Shown here piece by piece: positions 1-64,000 of a stretch of DNA of 64,000 nucleotides. The notes under the pieces are model-generated. The model was not told the origin of the DNA, did no database searches, and saw nothing but the letters and a program-made list of their open reading frames with translations. Origin of the DNA: a bacterium (GTDB lineage: Bacteria; UBA8248). The stretch is taken from assembly GCA_965261085.1 (NCBI GenBank), contig OZ253442.1, positions 2,880,001-2,944,000 on the forward strand, read 5' to 3'. The position numbers and the translations under genes are program-made. Position 1 is the first letter of the stretch; the number at the start of each line of letters is the position of its first letter.

Positions 1-1
1 T

Positions 2-430
2 CATGAAAAATGGTCCAAAGATATCGAAAGTTCTCAAGGCCATGCCGTGAATTACCCCCTGATTGGCGATCCCACACTTGAAATCGTAAAAGCCTATGAC
101 ATGCTGCCGGCTGATGCGGGTGACACGTCAGAAGGCCGGACGGCTACTCACAACGCGACAGCTCGTTCGGTGTTCGTTATCGGGCCGGACAAGAAAATCA
201 AGGCGACGCTCACGTATCCGATGAGCACCGGCCGGAATTTCAGCGAAATCCTGAGGTTGCTGGACTCCTGCCAACTGACAGCAAGTGAACAAGTAGCGAC
301 TCCGGCGAATTGGCAACAAGGTGAAAATGTGATTATCCTGCCCGCTGTTTCAGATGAGGATGCGAAAAAGAAATATCCAGACGGTTGGGAGTCACCGCTT
401 CCATATATTCGAGTCGTAAAACAACCATAA
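2..430 (+). CDS. 1-Cys peroxiredoxin (Prx6-like), 5'-truncated by window edge
   Basis: Frame is open from base 2 (HEKWSKDIE...NYPLIGDP); ARSVFVIGPDKKIK, YPMSTGRNFSEILR, ATPANWQQG and LPYIR are typical of the Prx6 C-terminus. Confidence 0.9.
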   Translation, partial: HEKWSKDIESSQGHAVNYPLIGDPTLEIVKAYDMLPADAGDTSEGRTATHNATARSVFVIGPDKKIKATLTYPMSTGRNFSEILRLLDSCQLTASEQVATPANWQQGENVIILPAVSDEDAKKKYPDGWESPLPYIRVVKQP

Positions 431-498
431 ATATAGACTTCGCATCTGCCGATGGTTACTACCAAAAAGGTACCCTACTGGCTTCTACTGAGAGAAAG

Positions 499-532
499 AA
501 AGAGCCGCGGCTAGTGTTAGCCGCGGCTCTTT
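499..532. terminator. Bidirectional intrinsic terminator
   Basis: AAAGAGCCGCGGCTA-gtgt-TAGCCGCGGCTCTTT perfect hairpin between convergent genes. Confidence 0.8.
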
Positions 533-551
533 ATGCTTTTCGATGAAAGGG

Positions 552-1547
552 TTAGTTTTTCCAACCCTCGGCTGCGATGGCCTCTTTCACCATGCTTAGA
601 TCCATGCCTTCCTTGCGAAGATCGACCACGCGCTTCGCTTTGCGTTTTTCCAGAAGAACCTTGCCCATGTGATCAAACCATTTGTAATCCGCCTCTGATG
701 GGAGAAGGCCAAAAGTCAGATCGTTCACAGATGCTTTCACTATTTTAAGCTTGATCTTCGAGCCTTTCGATTGCAAGTGGTTCAGGTATACACGCGCAAA
801 CTTATCGCGATTATCTCTGTGCAATTTCATACCACGAATAAACCCTCTCAAAAATTTCGTATACACATCTCTGTTTTTCTTCAGGGTTTTTCCATTGGCC
901 ATTAAAATCCACAGGTTGTTTGCATATTTGCAAAAAGTTTCCACTATGCGGGCATATCCCCTGTCGATGGCAATGGCGGCTTGCGGGTTATTCAAAGCTA
1001 TCATATCCACCGTCCGGGATTTGAGCGCCGCCATGCGGGTATCATTGTTCATGTTCACGGTTGTGAAGTCTTTCTCGGCTAAGCCATATTTCGGCAGGAT
1101 GAAGGTTGTCAGCGTGAAATATGTACCCGTAGCTTTACCTACTCCAAGTCTTTTGCCCTTCAAGTCATGCAAGGTTTTAACAGGTGAATTTGGAGACGTT
1201 AGAATTTTATTTGCTTTGCACCAATAATTTCCATTTCCGATTCCAGGAGCATTCGCTCTTTTTGCTATAGCTGAATAAAAAGCACGGTCGGCAGCACCAC
1301 CAATATCAAGAGATTTCGCCAGAATCGCCTGGCGCATCAATTTACCCTGCGGGAATTGCTTAATGGTATATTTTCCCTTGCCGATGGTCTGATTATAGTA
1401 GCCCATCTTATGAGCAACGATGGTGACCGCTCCCATAACAGAGCGATGGTGGCCGATGCGGAACGGCGCTGCACTGGCAGAAAATGCAGTCAACACAACT
1501 CCTGTAATGGCCATGGCGACAACAAAACACATACCTCTTCGATTCAT
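552..1547 (-). CDS. ABC transporter substrate-binding protein, SsuA/TauA/NMT1-like
   Basis: Signal peptide (...SASAAP), TLHDLKGKRLGV, AALKSRTVD; start MNRRG after GGAGG. Confidence 0.8.
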   Translation of the reverse strand: MNRRGMCFVVAMAITGVVLTAFSASAAPFRIGHHRSVMGAVTIVAHKMGYYNQTIGKGKYTIKQFPQGKLMRQAILAKSLDIGGAADRAFYSAIAKRANAPGIGNGNYWCKANKILTSPNSPVKTLHDLKGKRLGVGKATGTYFTLTTFILPKYGLAEKDFTTVNMNNDTRMAALKSRTVDMIALNNPQAAIAIDRGYARIVETFCKYANNLWILMANGKTLKKNRDVYTKFLRGFIRGMKLHRDNRDKFARVYLNHLQSKGSKIKLKIVKASVNDLTFGLLPSEADYKWFDHMGKVLLEKRKAKRVVDLRKEGMDLSMVKEAIAAEGWKN

Positions 1548-1771
1548 TAGAAAATCCTCCTTGAGATTCATAAGCCCTAAGGCATCTACAGATAACAGAG
1601 CGGGGAACCCACTATATGGAGACAAATCTCAAAAGTAAAATTCTCCATAATTTTCCATGTATGAGTAGACGTTATCATACTTTGAAATACCTTTGCACCC
1701 TATTTCATTTCGTTCGGAATATTCGCTGATTCATGTTGAACACAGAAAACTTATTCATGTCCCTCAACCTC

Positions 1772-2995
1772 TCAATGAGAGGCAATGGGTTCAGGCTCAT
1801 GTTCAGGTGCTTGTCTTTGCAACGACAAAGCCAAAACGAAACCCACCATCAAAACAATCGGAATCACCCAAAAAGCATTCAGCATCCCGATTCTCTCACC
1901 AAGCAAAGAAATGGGAATTGCCGTTAATCCGGCCAATATCCATCCCCCACCGAGCATCAATGAACTTGCGAACCCCCGGTGATCCGGCAAATAATCTTGA
2001 GCCAAGGCAACGGATACACCCATCGGCACGAAAACCCCTGCACCAATGATTGCAAGAGATATATAGGACCACTCCAAAGGCGAGAATTGAAACGCCAACA
2101 TACCGACCAAAGCACATCCGACACCGATAGTAATCACCTTGGGCTTCCCATGCCTATCACCCATAATGCCCCCGAGCATTACGCCGATGGCTCCCGAGAA
2201 AAAAATGACCGAGTTGGCGATGCCACCTTGCCAAAGCCCTAAACCTTTTTCAACGAAAATCGTGGGCAAAAACCCCCCTAAATTCGCCAAGGTTGTTCCC
2301 CGTACAACGGCGATGCCGAAAAGGAGAAGAATGGGCCCACGGACATGTCTAAGCGCCGTTATCAAGCCCTCTGGCTCAGGTCCTTTTTCATCTTTTTTCT
2401 TTCTCTGGGGAGGGGCAGGCATGCCCAGCTTCACCCCCGCCATGGCAACCAGCGCCACGATTATAAATACCCACAAATGCTCCATACCCATGGTTTCTGC
2501 TATAAAAATGGCAATTAACGGACCAATGGCAAACCCCAGTCTTCCTCCCGTCACGAATAAGCTGACAATAAAACCGGCATGCTCAGAACTCAGCCTGCCC
2601 GCACGCGCAGCCATATCCGGATGACACAACCCGAATAGAATTCCACCCAGGATTAGTGCGGCGGCCAAGCCATAGACGCTCGTCACCCATCCAATTGCCG
2701 TAAAGGCAACGGAACTTCCAATCAGGCCTACGGCGAGCCATGGCAGCCAAGGGCACCTATCGATGACGACGCCTGTAATGGGTTGTGTGATTGAGCCGCT
2801 TATCGCCTGACACGAAATTAATAAACCAATTGTCGAGATGCTCAGGCCCAATTTTTCTTTTAATAATGGAACAAGGGGGGCAAAAAAATTCGCTTGGCTA
2901 TCGACCACAAAATGCGTAAAGAAAATGAGGCCTGTCCCGGCCCAGGGCATAGTATGAAAGGATGGCTTTTTCGTATTCTCAGATTTTTTACTCAT
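1772..2995 (-). CDS. MFS transporter (Fsr-like)
   Basis: THFVVD...PLVPLL, QPITGVVIDR, HP motif; about 12 hydrophobic segments. Confidence 0.85.
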   Translation of the reverse strand: MSKKSENTKKPSFHTMPWAGTGLIFFTHFVVDSQANFFAPLVPLLKEKLGLSISTIGLLISCQAISGSITQPITGVVIDRCPWLPWLAVGLIGSSVAFTAIGWVTSVYGLAAALILGGILFGLCHPDMAARAGRLSSEHAGFIVSLFVTGGRLGFAIGPLIAIFIAETMGMEHLWVFIIVALVAMAGVKLGMPAPPQRKKKDEKGPEPEGLITALRHVRGPILLLFGIAVVRGTTLANLGGFLPTIFVEKGLGLWQGGIANSVIFFSGAIGVMLGGIMGDRHGKPKVITIGVGCALVGMLAFQFSPLEWSYISLAIIGAGVFVPMGVSVALAQDYLPDHRGFASSLMLGGGWILAGLTAIPISLLGERIGMLNAFWVIPIVLMVGFVLALSLQRQAPEHEPEPIASH

Positions 2996-2997
2996 AT

Positions 2998-3996
2998 CTA
3001 CCTTGGGGCTAGGGCCTTTAGTGTGCGCTCGACTGCTTCCTGATAACTTTCACCTGCCAATACGGGATCTATCATCAAAGCGGGCATATCCACGCCCGCA
3101 TCCCGGAATGCGGACATACGATCTTTGCACCTCTCCGGCGGACCGACAAGGCAGAATTCATCAATAATGGCGTCGGTAATACCATCTCTCAAACCCTTCT
3201 GATCACTGTTCTCGAAGGCTATTTTTATACATTCCGCCTCTTGCTCATAACCACTTTCCCGAATCGAATTGTTGTATGCGGGAAGCCCTAGCCAATATGT
3301 CAAGGTTTTACGAGCGGCTTCTCTGGCTAAAATGAGATCGTCACACAAAAAAGTGTGTATCCCAAAGTCAATCTCGATGTCCCGAGGATTTCTACCCGCT
3401 CGTTTCGCGCCTGCGTCTCTCGCTTCCAAATAAGCGTCCATTCTTGATAGGGGAACCATGTACGGCAACAATCCATCAGCGATTTCTCCACCAAGTGCTG
3501 TCATCTTGGGCCCAACAGCCGCGATGTATATTCGAACCGGGTGCTTTGAACGTCTGAATTTCAACTCTTCTCCCTGATAAGTCTGGACAGGCAGGGGATA
3601 TACAGACTCGCCTTCCAATACACCCTTAACTTCCCCGACATATTTACGCATATCTTCGAGAGGATTTCCTGGCTCTATCCCCATCGCCCTGATCCGGGGC
3701 GGGTGACCAAGCCCGAGACCCAAAACATAACGGCCGCCAGAAATTTCGTTGATCGCGACCGCGCCTTGAGCAGCCATGGAGGCATGACGCAAATAAATGA
3801 TGGCGACAGAACTGCCGATCTCGATCCTGGATGTATACGTCGCCATCAGTTGATTGATGGCCAGGGTGTCCGTCAAAGATTCTGTCGTATAGACTCGATC
3901 ATACCCCAATTCTTCACCAAGCCTTGAAACCTCTCCCAGTCCCTCAAGAGAAATATCCGCAAAAGTGAGAAGCCAAAACCCGAGGCGATGTGTCAT
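2998..3996 (-). CDS. LLM-class flavin-dependent oxidoreductase
   Basis: EELGYDRVYTTE, SGGRYVLGLGLG, IYIAAVGPKMTALGGEIADG, VGPPERC. Confidence 0.88.
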   Translation of the reverse strand: MTHRLGFWLLTFADISLEGLGEVSRLGEELGYDRVYTTESLTDTLAINQLMATYTSRIEIGSSVAIIYLRHASMAAQGAVAINEISGGRYVLGLGLGHPPRIRAMGIEPGNPLEDMRKYVGEVKGVLEGESVYPLPVQTYQGEELKFRRSKHPVRIYIAAVGPKMTALGGEIADGLLPYMVPLSRMDAYLEARDAGAKRAGRNPRDIEIDFGIHTFLCDDLILAREAARKTLTYWLGLPAYNNSIRESGYEQEAECIKIAFENSDQKGLRDGITDAIIDEFCLVGPPERCKDRMSAFRDAGVDMPALMIDPVLAGESYQEAVERTLKALAPR

Positions 3997-4033
3997 ATAG
4001 ACCCATTCTCCAACACCCAGTTCTCCATCATGC

Positions 4034-4789
4034 TCATTGGCACAATCTTCCCCCATCAATCAGAATGACTGCCCCATTCATATATGATGCTTGATCAGAT
4101 GCCGTAAAAACAGCGCAATCGGCGATTTCCTCTGGAGTTGCAAAACGCCCCAATGGTATATTACTCATCAGCTTCTCTCGTCTACCCGCTTCGGTTTCCA
4201 CACGATGCTTCGTCCCCTCACTCAAAGTCGTCCCCGGAGCTATGGCATTAACGCGAATACCTTTAGGCCCAAGTTCGGCCGCATGCGCCTTCGTCATTAG
4301 ATGCATGGCCCCTTTCGTCGCGCAATAGAGAGAATTGTTAGGTACTCCTGCCTCTCCGGATGTCGAACCGATGTTGATAATCTGACCACCTGACTTGGAA
4401 ATCATGTGTTTGGCAGCCAACCCGCTTAGAATAAACGTTGCCATCGCATTGACCTGAAAGAGTGCAACCACCTCCTCTTGCGTAACCTCCTCCACAGGCT
4501 TGTTACAACGGATTCCAGCGCAGTTCACCAAAATATCGAGATGACCCAAATGCCTAAGTGCACGACTCATCAAAGGAGCGATATCCGCCAAGTTCGACAA
4601 GTCAATCGCCTCGCCAGCTGCCGATATTTCTTGGGCCTTACAATGCTCGATTGTCGCCTCCAAAGCACCCACATTTCTGCCACCCGCCAGATATAGAGAA
4701 CATCCCTCCTCGGCAAAACGCCTCGCAATGGCGGAGCCAATTCCTACCGAAGCTCCCGTGATAAATGCCGTCTTTCCTTTCAGCCGCAT
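4034..4789 (-). CDS. SDR family NAD(P)-dependent oxidoreductase
   Basis: TGASVGIG, LVNCAG, YCATK, GIRVNAIAPG. Confidence 0.92.
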   Translation of the reverse strand: MRLKGKTAFITGASVGIGSAIARRFAEEGCSLYLAGGRNVGALEATIEHCKAQEISAAGEAIDLSNLADIAPLMSRALRHLGHLDILVNCAGIRCNKPVEEVTQEEVVALFQVNAMATFILSGLAAKHMISKSGGQIINIGSTSGEAGVPNNSLYCATKGAMHLMTKAHAAELGPKGIRVNAIAPGTTLSEGTKHRVETEAGRREKLMSNIPLGRFATPEEIADCAVFTASDQASYMNGAVILIDGGRLCQ

Positions 4790-4803
4790 ATCGAATTGTT
4801 CCT

Positions 4804-5352
4804 TCACTTTAACGGAGGCTCTACGCCTTCTGGCACTTGTAGCTCAAATGCGTTGAGCGTCATGGAAACTGTCGTGTAATGTCCGATGAGACCGATTAAC
4901 TCCACCAACCCACGTTCCCCGAAATGCTCAAACCCATTTTGATAGATTTCATCACTCACAAAATGATTTTCGTGCAGTGCAGTGCAAAAATCATAGATTG
5001 CTTCCTCATCGGCGGCCATTTCGGCGGGTCGCCTGTTCTCCTGAACCGCCTTGATGACCTCGGGAGATAATCCCCCCTTCCTGGCCAGAGGCTCATGGGC
5101 GTACCATTCGTATTGCGAACCCCAGAACCGGGCGGTAATCAAAATCGCAAACTCGCTCAGCCTGGGCTCAAAGAGGGTGTCATAGCGCAAGTAGCGCCCT
5201 GTTGCTTCCAGCTTTTCGAGATAGGCCGGGCTTTTGAGCCACGCCAGAAACGGGCCACGGACGCCTCCTCTGGGACCGGAGGCGATTTTCTCATGGAGTT
5301 TTCTTTGCTCATCTGTCATCTGCTCTATCGGTGTTTCGAACAAACGGGTCAT
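4804..5352 (-). CDS. Carboxymuconolactone decarboxylase (CMD/AhpD-like) family protein
   Basis: GPRGGVRGPF, EFAILITAR, YEWYAH, FGERGLVELIGLIGHY. Confidence 0.85.
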   Translation of the reverse strand: MTRLFETPIEQMTDEQRKLHEKIASGPRGGVRGPFLAWLKSPAYLEKLEATGRYLRYDTLFEPRLSEFAILITARFWGSQYEWYAHEPLARKGGLSPEVIKAVQENRRPAEMAADEEAIYDFCTALHENHFVSDEIYQNGFEHFGERGLVELIGLIGHYTTVSMTLNAFELQVPEGVEPPLK

Positions 5353-5571
5353 TAGCGTCAATTCTCCTCTTGACTTGAGATGTGCACGAACGGTGAAATT
5401 CACCTGCTACAGAAGAATTTCACAGGTTGCAAGGCGATGCTTAGTTTGATAAGCAATTATTAAGGCTGCGGCCGGCGCGGCCAACTTCAGTTTTCTGGAA
5501 ATGTACTTGGAGTGAAAGGCCCTCACCTGATTCATCTCTACCCATTTCCAAAATTTGCAGGAGATGCGCAA

Positions 5572-5787
5572 GTGCCAGAAGGAACAGTGAAGTGGTTCAA
5601 TGACGCGAAGGGCTATGGTTTCATTTCGCAAACGGATGGTGACGATGTCTTCGTTCACTTCTCCGCCATCCAGGGAGACGGCTTCAAAACCCTGGAGGAA
5701 GGACAAAACGTGAACTTCGAAATTGTTCAGGGCCCGAAAGGGCTCCAAGCGGCCAACGTAACAAAAGGGGGTGACTCCGGAGAATAA
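5572..5787 (+). CDS. cspA: Cold-shock protein
   Basis: [35 protein letters not shown]; GTG start after AGGAG. Confidence 0.95.
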
Positions 5788-5807
5788 CCCTCATCCAGAG
5801 AAAACCC

Positions 5808-5840
5808 AAAACGACGGCTCACCCGGGCCGTCGTTTTTTT
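5808..5840 (+). terminator. Intrinsic terminator after csp gene
   Basis: AAAACGACGGCTC-accc-GGGCCGTCGTTTTTTT. Confidence 0.85.
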
Positions 5841-5943
5841 GTCTGCCGATATACCTCTCCCCTGCTTGCGGGGGGGTCGAACCCCCATGTTATAACCCCA
5901 TCAGTAGCGAATCCAATAGATCGACAATACAGAAAGGCATTTC

Positions 5944-7047
5944 ATGCGCGACGTTATCATCGTCGGTGGCGGCATCATGGGACTCCTGACAGCGAGAGAA
6001 CTCCGCAAAGCGGGCAGGAGCGTCACCATCATCGAAAAAGGCCGGCCCGGCGCAGGCGCCACCTGGGCTTCCGCGGGCATCATCTCCGCCCACGGGACGA
6101 GCGGCTCCGCCGATATTGCCGGTCTGCCGGGTCTCAGGCTCCGGACCGCCTCTTACGATGAATGGCCTCATCTCGCGCAAGCCATTGCCGAGGAAAGCGG
6201 AACGGACCTCGAATACCGCCTCACGGGCGTTTTGCTCATTGCCCTGGATAAAGAGGAAGCGGAATCCATTCAGGAAAAGGCCCGCGCGCGCGAATGGGGC
6301 GAGGCCAAGTGGATGCCGCCAGGCGTGCTGAGAAACGAAGAACCTTGCCTTTCGGATGAATTGGCGGGAGCGCTGCTCGTCACGGGCGGGAACCTGGAAG
6401 TCAGAAAACTGGGGCCCGCGCTCGAGATCGCCTGCAGGCGGCTTGGGGTGGAGATCCTCACCGGTTGCGCGGTGGAGGAGATACTGAGCCAGGGAGGAAA
6501 GGTCACCGGCGTCCGCACGGATGCCGGAGTTCACGAGGCGTCCGCCGTCTTCATCTGCGCAGGGATAGGCAGCCGCAGCGTGCCCGGCTCCGCTCCGCGA
6601 GCGCCCATCACCCCCCAGCGCGGGCAGATGCTCTCCATGGACGCACGCGCGCTGGGCCTTAAGCGCGTGGTGCTGACCGCGAACGACCCCTACCTCGTGC
6701 CCCGCGCCGATGGCCGCGTTCTGCTGGGCGCGACGAGGGAATACGCCGGCGAGGACCCGAGGCTCACCGTGGGCGGGCTCTCCTGGCTGCTGAGCGAGGG
6801 AATCCGCATCTCCCCTGAACTCGCCGCCTGCGCCATCGAGGAGACCTGGAGCGGCTTCAGGCCCACCTCCTCGGACTACCTGCCCCTCATCGGCCAGGGC
6901 GCGCTGGAAGGCCTCTACTTCTGCACCGGGCACGGGCCTTCGGGCATCGGGCCTGCGCCGGCGAGCGTGAGCCTGGCGACGGCGCTCTATCTGGGCGACG
7001 CCCCCTCGATCGACCCGGCGCCGTATGACCCCATGCGCTTCGCGTAG
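5944..7047 (+). CDS. FAD-dependent glycine oxidase ThiO-like / DAAO-family oxidoreductase
   Basis: IVGGGIMG, ATWASAGII, PQRGQM, YLVPRADGRVLLGAT, WSGFRP, TGHG. Confidence 0.85.
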   Translation: MRDVIIVGGGIMGLLTARELRKAGRSVTIIEKGRPGAGATWASAGIISAHGTSGSADIAGLPGLRLRTASYDEWPHLAQAIAEESGTDLEYRLTGVLLIALDKEEAESIQEKARAREWGEAKWMPPGVLRNEEPCLSDELAGALLVTGGNLEVRKLGPALEIACRRLGVEILTGCAVEEILSQGGKVTGVRTDAGVHEASAVFICAGIGSRSVPGSAPRAPITPQRGQMLSMDARALGLKRVVLTANDPYLVPRADGRVLLGATREYAGEDPRLTVGGLSWLLSEGIRISPELAACAIEETWSGFRPTSSDYLPLIGQGALEGLYFCTGHGPSGIGPAPASVSLATALYLGDAPSIDPAPYDPMRFA

Positions 7048-7051
7048 AAAT

Positions 7052-7221
7052 TGCGGGGAAATGCGGGGTTCAGAAAAAGTTTTTATTTTCGATAAATTTC
7101 GATAAAATATTGATATTCTACTTTAATATATTCTGATAACTTACTAAATTAGATGGAAATATACTGTTAATACGACCCTCAAACCTTTCCATCAATTTAT
7201 CGATATTTATCGTATTTTTCA
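7052..7221. repeat. AT-rich 170-bp dispersed element, copy 1 (copy 2 at 53439-53608)
   Basis: Shared blocks TGCGGG.AAATGCGGGGTTC, TTCGATAAATTTCGATAA, TTCTACTTTAATATA, ATTTATCGATATTTATCGTATTTTTCA with identical end-to-end spacing. Confidence 0.85.
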
Positions 7222-7392
7222 GTAATTCAAATTTCAGGGCCATCGCCGCGATCCCGGCGGGTTTCAGCGCTCCAGCGTCTCCGGCCATATCAAACTCCAT
7301 GTGCGAACCCATGTAGCCACCCCACGGTTCTTGAAGCTCCCCTACTCGTTCATCCATCCGCTTAAACCGCATCGAGTGGCTCCGAAAAACTT

Positions 7393-7690
7393 GATGATTC
7401 ACTATGTTCGCCCGTATGAAAGCGGCTGCAAGAGATGTAATCGTTCACCATGTTCGCCCTCATGAAACGGCTGCGAAAGACCTGATGATTCACCGGGTTC
7501 GCCCCTATGAACGGGCTGCGAGAGAGTCGATGCCTCCACCGGGCCCGCCCGTATGAAAAAGCTGCTTATCCTACTTCCCTGCCCCTATGAACAGGCTGCG
7601 AGGGACTCGATTTCTCCACCGGGCCCGCCCATATGAAAGAGGCTGCGAGAGAGTCGGCGCCTCCACCGGACTCGCCCATATGAAACCCTT
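7393..7690. repeat. Degenerate ~46-bp tandem repeat, 7 units
   Basis: GCCCnnATGAAnnnGCTGC core; ATGAA at 7416, 7462, 7507, 7553, 7587, 7633, 7680. Confidence 0.85.
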
Positions 7691-7905
7691 CTCGTGGGGG
7701 ATTCTGGCGCATAAGGAAGATGGAGCGATAACGGGAATTGCGCGGAAATGCGTGATTCACGCTCGGTTGCCTCGCCGTCATTCCGGTGTCATTTCCGACT
7801 GAGGAGGGAGGAAATGCGGAATCTAGAACTAAAGTCGCTGGATCCCGGATTAGAGCACTCCGGGATGACAAGCAAACAGGTTCTTATTACTCCCCCCTTG
7901 AGGGT

Positions 7906-8004
7906 CAATTCCGACTGAAGAATGAATGATTGTTCCGACTGAAAAAGAAGAAATTCTCGCAATTGAAGAATGAGCAATTGTTTCGACTTATGAAGGAGGA
8001 ATTG
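7906..8004 (+). repeat. 24-bp tandem array of four 13-nt hairpin-loop motifs
   Basis: GACTGAAGAATGA-like units at 7913, 7937, 7961, 7985; outer CAATTCC/GGAATTG inverted pair. Confidence 0.75.
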
Positions 8005-8113
8005 CGTGCCGGTGTTTTTCCCATCCTCTGAAAACCCTCCCTTATCGGGGCTGTTGAAAAAGTCCCCCAAAAACAGGGGATGAATTTCTCAATCGACATA
8101 TGCTTATGAAATG

Positions 8114-8263
8114 ACTCCCCCCTTGAGGGGGAGTCGGCAAGGAGAGGACGGAGTCCGAAGCCGCGCCGGTGGGGGGAGCTTTTGTTTTGTGGAACCATAC
8201 CCCCCACGCATCAGCCTTCGCACAAACCGCTCGGCTTCTGCTACTCCCCCTCAAGGGGGGAGT
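8114..8263. repeat. Palindromic REP/MITE-like element family A
   Basis: Terminal inverted repeats ACTCCCCCCTTGAGGGGGAGT / ACTCCCCCTCAAGGGGGGAGT; other copies at 9800, 13250, 18769. Confidence 0.85.
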
Positions 8264-8309
8264 AATTCCCTGAGGTGAAACCCGCCCGTATCCCGCTACA
8301 ACAGAACCC

Positions 8310-9473
8310 CTACCGGACAGGCCTGATCCTGTAGACCGCGCCTCTCTCCTCGGACAGAAACCAGAGCGCGCCGTCGGGCGCTTCGCGAACGTCGCGGACG
8401 CGGCCTGTCTCGGGGAAGGCCAAACGCTCCACTTCCCTGAAACCGCCTTTGGGGTCCAAGCGCGAGATATGGTCGAATTTGAGCGACCCGACGAAGAAAT
8501 GCCCGCACCAGGACGGCCAAAGCCGCCCCGAATAGATGGCCATTCCCGAGGGCGCGATAGAGGGGTCCCAATAGAAATCCGGCTGTTCCATGCCCTTTTT
8601 CGCGACGCCCACGCCAATTTTGGCCCCCGAATAGTGGCGGCCATAAGAGATGACCGGCCATCCGTAGTTCCGGCCCTTCCTGACCCGGTTTATCTCGTCT
8701 CCGCCCCGCGCGCCATGCTCGACGGCCCAGAGCGCACCCGCCGCGTCGAGCGCGGCGCCTTGGGGGTTCCTGTGGCCCCAGGACCAGATTTCAGGCCGCG
8801 CCCCCGCCCGCCCAACGAAGGGATTATCCGGGGGGACGCTCCCGTCGCGCCGTATACGGATAATCTTGCCGTTGTGGAGGGAGAGGTCCTGCGCCGTATC
8901 GGGGTCTCCCCTCTCGCCGAGCGTCAGAAAGAGTGTCCCATCCGGCGCCTCCACGACCCGCGAGCCGAAATGCCGGCCGCCTCGGGAGGGAGACGCCATC
9001 TCGAAAATAACGCGCAGGTTCTCTAATTTAAGGTTGTCGGATGAAAGGGCGGCAACGGCGAGCGCAGTACCTCCGCCGCGAAGGTAGCGTTTCGAAAAAG
9101 TGAGGAAAATCTCGCGGGTTAATGGAAAATCCCGCGCGGCGGTGACGTCCATAAGCCCGCCCTGCCCCCACGCATAGACTTTCGGGACGCCCGAGACTTT
9201 AATCCTTCGTCCCTTGATATCGAAGTGGTACAGCGCCCCGTCGCGCTCTGTGACCAGAAACGCTCCACCCGGAAGGAACGCCAGCCCCCAGGGCGTATCG
9301 AGACCCCTCGCCACCGCCTCGACCGAAACCGGGCCGCTCATTGTCCGCCGCGTCGCCGCCCAACCCGGCGTGGCGGAAAGCGTCAGGAGCAGTAAAACGA
9401 GGAGACACGGCAGGACGCCGCGACGGTTACTCGCCCTCGGATCAGGCGCTTTGTTTTTCCATGAAATTTTCAT
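8310..9473 (-). CDS. PQQ-dependent sugar dehydrogenase (GSDH/YliI family)
   Basis: GLDTPWGLAFLP, GQGGLMDV, HFGSR, IWSWGHRNPQG, EHGARGGDEIN, NYGWP, GRVRDV; start codon uncertain. Confidence 0.92.
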   Translation of the reverse strand: MKISWKNKAPDPRASNRRGVLPCLLVLLLLTLSATPGWAATRRTMSGPVSVEAVARGLDTPWGLAFLPGGAFLVTERDGALYHFDIKGRRIKVSGVPKVYAWGQGGLMDVTAARDFPLTREIFLTFSKRYLRGGGTALAVAALSSDNLKLENLRVIFEMASPSRGGRHFGSRVVEAPDGTLFLTLGERGDPDTAQDLSLHNGKIIRIRRDGSVPPDNPFVGRAGARPEIWSWGHRNPQGAALDAAGALWAVEHGARGGDEINRVRKGRNYGWPVISYGRHYSGAKIGVGVAKKGMEQPDFYWDPSIAPSGMAIYSGRLWPSWCGHFFVGSLKFDHISRLDPKGGFREVERLAFPETGRVRDVREAPDGALWFLSEERGAVYRIRPVR

Positions 9474-9588
9474 GATCTCCCTCCCGGCGGCCTTGGGCCG
9501 ATTCTATCGTGAGAGAAAGGCCGGGTGCTAGTGATCTTCCGAGCAAGGAGCGAGGAATTGCCGACCGATGAGTGGGGGGTGCGCTTTC

Positions 9589-9763
9589 GTAGGGACAGGC
9601 CCCTGTGCCTGTCCTGACTTGTCGACCAACAAAAAGGACAACCACGGAGGCAGACATATATCTCTGACCCTACGGAATTCCTGCAACCGTAATGGAACCG
9701 TAGGGACAGGTCGCGACCTGTCCTTACGCCTTTGCTCGTCATTCCGGCGCATGCCGGAATCCA
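9589..9763. repeat. Cluster of GTAG-type REP hairpins plus a GTCATTCCGG palindrome
   Basis: GTAGGGACAGGCCCCTGTGCCTGTCC, GTAGGGACAGGTCGCGACCTGTCCTTAC, GTCATTCCGGCGCATGCCGGAATCCAG. Confidence 0.8.
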
Positions 9764-9799
9764 GGCGGACGGGAATTGAAGTAATGTCGTCTGGAAAAT

Positions 9800-9978
9800 A
9801 CTCCCCCCTTGAGGGGGAGTCGGCAAGATGAGGACAAAGTCCGAAGTCGCGCCGGTGGGGGGTCAGCCCCGACTGAGGAAGGAGGGGCTGTTGAGCAAAG
9901 AATAAGGAATCGACCCCCCACCGATTCATCCTTCGCACAAAACGCTCGGCTTCAACGACTCCCCCTCAAGGGGGGAGT
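9800..9978. repeat. Palindromic element family A copy
   Basis: Same terminal inverted repeats as 8114-8263; carries an internal covarying hairpin at 9864-9890. Confidence 0.85.
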
Positions 9979-10160
9979 AATTTCCTAACCAAAAAAGGAT
10001 GGTTCCATCGATTGGGCGGACCTGTGTGTCCGCCCAATCGACTTACGAACCCACTATGATTTGACGAAATCTCTCGTCGCCGATATACCATCGCATGTGT
10101 TCGTCGCCCGCCCTGAAGGATACCCGTTTCCATTTTGACACCGATTGAAGGAGCGAACCA

Positions 10161-11465
10161 TTGCTTGGTGTACTCTCCAAACCCAAGGACGAGATCGACA
10201 TCGCCGACATCCAGCATCTCATCGACTCTGAAGTTCCCGAGGTTGAGCAGATAGAATTCAAGAGTTCCCTGCCAGCAAAGGGAGATGGTTCTCCCGATCC
10301 TTGGATATCCGGCCAAGGGTCGATTGGAGACCGAGCGAAAAACGAAATACTGAAAGAAGCCGTCGCCTTCGCAAACGCACATGGCGGCGCTTTGCTGTTG
10401 GGTATCAAGGAGTCAGAGAGCAAGCCACCCATCGCCACAGAAATCTCGCCCATCCCGCGATGCGCGGAGTTGGCTGAACGCCTGAAGCTGATATTCCGAG
10501 ATCGCGTAGAGCCGCCGCTTCCCGTGCTTGATGTTTTCGCCGTTCCGGCAGAAGGCGAAGCGGGCGTCGTCGTCATCCGTGTCGGGCGCTCGCGGAACGC
10601 CCCCCACCGCGTTACAAAAACGCTCGTTTGCCCGGTTCGGCGAGCCGATAGATGCGAGGAGATGAGCATGCGGGAAATTCAGGATATGACATTGAACGTA
10701 TCGCGGGGTCTTGAGCGGTTGGATAAACGGCTTGCCGAACGTTCCGAACACTTCAGCGATGAATTTAAGCACCTTGAAACTCCTGAGGATGCCTTCGGCT
10801 TCCGTATGACTGCTGCTCCAGTGGGAGATGAAATTCGATTTGATCGTGTTTTTAGTCAGGGAAGAATCACGAAGGAATATGATACCCCGTGGTATACGGT
10901 TGAGCAGGAAAGCAACGGCAACAAACGAGTGTTTGATTATCCGATTGATTGGCCCCCTCAATCTTGGAGACCAATTCTGCGCGGTGCACGAGCGGAACTC
11001 GGCACTGCTTTTCCGGGAGAACTTTACAACTGTTACAGGGAGCTACATGGCGATGGGCTTGTCGAGATTGGGTTCTTCTCAGGCAGTTCGATTATCCGTG
11101 AATCGCCTTTGCCGCCGGACTGGTTTATCGTAATGTTTACGAACCTCTCTGTTTGGGCTGATCACATTCGAAAGCAAACTGATTCCCCAACAACGGAATA
11201 TGCGCTTGAGGTAGAGACACGTACTTTTGGGAACCCAGTGCTCATAGGAAATAACACTGTTTTTTTTAATGCGATGCGTTCAGGAGTAAGCGGCTTAGAG
11301 GGCCATTTCCCGAAACTATTAGATTTGAATTTCCCCAGATATTCCCTAGGCAGTAGCGATGAGATACCCAAACTCCTCGCTTTGTTTCATCGCGATTTCT
11401 GGAATGCTCTAGGTATAGATGCCGGGCAAGAAGAAAATAATTTAATAATAACGGAGGTGGCTTAA
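10161..11465 (+). CDS. AlbA_2 / Schlafen-like N-terminal domain protein
   Basis: E-x3-IEFKS, AVAFANAHGGALLLGIKE, APH, RR...MSMREI; C-terminal half unrecognised. Confidence 0.82.
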   Translation: MLGVLSKPKDEIDIADIQHLIDSEVPEVEQIEFKSSLPAKGDGSPDPWISGQGSIGDRAKNEILKEAVAFANAHGGALLLGIKESESKPPIATEISPIPRCAELAERLKLIFRDRVEPPLPVLDVFAVPAEGEAGVVVIRVGRSRNAPHRVTKTLVCPVRRADRCEEMSMREIQDMTLNVSRGLERLDKRLAERSEHFSDEFKHLETPEDAFGFRMTAAPVGDEIRFDRVFSQGRITKEYDTPWYTVEQESNGNKRVFDYPIDWPPQSWRPILRGARAELGTAFPGELYNCYRELHGDGLVEIGFFSGSSIIRESPLPPDWFIVMFTNLSVWADHIRKQTDSPTTEYALEVETRTFGNPVLIGNNTVFFNAMRSGVSGLEGHFPKLLDLNFPRYSLGSSDEIPKLLALFHRDFWNALGIDAGQEENNLIITEVA

Positions 11466-11484
11466 TCAGGCGGTTCGCGAATTG

Positions 11485-11664
11485 TGGGGCAACCCCGAGG
11501 AGGGGTTCGCCCCTACCCCACTCTATAACGCTACTCAACAAACAGGGCAGACACACAGGTCTGCCCCTACAAAGCAATTGCCCTTTTCTTCATCCAATAA
11601 CGCGACGCGGGGTAATCCGAACCGCAAGGTGGCTTCAAGGGACGCATATATGCGTCCCCTACAC
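11485..11664. repeat. Cluster of reverse-orientation GTAG-type REP hairpins
   Basis: GGGCAGACACACAGGTCTGCCCCTAC, GGGACGCATATATGCGTCCCCTAC, GGGGCAACCCC...GGGGTTCGCCCCTAC. Confidence 0.75.
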
Positions 11665-11722
11665 CTCCATATCAAACGGCTACGCGAAACCCCCTCCCCC
11701 ACAATCCCCGCCAGCATGAAAC

Positions 11723-12073
11723 CTACGCCGTGGCTTCCTCGCGCAGGGGTTTCGTAAACGCGATGGCGGCCACGTCGAAGTACTCGAGGCTCGCGTTGTT
11801 CGCCCGGCGGAAGCTGCGCTGTTTCTCGGAGTTGAACCAGGCGTCGGCGGTGGCCTTGTCCTCGAAGTGATAGACGGACGCCATGCGGCCCGCCTCCTCG
11901 TTCATGCCCCACGTCTTGTCGATGAGGCCGGGCACTTCGTTCTCGAAAAAGGCTGCGGATTTCTCCTTGTCCTCACGAACCTCGGCGAGCGTGGGCGCAA
12001 CGGCGGGATAGTGTAGAATGACCATCATCATCATAAAGTCCTCCTGGGTGTCTGGATTGGCTTTGGTTGTCAT
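11723..12073 (-). CDS. YdhR-like putative monooxygenase (dimeric alpha/beta barrel)
   Basis: VPGLIDKTW, SVYHFEDKATADAWFNSE; start uncertain (run of Met codons near 12034). Confidence 0.6.
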   Translation of the reverse strand: MTTKANPDTQEDFMMMMVILHYPAVAPTLAEVREDKEKSAAFFENEVPGLIDKTWGMNEEAGRMASVYHFEDKATADAWFNSEKQRSFRRANNASLEYFDVAAIAFTKPLREEATA

Positions 12074-12200
12074 CGTCCTTTTGATGTTCTGCGGGCAATG
12101 ATAGCCCAGGGGAGCGAATCCGCCAAACGCTGTAAGGGCGCGCAGTAGCCGGAAATTTAAGCAAGCAAGAAAACTTCAAGCGAAAAAGGAGTGCGAACAG

Positions 12201-13148
12201 ATGAGTGAGGCGGCGTATCAGGAGATATACGAACGGGCGCAAGCGAACCTGGAAAAATCAGGCGCGGAAAACCCCTACGACATCCTGGGGCCCGACCTGC
12301 CCGGCACCGAGACGGCGCTGGCGGGGTATGAGCGATTCGGCTTGAGAATGCGCCTGATGCTGACGGATAAGGCGGATACCGGGTTCGACTTCATGGGCAA
12401 GAAGCTCAGATGCCCCGTCATGACGGGTTCGATGAGCGCGAACACCCTGGCGGCCCACTGGGCGGATGGTTTCTTGCAAGTCGCCGAGGGCGCGGCGCGT
12501 TTCGGAACGCAATACTGGATAGGCGACTGTGAGGATGATACCTGGCGCGAGGCCGCAGCCTCCTACCCATCCGCCATCCGGGTCGTGAAGCCCTGGCGGG
12601 ACAAGCAGCGCACCTTGGCCTCGCTCAAACTCGCGGAAGACACAGGCGCGTTCGCCGTAGGCATGGATTTCGAATCGGGCTTTTACAACCCCGAATGCGA
12701 ACCGCAAAGAGCGGATGCGCTCGAGGGCTACGTGAAGGCCACGGGTCTTCCCTTCGTATTCAAGGCGGTGGGCTCGGTCGAGACCGCGCGCATCGCCCGC
12801 GACGCCGGGGCTGCGGCAATCATCGTCACCACGCACGGCGGAGCTCACGGGCCTTCGTGGGGCCACCCCGTGGAAATTCTCCCTGAGATCGTGGACGCGG
12901 TGGGGGACGACGTGCTCGTGCTGGCGGAAAGCGGCGTCCGTAGAGGAGACGACGTTTTGAAACTCCTGGCCCGTGGGGCCAAGGGGGTGACTTCGGGCCG
13001 GGGCCTCGTGCTCGGGCTGTTCGCAGGCGGACCGGCAGGCGTGGTCGAGATGCTGGAACTTTTGGAAGAAGAACTCAAAAAATCCATGGTCATGGCGGGT
13101 TGCAAGGATTTGGCCTCGATTTCCGGGGATATCCTGATCCCGAGGTAG
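12201..13148 (+). CDS. FMN-dependent alpha-hydroxy acid oxidase/dehydrogenase family protein
   Basis: LPFVFK, AGAAAIIVTTHGG, ESGVRRGDDVLKLLARGA, GR, EEELKKSMVMAGC. Confidence 0.82.
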   Translation: MSEAAYQEIYERAQANLEKSGAENPYDILGPDLPGTETALAGYERFGLRMRLMLTDKADTGFDFMGKKLRCPVMTGSMSANTLAAHWADGFLQVAEGAARFGTQYWIGDCEDDTWREAAASYPSAIRVVKPWRDKQRTLASLKLAEDTGAFAVGMDFESGFYNPECEPQRADALEGYVKATGLPFVFKAVGSVETARIARDAGAAAIIVTTHGGAHGPSWGHPVEILPEIVDAVGDDVLVLAESGVRRGDDVLKLLARGAKGVTSGRGLVLGLFAGGPAGVVEMLELLEEELKKSMVMAGCKDLASISGDILIPR

Positions 13149-13249
13149 GTCGAACCCGACAGAGGAGGGAGGGTTCGCCGACTGAAGAAGGAGCGATTGC
13201 GGTTTCCCGACCGAAGAGGTTTGCACTTCTCCTTATGACCTTCAATATC

Positions 13250-13427
13250 ACTCCCCCCTTGAGGGGGAGTCGGTGAGGTAAGGGCGCAAGCCCTCAAGCG
13301 AACCGGTGGGGGGTCAACCTTGACTGAGGAAGGCGAGGCTGCCAAGCGAGGAACGAGGAATTCACCCCCCACCAGCGCGACTTCGGGCTTCGCCCTCGTC
13401 TTGCTGACTCCCCCTCAAGGGGGGAGT
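13250..13427. repeat. Palindromic element family A copy
   Basis: Same terminal inverted repeats; internal hairpin at 13315-13341. Confidence 0.85.
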
Positions 13428-13505
13428 AATGGCTCGATGACAGCAATCTTCGGTTCGAAATTGTAGGGGCGGGCCCCTGTGCCCGCCCTCGTATGTTGGT
13501 TGCCA

Positions 13506-14597
13506 TCACACCGCATCGGGCAAAAGCGGCAAAAGGTATTTCCCGAAATTGCGGGCTTCCTCATCATGCGGCCAGCCGGAGAGGATGAACGTGGTCGCGC
13601 CCACCTCGATGTACTCGCGCATGGCGTCGGCCACCACCTCGGGGCTTCCCACGAGCATGGTGCCCGCCCCCTGGCGCACGAGGTTGATGCCGGAGAAAAG
13701 CGCAGGGCCGTGCCAGAGTTTTCCCTCCGCCGTCATGGCGTTCATGCGCTGCTGGGAGACGGATTCCACCTGTCCTGCGATCTCTCCAGTGACGGATGAA
13801 CTCTCCCCGTAAGAGGCCGTGCCCGCGATGATGGCCTCGGCCTCTTCCCTGGCCTGCGCGTCGTCCTCGCGCACCAGAATATGGAAGCGCACGCCGAGCT
13901 TGAGATCGCGGCCATGCTCCTCGCGCGCCATTTTCTTCACCTCCTCAAATTCCTCGGCTATCTGCCAGGGGGGTTCCCCCCATTTGAGGAAAACGTCGGC
14001 GTGTTTGGCGATGACTTTTTTCGCCGCGGGCGAGCTTCCCCCGAAATAAAGGGGAGGCCCTCCCCTGCGCGCGGGGCCGGGGAAGACGAAGCCGTCCTCC
14101 ACCTGGTAGTGCGCGCCCTCGTAGTTGACCCTGGCATCCTCATCCGCCCAGAACGCGCGCACGATGTCCAGAAACTCGTCTGCCCGCTCATAGCGCCCGT
14201 CATGATCCGCCCAGTCCCCGTAGCGGCGCGCATCCACGGATGATCCGCCGGGCACGACGTTCACCGTGAGCCTCCCGCCCGAGATGAGATCGAGCGTATT
14301 CGCCTGCTGCACGGCGAAGGTCGGCGTGGTGAGGCCGGGCCTTATGGCGACGCAGAATTTTATACTCCTGGTTTCACGCGCAATCGCCGAGGCGAGGAGC
14401 CAGCCGTCAGAACACGAGGTGTTGCACGGAATGAGCATGTTCGTAAGGCCGCTCACCTCCGCCGTTTTAGCCACGTGGACGAGATAGTCGATTTCGGGGG
14501 GAATCTCGACCTCGCCGGTGCCGAGCCTGGTGGCGTCGCCCCTTTTGTTCGAGGGCAGATACCAGGCGTATTCGATGGGTTGTTTCTTGGTGGTCAT
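13506..14597 (-). CDS. LLM-class monooxygenase, SsuD-like
   Basis: VAIRPG, TLDLISGGRLTVNVVPG, RYERADEFL, PPLYFGGSS, WGEP, LVGSPEVVA, FILSGWPH. Confidence 0.9.
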   Translation of the reverse strand: MTTKKQPIEYAWYLPSNKRGDATRLGTGEVEIPPEIDYLVHVAKTAEVSGLTNMLIPCNTSCSDGWLLASAIARETRSIKFCVAIRPGLTTPTFAVQQANTLDLISGGRLTVNVVPGGSSVDARRYGDWADHDGRYERADEFLDIVRAFWADEDARVNYEGAHYQVEDGFVFPGPARRGGPPLYFGGSSPAAKKVIAKHADVFLKWGEPPWQIAEEFEEVKKMAREEHGRDLKLGVRFHILVREDDAQAREEAEAIIAGTASYGESSSVTGEIAGQVESVSQQRMNAMTAEGKLWHGPALFSGINLVRQGAGTMLVGSPEVVADAMREYIEVGATTFILSGWPHDEEARNFGKYLLPLLPDAV

Positions 14598-14772
14598 TGC
14601 GTGTGCGTCCTTTAATGCTGTGTTTCATTAAATAAAAATTCGCGTCGTGCCGCCCGGCCCGTAAGTTTGCGAATAAAAACACCCCGCCCGCAAGGGGGCG
14701 AGACATTTAATATGAGCGCCTGCAGATAGCGCGTGGCGGCGGATGCGACGCGCCTCAGGACGCGGTGAGGAC

Positions 14773-16698
14773 TCAGCCGATCATGCCGCCGTCGTCGCGC
14801 GTGATGGCGACCACGGACGAGCGGGGCGTGGTGTCGCCGCCGTCGGGGAAATGGCTGTCTCCCTTTTTCTCGCCGGGGTGCTGGATGCCCACGAACATGG
14901 TCTTCCCGTCCGCGCTCCACTCGATGCCCGTGACCTCGCATTGTCTGGGACCCACCATGAAGCGGCGGATCTCGCCCGTCACCGGGTCGCCCACGAGCAT
15001 CTGGTTGTTGCCCTGCCCGGCGAAGCCCTTGGTGTTCGTGTATTTCCCGTCGGTCTGAATCCACAACATGCCGTTTTTGTCGAACGCGAGGCCGTCGGGC
15101 GAGTTGAACATGTTATAGGGCGTGACGTTTTTGGAACCCGCGTTCGCGCCCTTGTGGACGGCGGGGTTGCCCGCGACCACGTAGAGGTCCCACGAGAAGG
15201 CCGTCGAGAGATGATCGCCTCCGTCCGGCGCCCAGCGCACGATCTGCCCGTAGCGGTTGTTCGCCCGGGGGTTCGGCCCGCCGACGGGAGTGGCGTCGCC
15301 GCCCTTGTTGGGCTTCTTGCCCCGGTTCTTGTTGTTGGTGAGACAGCAGAAGACTTCCGCTTTCTTGGGGTTCGCAGCCACCCACTCGGCGCGGTCCATG
15401 GTGGTGGCTGCAACAGCGGAGGCCGCGATGCGCGTGTCGATGCATATCTCCGCCTGAGAGGCCATTCCCGTGGTTTTGGGCGTAAGCTCCACCCACTCGC
15501 CCCGGCCGTTTTCGTCGAACTTCGCCGCGAAGAGTTTTCCGGTTTCTAAGAGATTCGAGTTGTCCCCGCTCTCGGCGTAGCGCCCATCGCTCACGAACTT
15601 GTAGATGAACTCGCCGCGCTCGTCATCGCCCATGTAGACGACCACCCGGCCGCCTGCGGCGAGCACGACTTCTCCGTTCTCGTGCTTGAAGCGCCCGAGC
15701 GCGGTGCGCTTTTTGGGCGTGGACTTGGGGTCGAGCGGGTCGATCTCGACGATGTAGCCCGCGCGGTTCGGCTCGTTGGGGTGTTTTGCGATGTCGAAAC
15801 GCTCATCCGTCGTCTCCCAGCGATATCCCCAGCCCTTGGCGCCTACGCCGTAACGCTTGAACGCGGGCCCAATCTCGATGTCGGGGTCGCTCGATGAGAA
15901 GTAGCCGTGAAAATTCTCCTCACACGTGAGATACGTGCCCCAGGGCGTCGCGCCGTTTCCGCAGTTGTTCCAGGTGCCGAGCGAGCGCACACCTTGAGGA
16001 TCCGCGGCCGTCTTCATGAGCGCATGGCCCCGGGCGGGTCCGGTGATGTCCATCGGCGTGTCGGGCGTGATCTTGCGGTTATAAGGCGAGTCTTTGACGA
16101 TCGACCATCTACCGTTCTTCCGGGCAATCTCCATGACGGACACCCCGTGGGCCGCTTTGCTCTTTCTCACGTCGTCTGCGGTCGCTGGCTTTCCCCCGCC
16201 CACCCCGCCGTGGATGATGTCCACGTTCACGTATTCGTTGTTGACGGCGAGGACGTTCTTGCCCCCGGCTTGGAAGAGCGACATGCCGTCGTTGTTGTCG
16301 CCGAAGGCGAGTTCCTGGCTCGCGCCCGTGCCGCGCGTCGCGTGGTCAAACTCGGGTCCTCGCGTCCACATGGGGTCTCCCCACCTTGCGACGACGTGCC
16401 AGTTGTAGCCCTTGGGCACGGTGATCGTATCGAGCGTATTGGCGGGCACGGCCTCGAAGCCGAAGCGGTTCGAACCGGCAAAGGCGGAGAGCGGGTCGAC
16501 CCCTCCCGCGCTCATGACGAACGCCGTCGCGGCGAAGGCCGCCCCCCGGCTCAGGAAGCCCCGCCGGGAGATCATCTTGTCCACCAGCTTTTCGAAATCA
16601 GTCGCTTGCGGCCGCGGATAGTGGATTTCGTCGAACTCATCCGGCGAGCATTCCTCATGCGCGGCGAGCTGCGCGTCGCGCGTTCGGTCTTCGTGCAT
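14773..16698 (-). CDS. phoX: PhoX-family alkaline phosphatase (Tat-exported)
   Basis: Tat motif SRRGFL, GDNNDGM, VNNEY, NNCGNGATPWGTYLTCEEN, GRFKHE, MDRAEW, FNSPDGL, IQHPG. Confidence 0.93.
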   Translation of the reverse strand: MHEDRTRDAQLAAHEECSPDEFDEIHYPRPQATDFEKLVDKMISRRGFLSRGAAFAATAFVMSAGGVDPLSAFAGSNRFGFEAVPANTLDTITVPKGYNWHVVARWGDPMWTRGPEFDHATRGTGASQELAFGDNNDGMSLFQAGGKNVLAVNNEYVNVDIIHGGVGGGKPATADDVRKSKAAHGVSVMEIARKNGRWSIVKDSPYNRKITPDTPMDITGPARGHALMKTAADPQGVRSLGTWNNCGNGATPWGTYLTCEENFHGYFSSSDPDIEIGPAFKRYGVGAKGWGYRWETTDERFDIAKHPNEPNRAGYIVEIDPLDPKSTPKKRTALGRFKHENGEVVLAAGGRVVVYMGDDERGEFIYKFVSDGRYAESGDNSNLLETGKLFAAKFDENGRGEWVELTPKTTGMASQAEICIDTRIAASAVAATTMDRAEWVAANPKKAEVFCCLTNNKNRGKKPNKGGDATPVGGPNPRANNRYGQIVRWAPDGGDHLSTAFSWDLYVVAGNPAVHKGANAGSKNVTPYNMFNSPDGLAFDKNGMLWIQTDGKYTNTKGFAGQGNNQMLVGDPVTGEIRRFMVGPRQCEVTGIEWSADGKTMFVGIQHPGEKKGDSHFPDGGDTTPRSSVVAITRDDGGMIG

Positions 16699-16773
16699 TT
16701 CCGCTTCCCCCACGTTGTGAGATTCGGGCCAATTCTCGGCGCTTGGGCGCGCCCGCATCAGTCATCTGCGCGG

Positions 16774-16828
16774 ATTATAGCGGCCTCTCATCTCACGCGC
16801 GTTACAAAATGGTGGAAAGTTCATGAAA
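16774..16828 (-). promoter_or_regulatory. Putative Pho-box promoter of phoX
   Basis: Minus strand TTTCAT / TTCCAC / TGTAAC at 11-bp spacing, then TATAAT at 16779-16774. Confidence 0.55.
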
Positions 16829-16929
16829 AACGGGCGATGGCGGTCAACCCCGAACAAGGAGGGGTTGTTGAAAAACCCGGTTTCGAGAGCGGGCGCGTTC
16901 CTCTCGTCTTGCATGGCCACCATATCGAC

Positions 16930-17070
16930 CTCACCCTGAGTAGCCGCCGAAGGTCAAGCGCGACTGAGAAAGGAGCGTTTGTATCGAAGGGCGCTCCCCT
17001 TCGATGCGCTCCCGATGCGCCCCGGCTCTCCCTCGATACGGCGCGCGAGCGCGCCTACTCGGGATGAGGG
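16930..17070. repeat. Palindromic REP-like element with embedded covarying hairpin
   Basis: CCCTGAGTAG...GTATCGAAGGG paired with CCCTCGATACG...CTACTCGGGATGAGG; hairpin at 16955-16981. Confidence 0.6.
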
Positions 17071-17124
17071 TGGAGTGACGTCGCGGGTAAAACGCGAGTG
17101 ATGAATGTCAAATCCGAGTGAGGA

Positions 17125-17316
17125 GGGGTTGTTGAAAAAGACCCCTTTTTAGAGAGTAGAGGGGACACCCCTTTCGACTGGTAAAAGCAACCCCCCTGTC
17201 CCCCCTTGTCAGGGGGGCTTTTCTTCCACCCCCTCGTCGGGGGGCATCGCCTTTACCCCCCTGACAAGGGGGGACAGGGGGGTTGCTCCCTTGACAAAGG
17301 CTTTTTCAACAGCCCC
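17125..17316. mobile_element. MITE family B with 5-bp target duplication (GAGGA)
   Basis: Terminal inverted repeats GGGGTTGTTGAAAAAG / CTTTTTCAACAGCCCC; GAGGA at 17120-17124 and 17317-17321; related copy at 54008-54289. Confidence 0.8.
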
Positions 17317-17576
17317 GAGGAGCGAGGATTTGTTTGCCGCGAGTGATGAATGTCAAACCGAGTGAGGAGCGAGGATTTGTTTGCAGACCGACGAGGAGGT
17401 ATTACGCGCATGGGCGGCGAATGCGCCGCAGGCATTTCCCTTGAGGGACTTTTTCAACTCCCCCTCAAGGTGGGAGTGAATATATGACTACTCACCTTTT
17501 GTGACGTAGGGATAGGACGAGACCTATTCGGGTCCTTCCCCTCCCCGGTCGCGATTAATCGCCGCGCCGGAACGGC

Positions 17577-18614
17577 TCAAGCCGATTCGAGCGCCGCTTC
17601 GACCTTGCGCGCCACGTCGGCCGGAACCCAGTTCTTCCAGACCTTGTTGGTCTTCAAGAAATGGATCGCGGTGGCCGCGGCGTCGCCGCCGGCTTTTTTT
17701 TCGAGATAGGAGAGCATCTTCGAGACGAGCTCGGACGAGAGGACGTACTTCTCGATGAAGGCGACGGCCTCGGGGTTTTCGGCCGCGAACTTCGCCGTGA
17801 CCGACTTCAGAAGCGCCATCGTCCGGTAGGCGGTCGCCTTCTTGGGATTCCCCATCGCCTCCACCCCGCCCTTCTTGAGCGCGTTCGCGTGTTTCATCAT
17901 CTCGTCCCAGTCGGCCTCGCTCCACGCAGGCTCCTCGAGCTGGACGAGGTCGAGTTGTCCCAGGAGCGGCGTCGGCGCCCAGTAATAGGCCAGGATCGGC
18001 TTTTTCTTGAGATACGCACCCTTGATGGCCGCCGCGAGCGCGCCGCCCGAGCCGGGCCGGAAATTGGTGAAGTGTTTTTCCAGCCCGTAGGCGCGCAGCT
18101 TCACCGTGTTGATGACCTCGCACGCCCAACCGGGTATGCAGTTCACGAACCGGCCCTTGGAGGGTTCTTCAGGGTCCTTGAAGAGGCGCTTGTACTTCGC
18201 CAGATCGTAAACCGATTTAAGGCCCGGGTTCGCCTTCTGGACGTAGCGCGGTATGAACCAGCCCTGAATGCTGTCGGGCGTGTTGACGCCCAGCATCTTG
18301 ACCTTGCCGCTCTTCATGGCGAGGTCGTACTGATCCTTCGTGCTGTCGTACCAAAGCTCCATGATCAGGTCGTTCTTCCCCTCGTAGTGGGCCGCCATGG
18401 TCGGCAGCGTGCCGCCGTAGATGAGCCGCACCCGGCAGCCGTAACCGTGCTTCAGGATGAAGGCCACCACCTGATCGTGAAAATTGGCGCTGTCCCAGTT
18501 CAGGTCGCCGATACGAACACTGCAGGCGGCGTCCGCTCTGCCGGGGCCGGAGACGAGAAGCGCCGGCCCGATGATGACGATGAAAACGACGATAATCAAA
18601 AACTTGAGCTTCAT
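17577..18614 (-). CDS. Glycine betaine/proline ABC substrate-binding protein (ProX/OpuAC-like)
   Basis: LNWDS, ILKHGYG, MELW, QGWFIPRYV, FKDPEEPSKGRFVNCIPGWAC, YYWAPT. Confidence 0.88.
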   Translation of the reverse strand: MKLKFLIIVVFIVIIGPALLVSGPGRADAACSVRIGDLNWDSANFHDQVVAFILKHGYGCRVRLIYGGTLPTMAAHYEGKNDLIMELWYDSTKDQYDLAMKSGKVKMLGVNTPDSIQGWFIPRYVQKANPGLKSVYDLAKYKRLFKDPEEPSKGRFVNCIPGWACEVINTVKLRAYGLEKHFTNFRPGSGGALAAAIKGAYLKKKPILAYYWAPTPLLGQLDLVQLEEPAWSEADWDEMMKHANALKKGGVEAMGNPKKATAYRTMALLKSVTAKFAAENPEAVAFIEKYVLSSELVSKMLSYLEKKAGGDAAATAIHFLKTNKVWKNWVPADVARKVEAALESA

Positions 18615-18768
18615 GACCGGCCTCCGATGTGTAGGCATTCCGGACGGGATGCCCTCCACTTGTGCATGCGGGTTTTTGGAAGATGAAAATATAGGACGCA
18701 GACCCTGCAAGTCAAACCTGTGGAAATTAGGCTTTGAGTGTAGGGTGTGTGATGAGAGATTGGGAATC

Positions 18769-18937
18769 ACTCCCCCCTTGAGGGTCAAACCCGATTGAGG
18801 AATGAGGGATTGTCGGTGAGGTAAGGGCGTAAGCCCGTAAGCGAACCGGTGGGGGGAGTTTTATTTGAGAATCGCCCCCCACCGCATCAGCCTCGTCCAA
18901 GGACTCGGCTTCTGCGACTCCCCCTCAAGGGGGGAGT
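18769..18937. repeat. Palindromic element family A copy
   Basis: Same terminal inverted repeats; left one interrupted by a hairpin at 18786-18812. Confidence 0.8.
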
Positions 18938-19144
18938 GATTCCGAATACCTAGTTTTTTCTACTTGCCGACGAACTCCCCATTTCGGAGAAGCCCGATCC
19001 CTAAAGGGGGGAATAATTCCCAACTTTGCGTCACGCCCCCCTCCCCCGCCCGCGCTTCCCAAAGGCGCGCGCAGCCTGTAGATTAAAAGCCGTCAATTTT
19101 AGGCCCACAACACCCTGAGAACGCCTCATCGCCCCGAGAACCGG

Positions 19145-20029
19145 ATGAACCCCCAGCTCATCGCCGCATCCTACGCCATGTCCACCGCGGTGGTTTTCGC
19201 CACCTTCAGCGTGTTCATCAGAAAGGGCAGCGAGCACGCCAACGCGCTCACGGGCGTTTTCATCGGCATGTTCAGCTCCCTGCCCGTGATGATCGCCATC
19301 ACCTGGTATTACTGGGAGCCGGAATGGTGGAATCTCCCTGCGTTTTTCTACTTCACGCTGGCGGGGCTCACGGGGCCGGCCATGTCGCGCGTGTTCCTTT
19401 ACCTGAGCATCTCCTATCTGGGCGTCGCGCGCGCCATGCCGTTCGTCTCGCTGACTCCTTTGTTCTCCACCTCGCTCGCCATCATGTTCATCGGCGAAAG
19501 TCCGGGCGTGCTCATCCTGGCGGGCACCATCTCCATCGTGCTGGGCAGCATCACGCTCAGCTACAAGAAGCCCGAGGACACCTCCTGGCAGCGAAAACAC
19601 CTCTGGCTCGCGTTTGGGAGCGCCGTCACCGCAGCCCTCTCGTTTCTCTTTAGAAAACTCGCCTTCGCCTACGTCGCGGCCCCCATCATGGGCGCCACGC
19701 TTTCTACGCTGACGGGGTTCATCTTTCTCGTCACCTTCATCCCGTTTTTCCCGAAAGATCAAAAACCAAACCAGTTCCACGTCCCCAGGGCATGGCTCAT
19801 CTACGGCTGGTGCGGGCTGCTGAACGCATTAGGGTTTTTCCTGCATTTCACCGCCATCAGCATGGGCGATCTCTCGGTCGTGGCGCCCCTCACCTCGACG
19901 GCCCCCATCTTCAGCCTCACCATGAGCTTCTTCCTGCTCAGGCGCATGGAGCGCATCACGCCCACCATCATCATCGGCACGGCCTGCATGGTGATCGGCG
20001 CCGCCCTCATCGGCTGGCGCATCCGCTGA
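19145..20029 (+). CDS. DMT/EamA family transporter
   Basis: Two 5-TM repeats: GVARAMPFVSLTPLFS; GDLSVVAPLTSTAPIFS...ERIT. Confidence 0.88.
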   Translation: MNPQLIAASYAMSTAVVFATFSVFIRKGSEHANALTGVFIGMFSSLPVMIAITWYYWEPEWWNLPAFFYFTLAGLTGPAMSRVFLYLSISYLGVARAMPFVSLTPLFSTSLAIMFIGESPGVLILAGTISIVLGSITLSYKKPEDTSWQRKHLWLAFGSAVTAALSFLFRKLAFAYVAAPIMGATLSTLTGFIFLVTFIPFFPKDQKPNQFHVPRAWLIYGWCGLLNALGFFLHFTAISMGDLSVVAPLTSTAPIFSLTMSFFLLRRMERITPTIIIGTACMVIGAALIGWRIR

Positions 20030-20062
20030 GAAAGCGCAACGTTGAGGAAGTTATTGAAAACG

Positions 20063-20417
20063 TAGTGGCAGCCTCTCCTTGGGGCTGCCCCACAGGCCCC
20101 TGTGCCTGTCCGCGTGTTTTCTTTCTCATCGGAGCGTACCTCACCCGTAGGGGCGGTTCGCGAACCGCCCCTACCCACACAAAAAAGCGCGAACCCTTCC
20201 ACTCCGGGCAGGCTTGCCCCCAAAAGTCGTCATTCCGGCGAATGCCGGAATCTAGAACCGATGAATTTCCCGTCCGCTTGGATTCCGGCATTCGCCGGAA
20301 TGACGGTAATCTTGGATTTAGAGATCGTAGTAACAGGCTCTTTTGCCCCTCCGCATCGAACACACTGGCGAAGGACAACCACGGGGGGCAGAACAACCCA
20401 GAAGGGTTGTCCCTACG
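20063..20417. repeat. REP cluster (GTAG hairpins and a GTCATTCCGG inverted pair)
   Basis: GTAGGGGCGGTTCGCGAACCGCCCCTAC; GTCATTCCGGCGAATGCCGGAATCTAG...GGATTCCGGCATTCGCCGGAATGAC. Confidence 0.75.
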
Positions 20418-20639
20418 AAAATCCAGGACATCTGGAACCACGGGCTCATCTGCACCCCCGCTGACTGCGCCTCCCTGCGCAGACGGTGAAAAACATCGCC
20501 CAATCGCTGAAATTTCCGCTACAATGACTCGCGCGCACCGTGGGGGAGAAGGTGCGCGCGCGCGAAGGTCACCTCTCGTTCCACCCCCCTTGCGCGAATG
20601 ACGGGCGGGAGCGAAATTCAGGGAAGGAGGGGCCATTAT

Positions 20640-21869
20640 ATGCTGTTTCGATTCTCTCTATACGGCTTCCTCAAGAACCAGACCTATTTCGAGCCCTTCC
20701 TCATCCTCGCTTTTTTGGAAAAAGACCTCTCCTTCTTCCAGATAGGCATCCTCATCGGCTTCCGCGAGGTGTGCATCAATATTTTTGAGATCCCCAGCGG
20801 CGCGGTGGCCGATCTGTACGGCAGAAGACGCTCGATGATCTTCTCGTTTCTCGCCTACATCGCCTCGTTCCTCGTCTTTGGCTATTCGACTTCCTTCGCA
20901 GCCCTGTTCCTCGCCATGTTCGCCTTCGCTCTCGGCGATTCGTTCCGCACCGGGACGCACAAGGCGATGATCTTCGAGTGGCTCAGGATTCAGGGCCGCG
21001 AAAGCGAGCGCACCCAGGTCTACGGGTTCACGCGCTCGTGGTCGAAGATGGGCTCGGCCGTCTCGGTCGTGGTCGCGAGCGCGTTCATTTTCACCGGCGC
21101 GCGCTATAGCGACATCTTCCTGCTCGCCGTCATCCCCTACGCGCTAAACATCGTGAACTTCATGGGCTACCCCAAAGAACTCGAAGGCATACGCGCGGCG
21201 GATACGAAAATCCCCAGCGTCTGGGCGCATCTGAAGGACTCCATGCGCATGGCCTTTACCGACAAGCCGCTGCGCGGCATCCTGGTCGAATCGATGAGCT
21301 ATGAGGGCACCTACAAGGTCGCCAAGGACTACATCCAGCCCGTCATCAAGCAGGCCGCCCTCGGCCTGGCCCTGCTCGCCACCTGGCACCAGCAACAGCG
21401 CGTGGCCATTCTCGTGGGAGCGGTCTACTTCGTCCTGCACCTGCTCTCGAGCTTCGCCTCGCGCGGAGGCCACCGCCTCGTCGCCGCCACGGGATCCGAG
21501 GAAGCCGCCGCGAAAACGCTCTGGGGCGCCACCGCCCTCATCTACGCCACCCTCGCCTGGGGGCTCTGGACGGGTTGGGAATCGGTGGTCATCGCGGGCT
21601 TCGTCGCCCTGGCCGTCCTGCAGAATTTCTGGCGCCCCGTGCTCATCAGCCGCATCGACGCCCACAGCACGCCCGAGGCCGGCGCGACGATACTCTCCGT
21701 GGAAGCGCAGAGCAAATCTGTCCTCGCCATGGGTCTCGCCCCTCTCATCGGCCTTTGCGTGGACTTGTTCGGCCTCGTGGGGATGGGCGTCGTCGCCATG
21801 CTGCTCACGCTGCCCTTCGCCCTCACGAGCCTCGGCGGTACGCGAGAGAGAGCGGTTCACCAGCCCTAG
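20640..21869 (+). CDS. MFS transporter
   Basis: FSLYGFLKN, EIPSGAVADLYGRRRS, FRTGTHKAMI; many TM segments. Confidence 0.88.
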   Translation: MLFRFSLYGFLKNQTYFEPFLILAFLEKDLSFFQIGILIGFREVCINIFEIPSGAVADLYGRRRSMIFSFLAYIASFLVFGYSTSFAALFLAMFAFALGDSFRTGTHKAMIFEWLRIQGRESERTQVYGFTRSWSKMGSAVSVVVASAFIFTGARYSDIFLLAVIPYALNIVNFMGYPKELEGIRAADTKIPSVWAHLKDSMRMAFTDKPLRGILVESMSYEGTYKVAKDYIQPVIKQAALGLALLATWHQQQRVAILVGAVYFVLHLLSSFASRGGHRLVAATGSEEAAAKTLWGATALIYATLAWGLWTGWESVVIAGFVALAVLQNFWRPVLISRIDAHSTPEAGATILSVEAQSKSVLAMGLAPLIGLCVDLFGLVGMGVVAMLLTLPFALTSLGGTRERAVHQP

Positions 21870-22010
21870 TCGAACAAATCCACACAAATACATGGATTCA
21901 CCCGTAATGGAATGATAGAGTCGACGCAATTTCTTGAGTGGTTCGGCTCAAAACCACCGTTTGTGGGCAGAAGGCGAGTGAACGAAGGTGCGGCCCGCAA
22001 GGAGCACGTC

Positions 22011-23168
22011 GTGAGCGATGCCGAGAATCGAGAAGATTTGCAGATAACCCTCGGGGTGGAGGAGGAGTTCTTTCTCGTCGATCCCGACTCCCGCGACCTC
22101 ATCGCCGATCCCGACCCGGCCATCTTCGAAGCCTGCGAGGCCGGCATCGGGCCGCACAAGGTCACCCGGGAGGTGCTCCGCCCCCAGATCGAGACCAACA
22201 CACGGGTATGCGCTTCGGTGGCCGAGGCGCGCGAGGCGCTGCGCGAGACCCGGCGAATCGTCATCGAGGCGGCGGAGGCGCACGGAGCCGCGGTGCTCGG
22301 CTCCTCCACCCATCCCTTCGCGCAGTGGCGCGATCTGACGGTCACGCCCAAGGAGCGCTACACGCGCTTCCTGATGACGTTCCAGGAAACCATGCGCCGC
22401 ATGGTCATCGGCGGAATGCACATTCACGCGGGCTTCGGCGACCCGGAATCGCGCATCCGGATCATGACGGCCATCCGCCGTTATCTGCCCGCGATACACG
22501 CGCTCTCAACCTCCTCACCCTTCAACAGCGGACGCGACACGGGGTACAAGTCCTATCGCCTGAATCTCATCGGCAACCTTCCGCGCACCAATCTGCCACC
22601 CCCGCTGCGCTCCCGGACGGAGTACGAGGAAATCGTCTCCGAATACCAGCGAATGAATTTCATCGAAACCGGCAGCGAAATCTGGTGGGACGTCCGCCCC
22701 GCCTACGCTTTCCCGACGCTGGAGCTTCGCATCTGCGACATCTGCCCCAGGATGGAGGACGCCATCTCCATCACGGCGCTTTACGCCTCACTCCTGCGGT
22801 GGCTCATGCGACAGGACGAGGCGGGCGCGCTTCCGCCCGAACCGCTCACCGAGATCATTGCGGAAAACCGCTGGGTCGCCCATCGCTACGGCACGCTTTC
22901 TTTCTTCGGCGATGCGGCCAGCGAGAGCGGGCGGGTGGACATCGACGACTTCATGCACGAACTCGTCGAGAAACTCACGCCCGACGCCCGCGCGCTGGAA
23001 TGCGAGATGGAGCTGCGCCACACGCTCACCATCATCCGCGAGGGCAGCGGCGCGGACCGCCAGGCCGACCTCTACCGCCTCAGGCGCCTGGAGGGCGACA
23101 CGGAAGAAGAGGCGCTGCGCTGCGTGGTGGACCTGGTGCTCGCCGAAACCAAAGAGGGGGTGTTCTGA
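22011..23168 (+). CDS. Carboxylate-amine ligase (YbdK/GCS2 family)
   Basis: TLGVEEEFFLVD, QIE, THPF, GMHIH, ALSTSSPF, IWWDVRP, TLELRICD, ENRW. Confidence 0.92.
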   Translation: MSDAENREDLQITLGVEEEFFLVDPDSRDLIADPDPAIFEACEAGIGPHKVTREVLRPQIETNTRVCASVAEAREALRETRRIVIEAAEAHGAAVLGSSTHPFAQWRDLTVTPKERYTRFLMTFQETMRRMVIGGMHIHAGFGDPESRIRIMTAIRRYLPAIHALSTSSPFNSGRDTGYKSYRLNLIGNLPRTNLPPPLRSRTEYEEIVSEYQRMNFIETGSEIWWDVRPAYAFPTLELRICDICPRMEDAISITALYASLLRWLMRQDEAGALPPEPLTEIIAENRWVAHRYGTLSFFGDAASESGRVDIDDFMHELVEKLTPDARALECEMELRHTLTIIREGSGADRQADLYRLRRLEGDTEEEALRCVVDLVLAETKEGVF

Positions 23169-23296
23169 GCTTCAGCCGGGAGGAGATACACTCTTTCGAC
23201 CCGGTCGCATCCCTCACCCTAGAAACCCCGCTCGGTTTGACCATCCGAGTCAAAACAAACTAGACTGCGCTCATCCAACATTTAAGAGCGGGAGCG

Positions 23297-23827
23297 TTGC
23301 CTGTCTCCCCGCGCAAGACGGGAAAGCCAATCGTGCGAAACATCGAACGAAATCTCTCATGGCTGCTTCTGCTCGCGCTCACTTTGATGCTCACGGCCCA
23401 GATCATCGCGCGCTACGTTTTCTACACCTCCATCAACTGGATTGAAGAGTTTTCGCGCATCGTCTTCGTCTGGTTCATCTATCTTTCGATCAGTTGGATC
23501 ATAATTCAGGGCCGGCACATTCGCGTCACTGCGCTCGACATGATCCTGCCGGATTTATGGAAGTCGTCGTTCTCCATCTTCGCCGACCTCCTTTGGCTCT
23601 GCTTCAATATCATCATGACCTACTACGGCGCTCTTTTCGTCTGGAGTGAAATCGAGCATTATTCGGAAACCGACGTTCTCGAAATTCCGGAAGCGATCGT
23701 TCACGGCATCATCCCCGTCGGCTTCGCTCTCATGACGATTCGCCTCGCCTTACACATGTATCGGGTCTACGTCCTGGGCGGACCCGAGGTGCTCTACCAA
23801 ACAGAAAAGCTGGATGAAGAAGTATGA
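23297..23827 (+). CDS. dctQ: TRAP transporter small permease
   Basis: QIIARYVF, WIEEFSR, HIRV; 4 TM segments. Confidence 0.88.
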   Translation: MPVSPRKTGKPIVRNIERNLSWLLLLALTLMLTAQIIARYVFYTSINWIEEFSRIVFVWFIYLSISWIIIQGRHIRVTALDMILPDLWKSSFSIFADLLWLCFNIIMTYYGALFVWSEIEHYSETDVLEIPEAIVHGIIPVGFALMTIRLALHMYRVYVLGGPEVLYQTEKLDEEV

Positions 23828-25110
23828 ATATACCCCTCATCCTGCTCGGTTCGCTGGCCGTATTCCTGGCGTTGCGCGTACCCATCGGCATCGCCCTCGG
23901 CGCCGCGTCGGTCCTCACCTATTGGCTGACGGATTTGCCGTTGGAGAGTCTCGCCCTCTCCTACTACGACGGGCTGGATAAATTTCCATTCATCGCCGTG
24001 CCCATGTTCCTCCTGGCGGGCGCGCTCATGGAAAAAGGCGGCATCAGCAAGAGGCTGATCTCGGTGGCCGACTGCCTGGTGGGAAACGTCCGGGGCGGCC
24101 TCGCCCACGTCACCATACTCGCGTGCATGCTCTTTTCCGCCATCTCGGGCTCCGGCCCGGCCACGACGGCCGCCGTGGGGGGCATCATGATCCCCACCAT
24201 GCTCCGCCGCCATTATGACAGAAATTACTCGGGGGCAGTATCGGCATGCGGCGGCACGCTGGGAATCCTGATTCCTCCGAGCGGAGCCCTCATCGTATAC
24301 GGTGTGAGCGCGGACGAGTCCGTCACGCGCTTGTTCGTTGCGGGTTTTCTGCCCGGCATCTTGCTGGGCTGCATGCTGATGATCTGCGCGTCCTTCATGG
24401 CGCGCCACAAAACGCCGAACGAGCCGGGCGAGCCGTTCGACCTCGCTCGGACACTGCGCACGGTATGGGACTCCCGCTGGGCGCTGATGGCGCCGGTCGT
24501 GATTCTCGGCGGCATCTACGGCGGCTTTGTGACGCCGACGGAGAGCGCCGTCATCGCCGTGCTATATGGCTACGGGATCGGTGCTTTCGTGTACAAGGAA
24601 CTGAACTGGAAGACGACGCTGGACTGCTTGGAGATCGCTTCGCTCATCACCGGAACCATCGCCATCATCTGGGGGGCGTCGCTGGCTTATGGGGAGTTGA
24701 TCACCATCCACCAGATCCCCCAGATGGTCACCGCGTTCATCAAAAGCCTGACGACGTCGCCCTTCCTCATCCTCATCTTGATCAGCCTCTTTCTCACTTT
24801 CGTGGGGATGTGGCTCAACACGATGGCGCAGATCATCATCCTGACGCCGCTGTTCCTCCCCGTCGTCAAGTCCGTGGGGATAGACCCCATCCACTTCGGC
24901 ATCGTTTTCGTGGTGAATTGCGAGATCGGCTATCTTACGCCGCCATTGGGGACGAGTCTGTTCGTCGCCCTGGGCATCGCGGACACGACGCTGGGCGCCA
25001 TCGCCAAGGCCGTCCTGCCCTTCATCGCGACGATGTTCTTAGCCGTTCTCATTTTCTCGTACTTCCCCAGCATCTCCCTCATCCTGCCGAATCTGCTCTT
25101 CGGCAGATGA
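23824..25110 (+). CDS. dctM: TRAP transporter large permease
   Basis: AVPMFLLAG, AISGSGPA, GILIPPS, TPTES, DPIHFG, IGYLTPPLG. Confidence 0.93.
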   Translation: MNIPLILLGSLAVFLALRVPIGIALGAASVLTYWLTDLPLESLALSYYDGLDKFPFIAVPMFLLAGALMEKGGISKRLISVADCLVGNVRGGLAHVTILACMLFSAISGSGPATTAAVGGIMIPTMLRRHYDRNYSGAVSACGGTLGILIPPSGALIVYGVSADESVTRLFVAGFLPGILLGCMLMICASFMARHKTPNEPGEPFDLARTLRTVWDSRWALMAPVVILGGIYGGFVTPTESAVIAVLYGYGIGAFVYKELNWKTTLDCLEIASLITGTIAIIWGASLAYGELITIHQIPQMVTAFIKSLTTSPFLILILISLFLTFVGMWLNTMAQIIILTPLFLPVVKSVGIDPIHFGIVFVVNCEIGYLTPPLGTSLFVALGIADTTLGAIAKAVLPFIATMFLAVLIFSYFPSISLILPNLLFGR

Positions 25111-25135
25111 GGAGCAAACCCAAAGGAGGCAAGAC

Positions 25136-26146
25136 ATGCGACATCTGAAAAAAGGTTTCACCATGATCATGGGCGTCATTCTCATCGCGGGTCTGGTCGG
25201 CATCGCCGCTCCCCGGGCAGAGGCCGCCAAGCATGTGATGAAGTTCGCCCACAACAGCCCCCCGAAACCCGACATGCTCTACACGGCAGCCGCCACGACC
25301 TTTCAGAACTACCTGCGCATCTACACCGCTGGGGAAGCCGACGTCCAGATATTCCCCTCCTCCCAACTCGGGAAGGACAGCATCGCCGCGAAGAAGGTCC
25401 AACTCGGATCGGTGCAGATGCAGACGGTCGTGACGAACAATATCTCCCGTTTCGACCGCCGGATAGACGTCTACACGCTTCCCTTCCTCTTCAAGAGCTT
25501 CAGGAGCGCCGCCAAGGTGTTGAACAGCGACATCGGCAAGACAATCGCCGAGAACTACAGGAAGAAATCCGGCATCCGCATCCTGAGTTCCTGGCCGTGC
25601 TCATTCCGAAAAATGGCGAACAGCAAGCACCCCATCCTGAAGCCGTCCGACCTGGGCGACCTCCGCATGCGCATCGCCAAGAACCCGGTCATGGTCGAGA
25701 CCTACAAGTCATTCGGCGGGAGCACCATCGGTATGGCGCCGACCGAGGTCTTCAGCGCCCTCGCCCAGAAGGTCGTCGACGGCCAGGACGGCGGGACGAC
25801 CTGGCAGTGGTCGATGAAGTTCTACGAGGTGCAGAAGTACATGTCGGTCACCAACCATCAATTGACGGTGTGCGTGATCATCATCAACGACAAGTACTTC
25901 AACGGACTCCCCAAGGATATCCAGAAAGGCGTCCAGAAGGCTGCGACCGACAGCACGGATTGGCTGACCGGCTATTCCGAGACTCTCGATAAAGAGCTGG
26001 TCGGCAAGTTCGAAGCCAAGGGCCTCAAAATCGATCGTCCCGACCTCAAGCCCTTCGTAGATGCCGTGAAGCCGGTCTACAAGAAATTCGGCAAGAAGCT
26101 CGGCGGCATGACCCTCATCAACAAGATCCTCGACATGCAAAAATAG
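25136..26146 (+). CDS. dctP: TRAP transporter substrate-binding protein
   Basis: FPSSQLG, LPFLF, DLGDLRMR, EVFSALAQKVVDGQD, KFYEVQKY. Confidence 0.92.
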   Translation: MRHLKKGFTMIMGVILIAGLVGIAAPRAEAAKHVMKFAHNSPPKPDMLYTAAATTFQNYLRIYTAGEADVQIFPSSQLGKDSIAAKKVQLGSVQMQTVVTNNISRFDRRIDVYTLPFLFKSFRSAAKVLNSDIGKTIAENYRKKSGIRILSSWPCSFRKMANSKHPILKPSDLGDLRMRIAKNPVMVETYKSFGGSTIGMAPTEVFSALAQKVVDGQDGGTTWQWSMKFYEVQKYMSVTNHQLTVCVIIINDKYFNGLPKDIQKGVQKAATDSTDWLTGYSETLDKELVGKFEAKGLKIDRPDLKPFVDAVKPVYKKFGKKLGGMTLINKILDMQK

Positions 26147-26160
26147 CGGGAACCCCTGCG

Positions 26161-26196
26161 GCGCGCGGCGGCCCCGAGTCGCCGCGCGCTTTTTTC
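26161..26196 (+). terminator. Intrinsic terminator-like hairpin after dctP
   Basis: GCGCGCGGCG...CGCCGCGCGC followed by TTTTTT. Confidence 0.65.
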
Positions 26197-26216
26197 TCAA
26201 GAAAAGGATAAGCGCA

Positions 26217-26972
26217 ATGAGCGGTTTTGAGGGACAAAGCGCCATCGTCACGGGCGCGGCAACGGGCATCGGCGAATCCACGGCGAGAATCCTGGCCCAA
26301 AAGGGGGCTGCGGTTACCGTCATGGATTTCGACGCGGAGGGTGCTGCGGCAGTCACCGAATCCATCAACGAAAGCGGAGGTGCTGCTCACTGCGCCGTGG
26401 TCGATCTCACCGACTGGGAGGCGACCCGTACCTCAGTGAACGAGGTTTACAACCGAGCAGGCAGTATTGACGTTCTCGTACACAGCGCGGGCGGCTTTCC
26501 CCAATACGTGGGCCTGCTCGAGTGTCCCGTAGAGGCCTGGGACGGCGTGGTGAACTCGAACCTGAAATCGATGTTCTATCTCCTGAAAGCCGTCGCACCC
26601 CTCATGGTGGCGGCCAAGTACGGGCGATTTGTGACGCTTTCGAGCATGGCCGCGCGCAGCGGCGTGAACCCCAATCCGCCGCACTACACAGCCGCCAAGG
26701 CGGGGGTGCTCGGCCTCACCCGTCAGGCGGCGCGCGAACTGGGGCCGCACGGCGTCACCGTGAACGCCGTGGCCCCGGCCAACGTGCAAACGCCGAGAGG
26801 GCTCAAAATCAGAACGCCCGAGCGCATCGCGCACATCGAGAAATCATCGCCCGTGGGCAGACTCTCAGAACCCCACGAGATTGCGGAAGCCGTCGTCTTT
26901 CTTTGCAGCAAGGAGGCAAGCTACATCACCGGCGTCACGCTGGACGTGAACGGCGGCGCGACGATGGTGTGA
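26217..26972 (+). CDS. SDR family oxidoreductase
   Basis: TGAATGIG, YTAAK, GVTVNAVAP, SYITGVTLDVNGG. Confidence 0.92.
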   Translation: MSGFEGQSAIVTGAATGIGESTARILAQKGAAVTVMDFDAEGAAAVTESINESGGAAHCAVVDLTDWEATRTSVNEVYNRAGSIDVLVHSAGGFPQYVGLLECPVEAWDGVVNSNLKSMFYLLKAVAPLMVAAKYGRFVTLSSMAARSGVNPNPPHYTAAKAGVLGLTRQAARELGPHGVTVNAVAPANVQTPRGLKIRTPERIAHIEKSSPVGRLSEPHEIAEAVVFLCSKEASYITGVTLDVNGGATMV

Positions 26973-26990
26973 GGAAGGCTCATAGCGGCA

Positions 26991-27707
26991 TCATGGGACT
27001 GTGTAGAAACCGCACCCGCGCCACGGCTTCCCCGGCGGCGTATAGCAAGACATGTCGTCAATAGGAATACGTGTCTTATTCACCTTGCTTCGTAAGCGAA
27101 TGAGCTTCCCTGCTCTTTTCGCCCTGGTGGATGCTTCTCTTCTCCTTTGATTCCCCTTGATATCGTCTAACTGAATCTCGATTCTTCCTAGCCTTGCGGA
27201 TATTTTCCTCTCAAATTTCTCTTGGTCTTCTTTGTGTTCCCTCACGGCCTCAATCAATTTCAGACTCTTCTTGAGCACATTCTCCAGGTTGTTTTCTATC
27301 TCCGCCTTTGCTCGATCGATTTCAGCCGAATGGCAAAGTTTCCGGCGGAGTTCCGGATGGATACGCGAAAGGAGCATCGACCCCTGAGCGTCGTACATAG
27401 AGCTCCCTCCAAATGGATATTTCCCTTTTGCCGAATAAATTGGCTTCAACCCATTTGGAGTCGCGATTTCGGGGCATCCATCATTCAGCCATTTGGAAAG
27501 CACGGGAACGGTTTGCTTGTCCAGGGATTTTTCGTATTTCCTGTTCATTTTAGAGGTTCCTGACATTCCAGCTAAATTCCCCCAAACAGGATCGCCGATT
27601 GACTTCTCCCTTTCAGAAGTCCAGGTGAGCCCATCCCCAACCAAGCCAAAAGCGACGCCGAACACGAACACACCCAGAATGACCGAGAGCTTGAGCATAT
27701 GCCGCAT
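26991..27707 (-). CDS. Hypothetical exported/membrane-anchored protein with C-terminal coiled coil
   Basis: GAGGA RBS, hydrophobic N-terminus, heptad-like charged C-terminal half; no family recognised. Confidence 0.6.
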   Translation of the reverse strand: MRHMLKLSVILGVFVFGVAFGLVGDGLTWTSEREKSIGDPVWGNLAGMSGTSKMNRKYEKSLDKQTVPVLSKWLNDGCPEIATPNGLKPIYSAKGKYPFGGSSMYDAQGSMLLSRIHPELRRKLCHSAEIDRAKAEIENNLENVLKKSLKLIEAVREHKEDQEKFERKISARLGRIEIQLDDIKGNQRRREASTRAKRAGKLIRLRSKVNKTRIPIDDMSCYTPPGKPWRGCGFYTVP

Positions 27708-27886
27708 GATATTTCCTCCTCATTTTGAGCAAATTCCCATTATATTTCCCGACATTTGCCCTCACACAAAGCGGCAAACGCAACGGAATCAAGTCTCAGC
27801 CCTATCTATTTGTACGACGTCTGCAAGTTCCATGTGAGGAGGAAAACGCCCCACCTGCGACTGGATTGGGCTTCGGGAATGCTTCT

Positions 27887-28786
27887 CTAGGCGTTCTGGA
27901 GGGCTTGTTTCACGAGTGGCACGATTTGCGAGAATCGCTCGGCCACGAGGACGCCGGCTTCTTTCAGGAGTCTTTTCTTACCAGAAGGCGCGCCGCGGCC
28001 CCGCTCGATGAGCGCGCCGGTGTGGCTCACGCTCGCGGGCGTGGGCGAGGTCTCCCAGAATTCGCCGGGAATCATCGCCACCACGGGTTTGGTGAATCCG
28101 CCAGACGCGATGAAGCGCGCAGCCTCCTCTTCCCTGTCCGTGCCGGGTTCCCCGAACATGACGACGGCGCGCGTCTCTGGGTCTTGCTCGAACAAGGCGA
28201 GCATTTCCACGAACGCGGAGCCGATTAACAGGTCTCCGCCCAAGGCCACGTAGGTGCTCTGGCCGATACCCGCCCGCGTAAGAAACAGGCATATCTCCGC
28301 CCCCATGCCCCCGCTTCTGCTTACCACGCCCACGGGGCCGGGACGGAACATGAGGTCGGGCACCTCGCCCCCCGTGCCGCCGAGCTTCGCCTTGCCCGGA
28401 CTCACCATGCCCTGGCTGTTGGGGCCGATGACGAAGGTTCCCCGCTGCGCCGCGCGCGTGAGCAGTGCGCACGCATCGTGATGCGGCACGCCCTCAGCGA
28501 GAACGTGCACGGTGGGCACCCCCGCCTCTATGGCTTCCAGGGCAGCTTCTCGCACGAAACGCGCGGGCACGAAGAGCACGGAGAGGTCCACTTCATGGTC
28601 CTTTAAGGCGTCGGCCACGGCGCCGTATACCGGCACACCGCCGACCGACTCCCCCCCTTTTCCCGGAGACACGCCCGCGACCACGCGGGTGCCGTAGTCC
28701 GTCATGGTGGGCAGTAGACGCCTCGCCTCGCCCCCCGTGGCGCCCTGCACGAGCACCCGGGTTTCTGAGTCCAGCAGAATGCTCAA
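27887..28786 (-). CDS. ADP-forming acyl-CoA ligase alpha subunit (SucD-like)
   Basis: VLVQGATG, VAGVSPGKGG, IGPNSQG, VVSRSGG, GGD, phospho-His motif SHTGA. Confidence 0.88.
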   Translation of the reverse strand: MSILLDSETRVLVQGATGGEARRLLPTMTDYGTRVVAGVSPGKGGESVGGVPVYGAVADALKDHEVDLSVLFVPARFVREAALEAIEAGVPTVHVLAEGVPHHDACALLTRAAQRGTFVIGPNSQGMVSPGKAKLGGTGGEVPDLMFRPGPVGVVSRSGGMGAEICLFLTRAGIGQSTYVALGGDLLIGSAFVEMLALFEQDPETRAVVMFGEPGTDREEEAARFIASGGFTKPVVAMIPGEFWETSPTPASVSHTGALIERGRGAPSGKKRLLKEAGVLVAERFSQIVPLVKQALQNA

Positions 28787-29997
28787 CTTTTATCGCTCCC
28801 GTAGCTGCGCGCCACGATTCGCTTGGCCAGGTCTTCTATCGACGCCTCATCCTCGTGCCATTCCACTCCCGGAACCTCGGCGATGAGTTTCCTGGCTTCC
28901 TCCACCCCCGGACCCGCGTAGCGGATGATGACGGGGAACTTTTCGAAATCAAGCTCCGCTTCCTTGAGCGCGCGCACCACCCCGGCCACTTTTATATCCA
29001 CCCTCGTGAAATTGCTCACGTTCCCCGCAAGTAATAGTCCTTTGATGCCGGGCTTTGAGAGCACCGCCTTTACCGCCCGGCGCATCTTTTCCTCGTAGCG
29101 TCCGGGCGTGATGTCGAACGTGGTGGCGGGCTTGCCCCCTGAATCCAGAAGCGCCTCCAGGCTCGAAAGCCCGTAGCCGCCGCCGGTGACCATGAAGCCG
29201 ATGTCGCCGTCCATTTCGCTGAAGCGAATCGCGCCCACGTGGGGGTCGATGGCGTCGATCTCGCGCATCCGCATCTCGAGTTCGGTGAAGGGCCGCCAGC
29301 CGTTCCCGCCCTCCACACCCAGTTTGGCCACTAGGTCGGGATGGCGAAAAAGAGCCTGCGCGTCGAGTTGCACCACGCCCGCCGCCGCCACCACGCGGCC
29401 ATCGGCCAGTTCCGCCAGCGGGTTCACCTCTATCATCTCGCAGTCATGGGCGCAGAAAACCGCATACATCGCGCACACCGCGCGGGCGACCTGTCCCGCG
29501 AGATCGCCCGAGAGACCCGCGAACCGGGCCAGTTCCAGGGCGTCTTCTATTTTCAGCCCTTCCAAGATGTTCACGGGCCATTCGAGCAGTTTATCGGGGT
29601 GATGCTCGCTCAACTCTTCGATGTCCACGCCGCCCTCGGCGCTGAAGAGAATGAGCGGGCATTTTCTGGGCGCATCGAAGGAGATGGAACAGAAGATTTC
29701 GCGCTTGATGTCGAGTGCTTCCATCACGATGAGTTTTCTGACCGGAAAGCGCCGCACTTCCATGCCGAGAATAGCCGCCGCGTGCGCGCGGGCCTCAGCC
29801 GCCTGCGCGGCGAATTTCACCGCCCCCGCCTTGCCCCGTTTGCCGACAGGCACGAGCGCCTTGATGACGGCGCGTCCGCCCAGGCGCTCCAGGGCGCCTG
29901 CGGCTGCCTCCGCGTCAGTGCAAACCTCGAAACGAGGAACGGGGACGCCGCCTTCGCTCAGCAGCGTCAGGGAATCGTTTTCCAGAAGGCGGGACAA
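28783..29997 (-). CDS. ADP-forming acyl-CoA ligase beta subunit (SucC / ATP-citrate-lyase-like ATP-grasp)
   Basis: VIKA...GKRGKAGAVK, SAEGGVDIEE, EVNPL, ALFRHP, GGGYG, GNVSNFTRVD. Confidence 0.85.
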   Translation of the reverse strand: MSRLLENDSLTLLSEGGVPVPRFEVCTDAEAAAGALERLGGRAVIKALVPVGKRGKAGAVKFAAQAAEARAHAAAILGMEVRRFPVRKLIVMEALDIKREIFCSISFDAPRKCPLILFSAEGGVDIEELSEHHPDKLLEWPVNILEGLKIEDALELARFAGLSGDLAGQVARAVCAMYAVFCAHDCEMIEVNPLAELADGRVVAAAGVVQLDAQALFRHPDLVAKLGVEGGNGWRPFTELEMRMREIDAIDPHVGAIRFSEMDGDIGFMVTGGGYGLSSLEALLDSGGKPATTFDITPGRYEEKMRRAVKAVLSKPGIKGLLLAGNVSNFTRVDIKVAGVVRALKEAELDFEKFPVIIRYAGPGVEEARKLIAEVPGVEWHEDEASIEDLAKRIVARSYGSDKS

Positions 29998-30218
29998 GTG
30001 CGACCTCCATCAAGGAGCAATGCGCTCGCTCATTTTCGCGAGAAAACCTGAAAGATGCGCACTAGCTGGCATTCAGGGCTTTCAGCGTCAAGATTCTTAA
30101 GCCAAGCGCGCCATCACCTTGCGTGAGGATTCGAGCGCGCGCCCCGCTTCCCCACCGGCCACCGGCGCAAACAAGAAAACGGCGGGCAAGGCAGGAGCGC
30201 AGAGTTTCCGCCGGCGCC

Positions 30219-31241
30219 TCAGCCGCATTTCATCGCGGGGCGAACCACCTGATGGAGCGTGCTGCCGCTGCTGCCGCCCATCCGGGTGCCTCCGCCGGGC
30301 AGGTGGATCCAGCCATTCAGGTAAACCAGCCCGGTGACGCCGTGCACGGGAATGGGCATATCGGGCAAACGCGTCCAGCGGTCAGCTTTTGGATCATAAA
30401 CCTCGTAATGGGGGAACACGCCCGACGGACTCGCCGTCGGATGTTCGCCGCCGAAGGTATGGAAACAGCCGTTCACCGCAATACCGTTGTTTCCGCTGCG
30501 CGCCTCGGACATCGGCCGCTTGGCGCTCCACTTGTTGCTTGCCGGATCGTACATCTCGAGCACCGCGGTGATCTCGCTCCGAAAGCCGCCGCCGAAGCGC
30601 CCTCCGGCAACATAGAGTTTGCCGTCGATCGCCGCCGCCGCCATGTGATTTCGGGGCGTCGGCAAATCGGGCAGGACCGTCCATTTGTCGGCCTTCGGGT
30701 CGTAGACGGCGAAATCGCGCCCGCGCGGCGGACGGCCGCCGGCGACGTAAATCTTACCGTCGATGACGTCGTGCGCCATCGCACTGCGCGCCGTCGGCAT
30801 CGGCGAGCGCGGCGTCCACTTCTTCGTCCTGGGATCGAAGGCGTAGACGGCCGACGTGTACAGGGACTTCTTCCTCCGGCCGCCGGCATTGGTCTGCCCG
30901 CCGATCACATAGAGAATCCCGTCGAAACCGACTGCCGAGGCATGGTTGATCGTGGTCGGATAGGGGGTCGTCAGGCGCCAGGTGTCGGACTTGGTGTCAT
31001 AGATCTGGACGGTGTCCACGCTGACCCGCGTCGAGGGGTATCCCCCGACAACGTAGATTTTCCCGTCAAGATACGCGACCGCCATTTCCGAATTAGGCTC
31101 GATGAGCGCTGCGCGCTTGCCCCATTCCGGCGTTTGAATCGTCTGGGCCGACGACTCTGATCCGTAGAGCCACATGGCCACCAGACCCAGGATGAGAACA
31201 GCTATGGCGTCTTTGCGAACGCCCCGACCCGTCATCGCCAT
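30219..31241 (-). CDS. Secreted Kelch-repeat beta-propeller protein
   Basis: Repeated DGKIYVxGG...YDP...W motifs (about 6 blades); signal peptide. Confidence 0.9.
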   Translation of the reverse strand: MAMTGRGVRKDAIAVLILGLVAMWLYGSESSAQTIQTPEWGKRAALIEPNSEMAVAYLDGKIYVVGGYPSTRVSVDTVQIYDTKSDTWRLTTPYPTTINHASAVGFDGILYVIGGQTNAGGRRKKSLYTSAVYAFDPRTKKWTPRSPMPTARSAMAHDVIDGKIYVAGGRPPRGRDFAVYDPKADKWTVLPDLPTPRNHMAAAAIDGKLYVAGGRFGGGFRSEITAVLEMYDPASNKWSAKRPMSEARSGNNGIAVNGCFHTFGGEHPTASPSGVFPHYEVYDPKADRWTRLPDMPIPVHGVTGLVYLNGWIHLPGGGTRMGGSSGSTLHQVVRPAMKCG

Positions 31242-31413
31242 CTCCCCTTCCCTCCCCCTCGTAAAACCCGTGCGCAAACACCCAGGCGGGCAAAAGATCC
31301 GCTTGACTCGCCCGTTGCGATGATCCGCCATTCATCTCCGATCGTTCCGCGAATTTACCATGAGCCCGCTCACGCCACCAACCTTCGAGGAGGCCCCCGC
31401 GTGGCCTGGCGTT

Positions 31414-31595
31414 TTAGGCGATCACGCGCCCACCTCGGTCCGGCAAGGAACACTCGCGATGCGCTTTCAGCGTGTCGCCGCAGAGGGAGCGGGCCGAATC
31501 CTCCCCGCAAGCGCCGCCCAGGCGATCGGCGAAGCTCTTTATCCTTATCCCCCGGACGCCGTGAAATTCATCGAACAGGCGCCGCCGCCGGCGAA
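31414..31595 (-). pseudogene. Degenerate duplicate of the 3' end of the dipeptidase-like gene at 36693-37631
   Basis: RRLFDEFHGVRGI..FADRL...GEDSARSLCGDTLKAH vs RRLFDEFRGIWGI..FAERL...GEDFARSYCGGALKAH. Confidence 0.75.
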
Positions 31596-31744
31596 GGAGA
31601 CGGGATTCAGAATGGTTGATATTTTTCTCTTTTCCGAAAATAGCACCAAACTGTTGCAAACGCCGCTTGCGAAAGTATCCTGATCCGCTAGAATCACCCT
31701 ATAGGAAAAACTTGTTTCTCTGTCATCTCAACGGAGGGGGTTTT

Positions 31745-32743
31745 ATGCGTACACACAAAAGATTGATCGTAGCAACTGCCGTTTTCGCCGTGGCCGGTTT
31801 CGTCGCCTCTTTGGCGAGCGCCGCCACCACCAACATCACCATCGTCGGCGCGGGCAAGGGAGCGGGAGCGTTCCGCATGGCGGCGGGTTTCGCCGAGGCG
31901 GTGAACAAGACGAGCAAGACCGTCAACGTCACCAACCGCGAGTCCAAGGGCTTCGTCGCCAACACCCGCCTCGTCGCCAACGGCCGCTCCGAGATCGGGA
32001 TGACGAACGGGATTTTCGTCGACTTCATCCAGCGCAAGCAAAAACCCTTCCACAAGGGCAAGGCGATGATGAGCATCCGGGGCATCGGCCCGGTATCCAC
32101 CTCCTGGTTCCAGATGGCGACGTTCCACAGGACCGGCATCAAGACCTACCACGATCTCGCCGGCAAGCGGGTGAACGTGGGTCCGAGGGGAAGCTCCACG
32201 CTCTTCATGACGACGTTCATCACCGACAGCATCGGGATCACCGACAAGATCCGCAAGGACTACCTGGGCTGGGCCGCCGCCGCCACCAACATGATCGACA
32301 GCAAGATCGACGCCTTCAGCATCCCGAACCCGGTGCCCTCGCCCTCGATTCTGCGCGCCTCGCGCAGCGGCCCGCTCCGCATCCTGAGCATCCCCGAGAA
32401 GGTGCGCGACAAGTTCGTGGCTCTCAGTTCGGGCTATTACAAGGATGACAAGGACGCCAGCCCCTACCAGGGGATGAAGGGCAAGAAGTTCAAGACGGTC
32501 GCCTACACCATCTTCGCCGTGGCGAACGAGAAAGTTCCCAACGACGTCATCTACGAGGTGACGCAGCGGGTGTACGACAAGGCGAACCGCGAATTTTTGA
32601 TCAACGTATTCAAGGGCTGGAAGATCGGGCTGGATTTCGCCGCGAAGTCGGATGAGTTCATCAAGCAGATGGGCAGCTTCAAATTGAAGGTCCACCCCGG
32701 CGCCGCGCGCTACTGGAAGGCGAAAGGTTACATGGTCAACTAG
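31745..32743 (+). CDS. TAXI-family TRAP transporter solute receptor
   Basis: ESKGFVAN, DLAGKRVNVGPRGSST, VHPGAARYW. Confidence 0.88.
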   Translation: MRTHKRLIVATAVFAVAGFVASLASAATTNITIVGAGKGAGAFRMAAGFAEAVNKTSKTVNVTNRESKGFVANTRLVANGRSEIGMTNGIFVDFIQRKQKPFHKGKAMMSIRGIGPVSTSWFQMATFHRTGIKTYHDLAGKRVNVGPRGSSTLFMTTFITDSIGITDKIRKDYLGWAAAATNMIDSKIDAFSIPNPVPSPSILRASRSGPLRILSIPEKVRDKFVALSSGYYKDDKDASPYQGMKGKKFKTVAYTIFAVANEKVPNDVIYEVTQRVYDKANREFLINVFKGWKIGLDFAAKSDEFIKQMGSFKLKVHPGAARYWKAKGYMVN

Positions 32744-32836
32744 ACGTTTCCCGGATTCTTTAGTTCCCCCGGAGGGCAGAGCGCCTTCCGGGGGGTCTGG
32801 TTCAGGCGTCTGTCATTCAAAATCGGGTGAGAAAGG

Positions 32837-35446
32837 GTGGCGATGGGGAAGTTTTTCAATTTTTTCTGGAGATGGATACGATTCATCTTCGCCCCGGAGT
32901 CGGCCATCCGCCGGGATATCGAACCCGGCCTCCAGAAGAAAAACCTGCCCGTCTTTATATTTCTCTCCGCCCTTCTCCTCGTCTACATCGTTATCTTCGC
33001 AGGGAGAAAATACAACCTCTACCTTCCCTATGAGATCTCCTGGGAATGGCAGGAGGTCGAATTCCCCGCTCTCGAGTTCTGGCTCTACGCGCTCATCTGG
33101 CTCTACGTCTCGGGCCTGTGCATTCTGCCGAAGCCGACGATCCTGCTGTCTTCGTTCGTGTTCGCCGCCTATTTTCTGTACGGCGCTGCGAACAGGGCGC
33201 CGGTGGATTTCGGCCTGGGGTTCGGCGAGGTCATCGTCTACATCCTCTCCCCGCTCCTCACGGCGGGGATGGAGAAATCCCTCTCGGCGATATGGGAGAC
33301 GCTCCACTTTCCGGGGCTCTCCATCTATGCGTATCATTTCTACCTGCCCCTGTACGTGATCTTCACCGCCATCCTGACGTTCATCTTCTATCCGGCGCGC
33401 AAGGGCGCTCCGACGAGGCGGCCCTCCGCCGTGGACCTCCTCCTGTGCGCGGGAGTGGTCGTCTTCACGGTGGAATACGTCATGAACTTCGCCGACAGGG
33501 GAGACCGGGCGGGCCTCGTCCTCTGGCCGGACGTCGCCATGGGAACCATCGCCATCATCGTTTCAATCGAAATGTGCCGCCGGGTGCTGGGCTGGGTGCT
33601 CCCGCTGCTGGGGATGTTCTTTTTCTATTACGCCATGTACGGCAACTATTTTCCCGGACGACTCCTGCACAAGGGGTTTTCCTACAACGAGGTCGTGAGC
33701 TTCATCTACGGAACCTCGGGCATCTTCGGCGTCATCGCCAACGTGTATGCGAGCTATGTGTTCCTGTTCATCCTGTTCGGCGTCTTTCTCGAAAAAACGA
33801 AAGTCGGCGACGTGTTCATCGACCTTTCCTACGCCCTGGTGGGCCGTCTGCGCGGAGGAGCCGCCAAGGCGTCGGTCGTATCGAGCGGCTTGGTGGGCTC
33901 GGTGGTGGGAAGCGGGGCGGCGAACATCGTCATCACCGGAACCTTTACGATTCCCCTGATGAAGCGCGCGGGCTACAAACCCCACTACGCGGCGGCGGTC
34001 GAGGCGGTCTCTTCCATCGGCGGCCACCTGCTTCCGCCCATCATGGGCTCGGCGGCCTTTCTCGTGGCGGCGTTCACCGAGACGGACTACGGGTGGATAG
34101 CGCTCATATCGCTCGTGCCCGCGCTGATGTACTACTTCTCGGTCTACATGTCGGTTCACTTCCGCTCGGGTCTGGACGGCATCCACGGCCTCTCGAAAGA
34201 AGAGTTGCCCGAACTGCTGCCCCTGCTGAAAAAAGACGGCTACCTGCTGCTGCCGGTGGCGCTGCTCATCTGCCGGCTCGTCATCGGGCGCTCGCCCTTC
34301 GACGCCGCGCTGTGGTCCATCATCCTGGCGATGGTTCTGGGATTTTTCCGCGAGGACACACGCCTGCTGGCCCTGCCGCCGGTTCTCGCGCGCCTCGTTG
34401 GCCGGCCCGGGTGGAGCACCCGCAACGACAGGCTCGAATACCAGTCCGCGAAACACCTTAAAAAACTCATGGAATCGGGCAAGAGCTTGGAAGTTGCCGA
34501 TACGGAGGCGACCGCCTACCTGGAAGCGGCGAAGGCGGAAGCACCCGGAAATCCCCTGATGGAGAACTGGCCGCTACTCGCCGGGTTGGGGCTTTTGATC
34601 GTTTTGCCCATGGCGGGGCACACCCTGCCCGAGGCGATTTTCTGGTCGGTGCTCGCGGCGGCGATACTGTCCTCTCCGCGCGTTCTGGACGGGCTCGAAC
34701 GAGGCGCCATCAACTCGCTCATCATCGGCGTGACGGCGGGCGTCATGGGCATCGTGCTCGCCGGGGTATCCATGCCCGGCCTCGGCATCAAGTTCTCCTC
34801 GATCATCCTGGGCTATTCGTCCTTCCTCGACAACGCCTTCGGCATCACGGGAACCGCGCTTCCGGTGGCGATTCTACTGTGCACCGTCGCCAGCTACATT
34901 ATGGGGATGGGCATGACGATCACGGCGAGCTACGTCCTGCTCTCGATCCTCGCCGTTCCGGCTCTCGTGGAACTCGGCGTGCCGCTGCTGAGCGCGCACC
35001 TGATGATCCTCTGGCTGAGTCAGGACGCCTCGCTCACGCCGCCCTTCGCGCTGGGCGCGTTCATCGCGGCGGGCGTGGCGGGGGCTGACCCGATGCGCAC
35101 AGGCTTCGCCTCGCTCAAGCTGGGCAAGGCGCTCTATATCGTCCCCTTCATGATGGCCTACACCCCGATCAATATGACGCCGGGCTCGGAGTGGTTCGAC
35201 ATCATCATCGTCTGGGGGACCGGCTTCATGGGCTTTTTCTGCACCTCCGCGTCGCTCGAGGGCTACATGCGCAGAAAGCTGGAGATTTGGGAGCGAATCG
35301 TCTTCGCCCTGGCGGGTGGTCTGCTGTTCTTCTACGTGCCGTGGATGAAGATAACGGGCGCGCTCATCATGGCCGCCATGATCACCATCCAGTTCATGGG
35401 CGCGAAGGATGAAGGCGCAACCTCGCCCAGCCCTGCGGCGTCCTAG
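32837..35446 (+). CDS. TRAP fused (4TM/12TM) permease
   Basis: FLFILFGVFLE, GGAAKASVVSS, TGTFTIPLMKRAGY, PPIMGSAAF, LTPPFAL, ADPMRTG. Confidence 0.92.
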   Translation: MAMGKFFNFFWRWIRFIFAPESAIRRDIEPGLQKKNLPVFIFLSALLLVYIVIFAGRKYNLYLPYEISWEWQEVEFPALEFWLYALIWLYVSGLCILPKPTILLSSFVFAAYFLYGAANRAPVDFGLGFGEVIVYILSPLLTAGMEKSLSAIWETLHFPGLSIYAYHFYLPLYVIFTAILTFIFYPARKGAPTRRPSAVDLLLCAGVVVFTVEYVMNFADRGDRAGLVLWPDVAMGTIAIIVSIEMCRRVLGWVLPLLGMFFFYYAMYGNYFPGRLLHKGFSYNEVVSFIYGTSGIFGVIANVYASYVFLFILFGVFLEKTKVGDVFIDLSYALVGRLRGGAAKASVVSSGLVGSVVGSGAANIVITGTFTIPLMKRAGYKPHYAAAVEAVSSIGGHLLPPIMGSAAFLVAAFTETDYGWIALISLVPALMYYFSVYMSVHFRSGLDGIHGLSKEELPELLPLLKKDGYLLLPVALLICRLVIGRSPFDAALWSIILAMVLGFFREDTRLLALPPVLARLVGRPGWSTRNDRLEYQSAKHLKKLMESGKSLEVADTEATAYLEAAKAEAPGNPLMENWPLLAGLGLLIVLPMAGHTLPEAIFWSVLAAAILSSPRVLDGLERGAINSLIIGVTAGVMGIVLAGVSMPGLGIKFSSIILGYSSFLDNAFGITGTALPVAILLCTVASYIMGMGMTITASYVLLSILAVPALVELGVPLLSAHLMILWLSQDASLTPPFALGAFIAAGVAGADPMRTGFASLKLGKALYIVPFMMAYTPINMTPGSEWFDIIIVWGTGFMGFFCTSASLEGYMRRKLEIWERIVFALAGGLLFFYVPWMKITGALIMAAMITIQFMGAKDEGATSPSPAAS

Positions 35447-35545
35447 TCAAGAGGCGGCTTTTCTGATTTTGCCTTCAACCCGCTTCACCAGGATGGATTT
35501 TGCTCGTTGTCTAAAATGAAAACTATTTGATCGGGAGAACTTCTG

Positions 35546-36577
35546 GTGCAACCTAATTTGAAGGATGGGTATATCAAGTGCCGTCTAATCCATCTGGATG
35601 GCGGCTCTGTTGTTCAACCAGACATCCTCTTTCGGGATCATCAAGAAGGAGATTTCTTTATACCGCGCTTCTTTTATCGCAATTGCATTTCATATTTTGA
35701 CGATGCCAGCGAAAATCAATGCCATTTCATCTTGGTTGTGCAGGACGATATATGCCTTTGCGTTAATTTTCTCAAACGGAACCACCTAGTTACATTTTCA
35801 GATGGAAGCGTGATTTACAAATGTACTTTCTCAAAGCTCAGTGGCGAAGGCGAACCACAGATAGACGGTCGTTGGTGCCTACGAGAAGAGCAAAGATTCC
35901 AGTTGAATTTATTTCACCACACCACTGAGGCAGGATATCACGACATCACGAAAAGCCAAGAAATATGGGGCTCTCGTCTAAACATTCAGGGCAACTTATA
36001 TCTCAGTAACATCGCTTATGGTTATTTCACCAATCTTCCAGCAATCCGAACCGAGGAGGATTTGCAAAAAATTGCAATGTCCAATTCAGGGTTGATTGGT
36101 GTAGTTCCAACCAACGCGCCCTATCACCCCCACTACGCTAAATCTGTGCCCATTCCTAAAAAGCAGCCTACACATGTTTCTCGTGTTATGGGATTTTGGA
36201 TTGATGCTGATTTGATTGCCCCCAATCACCTTTGGTTACACCGTCCTATGGGTCATCCTTTGAATTACGAGGTCGTGCTTCCAAATGTTTTCCGTGTCGG
36301 GGTGCAGCCAGATGCAAACTTACTAATTGACCGCCAGGAAATCCGTATCCCTGAACAAGACAGAAAAAATTTTAATTCTGTAATCGTTGGCAATGCAGAT
36401 ACTTATGAAGGATTACAAGCACCTTTTAACGAAGAAGAAACAAAGGATTTGGCAGCTATTGATCAATTTGCAGCCGATGATGAAATCACTGAGTTTTGGC
36501 AGCAGAACGCAAATTCTAACCTATTTGATGGTCGAACCATCGAGCACCCTGAGTTTAACTCGCCAGAAGATCAATAG
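35546..36577 (+). CDS. Hypothetical protein with possible ADP-ribosyltransferase-like (H-Y-[D/E]) domain
   Basis: AT-richer ORF; LFHHTTEAGYHDITKSQEIWGS...YGYFTNLP. Confidence 0.6.
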   Translation: MQPNLKDGYIKCRLIHLDGGSVVQPDILFRDHQEGDFFIPRFFYRNCISYFDDASENQCHFILVVQDDICLCVNFLKRNHLVTFSDGSVIYKCTFSKLSGEGEPQIDGRWCLREEQRFQLNLFHHTTEAGYHDITKSQEIWGSRLNIQGNLYLSNIAYGYFTNLPAIRTEEDLQKIAMSNSGLIGVVPTNAPYHPHYAKSVPIPKKQPTHVSRVMGFWIDADLIAPNHLWLHRPMGHPLNYEVVLPNVFRVGVQPDANLLIDRQEIRIPEQDRKNFNSVIVGNADTYEGLQAPFNEEETKDLAAIDQFAADDEITEFWQQNANSNLFDGRTIEHPEFNSPEDQ

Positions 36578-36692
36578 CAGAAATATTTCAACTGGTTGCG
36601 GATGACACCGGGGATCTCCCGTTCACGTATCAACCCTAAATCGTGCTGAAGTGTCATGAATTACTGTTCTTTCATTGCACCAGCCTCTCTCT

Positions 36693-37631
36693 TTACTCCG
36701 GCAGACAGCGCGCGAGATGCGCCTTCAGCGCGCCGCCGCAGTAGGAACGGGCGAAATCTTCCCCGTGCGCGGCGGCGAGGCGCTCGGCGAAGCCCTGGAT
36801 CCCCCAGATTCCGCGAAATTCATCGAACAGGCGCCTCCCGTCGGGAGCGGGCCGGTTGATGCCCGCAAAATCGCTGCCAAGCGCCACCTGGTGGGGGGCG
36901 ATTTCGGCCAGAAACTCGATTTCCTCCAGATAGCGCTCGAACGTCTCCAGGAACCCGGGGTGCGGCGCAAGTCCGATGAGCGCGCCCGTCTCTGAGAGTC
37001 TCCTCGCCATATCGCGCGGCAGCCCCCGCTCGCCGAAGACGGGCAGCACCGGCTCATCGAGATGTCCGTGGGAGTAGTGCATCTCCTGTCCGGTGACGAG
37101 GGCCAGATCGATCATGTCCGATTTCGTCTGGTGGTTCGCGTGCGCGCAATCGAGCAGAAAACCCATGCGCCAGGCCTGCATGAGAAAGGCGCGGCCCAGG
37201 GGCGTGAGACCCCGCGCGGGGTCTCCCATGGCCCCGCCGCCCAGTGCGTTGTCGTCGTTATAGAGGGGGCCGATGCTGCGCACGCCCTCCTCCCACAGCC
37301 ACTCCAAGTGTTTCAGGTCGTCCTCGACTTCGATGAAATAGACGCCTTCCGCGTGAATCAACTGCCTGCCAACTCCCTTTAAGTCCGCCCGGGTGAGAAC
37401 GACGCTCAAGCCCACCGCCGAGCGAATCCGCTCCAGATCGCGCCTGATCAACTCGAATTGCGCCTCCTGCGGCGCTCCTCCCAGCCTTTCCAGGGCAGAG
37501 AACACACCGCCCAGCTTCGCCGCCGTGGGGATGTCGATCTGCTCCGCCAGATAGGCGCGTTCATCGGGCAAATCCACCATCCAGCGCAGATCGGTATGAA
37601 AATCCCAAACGTCTTTCAGTTCAATCGGCAT
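36693..37631 (-). CDS. Membrane dipeptidase (peptidase M19)-like amidohydrolase
   Basis: DFHTD, GVRSIGPLYN..N, GLTPLG, LDCAHAN, YSH, LGSDF. Confidence 0.78.
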   Translation of the reverse strand: MPIELKDVWDFHTDLRWMVDLPDERAYLAEQIDIPTAAKLGGVFSALERLGGAPQEAQFELIRRDLERIRSAVGLSVVLTRADLKGVGRQLIHAEGVYFIEVEDDLKHLEWLWEEGVRSIGPLYNDDNALGGGAMGDPARGLTPLGRAFLMQAWRMGFLLDCAHANHQTKSDMIDLALVTGQEMHYSHGHLDEPVLPVFGERGLPRDMARRLSETGALIGLAPHPGFLETFERYLEEIEFLAEIAPHQVALGSDFAGINRPAPDGRRLFDEFRGIWGIQGFAERLAAAHGEDFARSYCGGALKAHLARCLPE

Positions 37632-37771
37632 CCGCATTCTCTCCCGGATCAGGGCCGAGGAATTTCCCCGGCGTAAAGCATCATCATACCATGCAGGAAT
37701 CCGGATTCGCCTTTGCGCTCTCTCCCAAGCTCGCATAGTCTGGCGTCTCGATTTTCAAGGAGGATGTTTCG

Positions 37772-38557
37772 ATGCCGGAAAAACCACTGGTACTCGTGAA
37801 GCGCGACGGCCCGCTCGCCACGCTCACGCTCAACCGCCCCGAGAAGAGAAACGCCATGAACACGGAGATGACCCGCGACGCGAAATCGGCGCTGGCCGAA
37901 CTCGCGGGGGCAGAGGACTTGCGCGTCCTGATCATCGAGGGCGCGGGCAGCGTCTTCTCAGCCGGGGCCGACGTGGTCGAAATGGGCGCGTTGAGCGAAG
38001 ATAACGCGCGCGCCTTCATCTCGAACCTCCATTCCCTCATCCGCTGTGTTCGCGAATTCCCGCAGCCGGTGGTCTGCAAGTGCAGGGGCTACGTTCTGGG
38101 CGGCGCGCTGGAGCTGATGCTCGGCTGCGATCTCCGGGTCGCCGCGAACGATACAAAATTCGGCATGCCCGAGGTGAGGGTCGGCGTGCCCTCCGTCATC
38201 GAGGCGGCGCTGTTCCTGCCCTTCTGCGGCTTGGGCGCCGCGCAGGACTTACTCCTCACGGGCAGGACGTTCGACGCCAAAGAGGCTCATCTCTTTGGAA
38301 TCATCCAGCGGATATGCGCGCCATCAGAACTTGAGGAAGTTACGCAAAGAGCTGTGACGGAGCTTCTCCAGGCCGCGCCCGGCGCTCTGCGCGCCCAGAA
38401 GGCGCTGTTGAGGCGATGGACGAAGGATTATCTCGAGGCCGCCATTCCGCCTTCTATCGACGCCTTCGAGGCTTCGTTCCGGACCGGTGAGCCGCAGGAG
38501 GGCATGGCCGCAGCGCATGAGAAGCGTCCCCCAGCCTGGTCGCCCGGGGAAGGATAA
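37772..38557 (+). CDS. Enoyl-CoA hydratase/isomerase family protein
   Basis: LTLNRPEKRNAM, FSAGAD, GGALELMLGCDLR, FGMPEVRVG. Confidence 0.92.
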   Translation: MPEKPLVLVKRDGPLATLTLNRPEKRNAMNTEMTRDAKSALAELAGAEDLRVLIIEGAGSVFSAGADVVEMGALSEDNARAFISNLHSLIRCVREFPQPVVCKCRGYVLGGALELMLGCDLRVAANDTKFGMPEVRVGVPSVIEAALFLPFCGLGAAQDLLLTGRTFDAKEAHLFGIIQRICAPSELEEVTQRAVTELLQAAPGALRAQKALLRRWTKDYLEAAIPPSIDAFEASFRTGEPQEGMAAAHEKRPPAWSPGEG

Positions 38558-38708
38558 AACCCGGGAGAAAACGCACCCTCCTCCCTGCGGTGGCGTTCGC
38601 TCATTCCTTGTGGCATCTTCAAGCCTCTCGCTGGACACCGATGCGGCGCATGGCATGTCGCTCCCAAGCACCACACGAGAGCCGCTGGGGTGAGACAGGA
38701 GAATAAAG

Positions 38709-39038
38709 GTGACGGAAGACGAGGTGCTGATCGAGCGCATACGCCCGATTCTCAGGCGGCGCAAGGGATTTTCCGAAAAACGGATGTTCGGCGGCGTGTG
38801 CTTCATGATCAACGGCAATATGTGCGCAGGCACGTGGAAGGGCGCACTCATCGTGCGGCTCGCCAGGGAGAACCACGAGGCGACGCTTGCGGAGCCCCAC
38901 ACGAAGCCTGCCGACATGGCGGGCAGGATCATGAAAGGATGGGCGTTGGTGGAACCGGCGGGAATCGAGCCGGATGAGGCTCTTAAAAACTGGGTGCGCC
39001 GGGCGGCGAAGTTCGCAGGCTCGCTTCCCCCCAAGTGA
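38709..39038 (+). CDS. TfoX N-terminal domain protein
   Basis: EKRMFGGVCFMINGNM, LIVR, MKGWALV, SLPPK. Confidence 0.88.
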   Translation: MTEDEVLIERIRPILRRRKGFSEKRMFGGVCFMINGNMCAGTWKGALIVRLARENHEATLAEPHTKPADMAGRIMKGWALVEPAGIEPDEALKNWVRRAAKFAGSLPPK

Positions 39039-39084
39039 GCACAACGCCATATTCGTGTAGATTCACTCTCATGAAGGATGAGGA

Positions 39085-40080
39085 ATGAAAGCGATAACCG
39101 TACAGGGAGACGCCGGAATCGAAGGCCTGGTATACGGCGAGGTTCCCACGCCCGAGCCGGGAGAAGGCGAAGTGCGAGTAAAACTCCTGGCCTCAGGGAT
39201 CAACCACATCGACGTCTACCAGTGCACCCCTGAGATAGTGCAGCACAAAAAGCCCCACACCATGGGCGCGGACGGGGCGGGCGTCGTTGATAAGGCGGGA
39301 CCGGGAGCGACCTTAAAGCCGGGCGATGAGGTGATCCTCGACCCCAACCTGGGCGACCCCACCCAGCCTGGCTACGGCCTCGTGGGCGCGCACTGTGCGG
39401 GCACGCACGCGGAATTCATCGTATTGCCGGAAAAGAATTTCTTTCCAAAACCAGAGAACCTCTCCTTCGAGGAAGCGGCGGCGCTTCCTCTCGCTCTCTG
39501 CACGGCCTATCGCCAGCTCATCAGCCGCGCACGGCTTACAGCGGGCGAGAGCGTCCTCATCCACGGGGTGGGCGGCGGCGTCATGCTCTATTGCTTACAA
39601 CTCGCGTCTCAGGCGGGGGCTTTCGCCATCGTCACCTCATCGAGTGACGAAAAGCTCAAGACCGCTGAATCATTAGGGGCTGACGTCTGCATCAATTACA
39701 AGACGACCGACGTCGCCGGGGCCGTGATGGACGCCACCGATGGATGGGGAGCCGACGTGGTGGTCGACAACGTGGGCGCGCCCACCTTCGCGGTGAGTGC
39801 GAAATGCGTCGCGCTAAACGGGCGCATCACCATCGTGGGCGGGGCCGCGCACCACGTGATCCCGGAGGTGAACCTGCGCGATTTGTACTTCAAGCAGGTC
39901 GACATCCACACCTCCACCATGGCGACGCCGGAAGAATTCCGGGAGGCGATGGCTCTTGCCGCAGAGGGCAAAGTGAAGGCCCACATCGACTCCACATACC
40001 CCCTCTCCCGGTTCCGCGAAGCCATAGAGCGCGTGGCGGAGGGCTTGCAATTCGGGAAAGTGGTGATAACAAGAGATTAG
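39085..40080 (+). CDS. MDR-family quinone oxidoreductase / zinc-binding dehydrogenase
   Basis: GINHID, GADGAGVV, EEAAALPL, VLIHGVGGGV, FGKVVI. Confidence 0.9.
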   Translation: MKAITVQGDAGIEGLVYGEVPTPEPGEGEVRVKLLASGINHIDVYQCTPEIVQHKKPHTMGADGAGVVDKAGPGATLKPGDEVILDPNLGDPTQPGYGLVGAHCAGTHAEFIVLPEKNFFPKPENLSFEEAAALPLALCTAYRQLISRARLTAGESVLIHGVGGGVMLYCLQLASQAGAFAIVTSSSDEKLKTAESLGADVCINYKTTDVAGAVMDATDGWGADVVVDNVGAPTFAVSAKCVALNGRITIVGGAAHHVIPEVNLRDLYFKQVDIHTSTMATPEEFREAMALAAEGKVKAHIDSTYPLSRFREAIERVAEGLQFGKVVITRD

Positions 40081-40129
40081 GGGCGACGCGCACGCCGCTT
40101 CGCGTGGATCGTTCATTCCAGGAGAAGAC

Positions 40130-41278
40130 ATGAAAAGACACATCGCCAGAACCGTCGCCGCGACCTCAGGGGGAGAGCGCGCCAACCACATGACGGCCAG
40201 AAAGCCGCCGGGTATAGCTTCACTCGATTCAGGAACACCCAATTTCCCCACGCCCGAGCACATCCAAGAGGCCGCCAAGGAGGCGCTCGAGCAGGGTCTC
40301 ACCGGTTATGCGCCGGGCCAGGGGGACCCTGAATTCCTCGAAGCCGTGTGCGAACACATCGAGCGCGAGTCGAACGCGAAGTACACGCCCGATTCCATCA
40401 TCGCCACGAACGGCGCCAGTTCGGGCATCTACGCCGTCATGACGACGTTCCTGGACCCGGGGGATGAGGCCATACTGATGGACCCCACGTTTTCGCTTTA
40501 CGCCCACGTCGCGCTTCAACTGGGGGCCGTCCCCGTCCACGTGCCGCACGACGCGGATTATCAGATCGACGTCGAGGCCGTTCGTAGCGCCATCACCCCA
40601 CGTACGCGCCTGATCCTCGTCAACAACCCGAACAATCCCATGGGCGTGGTCTACCGGCGCGACGACCTTGTGGCCCTGGTCGAACTCGCCGCAACACACG
40701 ACCTCATGGTGGTATCAGATGAGGCGTATGCGAAAATCCTGCAACCCGGCTTCGAGCACGTGCCCCTGCTCTCGTTCACCGATCACAGGGATCGCCTTAT
40801 CCTGCTCGACACTTTTTCCAAAACCTATTCGATGACCGGCTGGCGGCTGGGCTACATGGTCGTTCCTGCGGATCTGACCCAGCCGATGTTCAGCGTGCAC
40901 CGCTCCATCAACGGGCCGATCAACACCTTCGTCCAGCGCGCGGGCGCGGCGGCGCTCAGAGGCTCCCAGGAGTGCGTGGAGGAGATGGGGCGCGAATACC
41001 ACAAGCGGGGCCGCCTCATGAACGAGATGACGCGCGCCATCCCCGGCCTGATTCCCATCGAGCCGCAGGGCGGGTTTTATCAATATTGCCGCTATGAATA
41101 CCCCATTCCCTCGGCCGATGTGAGAAAGCGCGTCTGGGAGGCCGGGGCGGCGATTCGTAGCGGTTCGGAATTCGGCGAGGCGGGTGAAAACCACCTGCGT
41201 TTCACCTATTCGGTGGATGAAGAAGTGATCGAAAAAGGCATGAAGATCGTGGGCGAGGTATTCCGCCACCTCGGCTGA
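40130..41278 (+). CDS. PLP-dependent aminotransferase class I/II
   Basis: GTPNFPTP, NNPNNPMG, SDEAY, FSKTYSMTGWRLGY, HLRF. Confidence 0.93.
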   Translation: MKRHIARTVAATSGGERANHMTARKPPGIASLDSGTPNFPTPEHIQEAAKEALEQGLTGYAPGQGDPEFLEAVCEHIERESNAKYTPDSIIATNGASSGIYAVMTTFLDPGDEAILMDPTFSLYAHVALQLGAVPVHVPHDADYQIDVEAVRSAITPRTRLILVNNPNNPMGVVYRRDDLVALVELAATHDLMVVSDEAYAKILQPGFEHVPLLSFTDHRDRLILLDTFSKTYSMTGWRLGYMVVPADLTQPMFSVHRSINGPINTFVQRAGAAALRGSQECVEEMGREYHKRGRLMNEMTRAIPGLIPIEPQGGFYQYCRYEYPIPSADVRKRVWEAGAAIRSGSEFGEAGENHLRFTYSVDEEVIEKGMKIVGEVFRHLG

Positions 41279-41310
41279 CCCGCCCACATTCCTGGGGAAG
41301 GATACTCTCT

Positions 41311-41535
41311 ATGACATACGGAAAATCATCGCTTCTGCTGTCGGGTCTGCTCCTGATGGGCCTCTTTCTCCTCGGAGGCTGTTCGGAGGAGGAGAAGAAA
41401 CCAGAAATTTCGGCGAACCTCTGCCTCACGCTGCCCAACGAGATGGTTCTCGGCCCATACGACACGAAAGAAGCATGCCAGACGGCGCGCGAGAACATGC
41501 CCGACGGGGTATGCGCTACGTGTGAGAAAAAATAA
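41311..41535 (+). CDS. Small cysteine-rich lipoprotein
   Basis: Lipobox LGGC after a hydrophobic signal; four further Cys. Confidence 0.6.
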   Translation: MTYGKSSLLLSGLLLMGLFLLGGCSEEEKKPEISANLCLTLPNEMVLGPYDTKEACQTARENMPDGVCATCEKK

Positions 41536-41570
41536 AAAAGGGGCCGCCCCCCAGGGGTAGCGGCCCTTTT
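41535..41570. terminator. Bidirectional intrinsic terminator
   Basis: AAAAGGGGCCGC...GCGGCCCCTTTT between convergent genes. Confidence 0.8.
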
Positions 41571-41578
41571 CGGCTTCA

Positions 41579-42517
41579 TCAGTAGACGGGCAGAATATCC
41601 TTCTCGTACGTCTCATCCACGCCCCGGGCGGCGGCGTAGAAGATTTCTTGCAGCCTGCGCGTGATTTTCCCGGGTTTTCCGTCTCCGACCTCGATGCGGT
41701 CAAGAGAGAGCACAGGCGCAACCTCGGCGGCCGAGCCGCATATCATCGCCTCATCGGCCACGTAGACTTCCGTGCGATCCATGGGTCGCTCCACGGGTTC
41801 GGGGCCGATGTGCCTCCCGAACATCTCGAGCACGCTATCGCGCGTGATGCTCTCTAAAATAGAGTCCGTCACCGGCGGTGTGATGAGCTTGCCCTCGCGC
41901 ATGATCATCACGCACGTGCCCGTGCACTCGGCCACCGTGCCGCTCCGGTTCAGCAGGAGGGCGTCGTCGTACCCGTTGATCCGCGCCTCCACGCCCGCGA
42001 GCCTGCCGTTCTGGTAGTTGGCCGACGCCTTCACGCGCGGGGGCACGGAATCGTCCGAAATGCGCCGCCAACTGCTCACGCACAGGTTCACGCCCTGCTC
42101 CTGACGCTTGCGGTTGCTGTTCGGCCCCCCGCTGATGAAGACGCACGTGTCCACCTCATCCGCCGCATAGCCCTTCATGTCCAAAGGCCCCGAATCGTCA
42201 AAGTACACGTTCAGGCGAAAGTGGAGGTCTTCTTTGAACTCGTTCGCCTGTATCCACTCGATGACGGCGTCCTTGAACTCTTCCGCCGTATAGGGCGGCG
42301 TCATCCGCATCACCCGCATCGAGTCGAACAGCCGCCTGATGTGCGGGTCGATCTTCCAGAGGAAGAGATTGTTTCTCTCCTCGCTCCAATAGGCGCGAAT
42401 TCCCTCGTACACGCTCGAGCCCCTCAGAACAGCCTGGCTGAAAACACTGATCTTGGCGTCTTCGGGCGGCACCACCTCTCCGTTGAGCCATACTTTGGCA
42501 TGATCGTAACTGGGCAC
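41579..42517 (-). CDS. ilvE: Branched-chain amino acid aminotransferase (class IV)
   Basis: VYEGIRAY, HIRRLFDS, SSWRR, KASANY, GYDDALLL, ILESITR, GSAAEVAPV. Confidence 0.88.
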   Translation of the reverse strand: MPSYDHAKVWLNGEVVPPEDAKISVFSQAVLRGSSVYEGIRAYWSEERNNLFLWKIDPHIRRLFDSMRVMRMTPPYTAEEFKDAVIEWIQANEFKEDLHFRLNVYFDDSGPLDMKGYAADEVDTCVFISGGPNSNRKRQEQGVNLCVSSWRRISDDSVPPRVKASANYQNGRLAGVEARINGYDDALLLNRSGTVAECTGTCVMIMREGKLITPPVTDSILESITRDSVLEMFGRHIGPEPVERPMDRTEVYVADEAMICGSAAEVAPVLSLDRIEVGDGKPGKITRRLQEIFYAAARGVDETYEKDILPVY

Positions 42518-42680
42518 GTGAACCTCCGATATGGAAGTGAAATTGAATTATCAACACAGGAGACGCGGCATCATGAACAATTTAGGGGCAGTTTGACAAG
42601 CGGCGGCAACACTGCAACCCTTCAAATAAAGAGCCCGAGCCATTCGGCTGGATAAAAAACAAAAAGTGGCGGGAATTCTC

Positions 42681-43418
<738 letters not shown>

Positions 43419-43464
43419 TATCAGGCTCGAACAATCTCGGCTAGGCGCGCGCAGGATAGAAAAT

Positions 43465-44151
43465 TCAGACGGCCGTCGTGTCCTCGATGGCCTGCTGGCC
43501 CTTCAGTCGGCCCAGCCGGTTCCCGTACTGTGACAACGTGAAACAACAGACGAAATAGACGAACGCGATGAAGGTGAACACGGCGAAGGATGCATTTTCG
43601 CGGCCATTGACGATGGTGCCCGAGCGGAAAAACTCGATGACGCCGATCACGAAGGCGAGCGAGGTGTTCTTGAAAAGCGCCACCGTTCTGTTCATGATGG
43701 CGGGAGCCATGTTGCGCAGCGCCTGGGGCAGAACGATGTAGCGCATCGCCTGGATATAGCCCAGCCCGGTGGAGTACGCCGCCGCCATTTGCCCTCTGGG
43801 GACGGAGTCGAGCCCCGCGCGGATGATTTCCGCCGCATACGATCCATTGTGGAGCATGAGCGCCCAGACGGCCGCCCAGAACGGGCTCAGCGAAAACCCC
43901 ACCAGCGGCCTGCTCAAAAAATACACCCAGACGACGAACATGAGGCCGGGCGTTCCGCGTATGACTTCCACCACGGCCGCGGCAGGCAGCCTGAGCCACC
44001 AGAGTTTCGAGTGCCGCATCGCGCCGAATACGACGGCGAACGTCCAGCAGCCCACCCAGCTGATGGCGAAAATCTCCAGCGTCAGTTGAAACGCCTGGGC
44101 GAAAAACCCGAAGTTCTCCGGAATGACGTGCCACTTCCAAAAAGATTCCAA
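43465..44151 (-). CDS. Amino acid ABC transporter permease
   Basis: VIRGTP, SYAAEIIRAG, YIVLPQALR, KNTSL. Confidence 0.92.
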   Translation of the reverse strand: MESFWKWHVIPENFGFFAQAFQLTLEIFAISWVGCWTFAVVFGAMRHSKLWWLRLPAAAVVEVIRGTPGLMFVVWVYFLSRPLVGFSLSPFWAAVWALMLHNGSYAAEIIRAGLDSVPRGQMAAAYSTGLGYIQAMRYIVLPQALRNMAPAIMNRTVALFKNTSLAFVIGVIEFFRSGTIVNGRENASFAVFTFIAFVYFVCCFTLSQYGNRLGRLKGQQAIEDTTAV

Positions 44152-44178
44152 CGAAAATTCCCCTCCTCGATCCGCCGC

Positions 44179-45027
44179 CTACGTGCCCGAGCGAACCTTC
44201 AGGCCGAAGTAAGACTGGACCCCGTAAATTACGCCCACCGTCATCAGGGTGAGCAACAGGAACAACAAAGTCCCCGTACTGTACGCCTCGAAACCAGCGA
44301 AGGTTTCCTCTTCTATCTTTTGCGAGAAATACATGAGGTCGGTGATGGCTATGGTCATCGCCACGGCCGAGTTCTTGATGATGTTCAGCACCTGGCTCGA
44401 CATCGGCGGTATGACGATGACGAGCGCCTGGGGGAGAATGATGTAGCGCCATGCCTGGGCGCGGGACAATCCCGTGGAGGCGGCCGCCTCCCACTGGCCT
44501 TTCGTGACCGAGCGGATGCCCGAGCGCACCACCTCGCCCATGTAGGCCCCCGTGTAGAGGGAGAGCGCGATGACGCAGGCGAAGGTGCTGGGAACGAGAA
44601 TCTGAATCCCCAGGGGCTCGTTGATGAGCGCATTCAACAATTCCTGCAAGCCAAAATACGCCCACCACATCTGCACCAGCAGGGGGATGTTCCTGAACAC
44701 CTCGACATACGCGGTCGAGAAAGCGCGGATCCACCGGATTTCCGTCGTCCTGCCGATTCCGCAAAAAATGCCGAGCACCAGGCTGATGACGAGCGACCAC
44801 GCGAAGATGTACATCGTCGTGCCCACGCCCCGGAGCAGGAACATCCGGTAATCCCAGATCACGCCCCAACGCCACTGGTAGCTGAATTCCGTCTCGAAAT
44901 CGATGGGCCACAAATCAAAGATGAAGTACCATACGACGAATAGCGCGACGCTCCCCCAGGTGAGGAAAAACGCTTTTCTCTCCCGGGGACTCTCAAAAAG
45001 CCTCCATTTCTTCGCGCTTCGAATCAT
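44179..45027 (-). CDS. Amino acid ABC transporter permease
   Basis: YVEVFRNIPLLVQ, AYMGEVVRSG, GQWEAA, ILPQA, KNSA. Confidence 0.92.
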   Translation of the reverse strand: MIRSAKKWRLFESPRERKAFFLTWGSVALFVVWYFIFDLWPIDFETEFSYQWRWGVIWDYRMFLLRGVGTTMYIFAWSLVISLVLGIFCGIGRTTEIRWIRAFSTAYVEVFRNIPLLVQMWWAYFGLQELLNALINEPLGIQILVPSTFACVIALSLYTGAYMGEVVRSGIRSVTKGQWEAAASTGLSRAQAWRYIILPQALVIVIPPMSSQVLNIIKNSAVAMTIAITDLMYFSQKIEEETFAGFEAYSTGTLLFLLLTLMTVGVIYGVQSYFGLKVRSGT

Positions 45028-45148
45028 GCTTGCGCCCGTCGCATCGCCAACCATCCAGACTCCCGCCAAGCGAAAGCGGCCACCCGGAGTCGGGCGGCCG
45101 CGTCCGCTTTAGATGAACATCAAAGACTCTCGTTCATTTAACGCGCGT

Positions 45149-45946
45149 TTATTTCGGGAACCACGGCAAGTTGAAGTCCGGGTTCTTTCCGAACCATTTT
45201 CTCCAGATGGCGTGGTATTTCTTCGTCTCCCACAACTCGAGAATGACGTTGTTGACGTAATCGCGCCAATCCGAGTCGTTTTCCCGAAGGCCCATACCAT
45301 AAGGCTCGATGGTGTAGAGTTTGCCCGGAACGATGAGATCCGGGTTATTCGCCTGCAGCCACTGGAGGAGAATATCGTCCGTCACCATGGCGTCCACCTT
45401 CTTCTGCTTGAGCGCAAGGAGGTTCTCCGTGTGCTCCTGGAAGGGAACGATGATGGCCTTGGGCTGGACCTTCAGTAGGTTGGGGCCGGAGTTTCCGCCC
45501 TGAACGGAGGCGACGCGCTTCCCGGCCAACTGAGAGATGTGCTTGATGCCGGTGTCCTTGCGGGTGATGAAGCGCTGCCCCGTGATGAGGTAGTGCATCG
45601 AGAAGTCGATGACCTTATCGCGCGCGCGCTTGTGCGTCATCGTGGCGGCGATCAGATCCACGTTGCCGTTCACGATCAAGGGTATGCGCGTCTTCGAAAG
45701 CGCCTGGACGAACTTCACCTTCACGCCCAGCTTCTTGGCGATCTCCCTGACGAGATCCACGTCGAACCCATCGGGCTTCCCTGTTTTCTTGTTGATGAAG
45801 CCCATGGGAGGAAAGTCGAACTTCACCCCGGCGACCAGGGTTCCCCGCTTCTTCACCTTCTCGAGTACCGATTCGGCCGATTCTCCGCTCACGCCCAAAG
45901 ACAGCGCGAATACGAACAGGATCAATCCGAGTAACCATCGTCTCAT
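45149..45946 (-). CDS. Amino acid ABC transporter substrate-binding protein (SBP family 3)
   Basis: RGTLVAGVKFDFPPMGF, GFDVDL, RIP, IDFS, EPYGMG. Confidence 0.92.
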   Translation of the reverse strand: MRRWLLGLILFVFALSLGVSGESAESVLEKVKKRGTLVAGVKFDFPPMGFINKKTGKPDGFDVDLVREIAKKLGVKVKFVQALSKTRIPLIVNGNVDLIAATMTHKRARDKVIDFSMHYLITGQRFITRKDTGIKHISQLAGKRVASVQGGNSGPNLLKVQPKAIIVPFQEHTENLLALKQKKVDAMVTDDILLQWLQANNPDLIVPGKLYTIEPYGMGLRENDSDWRDYVNNVILELWETKKYHAIWRKWFGKNPDFNLPWFPK

Positions 45947-46244
45947 TTGTTCTCCCTCCCTTATCTTGCGAAGAAAATAAAAGCAGGCGGCCCTCGCAGC
46001 CGTCCGGCCAACCGAAACCCTCAGGCAAGCAACTCATCCATATATTTTTGCTGGCCCCATAGCCACACTATGGGAAAGGCGCCGGAGCATGTCAAGCGAT
46101 TGAAAATCTCCCTTTTTCTAAAGCATCCAGCCGATGCGCAGCGTTTTCGCCTCCACGCTCACCAGAATTCGAGCACAGCTTTCTCCCGCCTTATCAAGCC
46201 TTTCTTTCCAATGCCGGATGCCGCCCTGCCCTGCGCGGTAGAGG

Positions 46245-47054
46245 CTAGTTCAGCAATCTGTACAGGCGCTCATCATACAGACTGCCCGTGAGCGGGTTCA
46301 GGACAAATTGCGGATCCTTCGCGACACCGCTGCCCGGTTTGATGCCCGACAGTATATCGCGAAAATTCTTCACGTCGCCGGTCACCTGGTGGGCTTCCTG
46401 CGATTTAGCCGAGTCCCACATTTCCACGACCGTCATGTGATTCGAGCGGTTCGATTGGGTGATCACGTCGAAGCGCATGTTGCCGGGATGGGAACGGCTG
46501 GCCTTGACCAGTCCGACAACCAGTTCGTTGCCGCACGGGCCGGCCTTGTCGATCTGGCGCTTGCATGGTGCGAACTGCTCGGGCGGAATGATGTCCACAT
46601 GCGTCACGACGTAGACGGTCGAAGCCGAGCCCTTGGCGATTTTCGCCGGGTCCACCGCGTCGAGGCTGACGTGGGGACGCTCGTCATAGGGGTTGTACAG
46701 ATGCGATTGCAAGGCCTTGCGGAAGCTGATGGTGTGCGCGGTCTTGGCGTGGTTCGCCCGGGCTTTCGGGCCCGTCCAGGCTTCCAGAACGACGAAATGT
46801 CCTTTGCGGCCGATGCGCTCCAGCGCCTCGAAGCGGAGATTACCGGCCTCGCTCTTGCTCGCGGCGACCTGTTTTTTGAGCAAGGCAGCGGCCGCGACGG
46901 CGGATGATGGCGCAACTTCGACATAAGAGAGGATGTGCAGCGGTTTATCGGAAAGTATCGTGCCATCGCGTAGTTTCGTGTCGGCCTGAGCGGACAATGC
47001 GAAAGCCAACGACAAGACCATGAAACCAGATAGCGTACGGAATAAAGTCTTCAT
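46245..47054 (-). CDS. Exported protein with two antibiotic-biosynthesis-monooxygenase (ABM) domains
   Basis: Signal peptide; SKSEAGNLRFE...HFVVLEAW and SRSHPGNMRFD...HMTVVEMW; YDER repeated. Confidence 0.75.
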   Translation of the reverse strand: MKTLFRTLSGFMVLSLAFALSAQADTKLRDGTILSDKPLHILSYVEVAPSSAVAAAALLKKQVAASKSEAGNLRFEALERIGRKGHFVVLEAWTGPKARANHAKTAHTISFRKALQSHLYNPYDERPHVSLDAVDPAKIAKGSASTVYVVTHVDIIPPEQFAPCKRQIDKAGPCGNELVVGLVKASRSHPGNMRFDVITQSNRSNHMTVVEMWDSAKSQEAHQVTGDVKNFRDILSGIKPGSGVAKDPQFVLNPLTGSLYDERLYRLLN

Positions 47055-47365
47055 CGTGCATTCCCCCTTCTTTCTGAATTAAGCGGCTTGCGTCCTTAAT
47101 TCTTACTAGGTACGGAGAACACGGAGACTTGGGTCATGAAACATGAAACGAGAACTGGTCCGGTTGGGTCACTCACGTGAGTCTGGATATGGTTTTGATG
47201 TCCACACTATGGGAGAGCCGCCGGGCCGTGTCAAACGATGAGAAATCGCCCTTTTTTGGAAAGCGCTTCGACGATGCGCGCCTTCCCGCCTTGACGCTCG
47301 GGCGCGCTTGGGCGTAGCGTTATCCCCAACAGATTTTCAGAATCCCCACCCTTCTGGAGATTTTC

Positions 47366-48736
47366 ATGCAGCAGCCCACGGACACCCCCAAGCTCTCGGA
47401 CGCTTATGCCGAATCCCTGCCCGTTTCGCGCGCCCTCTACGATCGGGCGAAAGAAGTTTTTCCCGACGGGGTGACGCACGACAACCGCAGGATGCAGCCA
47501 TTCCCCATCTACATTGAGCGCGCCGAGGGCGCATACAAGTGGGACGTGGACGGCAACCGCTACATCGACTACTGGATGGGCCACGGAGCTCTCTTGTTCG
47601 GGCACAACCCGCCCCACATCCGCGACGCCGTGAGCGAGGCCGTACTCCAGGGCTCGCACTACGGTGCCGGCCACAGGCTGGAGGTGGAATGGGGCGAATG
47701 GGTGCAGCGTCTCGTGCCCTGCGCCGAGCGGGTGCGCTTTACGGCTTCTGGCACCGAGGCGACGCACATGGCGCTGAGGCTCGCGCGCGCCTTAACGGGA
47801 AGAAAGCGCGTGGTGAAATTCGCGGGCCATTTTCACGGCTGGCACGAGGGGCTCGAGATCGGTGTGCGCGCCCCCTACACGAACGAACCAGAAGCGGGAC
47901 AACTGGAAGAGGTGACCGATCTGGTTACCGTCTGTCCGCCGGATGACCTGGAAGCCGTCCGGGGCGCTCTGGCATCGAGAGAGGTTGCGGCGCTCATCCT
48001 GGAGCCGACCGGAGGGCACTTCGGCACCATCCCCATGAAAAAGGATTTCGTGGCGGCGCTCAGGGAAGAAACCGAAAAGGCGGGCACGCTGCTCATCTTC
48101 GATGAGGTGGTTACCGGCTTTCGCGTATCGCCGGGCGGTGCGCAGGCGCACTTGGGCGTGACGCCGGACCTCACGAGCCTCGCCAAAGTACTCGCGGGCG
48201 GCCTGCCGGGCGGGGCCGTCGTCGGTCGGGCGGATGTTATGGAATACCTCGCCACCAAGCCGGACCCCGAAGTGAACCGCCACACGAAAATCGCCCATCA
48301 CGGCACCTTCAACGCCAACCCTATTTCCGCCGCCGCAGGATGCGCCATGCTCTCCTCTCTGGCCGACGGCCGCGCCACGAAAGAGGTAAACGCGCAGGCG
48401 CAAAAGCTGAGAGCCGGGATGAACGAGATTCTCGCGCAAGAGGCAGTGGCCTGGAAGGTGTATGGCGAATACAGCGACTGGAAAATTTTCTTTGACGCCG
48501 ACGCCCCGCCACGCGACGGGGCGGATCAGGACGTGAGCGGAATCGACTGGCGGCGTCTCGATACCAAGAACGCACAGAAAAGCCGCGCTCTGCGCCAAGC
48601 CCTGATCCTCCACGGGGTGGATTTCAACGGAGCGCGAGCCCTCGTAGGCACGTGCCACACGGATGACGTGATTGAGGAAACGCTCGCCGCCTTCCGGGCG
48701 GGCGTGCAGACCATGAAGGAAGAAGGCATCGCCTAG
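47366..48736 (+). CDS. Aminotransferase class III (glutamate-semialdehyde aminomutase-like)
   Basis: WDVDGNRYIDY, SGTEA, FHGWH, LIFDEVVTGFR, AKVLAGGLP, GTFNANP. Confidence 0.9.
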   Translation: MQQPTDTPKLSDAYAESLPVSRALYDRAKEVFPDGVTHDNRRMQPFPIYIERAEGAYKWDVDGNRYIDYWMGHGALLFGHNPPHIRDAVSEAVLQGSHYGAGHRLEVEWGEWVQRLVPCAERVRFTASGTEATHMALRLARALTGRKRVVKFAGHFHGWHEGLEIGVRAPYTNEPEAGQLEEVTDLVTVCPPDDLEAVRGALASREVAALILEPTGGHFGTIPMKKDFVAALREETEKAGTLLIFDEVVTGFRVSPGGAQAHLGVTPDLTSLAKVLAGGLPGGAVVGRADVMEYLATKPDPEVNRHTKIAHHGTFNANPISAAAGCAMLSSLADGRATKEVNAQAQKLRAGMNEILAQEAVAWKVYGEYSDWKIFFDADAPPRDGADQDVSGIDWRRLDTKNAQKSRALRQALILHGVDFNGARALVGTCHTDDVIEETLAAFRAGVQTMKEEGIA

Positions 48737-48843
48737 AATTTACTGAATTGAGAGGCTTCGTAGCCCCAGCCCTCAAGACCGATTGCGCCATAGATGAGAA
48801 TTGCAGACCCGCGACCGAAGAAAATGATTAAGGAGAACCCCAC

Positions 48844-50094
48844 TTGTACAGCGCGCTGAAAGGCCATTTGAGCTTAGAGTCCGGACGCATCGTGGACGAC
48901 ATGGAAAACCCCTTCACCTGCCCCGATACGGGCGGGAATTTACAGGGCAGCTACGACCTCGAGTGGATAAGGGCGCATGTGGACAGGGACGAGGTCGCCC
49001 GCAGGCCGAGGGGAATCTGGCGCTGGCGCGAATTGCTGCCCGTGCGGGATGAGAAAAACGTAGTTTCACTCGTGGAGGGAGATACTCCCCTCATCCACGC
49101 CGAAAGGCTCGGAGAGTCGCTCGGGTACGGGAACCTCTACATCCTGGATGAATCGAGAAACCCCACCGGCTCGTTCAAAGACAGAGGCGGATCGGTCACC
49201 ATCAGCAAGTGCAAGGAAGTGGGTGTGGACCGCATCGTGCTGCCCTCATCGGGTAACGCGGCGGCCTGTTTCAGCGCCTATTGCGCGCGGGGGGGAATCG
49301 AGTTCATCGGCTTCATGCGTGACGACAGCTCGGCCGTCCATTGCCTTCAAGTGGGCGCCTACGGGGCGTTTGCGCTCATCATCGAGGGCGATCAGGGCGT
49401 GGGCGGGCGCTTCGCCGAGGCGGTATCCAAAGAGTTGGGCTGCCTGCACGCCACCCTGCCCCGCAACCTCTACAGAATCGAAGGGAAAAAGACGGCGGCC
49501 TATGAAATTTCCGAAAAACTCGGCTGGCGCGCTCCCGACCGAGTCGTCTGCCCCACGGCGGGCGGCACGATGGCGCTCGCCATGGACCAGGGCTTCCGTG
49601 AACTGCTGGCCCTGGGCTGGATAGACGAGATGCCTGCGATCGACGTCGTACAACCCGATGGCTGCGCGCCTATCGTGAAAGCCCTCCACACGAGCGGTAA
49701 GGTCGAACCCTGGGGCGAGGTGCGCACGAAATCAGCCGGTCTCACGAGCCCCTCCCCCGGTGCCGGCGAGCGCGTGGTAGAAGTGGTGCGGCGCTCCGAG
49801 GGCCACGGCGTGCTCGTGAGCGATGCGATGAACCTGGAAGCCGAGTTCCAGATCGCCAGACGCGAGGGGCTGTTCCTTCAACCCGCCTCGGCGGCGTCCG
49901 TGGCCAGTTTGATGGAGGGAGCCGAGCGGCCCGGGAAGCCGGAAGCCGATGAAACAATCGTCTGCATCGGCACGGGCACGGTCAAGAACGCGACGGAGGT
50001 GGCGAGCGAAGCCCTCGGCAGACCGGGGCGTATCCCACCGGATATCGAGGCCTTCAAACGAGCACGCGCCTCCTGGCGAGGGAACGGCGCTTAA
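48844..50094 (+). CDS. Threonine synthase-like PLP enzyme (fold II)
   Basis: IWRWRELLP, EGDTPL, NPTGSFKDRG, SSGNA, EGKKTAAYEI. Confidence 0.85.
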   Translation: MYSALKGHLSLESGRIVDDMENPFTCPDTGGNLQGSYDLEWIRAHVDRDEVARRPRGIWRWRELLPVRDEKNVVSLVEGDTPLIHAERLGESLGYGNLYILDESRNPTGSFKDRGGSVTISKCKEVGVDRIVLPSSGNAAACFSAYCARGGIEFIGFMRDDSSAVHCLQVGAYGAFALIIEGDQGVGGRFAEAVSKELGCLHATLPRNLYRIEGKKTAAYEISEKLGWRAPDRVVCPTAGGTMALAMDQGFRELLALGWIDEMPAIDVVQPDGCAPIVKALHTSGKVEPWGEVRTKSAGLTSPSPGAGERVVEVVRRSEGHGVLVSDAMNLEAEFQIARREGLFLQPASAASVASLMEGAERPGKPEADETIVCIGTGTVKNATEVASEALGRPGRIPPDIEAFKRARASWRGNGA

Positions 50095-50364
50095 GGCACT
50101 GGGTTAAAGGCATGCCATTCTCCAGAAATCGGTGAAATATGGCCCCCAGCGGCAAGTTCACTAAAGGTAACCGTTCCGTACCTCAGCGGACATAAAAGCA
50201 CCTCACCAAAAGAGTTCGTTCCTCGTAGTTCTTTTCGTGGAGACCCGGCGGACGCGCCCCACGCCGACCTATCGCTTACAACACCTCCAAAAGCGGGCGA
50301 AAATCACCCCCTACTTTCGATATTTTATCATCTTCTACTTCAGCATATCCCTCATAAGTAACTA

Positions 50365-50391
50365 TTGACAAATAAATTATCAGTTTGTCAA
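50365..50391. promoter_or_regulatory. Inverted-repeat operator overlapping a TTGACA -35 box
   Basis: TTGACAAA-N11-TTTGTCAA in the AT-rich region upstream of the radical SAM gene. Confidence 0.55.
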
Positions 50392-50463
50392 AAAATATAT
50401 TTACTTTCGTTATATTTTCGTATATATTTCTTCCTCACGCCAATTCACACTGGGAGAACAATC

Positions 50464-51708
50464 ATGGTGACGGAAAAAACCCTCCACAAACTGACCATAC
50501 TCGGCGGACAATCCTTTGACGACAGGGAGGGCCCGCCCGGCATGCGGAAGAAGCCCATATACCGGCGAAAATTCCTGGCCTCGGACACGCCGGCGATATT
50601 TCCGGTGCCCTTCTCCGGCGGACGCATCATGCCGCTTCTCTCCACCATGATGACCAACGCCTGTAGCTACGATTGCCACTACTGTCCCATGCGCGCCTCG
50701 CGCAACATGCCCCGCTACGCCTTCAGCCCGGAGGAGTTGGCCGACACCTTCATGGCGCTCAAGAAGAGAAACCGCGCCGAGGGGCTTTTCCTCACCAGCG
50801 GGATTCCGGGCAGCGGCGTCACCGGGGTGGACAGGATGATAGCCACGGCGGAAATCCTGCGCTTCAAGCATCGTTTTGGCGGCTACATCCACCTCAAGAT
50901 GATGCCGGGGGTGGAGGACTCACAGCTCATCCGCGCCGCCCAGATAGCCACGAGGCTCTCGGTGAACCTCGAAGCCGCCACCCAGAGGGGTCTTCACACC
51001 ATGGCGCCCGAGAAGAAACTGGAATCGGACTTAAAACCCGCCCTGCAGTACGTGGGCAAGATGGCGCGTGAATCGTTTATCGAGAGAACGGGCCTCATCA
51101 CCGGCGGCGTGACGACGCAGTTCATCGTGGGCGCCAGCGGAGAGAGCGACATGGACGTGCTCTCGGCGTCTCATTCGCTCCAGAAGAAGGGCCTTCTGCG
51201 CCACACGCATTTCAGCGCCTTCAAGCCCGTAGAGGATACGCCCATGGACGGCGTGCCTTCCGTCTCCAAAACACGCGAGCACAGGCTTTATCAAGCGGAA
51301 CACCTCTTGCGCGAGTATGAGTTTCGGCTCGATGAGATTCCTGTCGCAGACGGCAATCTCGCCCTGGATGAAGACCCCAAGACGACCTGGGCCAGACGGA
51401 ACCTCTCGCAATTCCCTGTGGAGATCATGACTTCAGACCCCCGGGCCCTGATGCGCGTGCCGGGCATCGGCCCCACATGGGCGAAACGACTTGTCGAGGT
51501 GCGAAGAAAAGCCCACATCCGCGATTTCAGGGACCTCGCGCGCCTGGGCCGCATTCGCAAATCGGCGGCGGGCTGGCTCTCGCTGCGCGGCAAACGCCTG
51601 GGGCCGGAACCCGTGCTCGCCACGCAGTTGAGTCTCGGCCTGCAGCACAGGGGCAAACGGCGTGTTCATCCCTCGAGAAACATGCTGCCGCCGTGCTCTT
51701 TTCGCTGA
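50464..51708 (+). CDS. Putative DNA modification/repair radical SAM protein with HhH domain (TIGR03916-like)
   Basis: TNACSYDCHYC, GLFLTSG, FGGYIHLK, RLSVNLE, TQFIVGA, REHRLYQAEHLLREY, RVPGIG. Confidence 0.88.
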   Translation: MVTEKTLHKLTILGGQSFDDREGPPGMRKKPIYRRKFLASDTPAIFPVPFSGGRIMPLLSTMMTNACSYDCHYCPMRASRNMPRYAFSPEELADTFMALKKRNRAEGLFLTSGIPGSGVTGVDRMIATAEILRFKHRFGGYIHLKMMPGVEDSQLIRAAQIATRLSVNLEAATQRGLHTMAPEKKLESDLKPALQYVGKMARESFIERTGLITGGVTTQFIVGASGESDMDVLSASHSLQKKGLLRHTHFSAFKPVEDTPMDGVPSVSKTREHRLYQAEHLLREYEFRLDEIPVADGNLALDEDPKTTWARRNLSQFPVEIMTSDPRALMRVPGIGPTWAKRLVEVRRKAHIRDFRDLARLGRIRKSAAGWLSLRGKRLGPEPVLATQLSLGLQHRGKRRVHPSRNMLPPCSFR

Positions 51709-51832
51709 TGAGGGGGCTAGAAATACGGGGAGGGGTTGCACGCTCCCGCTTGACGCGAAAAAGCGATGGGACTACCCTGCCCGTCTCTCGCCATCGCACC
51801 TATGCGCGCGATGCGGGCAGACGCCGCTTCAT

Positions 51833-51907
51833 GGCCCCTTCGTCTAGCGGTCAGGACACCGGCCTCTCACGCCGGTAACAGGGGTTCGAGTCCCCTAGGG
51901 GTCACCA
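51833..51907 (+). tRNA. tRNA-Glu (anticodon CTC)
   Basis: Acceptor GGCCCCT/GGGGTC+ACCA; anticodon arm CCGGC-CTCTCAC-GCCGG; T arm AGGGGTTCGAGTCCCCT. Confidence 0.96.
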
Positions 51908-51933
51908 TACGACAAAATGCTCGGAAACATTCC

Positions 51934-52578
51934 TCAACCCCAGGAATTCAGGTGGACTATCTCATCGAGCGGGCGCCTTGTGGCGGGCTTGAAATTCGTC
52001 CCGATCGTATAGGCCACCGGAATGAGCGCCACCTGCATGAAATCATCCGGCACGCCGAGGAGTTCCGCCGCCTCCGCCTCGCACCTCAGGTGCAAGGTGG
52101 TGAACACCGAGCCCAGCCCGCGCGAGCGCAGCGCCAACTGAAAACTCCACACCGCAGGTATGACCGACCCCAAAAGGCCCGCCCACATGAACCTCGGCGG
52201 GTTTTCGGGCAGAAAATTCTCGATGCAGGGAATCACATGCACGGGGGAGCGCTCGATATTCTCGGCAAGATAGAGGGCGGAATCGAAGACGCGCTCGTTT
52301 TGCGCGGACCCGCTTTCTCGCGCCTGCGCCATGCCTTTCTCCAGATAGTCTCCGGTTCCTTTGCGGTACAACCGCCCGAGTTCACGGCGTATGCCCTCAT
52401 CCGTCACCACCAGCCAGCGCCAGCCCTGCCGATTCGAGCCGGTGGGGGCCTGAAGGCCGAGTTCCAAGCATTCCATCACGACCTCTGTCGGCACTTCGCG
52501 CTCGAAATCAAGGCGCTTGCGCACGGAGCGCGTCGTGGAGAGAAGTTTATCGGTGACTTTCAGATCAAAATCCGTCAT
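51934..52578 (-). CDS. Nitroreductase family protein
   Basis: TTRSVRKRLD, QAPTGSNRQGWRW, LALRSRGLGS. Confidence 0.92.
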   Translation of the reverse strand: MTDFDLKVTDKLLSTTRSVRKRLDFEREVPTEVVMECLELGLQAPTGSNRQGWRWLVVTDEGIRRELGRLYRKGTGDYLEKGMAQARESGSAQNERVFDSALYLAENIERSPVHVIPCIENFLPENPPRFMWAGLLGSVIPAVWSFQLALRSRGLGSVFTTLHLRCEAEAAELLGVPDDFMQVALIPVAYTIGTNFKPATRRPLDEIVHLNSWG

Positions 52579-52736
52579 GCGGTGCTCCTTTCAGCTTGTT
52601 GTAATGATTTCAGGTGAGATAGGGCATGTTACCAAAACAACCGGGCTCGCGTAATGCGCCGCGCTCTCAGGTTCCCAAAGAAGGTGCAGTTCCTCTATAA
52701 TCCCCCAAAATTCCGATAACGAAAATGAGGAAAACC

Positions 52737-53419
52737 ATGACGAACCAGGCAAGTCAGACGAGCAAAATCGAGTTGCTCGACCCGGAGGACGCCACGGGAG
52801 ATACGGCGCGCTACTTCGAGGCGACGCGCGAGTTTTTAGGCCGCATCCCGAATTCCGCGCTCGCGCTTGCGAACACGCCCTACATCGCGCGGTTCTACCT
52901 TCCCTTCAACGCCACGCTCCAGCGCGAGGGCATGGGCGGGCTGCTGACGTGCAGGATAAAGGAGATCGTCGTCCTGAAGACGAGTTTCGTGAATTCCTGC
53001 GCCTACTGAATCGCGCACAACACGGCGCTTGGTCAAGCGACGGGAATCACGGACGCGCAAATCGAGGCCATCGCCTCGGATGATTACATGACCTCCCCGG
53101 TTCTGAATCCGCGTGAGCGCGCCGCCTGCCTGTGGGCGGAGCATTTTACGAGAAACACGCGCGCGAGAACCCGGGCGTGTTGGAAGAAGTGAAGCGGCAC
53201 TTCACCGACGGCGAGATCGTCGAGATGTCGCTCATGAGCGGTAAGCAGGGCATGATGAACCGCTTCATGGATTCGTTCGGCATCCCCATCGAGGATGAGG
53301 GCGAGGTGAACAAGATCAGGAAATCGGTGCGGGGCAACCCGGACAAGATGAAGGCCTACCTGCAATCGCTCATCGACAACTGGCCCGAGGATTTCCCCGA
53401 ACCCAACCCGGACGAGTAG
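52737..53419 (+). CDS. AhpD/CMD-family selenoprotein (CxxU), with a 1-nt frameshift near 53160
   Basis: KEIVVLKTSFVNSCAY-TGA-IAHNTALG...RERAACLWAE continues in frame; C-terminus (KRHFTDGEIVEM...NRFMD) lies in another frame; SECIS-like hairpin at 53026-53039. Confidence 0.8.
53010..53045 (+). other. Putative bacterial SECIS element
   Basis: CGCTT-GGTC-AAGCG stem-loop; loop starts with G, 22 nt after the in-frame UGA. Confidence 0.65.
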
Positions 53420-53438
53420 GCATGCTCCAGAGAGCAAG

Positions 53439-53608
53439 TGCGGGCAAATGCGGGGTTCTTGGATAATTTTTTAATTCGATAAATTTCGATAATTATCTAA
53501 TGTTCTACTTTAATATAACTCTACATTTACATGAATTATAATAGATTACCATGGTATTTATAGCCATAAACCTTTTCATGTATTTATCGATATTTATCGT
53601 ATTTTTCA
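53439..53608. repeat. AT-rich 170-bp dispersed element, copy 2
   Basis: Collinear with 7052-7221. Confidence 0.85.
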
Positions 53609-54007
53609 TATCAATCGCGACTGATGAAGGAGCGATTGCGGTTTGCGCGTCCCCGAAGGAGCCTGAGAGTTTCATCGCCCCGATGGATTCGCCGAGGTGC
53701 GCGTAGCGCGTGATGTTCGCCCGCTCCGTCCGCTCCGTCCGCTTCGCCGGGATGAGAACATCGCTTGAAATTCCCTGCGTCATCGCCTCTTCCCCATGAA
53801 GGCCGCACAAATTCGACCGCCCTGCCTGCTCCGCCCGCCTCGCCCCCAAGGAGAGAGCGGGCCGCTGCATGAAACCCTCATTCATCAATCGGGTTTGACT
53901 CTATCGAAACGCCACGATTCGCCGTCACGCCAAATGCGGGGAAATGCGTGATCAAACCCGACCTGTTCCGGGAGCATCGCCGTCCCGGTGTCAAACGCGA
54001 CCACTGC

Positions 54008-54289
54008 GGGGTTGTTGAAAAAGACCCCTTTTTAGAGAGTAGAGGGGACACCCCTTTCGACTGGTAAAACCAACCCCCCTGTCCCCCCTTGTCAGGGGGG
54101 TAAAGGCGATGCCCCCCGACGAGGAGGTGGAAGAAAAGCCCCCCTGACAAGGGGGGACAGGGGGGTTAGTTTCCAGCCGAGGGAGGGCGAGCGGGACGGG
54201 TAAAGTACTATTCCCTCCGACTCCCCCCCATCCTTCCTTGCCATGAACCCCCCAACCCCCCTTGTCAGGGGGGCTTTTTCAACAACCCC
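54008..54289. mobile_element. MITE family B copy
   Basis: Terminal inverted repeats GGGGTTGTTGAAAAAG / CTTTTTCAACAACCCC; first ~90 bp nearly identical to 17125 onward. Confidence 0.8.
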
Positions 54290-54456
54290 GAGGAGCGAGC
54301 GTTTGCCGATTGAGAAAGGAGGTCGAATCCGACTGAAAAAGGAGGATTCGCGAAATCCCGGCGAATGAAGAATCCCCTCGTTCGGGATGCTTCGTACTCC
54401 TCGCGGCATTCAACATCCCCTAATGCGCAATCTTTCTCGTATGGCGCGTCCCATGC

Positions 54457-54546
54457 TTGACAGTTACCCATATTGTATTATATTTTACCTGCCATTTAAT
54501 AATTTACTTGACAATTCCCTTTCTTGTCTTACAATTTAACCTGCCA
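54457..54546 (+). promoter_or_regulatory. Tandem sigma70-like promoters
   Basis: TTGACA at 54457 and 54508; TACAAT at 54530; ACCTGCCA at 54487 and 54539. Confidence 0.55.
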
Positions 54547-54822
54547 GTCAATTTCGGACCCAACTCACCTACATAGCAGCCCTTTTCGGGCAGCCGCAAC
54601 GAGGCGTATTCCTTGCGGGATTGCGCGTGAACTTTATGTCAATCCGCAAGCTGTTTACGACCTCCCAGAGCCGTCGATCGGGATGGTCGAGATGTTGCCG
54701 CCTTAAATGGATGAGGTTGCGCCGGGAGGTAGTGTTGTTTTCCCCCTAAGGTCCGATCTCCATCCATACCTTGCGCGCCACACTCCTTGACCAGGAAGGC
54801 GCTCGCAAAAGGGGGAAAGGAA

Positions 54823-57006
54823 ATGAACAAAAATAGACTGCGAATCTCGATTATCGTTCTTCTGGTGGCCGTGGCCGTCGCCTCCTTCGGTTGCGGCGGT
54901 GGCTCCGGCGCCAACCCGGCGGCAGGCGGCGATTTCATCACTGCCGTGGTGCCGGGCGCAGGCTCGACGTCCGGCAGTGAAAGCAAAAACCCTAGCCCTG
55001 GTGATCCGCCATCGAATGGAGACGGGGGAAGAGGGTCCGGCAGCCCCACCCACTCGACGTCTCTTGGCGGAGGAAACGGGCCCGGCAGTTCGACGCAAAA
55101 TACTCAAATCGAGAAAGAACCACCCCCTATCGGCTTTCAGTTAACAGATGATTTTCAGGAAGAAAATTATCCTCTGCCTTGGGAGCATGGCCTCTTCGAG
55201 GGCCGGATTGTATTGTTTGCCGGCAAATCAGAAAAGCATGGCAACTTGTTAATTACGTGTCCTTCGGGCCGCAAGGCATGCATCTTAAACGTCGGCTCTG
55301 ACGGCTCGTTGTCCTACGCAGTAAGCAACGGCCTGCCCAGCTTTACGCTTATCCCAACCGAGGGATTTCCAGACATCCCGTTGCCGCAGCCCAACGAAGC
55401 GGCGCAGGCGCCTGTTGTCGAACTCGATTTTGGAAGCACCCTGCACGTGGGGTCCAACGTCGCGCCTCGGGCCGACGAGTTGACCACAGGTGTCGACCGC
55501 AACGGAGTGTCCGTTTCATACGGACAGGTTCGGGACGGCATCGGGGCGAACGAAGTCCTCGAATTTATGAATTTACACGTTAGTCTTGAAGATAAGATTA
55601 CCCATGGTGGTGTGGGAGGCGCCCCGGGTCTCGAAACGTTTCCCGAACCGCCGACCATCCGCCTCGCCGAGGGAACCAGCGATTCATACGCCCGGTTTAC
55701 GGCGCACGCCGTTCAGTTGATCAACAACGCCTTGCCCTATGAGAAGCGCATCACAATCAGCCCGGAGGCTTTGCCGATAGATACGGAATTAGGTGACCTC
55801 TCGGAGGGAGAGATTTTTCTCAATTTCGGTTCGCTCGCATCACGCACGCTAGGGGGCGCCAAACTTTTAAGCAGTTACAATGAAAATCAAGAAGAAGTTC
55901 AAAAGGCATTAAAAGCCCTTGTCACTATAAATGAACATCAAATGCGTAAGGCCTTTGTGTATGACCCCCCGCCGGACCCGGTTGAGAATACGCCGGAAAA
56001 CTGGGAAACTATTTTAGAGGAATATTGGGGTTCAAAATATCCGGATAGCCGGGTTGAGAATTCAGACACGATCATCAAATTTTACAACGACAGGATATTC
56101 CTTTCAGTCGTTGTTCATGAAATCATGCATGCCCTCGGCTTTTATCATACCGACGAAACTAGAAATACTAAATCAGTCATGCATCCCATTGTAAACGAGG
56201 GCCAAGTAAACGTACCTTCACCTTACTTGCCCGAGAACTCGCTCGTTATCATAATCCCCTTGCAGATTGTTAACCTGACTGACGAGGAAACAACTGTGCC
56301 CGTGCTCGAGGCAACAACAGCTCAACTTGCACTCGAGGCGACAACAGATCAGCCCGAACGCAATTCGCCGGGCCGCCTCGCCACAGCAGATGCTCGATCC
56401 GTACCCGGGCATAACCTGTTTCCTCTCGACAGGGCGGCCCTGCTGGCGGCCTACGGCAGGATCGATCCGGGCACTCAGCCGGATGAACTGACGGCGGAAA
56501 ACCTGGGCGCCTGGACCGACAGGTCGTTTCACCTGCGTGGGGATGTGGATTTTCCGGGCGGACAGGCTACTTTCGGCGTCGCCTCTAGCAACGGCCTGAT
56601 CCAGCCCTGGGCATCGGGCCCGACGCCTTGGACGAACCTGGCGGATAATCGGGTGTTGCCGGGAAGCGCTACCTGGAACGGCGCGCTCCTGGGCATCACT
56701 TCTTCATTGGAAACGGTCGCAGGCGACGCCCGCCTCTTCGTGCGGTTGAGGAACCTGAATGGGCGAATCGACTTCACCGGCCTGGAGAAATGGGGGGTGA
56801 ACGAGGCGCCGGGAGAGGCCGGTAGCGGTACGACGTGGGACGATGGCGATCTGGGATACACAATCGAGGTTCGCGGCAATACATTCATCCAGACCGGCGG
56901 AGACGACGGCAAGGTAACCGGCGCGTTCTTCGGCGTCGCTCACGAGGCGATGGGCGGCGTACTCGAACGCGCCGACCTGGCGGCGGGCTTCGGCGGGAAG
57001 CGATAA
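54823..57006 (+). CDS. Lipoprotein with metzincin zinc-protease motif and TbpB-like C-terminal barrel
   Basis: Lipobox SFGC, G/S/P linker, HEIMHALGFYH with Met-turn SVMHP, C-terminal ATWNG...VTGAFFG...MGG...GFGGKR. Confidence 0.7.
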   Translation: MNKNRLRISIIVLLVAVAVASFGCGGGSGANPAAGGDFITAVVPGAGSTSGSESKNPSPGDPPSNGDGGRGSGSPTHSTSLGGGNGPGSSTQNTQIEKEPPPIGFQLTDDFQEENYPLPWEHGLFEGRIVLFAGKSEKHGNLLITCPSGRKACILNVGSDGSLSYAVSNGLPSFTLIPTEGFPDIPLPQPNEAAQAPVVELDFGSTLHVGSNVAPRADELTTGVDRNGVSVSYGQVRDGIGANEVLEFMNLHVSLEDKITHGGVGGAPGLETFPEPPTIRLAEGTSDSYARFTAHAVQLINNALPYEKRITISPEALPIDTELGDLSEGEIFLNFGSLASRTLGGAKLLSSYNENQEEVQKALKALVTINEHQMRKAFVYDPPPDPVENTPENWETILEEYWGSKYPDSRVENSDTIIKFYNDRIFLSVVVHEIMHALGFYHTDETRNTKSVMHPIVNEGQVNVPSPYLPENSLVIIIPLQIVNLTDEETTVPVLEATTAQLALEATTDQPERNSPGRLATADARSVPGHNLFPLDRAALLAAYGRIDPGTQPDELTAENLGAWTDRSFHLRGDVDFPGGQATFGVASSNGLIQPWASGPTPWTNLADNRVLPGSATWNGALLGITSSLETVAGDARLFVRLRNLNGRIDFTGLEKWGVNEAPGEAGSGTTWDDGDLGYTIEVRGNTFIQTGGDDGKVTGAFFGVAHEAMGGVLERADLAAGFGGKR

Positions 57007-57051
57007 AGAGAATAATAAAAAACAGATGAGACGGGCCGCGCCGTCCCGGAC

Positions 57052-58086
57052 CTACAAATACTCCCGCACCTCCACCGTCCGGCCCAGGCGGGAGCTGGCG
57101 TCCGCGGCGTAGACGGCGGCGAGGTTCTCATGCGCGGCGCGGCCGTCGACCTCGGGCGTGCGGTCCTCGCGCACGCAATCGGCGAAATCCTCGAGCGCAT
57201 CGCGGAACATGTCACCCTCCGGCATGTCGTATACGGCGTCCTCGCCCAGCGGGTCACGGTCCACATGCAGGCGAATGGGTTCCGGCGCCTTTGAGGGGTC
57301 GCGCCACTGCTGGCCGGTGATGCGGAAATGCGCGACGCCTTTCGTGCCGTGCACGTTCATGTGAAACGCCCAGGGACACGCCCAGCCGCCGCCCACGTAG
57401 GAGAGCGCGCCGCTTTCGTGCTCCAGAATCATCATCGAGGTGTCGTCCACGTCCTCGGTTGCGTAGGCGCGCTTGAGCCTGGCGGTGACGCTTTTTATCG
57501 GCCCGTGCAGGTAGCGGAACGTGTCGATGTGGTGGATGGATAGCTGGATGACGACGCCGGTGGGGTTCAGTTCGCGGCTCGAGCGCCACTTGTCGGGTGT
57601 GAGTTCCAGGCCTCGCTCGGTGCAGAAGTTGCTCTCGCTCATCGAGATTTTTCCGATTTCGCCCGCATCGATCAGCTCCTTCATGCGTCTGGATACGGCC
57701 AGGCGGCGCGCGCTGTGGCCCACCGCCAGCTTGACGCCCGCGCCCTCGGCCGCATCCACGATGGCTCTCGAGTGCTCCAGGCTGTGGGCGATGGGTTTTT
57801 CGCAATAAACATGCTTGCCCGCGGCGGCCAGCGCCTCGATGTGCTCCTTGTGGTTGTGGTTGGGCGTCGTGAGGATGACGGCCTCTATTTCATCGTCGTT
57901 CAAGAGCGCTTCCAGGCAATCCGCCTCGCGCGCGCCGTAGCGCTCCATGAAGGCGCGGCGCTTCTCGGGCGTGCGGCTGAAGCAAGAGACGAGCCGGATT
58001 TTGCCTCCGCGCAGCGCGGCGTCGGCGAGCACGTTGGCCCAGCGCCCCAACCCCATCGAGGCGGCGCGCACGGGTTCGAACGACAT
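57052..58086 (-). CDS. Gfo/Idh/MocA family oxidoreductase
   Basis: GLGRWA, TTPNHNH, AGKHVYCEKP, VGHSAR, HHID. Confidence 0.92.
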   Translation of the reverse strand: MSFEPVRAASMGLGRWANVLADAALRGGKIRLVSCFSRTPEKRRAFMERYGAREADCLEALLNDDEIEAVILTTPNHNHKEHIEALAAAGKHVYCEKPIAHSLEHSRAIVDAAEGAGVKLAVGHSARRLAVSRRMKELIDAGEIGKISMSESNFCTERGLELTPDKWRSSRELNPTGVVIQLSIHHIDTFRYLHGPIKSVTARLKRAYATEDVDDTSMMILEHESGALSYVGGGWACPWAFHMNVHGTKGVAHFRITGQQWRDPSKAPEPIRLHVDRDPLGEDAVYDMPEGDMFRDALEDFADCVREDRTPEVDGRAAHENLAAVYAADASSRLGRTVEVREYL

Positions 58087-58186
58087 ATCTTTTCTCCTTG
58101 ACCTATGAAGAGTCCGGGTATTGGTTGAGTCCGGTATTTATGAGGGCTAAAGAAACCCTGAATTCTCCACTCCATCTCAGCCTATC

Positions 58187-58645
58187 CTAGATGCTCACCT
58201 GGAAATTGGGCAGGCGAACGCCGCCTCCCGCATCGACAGGCGCCGCGCTCAACTCATCGAGCGTGGTCTCGCGCAGCGTCTCGTCTATGGCGTCTTCGAG
58301 TTTCTTCCACAGGGTGCGGCTCCCGCACACCGGAATGTTCGGACACGGCGACGAGGGCGGCGCCTCGCCGCAATCGACGGGCTTTATCGTCTCCCCCACC
58401 GCGCAGAAAACGTCGCGCATGTTAATTTCAGAGGGCGGCAGCGCCAGAATGTAGCCGCCTCCCGGCCCCCTCGTGCTGCTCACCAGAGAAGCCCTGCGCA
58501 TTTTCACGAACAACTGCTCCAGATAGTGCTGGCTGATACCGAGCTTGCCGGCTATCTGGGGCAAGGGGACGGGATGCGTCTGAGAATGCCGTGCCAACTC
58601 TATCATGGCGAGCACGGCGTATCGTCCTTTGGTCGATATCTTCAT
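58187..58645 (-). CDS. Rrf2-family transcriptional regulator (IscR/CymR-like)
   Basis: MKISTKGRYA, YLEQLF, STRGPGGGY, three Cys (C-x8-C-x5-C). Confidence 0.92.
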   Translation of the reverse strand: MKISTKGRYAVLAMIELARHSQTHPVPLPQIAGKLGISQHYLEQLFVKMRRASLVSSTRGPGGGYILALPPSEINMRDVFCAVGETIKPVDCGEAPPSSPCPNIPVCGSRTLWKKLEDAIDETLRETTLDELSAAPVDAGGGVRLPNFQVSI

Positions 58646-58676
58646 CGGCGGCATCCTTTCATCAAGCGACTCGACA

Positions 58677-59492
58677 TCATGGCCAAGCGAGCACTCCCCG
58701 CCGCACGGGGATTTTCGTTTGCCCGCGCGCAGCGAGCGCGCAGACGGGACAATCCGGGTTCTGGGCCACACGCACGCTCCCGACGGCGTTTTTCCAGAAA
58801 TCAGCCGTCATCAGCCTGTTCGACCAGGCGGGCTCAAGCCCCTGGAGAACACGCAGCGCATCGGCGGCCTGCGCCATGCCCACGAAACCCGCCACCGCTC
58901 CGAAAACGCCCGCATCCCCGCAATCGAGGCCGCGCGCGTTTGCGCCCTCCTCTCCCACGAGGCAGCGCAGACACGCGCTCTTACCGGGCAGAATCGTCAG
59001 AACCTGGCCGAAAAACCGTAAAACGCCCCCCATCACCCACGGCTTGTTCGATGCGGCGCAGGCGTCGTTCAGGGCCATTTTGGACTCGATATTATCGCTT
59101 CCATCGATGATGACGTCGTAAGGCGCGATGATTCGGGCGGCATTCCCGCGCGTGAGTTTTTGGGGAATCTTATCCACAGCTACCTTGGCGGATAGCCTGA
59201 AAATGGAATCAGCACCCGAGTCCACCTTCAGGCGGCCGATGTCCTCGCCTCGGTGGAGAATCTGGCGGGCCAGGTTGTCGAGCGACACCACGTCGTGATC
59301 CGCAAGCCCGATGCGCGCAACGCCCGCCGCCGCAAGGGCGAGCGCGGCGGGACAGCCCAGGCCGCCGACCCCCACGATGAGGACGGACGAGCCCGCCAGG
59401 GCGCATTTCTCGCTCTTGGGTGCCGTGGATGCGCTTGCGGACGCCCCCGGCGCTGCACCGGGCAGCCCCGCGTGAGGAGTATGAAGGCTCAT
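58677..59492 (-). CDS. MoeB/ThiF E1-like adenylyltransferase, catalytic-type subunit lacking the N-terminal RYSR segment
   Basis: GVGGLG, DHDVVSLDNLARQ, K, DGSDN, CLRC, C..AGV, CPVC. Confidence 0.88.
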   Translation of the reverse strand: MSLHTPHAGLPGAAPGASASASTAPKSEKCALAGSSVLIVGVGGLGCPAALALAAAGVARIGLADHDVVSLDNLARQILHRGEDIGRLKVDSGADSIFRLSAKVAVDKIPQKLTRGNAARIIAPYDVIIDGSDNIESKMALNDACAASNKPWVMGGVLRFFGQVLTILPGKSACLRCLVGEEGANARGLDCGDAGVFGAVAGFVGMAQAADALRVLQGLEPAWSNRLMTADFWKNAVGSVRVAQNPDCPVCALAARGQTKIPVRRGVLAWP

Positions 59493-59983
59493 GCGCCCGC
59501 CTCCTCGAATATCTCCAGATCGCTTTCAACGAAAGTCTTTTGCTCCGCATCCCAGTAATACACCTTCTGGCCGAGTACGACGCCCGCGCGCACGCTCATG
59601 ACGACGTGCCCCGCATCCGGGAACGCCGGGATATCGCCGAAAGGAACCGCCGCATCCACGTCTTCCTGTGAAAAATAGGCGTCCTCATCCGGGTGGCTGT
59701 GAAAGATGCCGCGAACCACCTCGCCCGCCTCCTCGGCCCGCCTCACGATGCGCTCGAACTCGAAGGGATCGATCAGAAAAGCGCGCCGCGCCGTTCGGGG
59801 ATAGATTTCCGGGTCTTTCTCGTGCATCTCGTTCTGCACGTTTTTACAGGGCGAAAGGGCGAAAGTTTCTTCTTTATCCCCTTGCGCAGGCGGGGGGCCG
59901 ATAATCAACCCGCAGCACTCATCGGGATACGCCTCGCGCGCGTGGCGGTGCATCGCCTCCACCTGATCACGATTCAGACGCAA
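59489..59983 (-). CDS. mec: JAB/JAMM (M67) metallopeptidase, Mec-like
   Basis: YPDECCG...FHSHPDEDAYFSQED. Confidence 0.88.
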   Translation of the reverse strand: MRLNRDQVEAMHRHAREAYPDECCGLIIGPPPAQGDKEETFALSPCKNVQNEMHEKDPEIYPRTARRAFLIDPFEFERIVRRAEEAGEVVRGIFHSHPDEDAYFSQEDVDAAVPFGDIPAFPDAGHVVMSVRAGVVLGQKVYYWDAEQKTFVESDLEIFEEAGA

Positions 59984-59994
59984 ATCAAGCCTCC

Positions 59995-60933
59995 CTAGCG
60001 CGCTTCGCTCAAGTACCTGTCTCCCCCGTCGGGAAACAGGGTGACGATGACGCCCTTTCCTATCCGCTTCGCCACCTCCCGCACGCCCACGAGCGCAGCC
60101 CCCGCCGAGTGGCCGATGAAAAGGCCCTCTTCTTTCGCTATGCGCTCGGCCAGGTCGTAGCTCTCCTCGGTGTCCGCCAGAATCAGGTGATCGTGCACGC
60201 TCTCATCGTAAATCCCCGGGCGAATGGCCGTGGGGATGTGCTTCATGCCCTCCAGGCCGTGAAACGATTCTGAGGGCATGACGGCATGAACCTGAACGTC
60301 TGGCTTCCTCGCCTGGAGGCCGCGCCCCGTCCCCACGAGGGTGCCCGTCGTGCCGAGGCCCGCTACGAAGTGCTCCACGCGCCCGTCGGTCTGCTCCAGA
60401 ATCTCGACCGCCGTGGTCTCCACGTGGGCGAGCGGGTTGGCGGGGTTGTCGTACTGACAGGGCAGGAAATATTTTTCCGGCTCGTCGCGGCGCATCTTCG
60501 CCGCGAGGCGCTGCGCCCCGTCCGAACCCTCCAGGGGGTCCGAGAGAACGATGTCGGCCCCGTAGCCCTTGAGCGTCGCCTTGCGCTCATCGCTCGCGTT
60601 CGCAGGCAGGACGAGGCGGACGGGAATCCCGAGCGCAGCGCCGATCATGGCGTAGGCGATGCCGGTGTTCCCGCTCGTGGAATCGAGAAGAATTTTCCCG
60701 GGGCGCAAATCTCCCGATTCCAGGCCGTCCTTCACCATGAAGAGCGCGGGCCTGTCCTTCACCGAACCGCCCGGATTGAACCACTCCGCCTTGGCGTAGA
60801 CTTCCACGTCCGGGAATTCGCTCTCGAACAACTTGATTTCGAGCAAGGGGGTGTTGCCGATGCACCTGATGATTGAGGAATCCCCTAAATTCCTGAACGC
60901 GCTCGCGGGATTCTCCACCGTCGATTCGACCAT
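59995..60933 (-). CDS. cysM: Cysteine synthase (CysM-like)
   Basis: IGNTPL, KAEWFNPGGSVKDRPA, TSGNTG, QYDNPAN, GLGTTGT, PDGGDRYLS. Confidence 0.88.
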   Translation of the reverse strand: MVESTVENPASAFRNLGDSSIIRCIGNTPLLEIKLFESEFPDVEVYAKAEWFNPGGSVKDRPALFMVKDGLESGDLRPGKILLDSTSGNTGIAYAMIGAALGIPVRLVLPANASDERKATLKGYGADIVLSDPLEGSDGAQRLAAKMRRDEPEKYFLPCQYDNPANPLAHVETTAVEILEQTDGRVEHFVAGLGTTGTLVGTGRGLQARKPDVQVHAVMPSESFHGLEGMKHIPTAIRPGIYDESVHDHLILADTEESYDLAERIAKEEGLFIGHSAGAALVGVREVAKRIGKGVIVTLFPDGGDRYLSEAR

Positions 60934-60966
60934 TGATATGGCCCTCGCACTTGGTTCCTGAAAATT

Positions 60967-61626
60967 TCAGGAAAGGTTCGCACGCGCTTCGATGAAGCCA
61001 TGCGAAAGATCGAAACGGGCCTGCGAAGTCGACCCCACCGTATCCATTCCATCCACAAGATACCGTAATACCCTGGCGGCCAGCCATGCGCCCAAAGCTC
61101 CCTGAGTCGCCATCGATGGCGAATCCCCTCCAGTAGAGGTTACGCCCGGCTTCCCGAAAACACCGGGGCCTTCGAGAATTTCACCCGCCTCATCACGGCT
61201 CGCGCCTCGTATGACGAATTTCCCCGTAGATTTGAGAGCCTCGTAATCTCTCGTGGACTCATCGCCCAGCCGGACGAGGACATCGAAATCCTCCCCCACT
61301 CCCTCGCCCGGTCGACAGGAAACCAGCCTGGAATCGGGATTGAGGCTCCTTAAGCCATCCCCCAGAGAAATACCTAAAAACGAGGAGAGCGGAGATTCTC
61401 CCCCCTGCCCGTCTCCCCCGCCGGCTTCATCTAACGGACACCAGCCGATGCGGCCCACGCCCGCAGCGGAAAGATAGGTCAGGGCCACGAGGGCGGCGTT
61501 CTCCTCACTCTTAGAAAACGCGAGGAGGACGGAGGACGCGAGCAGGCGCTCCTGCCCGACACCTCCCACGCCTGGGAGAAGAATGTGGCGGCTGTAGCGC
61601 TGAATCTGCTCTTCGCTCAAGCCCAA
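60967..61626 (-). CDS. Degenerate MoeB/ThiF-like protein (inactive adenylation domain)
   Basis: Keeps QRYSRHILLPGVGGVGQERLL, YLSAAGVGRIG, LNPD, GALGAWLA; lacks GxGxxG, NLxRQ and both CxxC. Confidence 0.75.
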   Translation of the reverse strand: MGLSEEQIQRYSRHILLPGVGGVGQERLLASSVLLAFSKSEENAALVALTYLSAAGVGRIGWCPLDEAGGGDGQGGESPLSSFLGISLGDGLRSLNPDSRLVSCRPGEGVGEDFDVLVRLGDESTRDYEALKSTGKFVIRGASRDEAGEILEGPGVFGKPGVTSTGGDSPSMATQGALGAWLAARVLRYLVDGMDTVGSTSQARFDLSHGFIEARANLS

Positions 61627-61657
61627 GGAGCGGTTCTCCTCTCAGCAGGACCGGGGA

Positions 61658-61939
61658 TCAGTACAGGCCGCCCGCGATGGCCGGCACGATGGAGACCTCA
61701 TCCCCATCGCTCACCGCCGTCCCCTCGCCTTGCAGGAAGCGGATGTCCTCCTGGTTGACATAAATGTTCACGAAGCGGCGCAGTTTGCCCTCCTCGTCAT
61801 ACAGGCGCTGGCCGATGCCCGCGAACTGGTTGTCGAGGTTTGCGAGCACTTCCTTGACGTCCGCGCCCGCGATCTCCACGGCGTCCTGCTGCTGGGTGAA
61901 CTCCTGTAAAGGTGTCGGAATACGAACCGTTACCGCCAT
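61658..61939 (-). CDS. MoaD/ThiS ubiquitin-like sulfur carrier (CysO-like) with C-terminal GG-LY extension
   Basis: MAVTVRIPTPL, RRFVNIYVNQEDIRFL, DGDEVSIVPAIAGG-LY-stop; AGGAG RBS. Confidence 0.92.
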   Translation of the reverse strand: MAVTVRIPTPLQEFTQQQDAVEIAGADVKEVLANLDNQFAGIGQRLYDEEGKLRRFVNIYVNQEDIRFLQGEGTAVSDGDEVSIVPAIAGGLY

Positions 61940-61991
61940 TTCTGTCTCCTGATCTGAAACCCCTCGCTTCGGGGTGGACGAAATAAGGTTT

Positions 61992-62951
61992 CTAATGAAA
62001 TTGCTGCTCCAGACTATAATATCTCTCCCATCCATCGGGAATCACGACCACCACGTTTTTCTCAGGACCCATCCGGGCGGCCGCGCGCAGGGCCGCGCAA
62101 ACGGCTGCGCCCGCCGAGATGCCTGCGGCCATGCCCTCCTCCCGGCTCAGGGCCTTGCTCATGTCGTAGGCGTCTGAATCGCTCACCTGCGCCACCTCGT
62201 CAATAACCGCCCGGTTCAACACCGCAGGGATGAAACCCGCGCCGATTCCCTGTATCTGGTGCGGACCCGGCTCCCCGCCCGAGAGAACGGGGGATGCGGC
62301 GGGCTCCACGCCGACGATGAGGGTTTCGGGCCTTCTCTCCTTCAAGACCTCGCCCACTCCCGTGATGGTGCCCCCCGTCCCCACGCCCGCCACGAAGGCG
62401 TCCACCGATTCCGCTCCCATATCGCGCAAAATCTCGCGCGCCGTGGTTCTGCGGTGGATTTCCGGGTTGGCCGGGTTGTTGAACTGCTGGGGCATGAAAT
62501 AGTCTGGATTTTCGGCCAATATGGCTTCCGCCATCACGAGGGAGCCGTACATGCCGCCCTCGCTCGAACTGAAGACCACCTCCGCCCCGTAGCCCGTGAG
62601 CAGAGAGTGCCGCTCGTGGCTCATGCTCTTACTGAGCACGATGATGGTCCTGTAGCCGCGAATGGCGCCGATGAGCGCCAAGCCTATCCCCGTGTTGCCG
62701 CTGGTGGGTTCGATGATCGTTCCGCCGGGCTTTAAGAGTCCACGCCGCTCGCCGTCGAGCACCATGCTGAGCGCGATGCGGTCCTTCACGCTTCCGCCGG
62801 GATTATATTGCTCGAGCTTGGCGAACACGCGCGCGCCGGATGCGTCGGGCAGGCGTTGCAGTTGGACGAGGCTCGTGCCCCCGATGCGATCGATGAGCGA
62901 GGGAAGCGCTCTCAGAATCTGGGGCGGACGACCCCGTGTGCCCAATGCCAT
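61992..62951 (-). CDS. cysK: Cysteine synthase A
   Basis: KLEQYNPGGSVKDRIA, EPTSGNTGIG, QQFNNPANP, GVGTGGT, HQIQGIGAGFIP. Confidence 0.92.
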   Translation of the reverse strand: MALGTRGRPPQILRALPSLIDRIGGTSLVQLQRLPDASGARVFAKLEQYNPGGSVKDRIALSMVLDGERRGLLKPGGTIIEPTSGNTGIGLALIGAIRGYRTIIVLSKSMSHERHSLLTGYGAEVVFSSSEGGMYGSLVMAEAILAENPDYFMPQQFNNPANPEIHRRTTAREILRDMGAESVDAFVAGVGTGGTITGVGEVLKERRPETLIVGVEPAASPVLSGGEPGPHQIQGIGAGFIPAVLNRAVIDEVAQVSDSDAYDMSKALSREEGMAAGISAGAAVCAALRAAARMGPEKNVVVVIPDGWERYYSLEQQFH

Positions 62952-63003
62952 GAGAGTACCCTTCCAAATCTTTTTATATGGACCCAGCCGAGCGTGAGAC
63001 TAT

Positions 63004-63030
63004 AATTCCTAAACAAAATTGTCAAGAATT
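63004..63030 (-). promoter_or_regulatory. Putative Rrf2-type operator upstream of the cysK operon
   Basis: Imperfect palindrome AATTCCTAAACAAAATTGTCAAGAATT containing a minus-strand TTGACA. Confidence 0.5.
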
Positions 63031-63158
63031 CCCCATTAAAGAGTTTTTCCGTTTCTTCTCATCTTCGAAATGCTCTTGGCATACTCCCAATATATTCTCG
63101 GTGTGCTACATTCTCATGGCGCATCGCCTTGTGATGTGACGTGAAAGGAGAAAGCGAC

Positions 63159-63980
63159 ATGGCTAAATCCGGGACGGTTCCCCCCATCGCCCTGACGATA
63201 GCGGGTTCGGACTCAAGCGGCGGGGCCGGGATTCAGGCCGATCTCAAGACTTTTAGCGCATTCGGCGTCTATGGCGCCTCGGTCATCACCGCGCTGACGG
63301 CGCAAAATACCGTGGGCGTTCAAGGAGTCCACGGCGCGCCGCCTGATTTCATCGCGGCGCAGTTCGATTCGGTATGTTCAGACTTAAACGTAGCAAGCGC
63401 CAAGATCGGCATGCTCGCCACGGTCGGCGTCATCGAGGTCGTGGCCGAGAAACTCAAAGCACACGCGCTCGCGCGCGTCGTGCTCGATCCGGTGATGGTC
63501 GCCAAAAGCGGCGATCGCCTCCTGGCGCCCGACGCCAGAGACGCACTCGTCGAAAAGCTCTTTCCGCTGGCCGACGTCGTCACCCCCAACACCGAAGAGG
63601 CGCGCGATATACTGGAGGTCCCCGAGATAGAGAACCTCGCGCAGATGAAGGACGCCGCCCGAGCCCTACATGAGCGCGGGGCGAAATGCGTCCTGCTCAA
63701 GGGAGGCCACATCACCGACGGGGCGGTGGATATTTTTTTCGACGGAGACAACGAGTTCGCACTGGAGGGTAGGCGCATCGACACCCCGCATACCCACGGC
63801 ACGGGATGCACGCTATCTTCGGCCATCGCGGCGGGGCTGGCCCTTGGGGAGTCCACCATCGAGGCCGTGAGAAAGGCGAAAGATTTCATTCAAGGCGCCA
63901 TCGAGAACGCGCTGGCCATTGGAAACGGAAGAGGCCCGCTTAACCACATGTACCGCCAACGCAAAGAGGAGTCCCGATGA
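63159..63980 (+). CDS. thiD: Hydroxymethylpyrimidine/phosphomethylpyrimidine kinase
   Basis: TIAGSDSSGGAGIQADLKT, TAQNTVGV, KIGML, DPVMVAKSG, TPNTEEA, KGGH, THGTGCTLSSA. Confidence 0.96.
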   Translation: MAKSGTVPPIALTIAGSDSSGGAGIQADLKTFSAFGVYGASVITALTAQNTVGVQGVHGAPPDFIAAQFDSVCSDLNVASAKIGMLATVGVIEVVAEKLKAHALARVVLDPVMVAKSGDRLLAPDARDALVEKLFPLADVVTPNTEEARDILEVPEIENLAQMKDAARALHERGAKCVLLKGGHITDGAVDIFFDGDNEFALEGRRIDTPHTHGTGCTLSSAIAAGLALGESTIEAVRKAKDFIQGAIENALAIGNGRGPLNHMYRQRKEESR

Positions 63981-64000
63981 ATCGCGAATTCTCGCGGATG

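Follow-up and report, generated by a model that had tools for sequence, protein, structure and literature searches.

Results

Hairpin copies at the locus

The window, that is, the whole 64,000-nt stretch of contig OZ253442.1 that was analysed, belongs to an uncultured sponge-associated bacterium whose genome is a single contig of 4.27 Mb, 96% complete. It carries complete, degenerate, arrayed and split copies of a short hairpin, together with the larger repeats that hold some of them and the MITEs that interrupt others (Table 1). All eight main copies listed in an earlier sequence-only reading are present with the positions, stems and loops given there; seven of the eight pair at seven or six of the seven stem positions (G.T counted), and the copy at 13315 at six. 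The two weaker copies listed at 9534 and 17354 are genuine, though degenerate, the unit at 9534 having a stem of just 4 bp. The assertion that every copy lies on the plus strand fails within the window itself, where one is found on the minus strand (53871-53897). Two more copies are each split by an inserted MITE (17125-17316 and 54008-54289). Direct arrays consist of a single left arm followed by repeated units of loop and right arm, spaced 22-24 nt apart.

Table 1. Hairpins, host repeats and MITEs in the window (window positions).
Position	Strand	Feature
7790..7816	+	Complete hairpin CATTTCC / GACTGAGGAGGGA / GGAAATG, in the loop of host palindrome GTCATTCCGG...CGGAATC (cgcatgc there in most genomic copies)
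7906..8004	+	Array after ...CCTTGAGGGT: one degenerate hairpin (5/7 stem), then more loop + right-arm units
8115..8262		Hairpin-free palindromic host repeat of ~147 nt, ends ACTCCCCCCTTGAGGGGGAGT / complement; "empty" reference for both hairpin slots
9801..9977		Host repeat with hairpin in central slot
9864..9890	+	Complete hairpin CAGCCCC / GACTGAGGAAGGA / GGGGCTG, immediately 3' of GGTGGGGGGT
13151..13199	+	Complete hairpin (13151-13177), then CC and a second loop + right-arm unit (13180-13199)
13251..13426		Host repeat with the 13315-13341 hairpin in central slot
13315..13341	+	Hairpin, 6/7 stem, loop end GC instead of GA
16955..16981	+	Complete unoccupied hairpin within a larger repeat
17109..17124	+	Split hairpin, left half: arm CAAATCC, loop letters 1-9, ending in GAGGA, one of the two copies of the target duplication
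17125..17316		192-bp MITE with IS ends (GGGGTTGTTGAAAAAG ... CTTTTTCAACAGCCCC) in the pentaloop
17317..17332	+	Split hairpin, right half: second GAGGA, GCGA, arm GGATTTG
17353..17379	+	Degenerate copy, left arm one base short; part of a local duplication of the split copy's unit
18770..18936		Host repeat with hairpin in terminal slot
18786..18812	+	Hairpin CAAACCC / GATTGAGGAATGA / GGGATTG after CCTTGAGGGT, replacing GGAG
53612..53638	+	Complete hairpin CAATCGC / GACTGATGAAGGA / GCGATTG, adjoining an AT-rich repeat
53871..53897	-	Hairpin CAAACCC / GATTGATGAATGA / GGGTTTC, 6/7 stem
54008..54289		282-bp MITE, same ends as the 192-bp MITE and the IS, between two half-hairpins with differing 5-mers; exact duplication absent
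54301..54350	+	Loop + arm unit (loop 54308-54320) overlapping a complete hairpin (54324-54350)

Anatomy and covariation

A T precedes the 27-nt hairpin, whose anatomy is a 7-bp stem, a tandem G·A/A·G, 2 bp and a GANGA pentaloop. The 13-nt loop described earlier keeps its length and its conserved GA...GA, but it is not open, as it has an inner structure: loop positions 4 and 10 are paired in 99 of the 103 strict genomic copies defined below (TA 54, CG 37, TG 8) and positions 3 and 11 in 74 (CG 59, GC 9, TG 4, GT 1, AT 1), 20 of the copies unpaired at the latter being T/T and forming one subfamily. Of the GT said to precede the stem the T stands, the commonest letters being GGT (67/103), with agt, gat or tgt in 19 more and GTAG in none.

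In an alignment of 28 diverse copies all nine pairs vary on both sides, and the covariation score is 0.787, compared with 0.297 for shuffled alignments (none of 500 reaching 0.787) and at most 0.174 with the partners slid. The percentage of paired bases in the seven stem pairs is circular, the 28 rows having been chosen as paired hairpins; the two inner pairs underwent no such selection. The test agrees with the earlier proposal of a structure-constrained motif rather than a plain sequence repeat, and the closing GA/GA is indeed conserved across copies. Stem mismatches are G.T in 32 cases versus A.C in 12 (p about 0.004, a value that overstates the excess because the copies are related). A GA...GA conserved without Watson-Crick pairing, together with the excess of G.T, therefore points to one strand being constrained as a single strand, which suggests that the GA-rich strand folds on its own and fits RNA equally well as single-stranded DNA. 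Of 140 candidate hairpins, 81 have a loop of exactly 13 nt, and the same eight loop letters recur over many different stems; this constraint on length and letters is greater than what a purely neutral repeat needs.

None of the RNA motifs compared accounts for the structure. CsrA/RsmA sites have a conserved GGA in the loop of a short hairpin on the transcribed strand, and the suggested likeness to them breaks down, since GGA is missing from the loop of the largest subfamily (GATTGAAGAATGA) and the strand is random with respect to genes. Kink-turns and K-loops have tandem G.A pairs beside a 3-nt bulge; that identity was rejected, there being no bulge here and the G.A/A.G being flanked symmetrically by helices of 7 bp and 2 bp. 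A search of the window with Rfam 15 at the gathering score returned a cspA thermoregulator and tRNA only, and with E up to 1 no match fell on any hairpin between 7000 and 19500, weak matches at that level being to a MITE palindrome and the terminal hairpin of the 147-nt repeat.

Abundance and gene context

The loop pattern alone matches 12 times in the window, as against a mean of 0.81 and a maximum of 4 in 100 shuffles. Under a strict rule (9 fixed loop letters and a stem of at least 6/7) the genome holds 103 copies and the reversed genome 1, and a covariance model gives at least 139 genomic matches among 150 scored of 3,398 candidates. The strict copies are divided almost evenly between strands (53 plus, 50 minus) and lie mainly in intergenic DNA (91/103, 88%), where 35 of the 91 are found between convergent genes, a class holding 20% of intergenic length. 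No bias toward a replichore emerges (leading versus lagging strand, 53 to 50), nor one toward the direction of transcription, the GA strand of intergenic copies with co-directional flanking genes being sense in 20 cases and antisense in 22, counts that rest on crude ORF scoring as gene calls. Neither is there a preference for starts (2 of 35 copies with a downstream same-strand start within 20 nt) or stops (4 of 56 with an upstream stop within 10 nt); the 13151 hairpin begins 2 nt past a stop codon. A search for the RAYT/Y1 transposase gene (PF01797) found no match in the genome and was positive in 6 of 14 control genomes, leaving the supposed HUH/RAYT partner without a candidate.

Nesting in host repeats and turnover between species

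Copies do reside inside several unrelated repeat families, as had been noted earlier. Two fixed slots of the ~147-nt palindromic repeat contain 49 of the 103 (30 terminal, 19 central), and the terminal slot alone accommodates at least six different hairpin stems. Comparison of filled with empty paralogues reveals that the T and hairpin replace CGGCG, cgcatgc or GGAG on the 3' side of the host hairpin, with 4-7 nt replaced and no target duplication in these pairs; because the comparison uses paralogous copies rather than orthologous sites, the direction, gain or loss, is only inferred.

At orthologous positions the sites turn over. The spacer corresponding to 13149-13505 contains entirely different repeats in four sister species, being 67 nt long in one, and the spacer at 18789-19144, occupied here by a host repeat with its hairpin, has no such element in three sister species. 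Among 22 genomes of the same genus, 16 have at least 62-147 matches (among 150 scored in each) and six have 0-11, while 17 of 18 genomes outside the genus have no hairpin match at all; the family is genus-restricted. Hairpin-rich genomes are also richer in other repeats and in the IS described below, so that the expansion could reflect a general loss of repeat control more than any trait of this module. Related hairpins with an 11-nt loop are present in IS-free genomes of the genus.

An IS1182-family element and its MITEs insert into the pentaloop

Sixty-eight elements of the genome are bounded by GGGGTTGTTGAAAAA ends, 22 of them about 1,522 bp long and 46 shorter. The transposase is of the DDE type and reaches 356 bits with the NCBIfam IS1182 model, whose cut-off is 270. 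An exact 5-bp duplication flanks 37 of the 68. Reconstructing the site before insertion gives, for 25 of these 37, a hairpin that passes the strict rule and has the duplicated bases at loop positions 5-9. On reading of the table, seven more fail that rule through a single letter, a single stem pair or the strand that the script chose; of the remaining clean insertions, three interrupt the CCCCCC-TTGAG-GGGGGG loop within the 147-nt repeat and two lie elsewhere. Elements of 192-400 bp within hairpins are MITEs by their matching IS ends and duplication. The paralogues of the repeat at 16955 either have CGGCG where the hairpin would be or have a hairpin whose pentaloop is interrupted by the 1,522-bp IS, and the 16955 copy is the unoccupied equivalent of four such IS-occupied paralogues. 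The hairpin is therefore the preferred integration site of this IS and its MITEs, its sole demonstrated activity, and the recombination target guessed at earlier takes the concrete form of a DDE element integrating into the five apical bases.

The IS end begins with GGGGTTG, seven bases similar to the right arms met most often, GGGATTG and GGGGCTG; because of this resemblance each IS junction re-forms a hairpin with a 9-nt loop, and such junctions make up 8 of the 10 hairpins found with a loop of that length. Among the 68 elements duplications do not exceed 6 bp, and no doubled pentaloops of the kind that excision would leave turned up. In sister species, relatives of the IS favour another hairpin (TTGAG loop) whose arms are unlike their ends. 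The IS is present in 13 of the 16 hairpin-rich genomes of the genus, the three exceptions being assemblies of 190-470 contigs, and in none of the six hairpin-poor ones. That the hairpin is itself a MITE is ruled out by the replacement of 4-7 nt without duplication and by arms reversed with respect to the IS ends; nor is it an internally deleted IS or MITE, because its C-rich arm comes first, whereas the IS starts G-rich.

Discussion

We regard the hairpin as a genus-specific, REP-like mobile palindromic DNA module that serves as a landing pad for an IS1182-family element and is not a gene, a reading to which we assign a probability of roughly 0.6. It draws directly on the observed structure, copy numbers, species turnover, filled and empty paralogous sites, and IS and MITE insertions. 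The module would maintain and multiply itself in intergenic DNA as a selfish or neutral element, carried for the most part within larger palindromic repeats. New copies would arise when it inserts into, and replaces part of, the loop or 3' arm of another small hairpin, and further copies by local duplication, which would yield the arrays. The IS1182-family element and the MITEs cut on both sides of the 5-base apical loop and duplicate it. Recognition of the hairpin would take place on extruded or single-stranded DNA, and the GA.AG and pentaloop letters are probably conserved because the module needs them for copying or recognition.

A structured RNA motif whose G.A pairs and purine pentaloop are read by a protein in transcripts, for instance in stabilizing mRNA 3' ends or titrating a regulator, would agree with the strand-specific GA...GA, the covarying pairs, the excess of G.T and the enrichment between convergent genes, where 3' UTRs lie; enterobacterial REP elements affect mRNA stability. 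We nevertheless hold it to be rather improbable, given the random orientation relative to co-directional genes, the occurrence of both orientations inside single host repeats, the indifference to starts and stops, the lack of conserved copies at the examined orthologous sites, the empty Rfam searches, and the missing GGA and bulge. More doubtful still is a DNA site that serves the host, either as a structural or protein-binding site of the chromosome, along the lines of the gyrase or IHF binding proposed for BIMEs, or as a decoy steering the IS into harmless DNA. The most active IS does spare genes, in that 35 of the 37 clean-duplication insertions (by table reading) fall in these hairpins or in the loops of other repeats, and arrays with a 22-24-nt period would suit repeated protein binding; yet in six genomes of the genus 0-11 copies suffice, the sites are not stable from one species to the next, no protein is known to bind them, and a benefit at the lineage level selects only weakly in comparison with the elements' own spread.

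It also seems unlikely that the IS1182-family transposase itself produces or amplifies the hairpins, as minimal non-autonomous substrates or by-products, so that they are more than its targets. Their mode of arrival, with part of the host hairpin lost and no duplication, is the IS1272/TnSha1 footprint described in the available text of PMC4923244, and both the co-distribution with the IS and the likeness of IS end to right arm, with its re-formed hairpins, point the same way. Co-distribution, however, is equally expected if the IS merely needs hairpin targets, and related genomes are non-independent observations. The arm order is opposite to that of the IS ends, neither longer duplications nor doubled-pentaloop footprints turned up, 11-nt-loop relatives inhabit IS-free genomes, and the IS relatives of sister species prefer a hairpin with arms unlike their ends. 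A bolder version, for which we would accept only small odds, is that the T and hairpin (28 nt) are themselves mobile, moved in trans by the transposase in its hairpin-deleting, no-duplication mode. Such a unit would be about the smallest mobile DNA known; its behaviour would explain landing in a hairpin loop or 3' arm with few bases deleted, the G.A/A.G and GANGA would be a single-strand signature for the enzyme, and palindromes would breed palindromes inside palindromes.

In our preferred reading as a DNA module, the hairpin adds a new family to an already known kind of selfish repeat, and no result here indicates a new RNA gene. These findings caution that covariation within a repeat family is not proof of an RNA gene, and for annotators they account for much of the unusual "structured" sequence between genes in these sponge-associated genomes. 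They also illustrate that a RAYT gene is not needed for REP-like palindromes to flourish, raising the question of their copying agent. Hairpin targeting by IS1182-family members is already in print (PMC4923244; PMC5678879), and the available text of both papers leaves the mechanism of hairpin choice open; the present genome offers a clean natural data set on that choice, with 37 insertions that duplicate five bases, a precisely placed cut and over 100 unoccupied sites whose sequence is known.

Comparison with known systems

Like REP/BIME elements of Proteobacteria, the hairpin is a short (27-nt) imperfect palindrome with more than 100 copies, almost all extragenic, with conserved letters directly 5' of the stem and a tendency to form mosaics with other motifs in both orientations. 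REP palindromes have a GTAG-type head on the 5' side and are usually found flanking RAYT, a Y1 HUH transposase gene; here the 5' letters are GGT and the genome is without a RAYT/Y1 gene. Unlike in REPs, moreover, the stems vary while the G.A/A.G and pentaloop are fixed, so that the "loop" is the conserved part, and arrays consist of one left arm with repeated loop and right-arm units instead of inverted REP pairs. The pneumococcal BOX, with short modules in variable number inside a larger repeat, is similar in that short modules are combined within a larger repeat, without any sequence relation, and the modules here are self-contained hairpins in the loops of other hairpins.

Further parallels come from insertion sequences. 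IS1397 inserts in the REP loop. REPs are targeted by five IS families according to the available text of PMC1525189, among them IS1397 and ISKpn1 (IS3 family) and IS621 (IS110 family), and ISPpu9 (IS110 family) is likewise described as inserting into REPs. The present hairpin resembles REPs as a landing site, and the IS resembles these elements in being confined to a palindromic repeat family of its host; transposase family and chemistry differ. Another precedent is provided by the targets of IS1272 and TnSha1 in staphylococci, where, in the available text of PMC4923244 and PMC5678879, an IS1182-family DDE transposase enters DNA hairpins in either orientation, with several independent insertions into one kind of hairpin, and leaves a footprint in which part of the hairpin is deleted without duplication (PMC4923244). 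The element described here instead duplicates the 5-base loop, which corresponds to pathway "c" of the model in the available text of PMC5678879, and its targets belong to a single repeat family related in sequence, where those of IS1272 and TnSha1 are assorted terminators.

Occurrence and structure of the hairpin family

All eight hairpins that the sequence-only reading had listed in the window as members of a dispersed family are present, letter for letter and in place, and the loop pattern alone matches 12 times in the window, whereas 100 shuffles gave 0.81 matches on average and never more than 4. The genome is one contig of 4,267,820 bases with 58.7% G+C, in which the window spans 2,880,001-2,944,000, and a strict rule applied to both strands (nine letters of the 13-nt loop fixed as GA-N-Y-R-A-N-R-A-N-N-GA, and at least six of seven stem pairs) retrieves 103 family hairpins from it, 53 on the plus and 50 on the minus strand, as against one in the reversed genome. 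A covariance model made from 28 diverse copies yields at least 139 matches at E values up to 1, a lower bound because 150 of 3,398 first-look candidates were scored. A 13-nt loop occurs in 81 of 140 candidate hairpins of the family type. The window additionally holds a minus-strand copy (Table), several degenerate hairpins and two hairpins split by an inserted element. Some copies form arrays in which one complete hairpin is followed by more units consisting of loop, right arm and 2-4 nt; orphan loops within 60 nt of a complete hairpin lie downstream in 17 cases and upstream in five.

The conserved 13-nt "loop" is in fact largely helical. A pair forms between loop positions 4 and 10 in 99 of the 103 copies (T-A in 54, C-G in 37) and between positions 3 and 11 in 74 (C-G in 59, G-C in 9). 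Positions 1-2 and 12-13 read GA and GA, which allows tandem sheared pairs, and the apical pentaloop at positions 5-9 reads G-A-N-G-A, with A, G or T at about equal frequency in the middle. The base 5' of the stem is T, with GGT in 67 of 103 copies. Both sides vary at all nine pairs in the 28-row alignment, and the covariation score of 0.787, to be read knowing that the seven stem pairs, though not the two inner ones, were a selection criterion, compares with 0.297 in shuffles (none of 500 reaches 0.787) and with at most 0.174 when partners are slid, so that the motif can be regarded as structure-constrained, as had been proposed. Caution should nevertheless be taken, since covariation among the members of a repeat family does not on its own count as evidence of an RNA gene.

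When folded as DNA, the stem, a 2x2 internal loop, two base pairs and the pentaloop make up the minimum-energy structure for four of seven GA strands (the strand on which the hairpin reads GA...GA), and in all seven pairs the GA strand exceeds its complement in stability by 0.4-2.1 kcal/mol. Among stems with at least five Watson-Crick pairs, G.T outnumbers A.C by 32 to 12, an excess that is overstated because the copies share descent. This excess, together with the non-complementary GA...GA, suggests that constraint acts on the GA-rich strand in single-stranded form, whether as DNA or as RNA. Likenesses to hammerhead, box C/D and tRNA T-arm structures (letters CUGAUGA and GGTCGAATCC) were dropped because those letters vary between subfamilies.

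Genomic position and host repeat

By rough gene calls, 91 of the 103 family hairpins are intergenic, and 35 of these 91 lie between convergent genes, in gaps that hold 20% of the intergenic length. The strand bias put forward by the sequence-only reading did not materialize: besides the near-even split between plus and minus strands, the GA strand coincides with the leading strand in 53 copies and with the lagging strand in 50 (origin and terminus taken from GC skew), and between co-directional genes it has the sense orientation 20 times and the antisense orientation 22 times. Neither the distance to the downstream start (at most 20 nt in 2 of 35) nor that to the upstream stop (at most 10 nt in 4 of 56) shows a preferred value, and the CsrA-type or other cis-acting RNA role once envisaged finds no support. 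The idea of a ribosome-binding-site decoy was likewise rejected, the hairpins having no preferred distance to starts genome-wide.

Many copies reside in a host repeat, a palindromic sequence of about 147 nt with ends ACTCCCCCCTTGAGGGGGAGT, of which 57 paired copies were found and which itself looks mobile. Two fixed slots of this repeat hold 49 of the 103 family hairpins: 30 occupy the terminal slot, following CCTTGAGGGT near either end, and 19 the central slot, following GGTGGGGGGT; the hairpins are mirrored on the two halves of the repeat. At least six different hairpin stems occur in the terminal slot, and the upstream context is unique for 42 copies. A by-eye derivation of the terminal-slot hairpin as a decayed junction of the insertion sequence described below was abandoned, as the lengths do not fit.

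Table. Coordinates and sequences of features; positions are in the window unless a contig is named, and bracketed bases in hairpin-free hosts are those replaced by T + hairpin.
Feature	Position	Strand	Details
Family hairpin	53871-53897	minus	
Host repeat	8115-8262		
Host repeat	9801-9977		
Host repeat	13251-13426		
Host repeat	18770-18936		
MITE in pentaloop	17125-17316		duplication GAGGA
Duplication-free IS copies flanked by halves of different hairpins	G000:C1:773918-775439, 2299527-2301048, 3481852-3483373 and others		
GTAGGG-headed REPs	9575-9600, 9700-9730, 13465-13490		loci L034, L035, L036
OpuAC-type glycine-betaine binding-protein gene	17577-18788	minus	403 aa, multi-copy
Tandem units	7350-7700		…gattcac…gttcgccc.tatgaa…gctgcgag…
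Hairpin-free host			...GCCGCCGAAGG[CGGCG]TATCGA...
Hairpin-free host			...CATTCCGG[cgcatgc]CGGAATC...
Hairpin-free host			...CCTTGAGGG[GGAG]TCGG...

Insertion of an IS1182-family element into the pentaloop

The best-documented role of the family hairpin is that of a landing pad for an IS1182-family element. Comparison of the genome with itself reveals a 1,522-bp insertion sequence (IS) in about 22 nearly identical copies, which encodes a 480-aa DDE transposase matching NCBIfam IS1182 at 356 bits (cut-off 270) as well as Pfam DUF772 and DDE_Tnp_1_6, and which has the inverted-repeat ends GGGGTTGTTGAA(A/T)AACCC. A search for these ends returned 68 bounded elements. Of these, 22 measure about 1,522 bp; the other 46 are MITEs, mostly of about 160-400 bp, with one of 75 and one of 766 bp. 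An exact 5-bp duplication borders 37 of the 68, and when the empty sites are rebuilt 25 of the 37 satisfy the strict rule for the family, the duplication falling on loop positions 5-9, which supports the proposal that the motif is a recombination target. According to a reading of the table of sites, seven more miss the strict rule by one loop letter, stem pair or strand choice, three are clean insertions into the five-base loop of the host repeat's terminal hairpin, and two lie elsewhere. Among 16 full-length copies in family hairpins whose orientation was read, ten run with the GA strand and six against it. The window hairpin at 16955 corresponds to four paralogues that are occupied by the IS, but is itself empty.

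Among the 21 elements that lack a duplication, many lie between two unrelated half-hairpins, which makes them look like products of recombination between element copies; IS copies bordered on either side by halves of two different hairpins in turn suggest that recombination between them has rearranged the chromosome. A lone IS end, GGGGTTGTTGAAAAACCCGGTTTCGAGAGCGGGCG, at 16842-16880 of the window matches the right end of the 1,522-bp IS, adjoins a half-hairpin and looks like the remnant of a truncated copy.

Hairpin seeking extends to the relatives of the element. Sister-species transposases that are 75-80% identical are found mainly in the TTGAG/CTCAA loop of the host repeat's terminal hairpin, which is their preferred target, and also duplicate 5 bp; in a species-level genome collection, 80 relative loci include 69 with both ends, 48 of which have a 5-bp duplication.

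Turnover and origin of the hairpins

The sites themselves are in flux. The 356-nt spacer between the genes at 12201-13148 and 13506-14597 contains a hairpin pair and a hairpin-bearing host repeat, and its counterpart in four sister species measures 67 to 423 nt and carries different repeats, holding in one of them a single palindrome of another family; the hairpin-bearing host repeat at 18770-18936 is missing from the matching spacer in three sister species. Paralogues with and without the hairpin exist in this genome for three different host sequences, and in all three T + hairpin replaces 4-7 bases on the 3' side of a small host hairpin with no duplication (Table). We infer the ancestral state of these hosts, hairpin present or absent, from the paralogous sequences. 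Logan contigs of four runs, compared with window positions 7001-19500, are mostly a few hundred bases long and broken at repeats, and the joints in them are cross-matches among repeat copies.

Within the genus, 16 of 22 other genomes have at least 62-147 model matches each and six have 0-11; the hairpin-poor ones comprise the small genomes of 2.9-3.1 Mb and two others, of 3.7 and 8 Mb. Two hairpin-poor genomes have a related hairpin with an 11-nt loop, and in one hairpin-poor genome the host repeat gives nine DNA matches, compared with 91-111 in four that are hairpin-rich. Outside the genus, 17 of 18 genomes are devoid of model matches and the remaining one has two identical copies in a duplicated stretch.

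As to what moves the hairpins, the HUH partner anticipated by the sequence-only reading did not emerge: a search of the genome found no Y1/RAYT gene, and its two reverse transcriptases, four IS110 copies plus a fragment and one TnpB-type match are not tied to the hairpins. The IS1182 transposase, by contrast, is the sole protein shown to recognise the family hairpin, and as a candidate mover it is favored by the insertion footprint, in which the host hairpin is partly lost without duplication just as published for IS1272, and by the detection of the IS in 13 of 16 hairpin-rich but 0 of 6 hairpin-poor genus genomes, the three rich genomes in which it was not found being assemblies of 190-470 contigs. 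Such co-distribution, however, is expected anyway if the IS needs the hairpin as its target; moreover, the hairpin arms stand in reverse order to the IS ends, IS-free genomes hold hairpin relatives, and neither long duplications nor excision scars were found. No duplication exceeds 6 bp among the 68 elements, and no family hairpin has a doubled pentaloop, one having a 15-nt loop. Replacement-type junctions with two or three shared bases would also be expected of template switching between stalled palindromes or of gene conversion between repeats.

Other repeats and neighboring features

An AT-rich stretch (about 25% G+C, against 59% for the genome) with repeated TTTATCGA-type words occurs at 7080-7230 and 53460-53610 of the window, and 27 nt of it are found about 15 times across the genome when up to four mismatches are allowed. 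Because a conserved leader-like sequence often follows it, the stretch resembles a shared promoter or operator region; one copy adjoins the hairpin at 53612. About five tandem units of roughly 60 nt each lie 3' of the first copy (Table), with similar letters after the second at 53640-53900. The genome and its sister species are also rich in a second REP family of classical appearance, headed by GTAGGG (GTAGGGACAGG…CCTGTCC and relatives), although a RAYT gene was not found. The gene at 17577-18788, suspected of being an IS, proved to be an OpuAC-type binding-protein paralogue; sister-species genomes hold several copies each that are 85-87% identical in DNA, and the gene is missing at this position in the closest relative compared. 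The Rfam cspA thermoregulator matches 5483-5839 at 84 bits (gathering score 78) in this genome labelled Nitrospinota.

Relation to known systems

The sequence-only reading stands as regards a structure-constrained recombination target and finds no support as regards CsrA or cis-RNA function, an HUH partner and strand bias. That IS1182-family members seek hairpins is already published, and the new finding is the IS in the pentaloop. Wan et al. (2017, PMC5678879) describe IS1272, of the IS1182 family, as targeting inverted repeats, present a model whereby the loop alone is duplicated when joining takes place on the 5' side of the loops, and cite a review according to which some IS1182 members target palindromes; Furi et al. 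(2016, PMC4923244) show that hairpins are always the site of entry for TnSha1/IS1272, which inserts in both orientations, deletes part of the hairpin and makes no duplication. The main value of the present system is as a natural experiment on hairpin-directed transposition. Because two of the three REP/RAYT criteria tested gave a negative outcome, the family lies outside REP in the strict sense. It behaves like REPs in being a non-coding palindromic module of selfish DNA, and REPs are themselves used as targets by IS elements of five families, as Tobes and Pareja (2006, PMC1525189) report.

Follow-up and report, generated by a model that had tools for sequence, protein, structure and literature searches.

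The window analysed here, a stretch of 64,000 nucleotides of bacterial DNA, contains a gene of the AhpD/CMD family whose reading frame is interrupted by an internal TGA. It lies next to a nitroreductase-family gene on the opposite strand. The features of the locus are as follows.

51833-51907, forward strand: tRNA-Glu with anticodon CTC, between a radical-SAM-like open reading frame (50365-51708) and the nitroreductase gene
51934-52578, reverse strand: divergent nitroreductase-family gene (PF00881, E 2.8e-20)
52672-52701, forward strand: candidate sigma-70-like promoter (TTCCCA, 18 nt, TATAAT), within the divergent intergenic region of 158 nt
52727-52731, forward strand: GAGGA, resembling a ribosome-binding site, 5 nt ahead of the ATG at 52737
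52737-53419, forward strand: probable AhpD/CMD-family selenoprotein gene, 683 nt here, with the stop codon TAG at 53417-53419
52998-53000, forward strand: TGC codon of Cys88, first residue of the C-x-x-U redox motif, as read from the sequence
53007-53009, forward strand: in-frame TGA at residue 91, probably read as selenocysteine (orthologue alignment, Cys homologues)
53024-53041, forward strand: putative SECIS hairpin, in which 53026-53030 pairs with 53035-53039 around the loop GGTC at 53031-53034 (paralogue alignment A1)
53157/53158, forward strand: 1-nt deletion, where a single C of CC is absent (extra C in 11/11 orthologues)
53190-53192, forward strand: TGA, the first stop of the original frame after the deletion in translation
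54787-57006, forward strand: open reading frame of 739 residues with a zinc-protease-like H-E-x-x-H-x-x-G-x-x-H motif and an N-terminal hydrophobic segment

The two central genes point away from each other, as a sequence-only reading of the window had proposed, and this arrangement is kept: a nitroreductase-family gene adjoins the orthologue in divergent orientation at 12/12 loci. The best solved relative of the neighbour is an uncharacterised nitroreductase (E 5.7e-13), and iodotyrosine deiodinases are found among its weaker PDB matches. Identities as BluB or as an F420-type enzyme were considered and rejected, with scores far below the cut-offs.

On the other side, directly 3' of the gene, positions 53420-54786 form about 1.3 kb without a convincing open reading frame. 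This stretch contains inverted self-similar segments (73-74% over 129-152 nt).

The orthologues start at the same ATG as the one at 52737, according to their alignment, and both the promoter-like site at 52672-52701 and the GAGGA before the ATG fit a start at this position. The promoter candidate matches at 10 of 12 positions and is a weak one, 1 site being found against 0.6 expected from shuffled sequences. In metatranscriptome run X16, one contig covers 52720-52881, which is a weak hint of expression.

An internal TGA at the redox motif

The codons of the motif run TGC, GCC, TAC and TGA (53007-53009), followed in frame by ATC, GCG and CAC, which specify I-A-H. Under translation table 11 the open reading frame closes at 53009. 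The halt falls exactly on the second redox position of C-A-Y-U, where the sequence-only reading had placed it. If the TGA is read through, the translation continues as V-N-S-C-A-Y-U-I-A-H-N-T-A-L-G-Q..., which is family-like. The claim that such sequence continues in frame is correct directly after the TGA and fails farther on, where the frame is lost at the missing base at 53157/53158.

Membership in the AhpD/CMD family, also claimed earlier, is borne out by the family model and by the fold. The N-terminal 139 residues score 32.4 bits against PF02627 (CMD), whose cut-off is 23, and a full-length orthologue scores 32.1. An AlphaFold model computed on 27 sequences (pLDDT 94.7, pTM 0.91) has the all-helical AhpD fold and places the motif C88-A-Y-U91-I-A-H94 at the start of a helix spanning residues 89-101. 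Foldseek returns 34 PDB matches at E <=0.001. Those listed are all of AhpD/CMD type, with TM-scores to the target of 0.73-0.82, and the values for solved AhpD-like proteins are 0.78-0.82.

The TGA is conserved in related genomes. Exactly one is present in the best match of 22/22 genomes of the same genus (82-94% identity) and of 2/2 other genomes of the family. Each of the matches listed has one TGA, and two of them also carry TAG; the listing covers all but 116 of the matches. More distant members of the class, represented by five genomes, have a TGA in 29 of 34 matches. When 11 orthologues from the same genus are aligned, the TGA column is identical in all 11, and every frame stays open for 227 codons (684 nt each).

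These 11 orthologues also tell how the sequence on either side of the TGA evolves. Ahead of it, the variable sites at codon positions 1, 2 and 3 number 14, 7 and 42 of 90 each; past the SECIS zone they number 10, 8 and 52 of 116 each. The excess of variation at third positions past the TGA argues that the downstream part is translated in the same frame.

Homologues that have a cysteine in place of the TGA provide another line of evidence. Of 1.84 billion representatives searched, 2024 matched at E <=0.001 and 24 of these at <=1e-30. Alignment A2 comprises 26 full-length homologues, namely 25 matches from this search and P0009. The column of the TGA holds Cys in 15 of these 26, so that Cys or TGA occupies it as the earlier reading had led one to expect. 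The Cys88 column holds Cys in 12/26, and the whole C-x-x-C is likewise present in 12/26. An example is P0023, which has 50% identity and the motif C-S-Y-C. In the remaining 11, the selenocysteine column is occupied by S, T, L, G or M; nine of these are open reading frames of 301-362 residues, and the rest are the shorter P0034 (230 residues) and P0043 (205 residues). Most homologues (24/26) keep the His at +3 from this column.

Some of the long homologues have an unusual layout. In P0018-P0022, P0026-P0029 and P0032, open reading frames of 301-362 residues consist of the C-terminal part of one copy followed by a complete second copy. In nine of these ten, S, T, L or G occupies the selenocysteine column of the second copy; P0018 has Cys there, and Ser replaces its first Cys. 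P0025 (293 residues) shows the same two-copy layout with a shorter first part and has Cys at the selenocysteine column. Judging by their protein sequences, the ten may have two domains, with the first one cut by gene callers at its own TGA.

Probable selenocysteine decoding and the downstream hairpin

The genome encodes the machinery that reading UGA as selenocysteine demands. As the earlier reading had proposed checking, selA (579 bits), selB (384 bits), the tRNA-Sec gene selC (75.9 bits) and selD (336 bits) are all present, each over its curated cut-off. The selD gene (locus L011, G000:C1:3459-4421, reverse strand) itself has one in-frame TGA, in the expected N-terminal motif V-K-A-G-G-U-G-S-K, and farther downstream a hairpin of its own, whose loop is G-rich. 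TGA is also the commonest stop codon of the genome, ending 1448 of 3099 open frames of at least 300 codons, and no internal stops were found in selA and selB. TGA is therefore not a general sense codon in this genome.

The hairpin behind the TGA, described in the sequence-only reading as a CGCTT-GGTC-AAGCG stem-loop, is present at those positions. Its stem CGCTT/AAGCG is extended by an outer pair, G53024-C53041, beyond a G/A mismatch, and the first G of the loop lies 22 nt past the A of the TGA. In the copy studied here it has 5 pairs and -4.8 kcal/mol.

Looked at in a single copy, the hairpin is inconspicuous. The 54 nt past the TGA, folded alone, give z = 0.34; among 200 shuffles, 122 equal or surpass this fold. 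The single-sequence fold does not pick the hairpin, since the region has a different minimum-free-energy structure. An Rfam scan of 52900-53150 with E up to 10 returned two chance-level matches and no SECIS family. Genome-wide, hairpins of at least 5 pairs with a GGTC loop trail a TGA 1-9 times per offset at offsets of 15-39. Nine occur at the offset of this family, and 8 of these 9 belong to family members. Taken alone, a GGTC hairpin after a TGA is not significant. The weight of this one comes instead from its conservation in register and its covariation.

Both can be seen when the paralogues of this genome are compared. In alignment A1, the 75 nt around the TGAs of the 10 paralogues align without a gap, and RNAalifold selects exactly this helix. 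Counted with 7 pairs, the helix is paired in 85.7% of cells, compared with 67.4% in shuffles, and it has 15 cells with a double change, compared with 5.8; none of 500 shuffles reaches either value. Five of the 7 pairs have changed on both sides, a number that 33 of 500 shuffles equal or exceed. Control helices slid along the alignment are paired in at most 50%. The hairpin is thus kept with compensatory changes across paralogues, a point on which the earlier reading had asked for a check.

The loop is GGTC in nine paralogues and GGCC in one, and in 10/10 it starts 22 nt past the UGA. The closing pair is U-A in five and C-G in five, and it couples the third base of a Leu/Val/Phe codon with the second base of a Gln/Arg codon. 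At 4 of 5 TGA-bearing loci from other genera of the class, the hairpin is present with other stem sequences; the fifth locus, L050, fell outside this check since its motif did not match the pattern. In the Cys paralogue of this genome the hairpin is absent. The Leu-Gly codons contribute to both stem and loop, and since these two residues are also conserved in Cys homologues, the protein accounts for some of the conservation at the nucleotide level.

These observations suggest how the UGA could be decoded. SelB carrying Sec-tRNA(Sec) would bind the hairpin whose GGUC loop starts 22 nt past the UGA, and would thereby bring selenocysteine to the ribosome, competing there with release factor 2. 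The codons of the conserved segment H-N-x-x-L-G-Q/R make up the hairpin, which accounts for its same register in every paralogue.

The SECIS element of E. coli fdhF can serve for comparison. It, too, is a hairpin soon after the UGA with the four-base apical loop GGUC, of which the G and the U contact SelB. Conservation of the loop is expected for recognition by SelB. In contrast to fdhF, the loop here lies 3 nt farther from the UGA, the stem is shorter (5-7 pairs), and no conserved bulged U is seen.

Taken as a whole, the column of Cys and TGA, the selenocysteine machinery and the covariation of the hairpin support the earlier proposal that the UGA is read as selenocysteine. The gene would then encode an AhpD/CMD-fold thiol/selenol oxidoreductase of approximately 227 residues with the motif Cys88-x-x-Sec91. 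The probability of this reading is put at about 0.9.

The missing base and other readings of the locus

Through the 1-nt deletion at 53157/53158 the C-terminal third falls out of frame, and the product as written would therefore be truncated. As assembled, the read-through product would have 151 residues: the last 76 are missing, and 11 out-of-frame residues are added at the C-terminus. Beyond 53190 the original frame meets many more stops, and the family-like C-terminal part sits in another frame, in the open reading frame 53132-53419.

Near-identical environmental contigs of two public runs from two studies, X1 (depth 48.8) and X4 (depth 41.7), have a C inserted behind 53157, which leaves their frame intact, and show the TGA unchanged. 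With 15 and 24 further differences from the window, respectively, they represent other strains and do not settle the base in this genome. An identical sequence was sought in the contigs of four runs and was not found there; X11 is without cover at 53127-53157.

Two local explanations of the shift were discarded. The T run near 53150 is refuted as the place of the shift by the orthologue alignment, which puts the missing base at 53157/53158. A programmed frameshift was dropped because 11/11 orthologues need none.

From the sequence comparison, the missing C would be either an assembly error or a very recent inactivation. In the latter case this copy would be a freshly broken pseudogene of this strain, with a real deletion and a truncated, probably unstable product. 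The deletion is indeed present in the assembly, the extra C is present in 11/11 orthologues as well as in the two environmental contigs, and with nine other TGA paralogues in the genome the loss of one would be tolerable. No other decay is visible, however: behind the shift, 88 codons of the correct frame run uninterrupted as far as the normal TAG, and they retain 95.6% amino-acid identity to the closest orthologue. The genome is moreover a single contig of 4.27 Mb, which would fit assembly from long reads, where indels of one base are frequent, and P0010, the orthologue in another assembly, is shifted at a different place. A broken gene is thus conceivable but rather doubtful. Single-base indels seem to be common in assemblies of this group. 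P0010 has 106 residues, comes from a 17-kb contig and has its frameshift near residue 62.

The remaining alternatives concern the TGA itself. A near-cognate tRNA might insert Trp or Cys at the UGA, with the hairpin only slowing termination. Such selenium-free read-through is very improbable: the position corresponds to the nucleophilic redox site and is Cys in homologues, the genome keeps the full selenocysteine pathway, including a SelD that is itself a selenoprotein, and besides the stem, the loop is conserved as GGUC or GGCC. It is scarcely credible that TGA 53007 is a genuine stop that separates an N-terminal protein of 90 residues from a C-terminal CMD fragment, for although gene callers yield 90-residue fragments (P0002-P0008) and NCBI names the 140-residue C-terminal fragment P0017 a CMD family protein, the break would fall inside the redox motif and inside a single folded domain, the TGA aligns with the Cys of full-length homologues, the downstream part lies in the same frame without a gap or a conserved start, and all four genes for the selenocysteine machinery are present.

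Selenocysteine thus remains the preferred reading of the UGA. In all probability the locus is a genuine AhpD-like selenoprotein gene, belonging to a kind already described, that has been split wrongly by gene callers and is frameshifted in this assembly. In public gene calls it appears as an unnamed fragment of 90 residues and a fragment labelled "carboxymuconolactone decarboxylase family". In this family alone, such splitting leads to a tenfold under-annotation of what these bacteria have in redox capacity.

Paralogues, subfamily and known relatives

The sequence-only reading had presented a single hidden selenoprotein. That it is a selenoprotein is supported, but it does not stand alone: the family has 10 TGA-bearing members in this genome, alongside one paralogue with Cys and another that lacks the motif. 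The other members of the family in the genome are as follows.

G000:C1, TGAs at 45199, 788367, 1024772, 1237162, 2392660, 2816790, 3470987, 3985070 and 4208593: nine further TGA paralogues, scattered round the chromosome
3112092-3112544, reverse strand: Cys-form paralogue
847468-848019, forward strand: paralogue without the motif

The motifs of the nine further paralogues are C-A-Y-U, C-D-Y-U, C-E-Y-U, C-K-Y-U, C-D-F-U, C-E-I-U and C-N-N-U. Two genomes from other genera of the class, G029 and G032, have 8-13 family matches, nearly all of which contain a TGA; two contain 2 TGAs. Several family matches lie less than 1 kb apart (on G029:C23, in G032 at 4257649/4258302, and on G033:C53).

Only two points of the system are unusual, namely its tenfold expansion and the conservation of the nitroreductase neighbour. 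One model would join them. The hairpin within the motif might have let one AhpD-like CxxU selenoprotein expand to approximately ten paralogues per genome, since a SECIS placed in the codons of H-N-x-x-L-G-Q/R would leave each duplicate decodable. The copy studied here and its divergent nitroreductase would then work together in selenium-dependent reductive detoxification, perhaps by dehalogenating brominated metabolites of sponges, in analogy with the CMD-family debrominase Bmp8 and with selenocysteine deiodinases. This combined model is speculative and improbable as a whole. Leads towards it are the relation to Bmp8, the iodotyrosine deiodinases among the weak matches of the neighbour, and the labels of some runs. 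Three runs that possibly hold the stretch are labelled sponge metagenome, and two of them cover parts of it at 90-99% identity.

The dehalogenation chemistry of Bmp8 is cysteine-based. Bmp8 has the same fold as the protein here (PDB 6ohi and 6ohj; E 2.6e-6; Foldseek ranks 19-21), and according to the entry title a complex with tribromopyrrole has been solved. At approximately 20% identity, it is a lead only.

Within the AhpD-like proteins, the family appears as a relative of several known models rather than a member of them. A full-length orthologue scores 55.4 against TIGR01926 (peroxidase-related enzyme, cut-off 81.8), 55.2 against NF053654 (YciW-related selenoprotein, cut-off 310) and 29.2 against NF041238 (AhpD-related CFYUT selenoprotein, cut-off 175). 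These scores, all below the cut-offs, indicate a subfamily without its own model.

That AhpD-like selenoproteins exist, as the earlier reading had stated, has been in print since 2005, when 27 AhpD-like CxxU sequences were reported from the Sargasso Sea (PMC1088965). In the GOS survey of 2008, AhpD-like proteins rank fourth among selenoprotein families, with 299 genes of "AhpD-like 1"; the survey assigns "AhpD-like 1" to COG2128 and "AhpD-like 2" to pfam02627 (PMC2398784). A 2026 review includes AhpD-like (TIGR01926), CMD-like (PF02627) and AhpD-related (NF041238) CxxU selenoproteins (PMC13188914), and the database BSepDB (2026) has an AhpD-like family (PMC13326102). A literature search, which covered papers rather than BSepDB entries, found none on this subfamily or its expansion.

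Table 2 of the BSepDB report gives 48-54 selenoprotein genes for uncultured "Nitrospinota" (GTDB phylum UBA8248), a number that puts them in the top ten of bacteria (PMC13326102). One matching fragment, at 81% identity, is labelled Nitrospinota bacterium, and the genome studied here may belong to that group. The present results fit this report of selenoprotein-rich related uncultured lineages. They add a subfamily without its own model to a known selenoprotein family, and show clearly how a SECIS element can lie inside a conserved coding motif and co-vary there across paralogues. What is known of selenocysteine decoding itself is unchanged.

By sequence, the best solved relative of the protein is PA0269/AhpD of P. 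aeruginosa (PDB 2ijc, 2o4d and 7xw1), which matches residues 73-183 of the full-length orthologue at E 1.7e-15. Its N-G-C-A-Y-C stretch aligns with the motif here, and it has the same fold, with TM-scores to the target of 0.78-0.81. PA0269 has Cys where the protein here has selenocysteine, and its His is at +4 rather than at +3 (U-x-x-H-N). With 145 residues, it is without the N-terminal 70 residues and the C-terminal tail of the protein described here.

The chemistry of the AhpD family suggests possible catalytic roles for the two residues. Sec91, at the N-terminus of its helix, would act as the nucleophile towards peroxide or another oxidised substrate. Cys88 would resolve it to a selenenylsulfide, and a reductant would recycle the pair.

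The closest published counterparts are the marine AhpD-like CxxU selenoproteins. As described in the reports cited above, they share with the present family the CMD/AhpD domain, selenocysteine in the second position of C-x-x-U, widespread Cys homologues and a small hairpin with a G in the apical loop just past the UGA. The subfamily here is set apart from the published AhpD-like sets by model scores and features rather than by sequences. It has a His at +3 after the selenocysteine and a C-terminal extension of approximately 40 residues that ends in W-P-x-x-F-P.

What the first reader, a model, noticed from the sequence alone, without database searches (positions are those of the whole stretch)
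58677..61626. Candidate bacterial heterodimeric E1: two MoeB paralogues with complementary motif loss
Seen: 60967-61626 keeps the N-terminal QRYSRHILLP..G..GQERL segment and fold landmarks but has lost GxGxxG, NLxRQ, the Mg-binding Asp motif, the catalytic Cys and both Zn CxxC pairs. 58677-59492 keeps all of these, but its RYSR segment is replaced by a low-complexity A/S/P tail. Established: MoeB/ThiF act as homodimers in which the RYSR arginine (MoeB Arg14) completes the partner's ATP site. Eukaryotic NEDD8 and SUMO E1s are heterodimers of an inactive subunit donating that Arg and an active subunit. Inference: these genes encode an obligate asymmetric E1, a eukaryote-like division of labour, acting on the co-encoded Ubl with the JAB protease. 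This is the strongest candidate for an undescribed system in the window.
Basis: partly seen in the sequence, partly recalled or inferred. Interest (0 to 1): 0.85.

Follow-up and report, generated by a model that had tools for sequence, protein, structure and literature searches.

The report
Two-subunit bacterial E1: dead partner plus enzyme
A cysteine-making operon encodes an active ubiquitin-E1-like enzyme that lacks its usual N-terminal arm, beside a catalytically dead copy that keeps only that arm, so the two probably work as a pair, an arrangement otherwise known mainly from eukaryotic E1 enzymes.

Summary
58677-59492 (-) is a ThiF/MoeB adenylyltransferase (B) with all catalytic motifs but no N-terminal RYSR segment. 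60967-61626 (-) is a degenerate paralogue (A). A keeps that segment and an E1 fold but has lost the nucleotide, Mg, Cys and Zn motifs. Both lie in a seven-gene operon, cysK-Ubl-A-cysM-JAB-B-rrf2.

- Co-occurrence: A and B occur together in 21 of 24 related Nitrospinota genomes. Two genomes have neither. One has A at a contig end. None has B without A.
- Selection: A has dN/dS 0.34 overall and 0.08 over residues 1-38. B's N-terminal tail is near neutral at 0.84.
- Complex model: the A:B model scores ipSAE 0.91 against 0.00 for the controls. It places A's RYSRH against B's NLARQ/ATP site.
- Second phylum: Binatota carries the same pair.
- Family size: 144 of the best 150 cluster representatives found with an A-type profile keep RYSR but lack NLxRQ and DxxDN.

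The most likely reading is a heterodimeric E1 with one active site. "Obligate" is not shown, because the MoeB/ThiF arginine finger is reported as non-essential. A B:B homodimer was not modelled. The operon type is already known. Only the two-subunit make-up of the E1 appears undescribed in the papers I could search.

The parts
61992..62951 (-). cysK-type O-acetylserine sulfhydrylase (319 aa), first gene of the operon
   Evidence: PALP PF00291 E 4.9e-77. TIGR01139 cysK scores 396 bits, above its 351-bit cut-off. It sits in this position in 19 of 20 related loci; the 20th, L037, ends before it.
61658..61939 (-). ThiS/MoaD/SAMP-type ubiquitin-like sulfur carrier (~93 aa from MAVTV). It ends ...AIAGG-LY, two residues beyond Gly-Gly. 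The listed ORF runs to 62035.
   Evidence: ThiS PF02597 E 4.7e-17 matches from residue 37 of the listed ORF. SAMP1 and MoaD_arch models match below their cut-offs. Orthologues end GGL, GGLY or GGR.
60967..61626 (-). A: catalytically degenerate MoeB/ThiF paralogue (219 aa, TTG start preceded by GAGAGGAGA); proposed non-catalytic E1 subunit
   Evidence: Searches give motif loss with an E1 fold. dN/dS is 0.34. Contigs from metatranscriptome libraries cover parts of the gene.
61513..61626 (-). A residues 1-38: the QIQRYSRHILLPGVGG.GQERLL segment, the most constrained part of A. It contains R10 and R13; R13 aligns with the second Arg of the canonical RYSR motif.
   Evidence: dN/dS is 0.083 against 0.46 for residues 67-170. 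R10, Y11, S12 and H14 are invariant and R13 is 98% conserved in 47 sequences. Residues 6, 9-14, 16-18 and 20 lie in the predicted interface with B.
59995..60933 (-). cysM-type cysteine synthase (312 aa)
   Evidence: PALP E 1.4e-64. TIGR01138 cysM scores 345 bits, below its 394-bit cut-off. Present in all 20 related loci.
59489..59983 (-). JAB/JAMM metallopeptidase (164 aa, Mec+/desampylase-like). Its stop overlaps B's start (ATGA).
   Evidence: Prok-JAB PF14464 E 3.9e-20. Present in all 20 related loci.
58677..59492 (-). B: active-type ThiF/MoeB adenylyltransferase (271 aa) lacking the N-terminal RYSR segment; proposed catalytic E1 subunit
   Evidence: Core dN/dS is 0.175.
59403..59492 (-). 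B residues 1-30: variable low-complexity A/S/P tail that replaces the RYSR segment
   Evidence: dN/dS is 0.84. The tail is absent or shortened in 6 of 21 orthologues.
58187..58654 (-). Rrf2-family (IscR/CymR-like) regulator, last gene of the cluster. The listed ORF runs to 58771; the probable start is near 58645-58654.
   Evidence: Rrf2 PF02082 E 1.4e-35 matches from residue 45. TIGR00738 scores 123 bits, above its cut-off. Present in all 20 related loci.

Best explanation
The seven genes cysK-Ubl-A-cysM-JAB-B-rrf2 form a sulfur-carrier (CysO-type) cysteine biosynthesis operon whose E1 is built from two different polypeptides.

B is the catalytic subunit. It has an intact ATP/Mg site, a Zn site and the conserved Cys, and it adenylates the Ubl's C-terminal Gly-Gly. 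This happens after the JAB peptidase has removed the two extra residues (Leu-Tyr).

A is a dead paralogue. It pairs with B through the usual MoeB/ThiF dimer interface. It lays its conserved N-terminal RYSRH segment beside B's NLARQ/ATP-phosphate site. In a homodimer this segment would come from the second identical subunit; B no longer has it. The result is an asymmetric E1 with one active site.

The activated Ubl is then converted to a thiocarboxylate, CysM uses it to make a Ubl-cysteine adduct, and JAB releases cysteine.

Shown here: the motif pattern, A's E1 fold, the conservation, the co-occurrence and the operon order. Predicted by a model only: the A:B contact. Inferred by analogy with the M. 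tuberculosis CysO/CysM/Mec+ pathway (recalled, not tested): the chemistry.
For: 1. Complementary degeneration. B has every catalytic motif but no RYSR segment. A has the RYSR segment but no catalytic motif.

2. A has an E1 fold. Foldseek top hits are Uba4, ThiF and MoeB, and also the inactive SAE1 and APPBP1 subunits.

3. Selection. A's dN/dS is 0.34 overall, 0.083 for residues 1-38 and 0.46 for the middle. B's lost-segment tail is at 0.84 and B's core at 0.175 (171 pairs from 19 sequences).

4. Co-occurrence in the 40 relatives searched:
- A-type and B-type are both present in 19 of 22 same-genus genomes and 2 of 2 same-family genomes.
- Neither is present in G001 and G007.
- G005 has A only, on a 3.2-kb contig.
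- No genome has B without A.
- The gene order is identical in the 20 fetched loci.
- A genome of another family in the same order (G025) has the split form on two contigs.

5. Four outgroup genomes have one full-length RYSR-bearing MoeB directly after the Ubl gene, where A sits here.

6. Complex model of B + ATP + A:
- ipSAE is 0.91 in each of 3 runs. The best of 3 controls is 0.00.
- In the tool's calibration this mark was reached by 58 of 80 solved complexes and 2 of 110 mismatched pairs.
- The runs agree in at least 96% of contacts, and the partner's pLDDT is at least 77.
- A residues 6, 9-14, 16-18 and 20 and B residues 71-72, 74-76 and 78 are in the interface. Helix A171-188 packs on helix B199-214.
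- Predicted-interface residues are more conserved than the rest. For A the values are 0.80 and 0.66; for B they are 0.90 and 0.78.

7. A second phylum has the same pair:
- 80 Binatota loci hold an A-like ~215-aa protein with RYSRQ kept and GxGxxG lost.
- 67 of the 80 also hold a B-like ThiF within 6 kb. In 64 of them no RYSR-like motif lies upstream in frame; the other 3 were not checked for it.
- In 5 of 5 tested genomes from the other 13 loci, an RYSR-less B-like gene lies elsewhere in the genome (one of the five, G042, is unpublished).
- With the N-terminal columns left out, the B proteins of both phyla form one clade at 96/97 support.

8. Family size. Among the best 150 cluster representatives found with an A-type profile:
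- 126 keep RYSR but lack GxGxxG, NLxRQ and DxxDN.
- 18 more keep RYSR and lack NLxRQ and DxxDN.
- 2 are canonical.
- 4 show no RYSR in their first 70 residues.

9. Contigs from metatranscriptome libraries of two studies cover parts of A. They bridge the Ubl-A and A-cysM junctions.
Against: - The arginine finger is reported as catalytically non-essential in MoeB and ThiF (PMC13139853, passages). APPBP1-R15A only slows NEDD8 activation (PMC6031683). B might therefore work without A.
- One A cluster (P0056, 22 member sequences) has RYSHH, with His at the finger position.
- The complex score may come from the model's memory of solved MoeB/ThiF dimers and E1 heterodimers.
- My own alignments and a riding ATP differ from the tool's calibration.
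- No rhodanese or other sulfurtransferase is encoded in the operon, so the thiocarboxylation step is unassigned.
- The RNA-library contigs may include DNA carry-over and come from related strains (92-99% identity).
- In 13 of 80 Binatota loci, A' is not next to a B' gene.
- A's placement in the tree is unresolved because of its long branches, so its origin is unknown.
Confidence: 0.6

Rival explanations
1. B is a self-sufficient homodimeric adenylyltransferase that tolerates losing the non-essential arginine finger. A is a pseudoenzyme with an accessory role away from B's active site. It might hold the Ubl or CysM as a scaffold, stabilise B, or titrate B into less active heterodimers as a regulator.
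For: [quoted passage not shown] UBA3 retains activity with APPBP1-R15A. One A cluster has His at the finger position. [quoted passage not shown]
Against: The most constrained part of A is exactly the RYSR segment (dN/dS 0.083). The model places it at B's NLARQ motif. B's loss of its own segment in all 21 Nitrospinota orthologues, and in the 64 in-locus and 5 off-locus Binatota B' genes that were checked, is easiest to explain if B's usual partner has no ATP site to serve. A and B co-occur strictly.
Confidence: 0.25
2. A is a decaying remnant of the ancestral in-operon MoeB. It was made redundant when a cysM-JAB-B module arrived, and it has no present function.
For: A sits where the outgroups have a full-length MoeB. 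It evolves faster than its neighbours, at 58-84% identity within the genus against 87-98% for CysK and CysM. Its middle part is relaxed (dN/dS 0.46).
Against: The reading frame is intact in every genome examined, across at least three families, down to 38-45% identity. Overall dN/dS is 0.34 and the N-terminus is at 0.083. TTG start plus Shine-Dalgarno is conserved in 19 of 21 loci. There is a comparable family in Binatota, and at least 144 cluster representatives at 50% identity.
Confidence: 0.03
3. The A:B enzyme activates the Ubl chiefly for covalent protein modification (SAMP/Urm1-like conjugation, reversed by JAB) rather than, or besides, cysteine biosynthesis.
For: The Ubl's best NCBIfam matches are SAMP1 and Urm1-like models, and the JAB's only NCBIfam match is the desampylase model (all below cut-off). 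B keeps the conserved Cys191.
Against: Two cysteine synthases and an Rrf2 (IscR/CymR-like) regulator are fixed members of the operon in 20 of 20 loci. The Binatota versions sit among sulfate-assimilation genes: sulfite reductase-like, APS kinase-like and sulfate adenylyltransferase-like ORFs, named by eye from the translations and not scanned against a library. No E2-like gene is present.
Confidence: 0.1

Closest known systems
E. coli MoeB-MoaD and ThiF-ThiS (homodimeric E1-like adenylyltransferases)
   Same: B has the same domain, motifs and Zn site. A has the same fold. The predicted A:B interface uses the N-terminal segment and the long helix after the crossover region, as expected for this family. 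ThiF's N-terminus completes the other monomer's active site (PMC12596934, passage).
   Different: MoeB and ThiF are homodimers with two active sites, and each subunit carries its own RYSR segment. Here the two roles are split between two genes, and only one active site can form.
M. tuberculosis CysO-CysM-Mec+ with MoeZR (sulfur-carrier cysteine pathway), and operon type 4c of Iyer et al. 2006
   Same: Ubl + cysteine synthase + JAB + E1-like gene in one neighbourhood (PMC1779556 row 4c; PMC3227635 title and abstract).
   Different: In the catalogued type the E1 is one protein, fused to a rhodanese domain. Here there is no rhodanese domain, there are two E1-like genes (one of them dead), and the Ubl carries residues after Gly-Gly.
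Eukaryotic heterodimeric E1s: NAE1(APPBP1)-UBA3 and SAE1-SAE2
   Same: An inactive adenylation-fold subunit that contributes one Arg to the active subunit's ATP site (APPBP1 Arg15, PMC6031683). A's model matches SAE1 and APPBP1 chains.
   Different: There is no catalytic-cysteine domain, no ubiquitin-fold domain and no E2. The pathway is sulfur transfer. The tree nests B within bacterial MoeBs, so the resemblance is most simply a parallel, not shared ancestry.
BilD, the E1 of bacterial BilABCD antiviral ubiquitination systems
   Same: A bacterial E1 with an inactive and an active adenylation domain forming a pseudo-dimer, in which Arg9 comes from the inactive domain (PMC10557695, passages).
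   Different: BilD is one polypeptide with an inserted CYS domain, and it works with an E2 in phage defence. A and B are separate genes in a metabolic operon.
Yeast Tcd1-Tcd2 (ThiF-family tRNA ct6A dehydratase heterodimer)
   Same: A ThiF-type heterodimer in which an inactive paralogue (Tcd1) supplies an arginine finger (Arg59) to the single active subunit and is needed for its stability (PMC13139853, passages).
   Different: It is eukaryotic and its substrate is tRNA. Both subunits keep long C-terminal domains, and the finger proved dispensable there.

Membership tests
ThiF/MoeB adenylyltransferase family (PF00899), tested for B | Rossmann nucleotide loop GxGxxG and the acidic residue after strand 2 | tested here: met
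   G41, G43, G46 and D65 are invariant in the alignment with 16 canonical MoeBs. PF00899 E 1.2e-62.
ThiF/MoeB adenylyltransferase family (PF00899), tested for B | Phosphate and Mg residues (NLxRQ Arg, Lys, DxxDN Asp), Zn CxxC pairs, conserved Cys | tested here: met
   N73, L74, R76, Q77, K89, D130, D133, C177 and C191 are invariant. N134, C174, C248 and C251 are at least 90% conserved.
ThiF/MoeB adenylyltransferase family (PF00899), tested for B | N-terminal RYxRQ/H segment carrying the trans arginine finger | tested here: not met
   Absent in 21 of 21 B orthologues and present in 16 of 16 canonical proteins. No such motif in any frame upstream. No NCBIfam equivalog cut-off is reached; the best score is 210.9 bits against a 449-bit cut-off.
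ThiF/MoeB adenylyltransferase family, tested for A | E1/Rossmann-like fold | tested here: met
   AlphaFold2 model pTM 0.74. Foldseek matches Uba4, ThiF and MoeB at E 1.7e-9 to 6e-7 and TM about 0.6.
ThiF/MoeB adenylyltransferase family, tested for A | Nucleotide, Mg, Zn and Cys motifs (catalytic competence) | tested here: not met
   No GxGxxG, NLxRQ, DxxDN or CxxC in A or its 46 relatives. No Pfam hit. A is a degenerate relative, not a functional adenylyltransferase.
Heterodimeric (inactive plus active subunit) E1 architecture | An inactive subunit that keeps the N-terminal Arg, and an active subunit that depends on it in trans | tested here: met
   R10 is invariant and R13 is 98% conserved in A. 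The exception is the P0056 cluster, with His at position 13. B lacks the segment.
Heterodimeric (inactive plus active subunit) E1 architecture | A physical A:B heterodimer with the Arg at the partner's ATP site | tested here: inconclusive
   The model passes (ipSAE 0.91 against 0.00; 58 of 80 solved and 2 of 110 mismatched pairs reach the mark). But it may draw on solved relatives, and B:B was not modelled. Biochemistry is needed.
Canonical eukaryote-type E1 (UBA1, NAE, SAE, BilD) | An inserted catalytic-cysteine domain, E2 recruitment and an E2 partner gene | tested here: not met
   B is a 271-aa minimal domain without an insert. No E2-like gene lies among the seven operon genes.
CysO-type sulfur-carrier cysteine pathway | A Ubl with C-terminal Gly-Gly, a CysM-type synthase, a JAB peptidase and an E1 in one operon | tested here: met
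   The Ubl ends GG followed by 1-2 residues.
CysO-type sulfur-carrier cysteine pathway | Formation of Ubl thiocarboxylate and of a Ubl-cysteine adduct | not testable with these tools
   No rhodanese domain is present in B or elsewhere in the operon. The chemistry is inferred by analogy.

The most novel reading that the evidence does not exclude
Bacteria of at least two phyla (Nitrospinota and Binatota, and probably more among the 144 or more cluster representatives) use an obligate two-subunit E1 for sulfur-carrier activation. A pseudoenzyme subunit is kept only to dimerise and to donate its N-terminal RYSR arm. A catalytic subunit has discarded that arm. This would be an independent bacterial invention, spread by gene transfer, of the inactive/active division of labour that defines eukaryotic NEDD8 and SUMO E1s. 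It would have arisen in metabolism, before any link to protein conjugation.
Probability: 0.4. Interest if true: 0.75.

Novelty: new variant of a known kind. Interest (0 to 1): 0.66.

Why it matters
E1 enzymes are thought to have evolved from homodimeric MoeB/ThiF-type ancestors by duplication and inactivation of one half. [quoted passage not shown]

A widespread bacterial E1 made of a dead subunit and a live subunit encoded by separate genes would be a living example of the intermediate step. It would sit in a simple sulfur-transfer pathway, and both subunits are small enough for biochemistry and crystallography.

It would also allow a direct test of what the N-terminal arm contributes, catalysis or stability, because nature has already separated it from the catalytic body.

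On the practical side, A-type proteins are labelled 'hypothetical protein' in the Nitrospinota records seen. Several relatives are labelled 'adenylyltransferase' although they lack the nucleotide site. Annotation of these sulfur-assimilation operons should change.

Tried and rejected
- Frameshift or alternative start giving B an RYSR segment: rejected. No motif in any frame in 21 of 21 loci.
- JAB-B fusion, suggested by open frames of 386-427 aa: rejected. JAB and B hits lie in different frames in 18 of 20 loci, and in L034 a stop lies between them. L025 also shows one frame; I did not check the bases between its two genes.
- Mirror-tree test. Residual correlation of pairwise distances is 0.23 for A-B, 0.10 for A-JAB and 0.08 for B-JAB. 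This is too weak and too dependent on shared phylogeny to count.
- dN/dS of the Ubl. Only 12 usable pairs, because my start-codon choice failed in most loci. Not used.
- Placement of A in the E1 tree. A and A' sit on branches of 3.1 and 2.0 changes per site. They are not joined in the careful tree (one group in 11% of bootstrap trees). Their origin, and whether they share one, stay open.
- Rfam scan of the window. No riboswitch lies near the operon.
A homologue search gave almost no organism names, apart from one 'Candidatus Binatia'.
- Literature. Five searches were answered and a sixth on Binatota. I read passages of eight papers. None describes a two-gene inactive/active MoeB-type E1 in bacteria. 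The 2025 ThiF review (PMC12596934) has no occurrence of 'heterodimer'.
- Burroughs, Iyer and Aravind 2009 (E1-like superfamily) is not held. I cannot exclude that such paralogues are noted there. Supplements were not consulted.

Full report
WHAT IS THERE

On the minus strand of 58187-62951 lie seven tightly packed genes. The gaps between them are 11 to about 52 nt, and JAB and B overlap by 4 nt.

- cysK-type synthase, 61992-62951
- ThiS/MoaD/SAMP-type Ubl, 61658-61939 (real start at MAVTV; the protein ends AIAGG-LY)
- A, 60967-61626
- cysM-type synthase, 59995-60933
- JAB/JAMM peptidase, 59489-59983
- B, 58677-59492
- Rrf2 (IscR/CymR-like) regulator, 58187 to about 58650

Family assignments come from Pfam and NCBIfam. 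Source names on homologues place the organism in the Nitrospinota. The genome is a single 4.27-Mb contig.

B matches Pfam ThiF at E 1.2e-62, but only from profile position 17. I aligned it with 20 orthologues and 16 canonical MoeBs. It keeps the following:

- G41xG43xxG46 and D65
- N73-L74-A-R76-Q77 and K89
- D130-G-S-D133-N134
- C174xxC177, C191 and C248xxC251

None of the 21 B sequences has the QIxRYSRHILLxxVG segment. All 16 canonical proteins have it. B's first 30 residues are a variable A/S/P-rich tail. The tail is missing in 6 of the 21 orthologues and evolves almost neutrally (dN/dS 0.84).

No RYSR-like motif exists in any frame from 300 nt upstream of B's start to 120 nt inside the gene, in 21 of 21 loci. 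That DNA encodes the C-terminus of JAB.

A has no Pfam hit. NCBIfam MoeB, ThiF, UbaA and MoeZ models match only its first ~65 residues. In alignment, FSKSEEN stands where GxGxxG should be. NLxRQ, DxxDN, both CxxC pairs and the Cys are gone. The N-terminal segment, the AAGVGRIG strand, LNPD, the long C-terminal helix and an RFD..G motif remain.

The AlphaFold2 model has mean pLDDT 67.3 and pTM 0.74. It has an E1 fold. Foldseek's best PDB matches are Uba4, ThiF and MoeB at E 1.7e-9 to 6e-7 and TM about 0.6. The inactive subunits SAE1 and APPBP1 are also matched.

A IS A CONSERVED GENE, TIED TO B

I searched 40 related genomes with each protein.

- Full-length A orthologues are in 20 of 22 genomes of the genus (58-84% identity) and 2 of 2 of the family (42-43%).
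- B orthologues are in 19 of 22 and 2 of 2.
- G001 and G007 have neither. They hold only a 414-484-aa open frame with a canonical MoeB match.
- G005 has A on a 3.2-kb contig that ends before B.
- No genome has B without A.

In the 20 fetched loci the order cysK-Ubl-A-cysM-JAB-B-rrf2 is the same. One locus, L037, ends inside A. A genome of another family in the same order (G025) shows cysK-Ubl-A and cysM-JAB-B on two short contigs.

Four more distant genomes have cysK-Ubl followed by one full-length, RYSR-bearing MoeB of 266-273 aa. It stands where A stands here.

Nei-Gojobori dN/dS within the genus (19 sequences; the two family-level loci were left out):

| Gene or region | dN/dS |
|---|---|
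| CysK | 0.078 |
| CysM | 0.089 |
| JAB | 0.12 |
| B | 0.23 |
| B core | 0.175 |
| A | 0.34 |
| A residues 1-38 | 0.083 |
| A residues 39-66 | 0.21 |
| A residues 67-170 | 0.46 |
| A residues 171-219 | 0.31 |

A is therefore under purifying selection, and the selection is concentrated on the arm that B has lost.

A starts with TTG in 19 of 21 loci. In the window the start follows GAGAGGAGA.

Contigs assembled from metatranscriptome libraries of two studies cover parts of A. They bridge the Ubl-A and A-cysM junctions. This is compatible with transcription but does not prove it. DNA carry-over is possible, and the contigs come from related strains.

DO A AND B BIND?

I had one complex job: B (alignment of 37 rows) with ATP riding along, and A (47 rows) as the scored partner.

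- ipSAE was 0.91 in each of three runs. The best of three controls scored 0.00.
- In the tool's calibration this mark was reached by 58 of 80 solved complexes and 2 of 110 mismatched pairs.
- The runs agree in at least 96% of contacts, and the partner's pLDDT is at least 77.
- The interface includes A residues 6, 9-14 (QRYSRH), 16-18 and 20.
- It also includes B residues 71-72, 74-76 (L-A-R of NLARQ) and 78.
- Helix A171-188 packs on helix B199-214.

This is the geometry expected if A replaces the second subunit of a MoeB-type dimer.

Interface residues are more conserved than the rest. For A the values are 0.80 and 0.66; for B they are 0.90 and 0.78. The sequences are related, so the p-values are descriptive only.

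Caveats:

- MoeB and ThiF homodimers and E1 heterodimers are solved, so the pass may reflect likeness to known structures.
- My alignments and the ligand differ from the tool's calibration.
- B:B and A:A were not modelled.

The model supports binding. It does not show it.

THE SAME PAIR IN A SECOND PHYLUM, AND A LARGE FAMILY

Four ~216-220-aa proteins among the weaker hits also keep RYSRQ but lack GxGxxG. A genome scan with them returned 80 loci. Most are titled Candidatus Binataceae, Binatus or 'delta proteobacterium' MAGs.

- In 67 of the 80 loci a B-like ThiF lies within 6 kb.
- In the 64 loci checked, no RYSR-like motif lies upstream in frame. Several of these ORFs begin directly at strand 1, for example L046:2426-3142.
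- The other 3 of the 67 were found only as alignments starting at residue 60-63 and were not checked for the motif.
- Typical contexts are B'-ThrC-like-Ubl(GGR)-cysM-small ORF-A'-HAD-sulfite reductase-like, or B' directly followed by A' and then HAD, APS kinase-like and sulfate adenylyltransferase-like ORFs. I named these neighbours by eye from the translations. They were not scanned against a family library.
- Of the 13 loci without B', several end just upstream of A'.
- In 5 of 5 such genomes that I searched, an RYSR-less B' lies elsewhere, at 56-63% identity to the L046 protein. One of the five, G042, is unpublished.

I built a careful maximum-likelihood tree with the N-terminal columns excluded, rooted on the genome's own rhodanese-MoeB. 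The B proteins of both phyla form one clade at 96/97 support, nested among canonical MoeBs. This is consistent with a single loss of the arm followed by transfer between phyla. A and A' sit on very long branches and are unresolved.

A profile of A and A' was searched against 1.84 billion cluster representatives. It gave 9952 hits at E up to 0.001 and 69 at E up to 1e-30. The best 150 break down as follows:

- 126 keep RYSR and lack GxGxxG, NLxRQ and DxxDN.
- 18 keep RYSR and lack NLxRQ and DxxDN.
- 2 are canonical.
- 4 show no RYSR in their first 70 residues.

The degenerate partner is thus a sizeable and largely unannotated family. Nitrospinota members are named 'hypothetical protein' in NCBI records. 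Some relatives are labelled 'adenylyltransferase'.

HOW IT MOST LIKELY WORKS

- Shown: the motif pattern, the fold, the selection, the co-occurrence and the operon.
- Predicted: A pairs with B and puts its RYSRH arm at B's ATP-phosphate motif, giving an E1 with one active site.
- Inferred by analogy with the mycobacterial CysO/CysM/Mec+ pathway (recalled; the operon type is row 4c in PMC1779556): JAB trims the Ubl to Gly-Gly, B adenylates it, an unidentified sulfur donor makes the thiocarboxylate, CysM forms a Ubl-cysteine adduct, and JAB releases cysteine.

There is also an evolutionary argument. Once one subunit's ATP site is dead, the other subunit's arm has nothing to serve and can decay. 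The dead subunit's arm remains useful. That is exactly the pattern seen, in two phyla.

AGAINST 'OBLIGATE'

- PMC13139853 (passages read) states that the arginine fingers of MoeB (Arg14) and ThiF (Arg11) are not essential, and that E. coli TcdA lacks one.
- In the yeast Tcd1-Tcd2 heterodimer described there, the inactive subunit's finger (R59A) is dispensable, while the subunit itself is needed for stability.
- APPBP1-R15A only slows NEDD8 activation (PMC6031683).
- One A cluster has His at the finger position.

A may therefore matter more as a structural partner than as a catalytic donor. B alone may retain activity.

COMPARISON AND NOVELTY

The operon class is known. So is the principle of an inactive adenylation fold that donates an Arg. 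It is found in eukaryotic NAE and SAE, in the fused bacterial BilD (PMC10557695) and in yeast Tcd1-Tcd2.

[quoted passage not shown] A 2025 review of ThiF-like enzymes never uses the word 'heterodimer'. My six answered searches found no description of a two-gene MoeB-type E1 in bacteria. Burroughs et al. 2009 could not be read.

I rate this a new variant of a known kind. My confidence in an A:B heterodimeric E1 is 0.6, and my interest score is 0.66.

Noticed in passing
window 61658-61939 (-); L019, L021, L023, L024, L032, L036; L046:4472-4750: The Ubl carries one or two residues after Gly-Gly: GGLY in the window, GGL or GGR in relatives, and GGR in a Binatota locus. It must be trimmed before activation. 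In Nitrospinota a JAB gene is in the operon. No JAB hit was seen in the 80 Binatota loci.
   Followed up: partly
L046:2857-4398 and 5750-5976; L054:7403-9123: In Binatota the B'/A' pair sits beside several further ORFs: a threonine-synthase-like PLP enzyme with an N-terminal Cys-rich motif, a small ORF after cysM, a HAD hydrolase-like ORF, and sulfite reductase-like, APS kinase-like and sulfate adenylyltransferase-like ORFs. This suggests the sulfur carrier may also feed homocysteine or methionine synthesis. I named these by eye from the translations. They were not scanned against a family library.
   Followed up: no
protein P0056 (A orthologue cluster, 22 member sequences): This A-type cluster reads RYSHH instead of RYSRH, with His at the position of the presumed arginine finger.
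   Followed up: no
proteins P0202, P0220, P0238, P0250, P0262: A third, more MoeB-like group of ~220-245-aa proteins keeps RYSRQ and two CxxC pairs, and still triggers PF00899, but lacks NLxRQ and DxxDN. Their organisms could not be determined, apart from one relative named Candidatus Binatia.
   Followed up: partly
G000 contig 1: 2405931-2406668, 1745290-1745811, 2450468-2450863 (loci L015-L017, outside the window): The genome holds three further ThiF-domain genes in open frames of 400-507 aa with unrelated N-terminal parts. It also has a rhodanese-MoeB (L013) that keeps RYSR.
   Followed up: no
window 54787-57006 (+): A 739-aa ORF has a signal-peptide-like start and a HEIMHALGFYH (HExxHxxGxxH, metzincin-type) motif. 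GC content drops to 0.51-0.52 at 55500-56500, against 0.60-0.65 in the neighbouring genes. This may mark acquired DNA.
   Followed up: no
window 5483-5839 (+) and 51833-51904 (+): Rfam finds a cspA thermoregulator (84 bits, gathering score 78) and one tRNA. No other RNA family matches in the window.
   Followed up: no
G006 (contigs C6 and C8): This genome carries two complete copies of the operon (A at 84% and 73% identity to the window). Its contamination estimate is 16%, so these may be two strains binned together.
   Followed up: no
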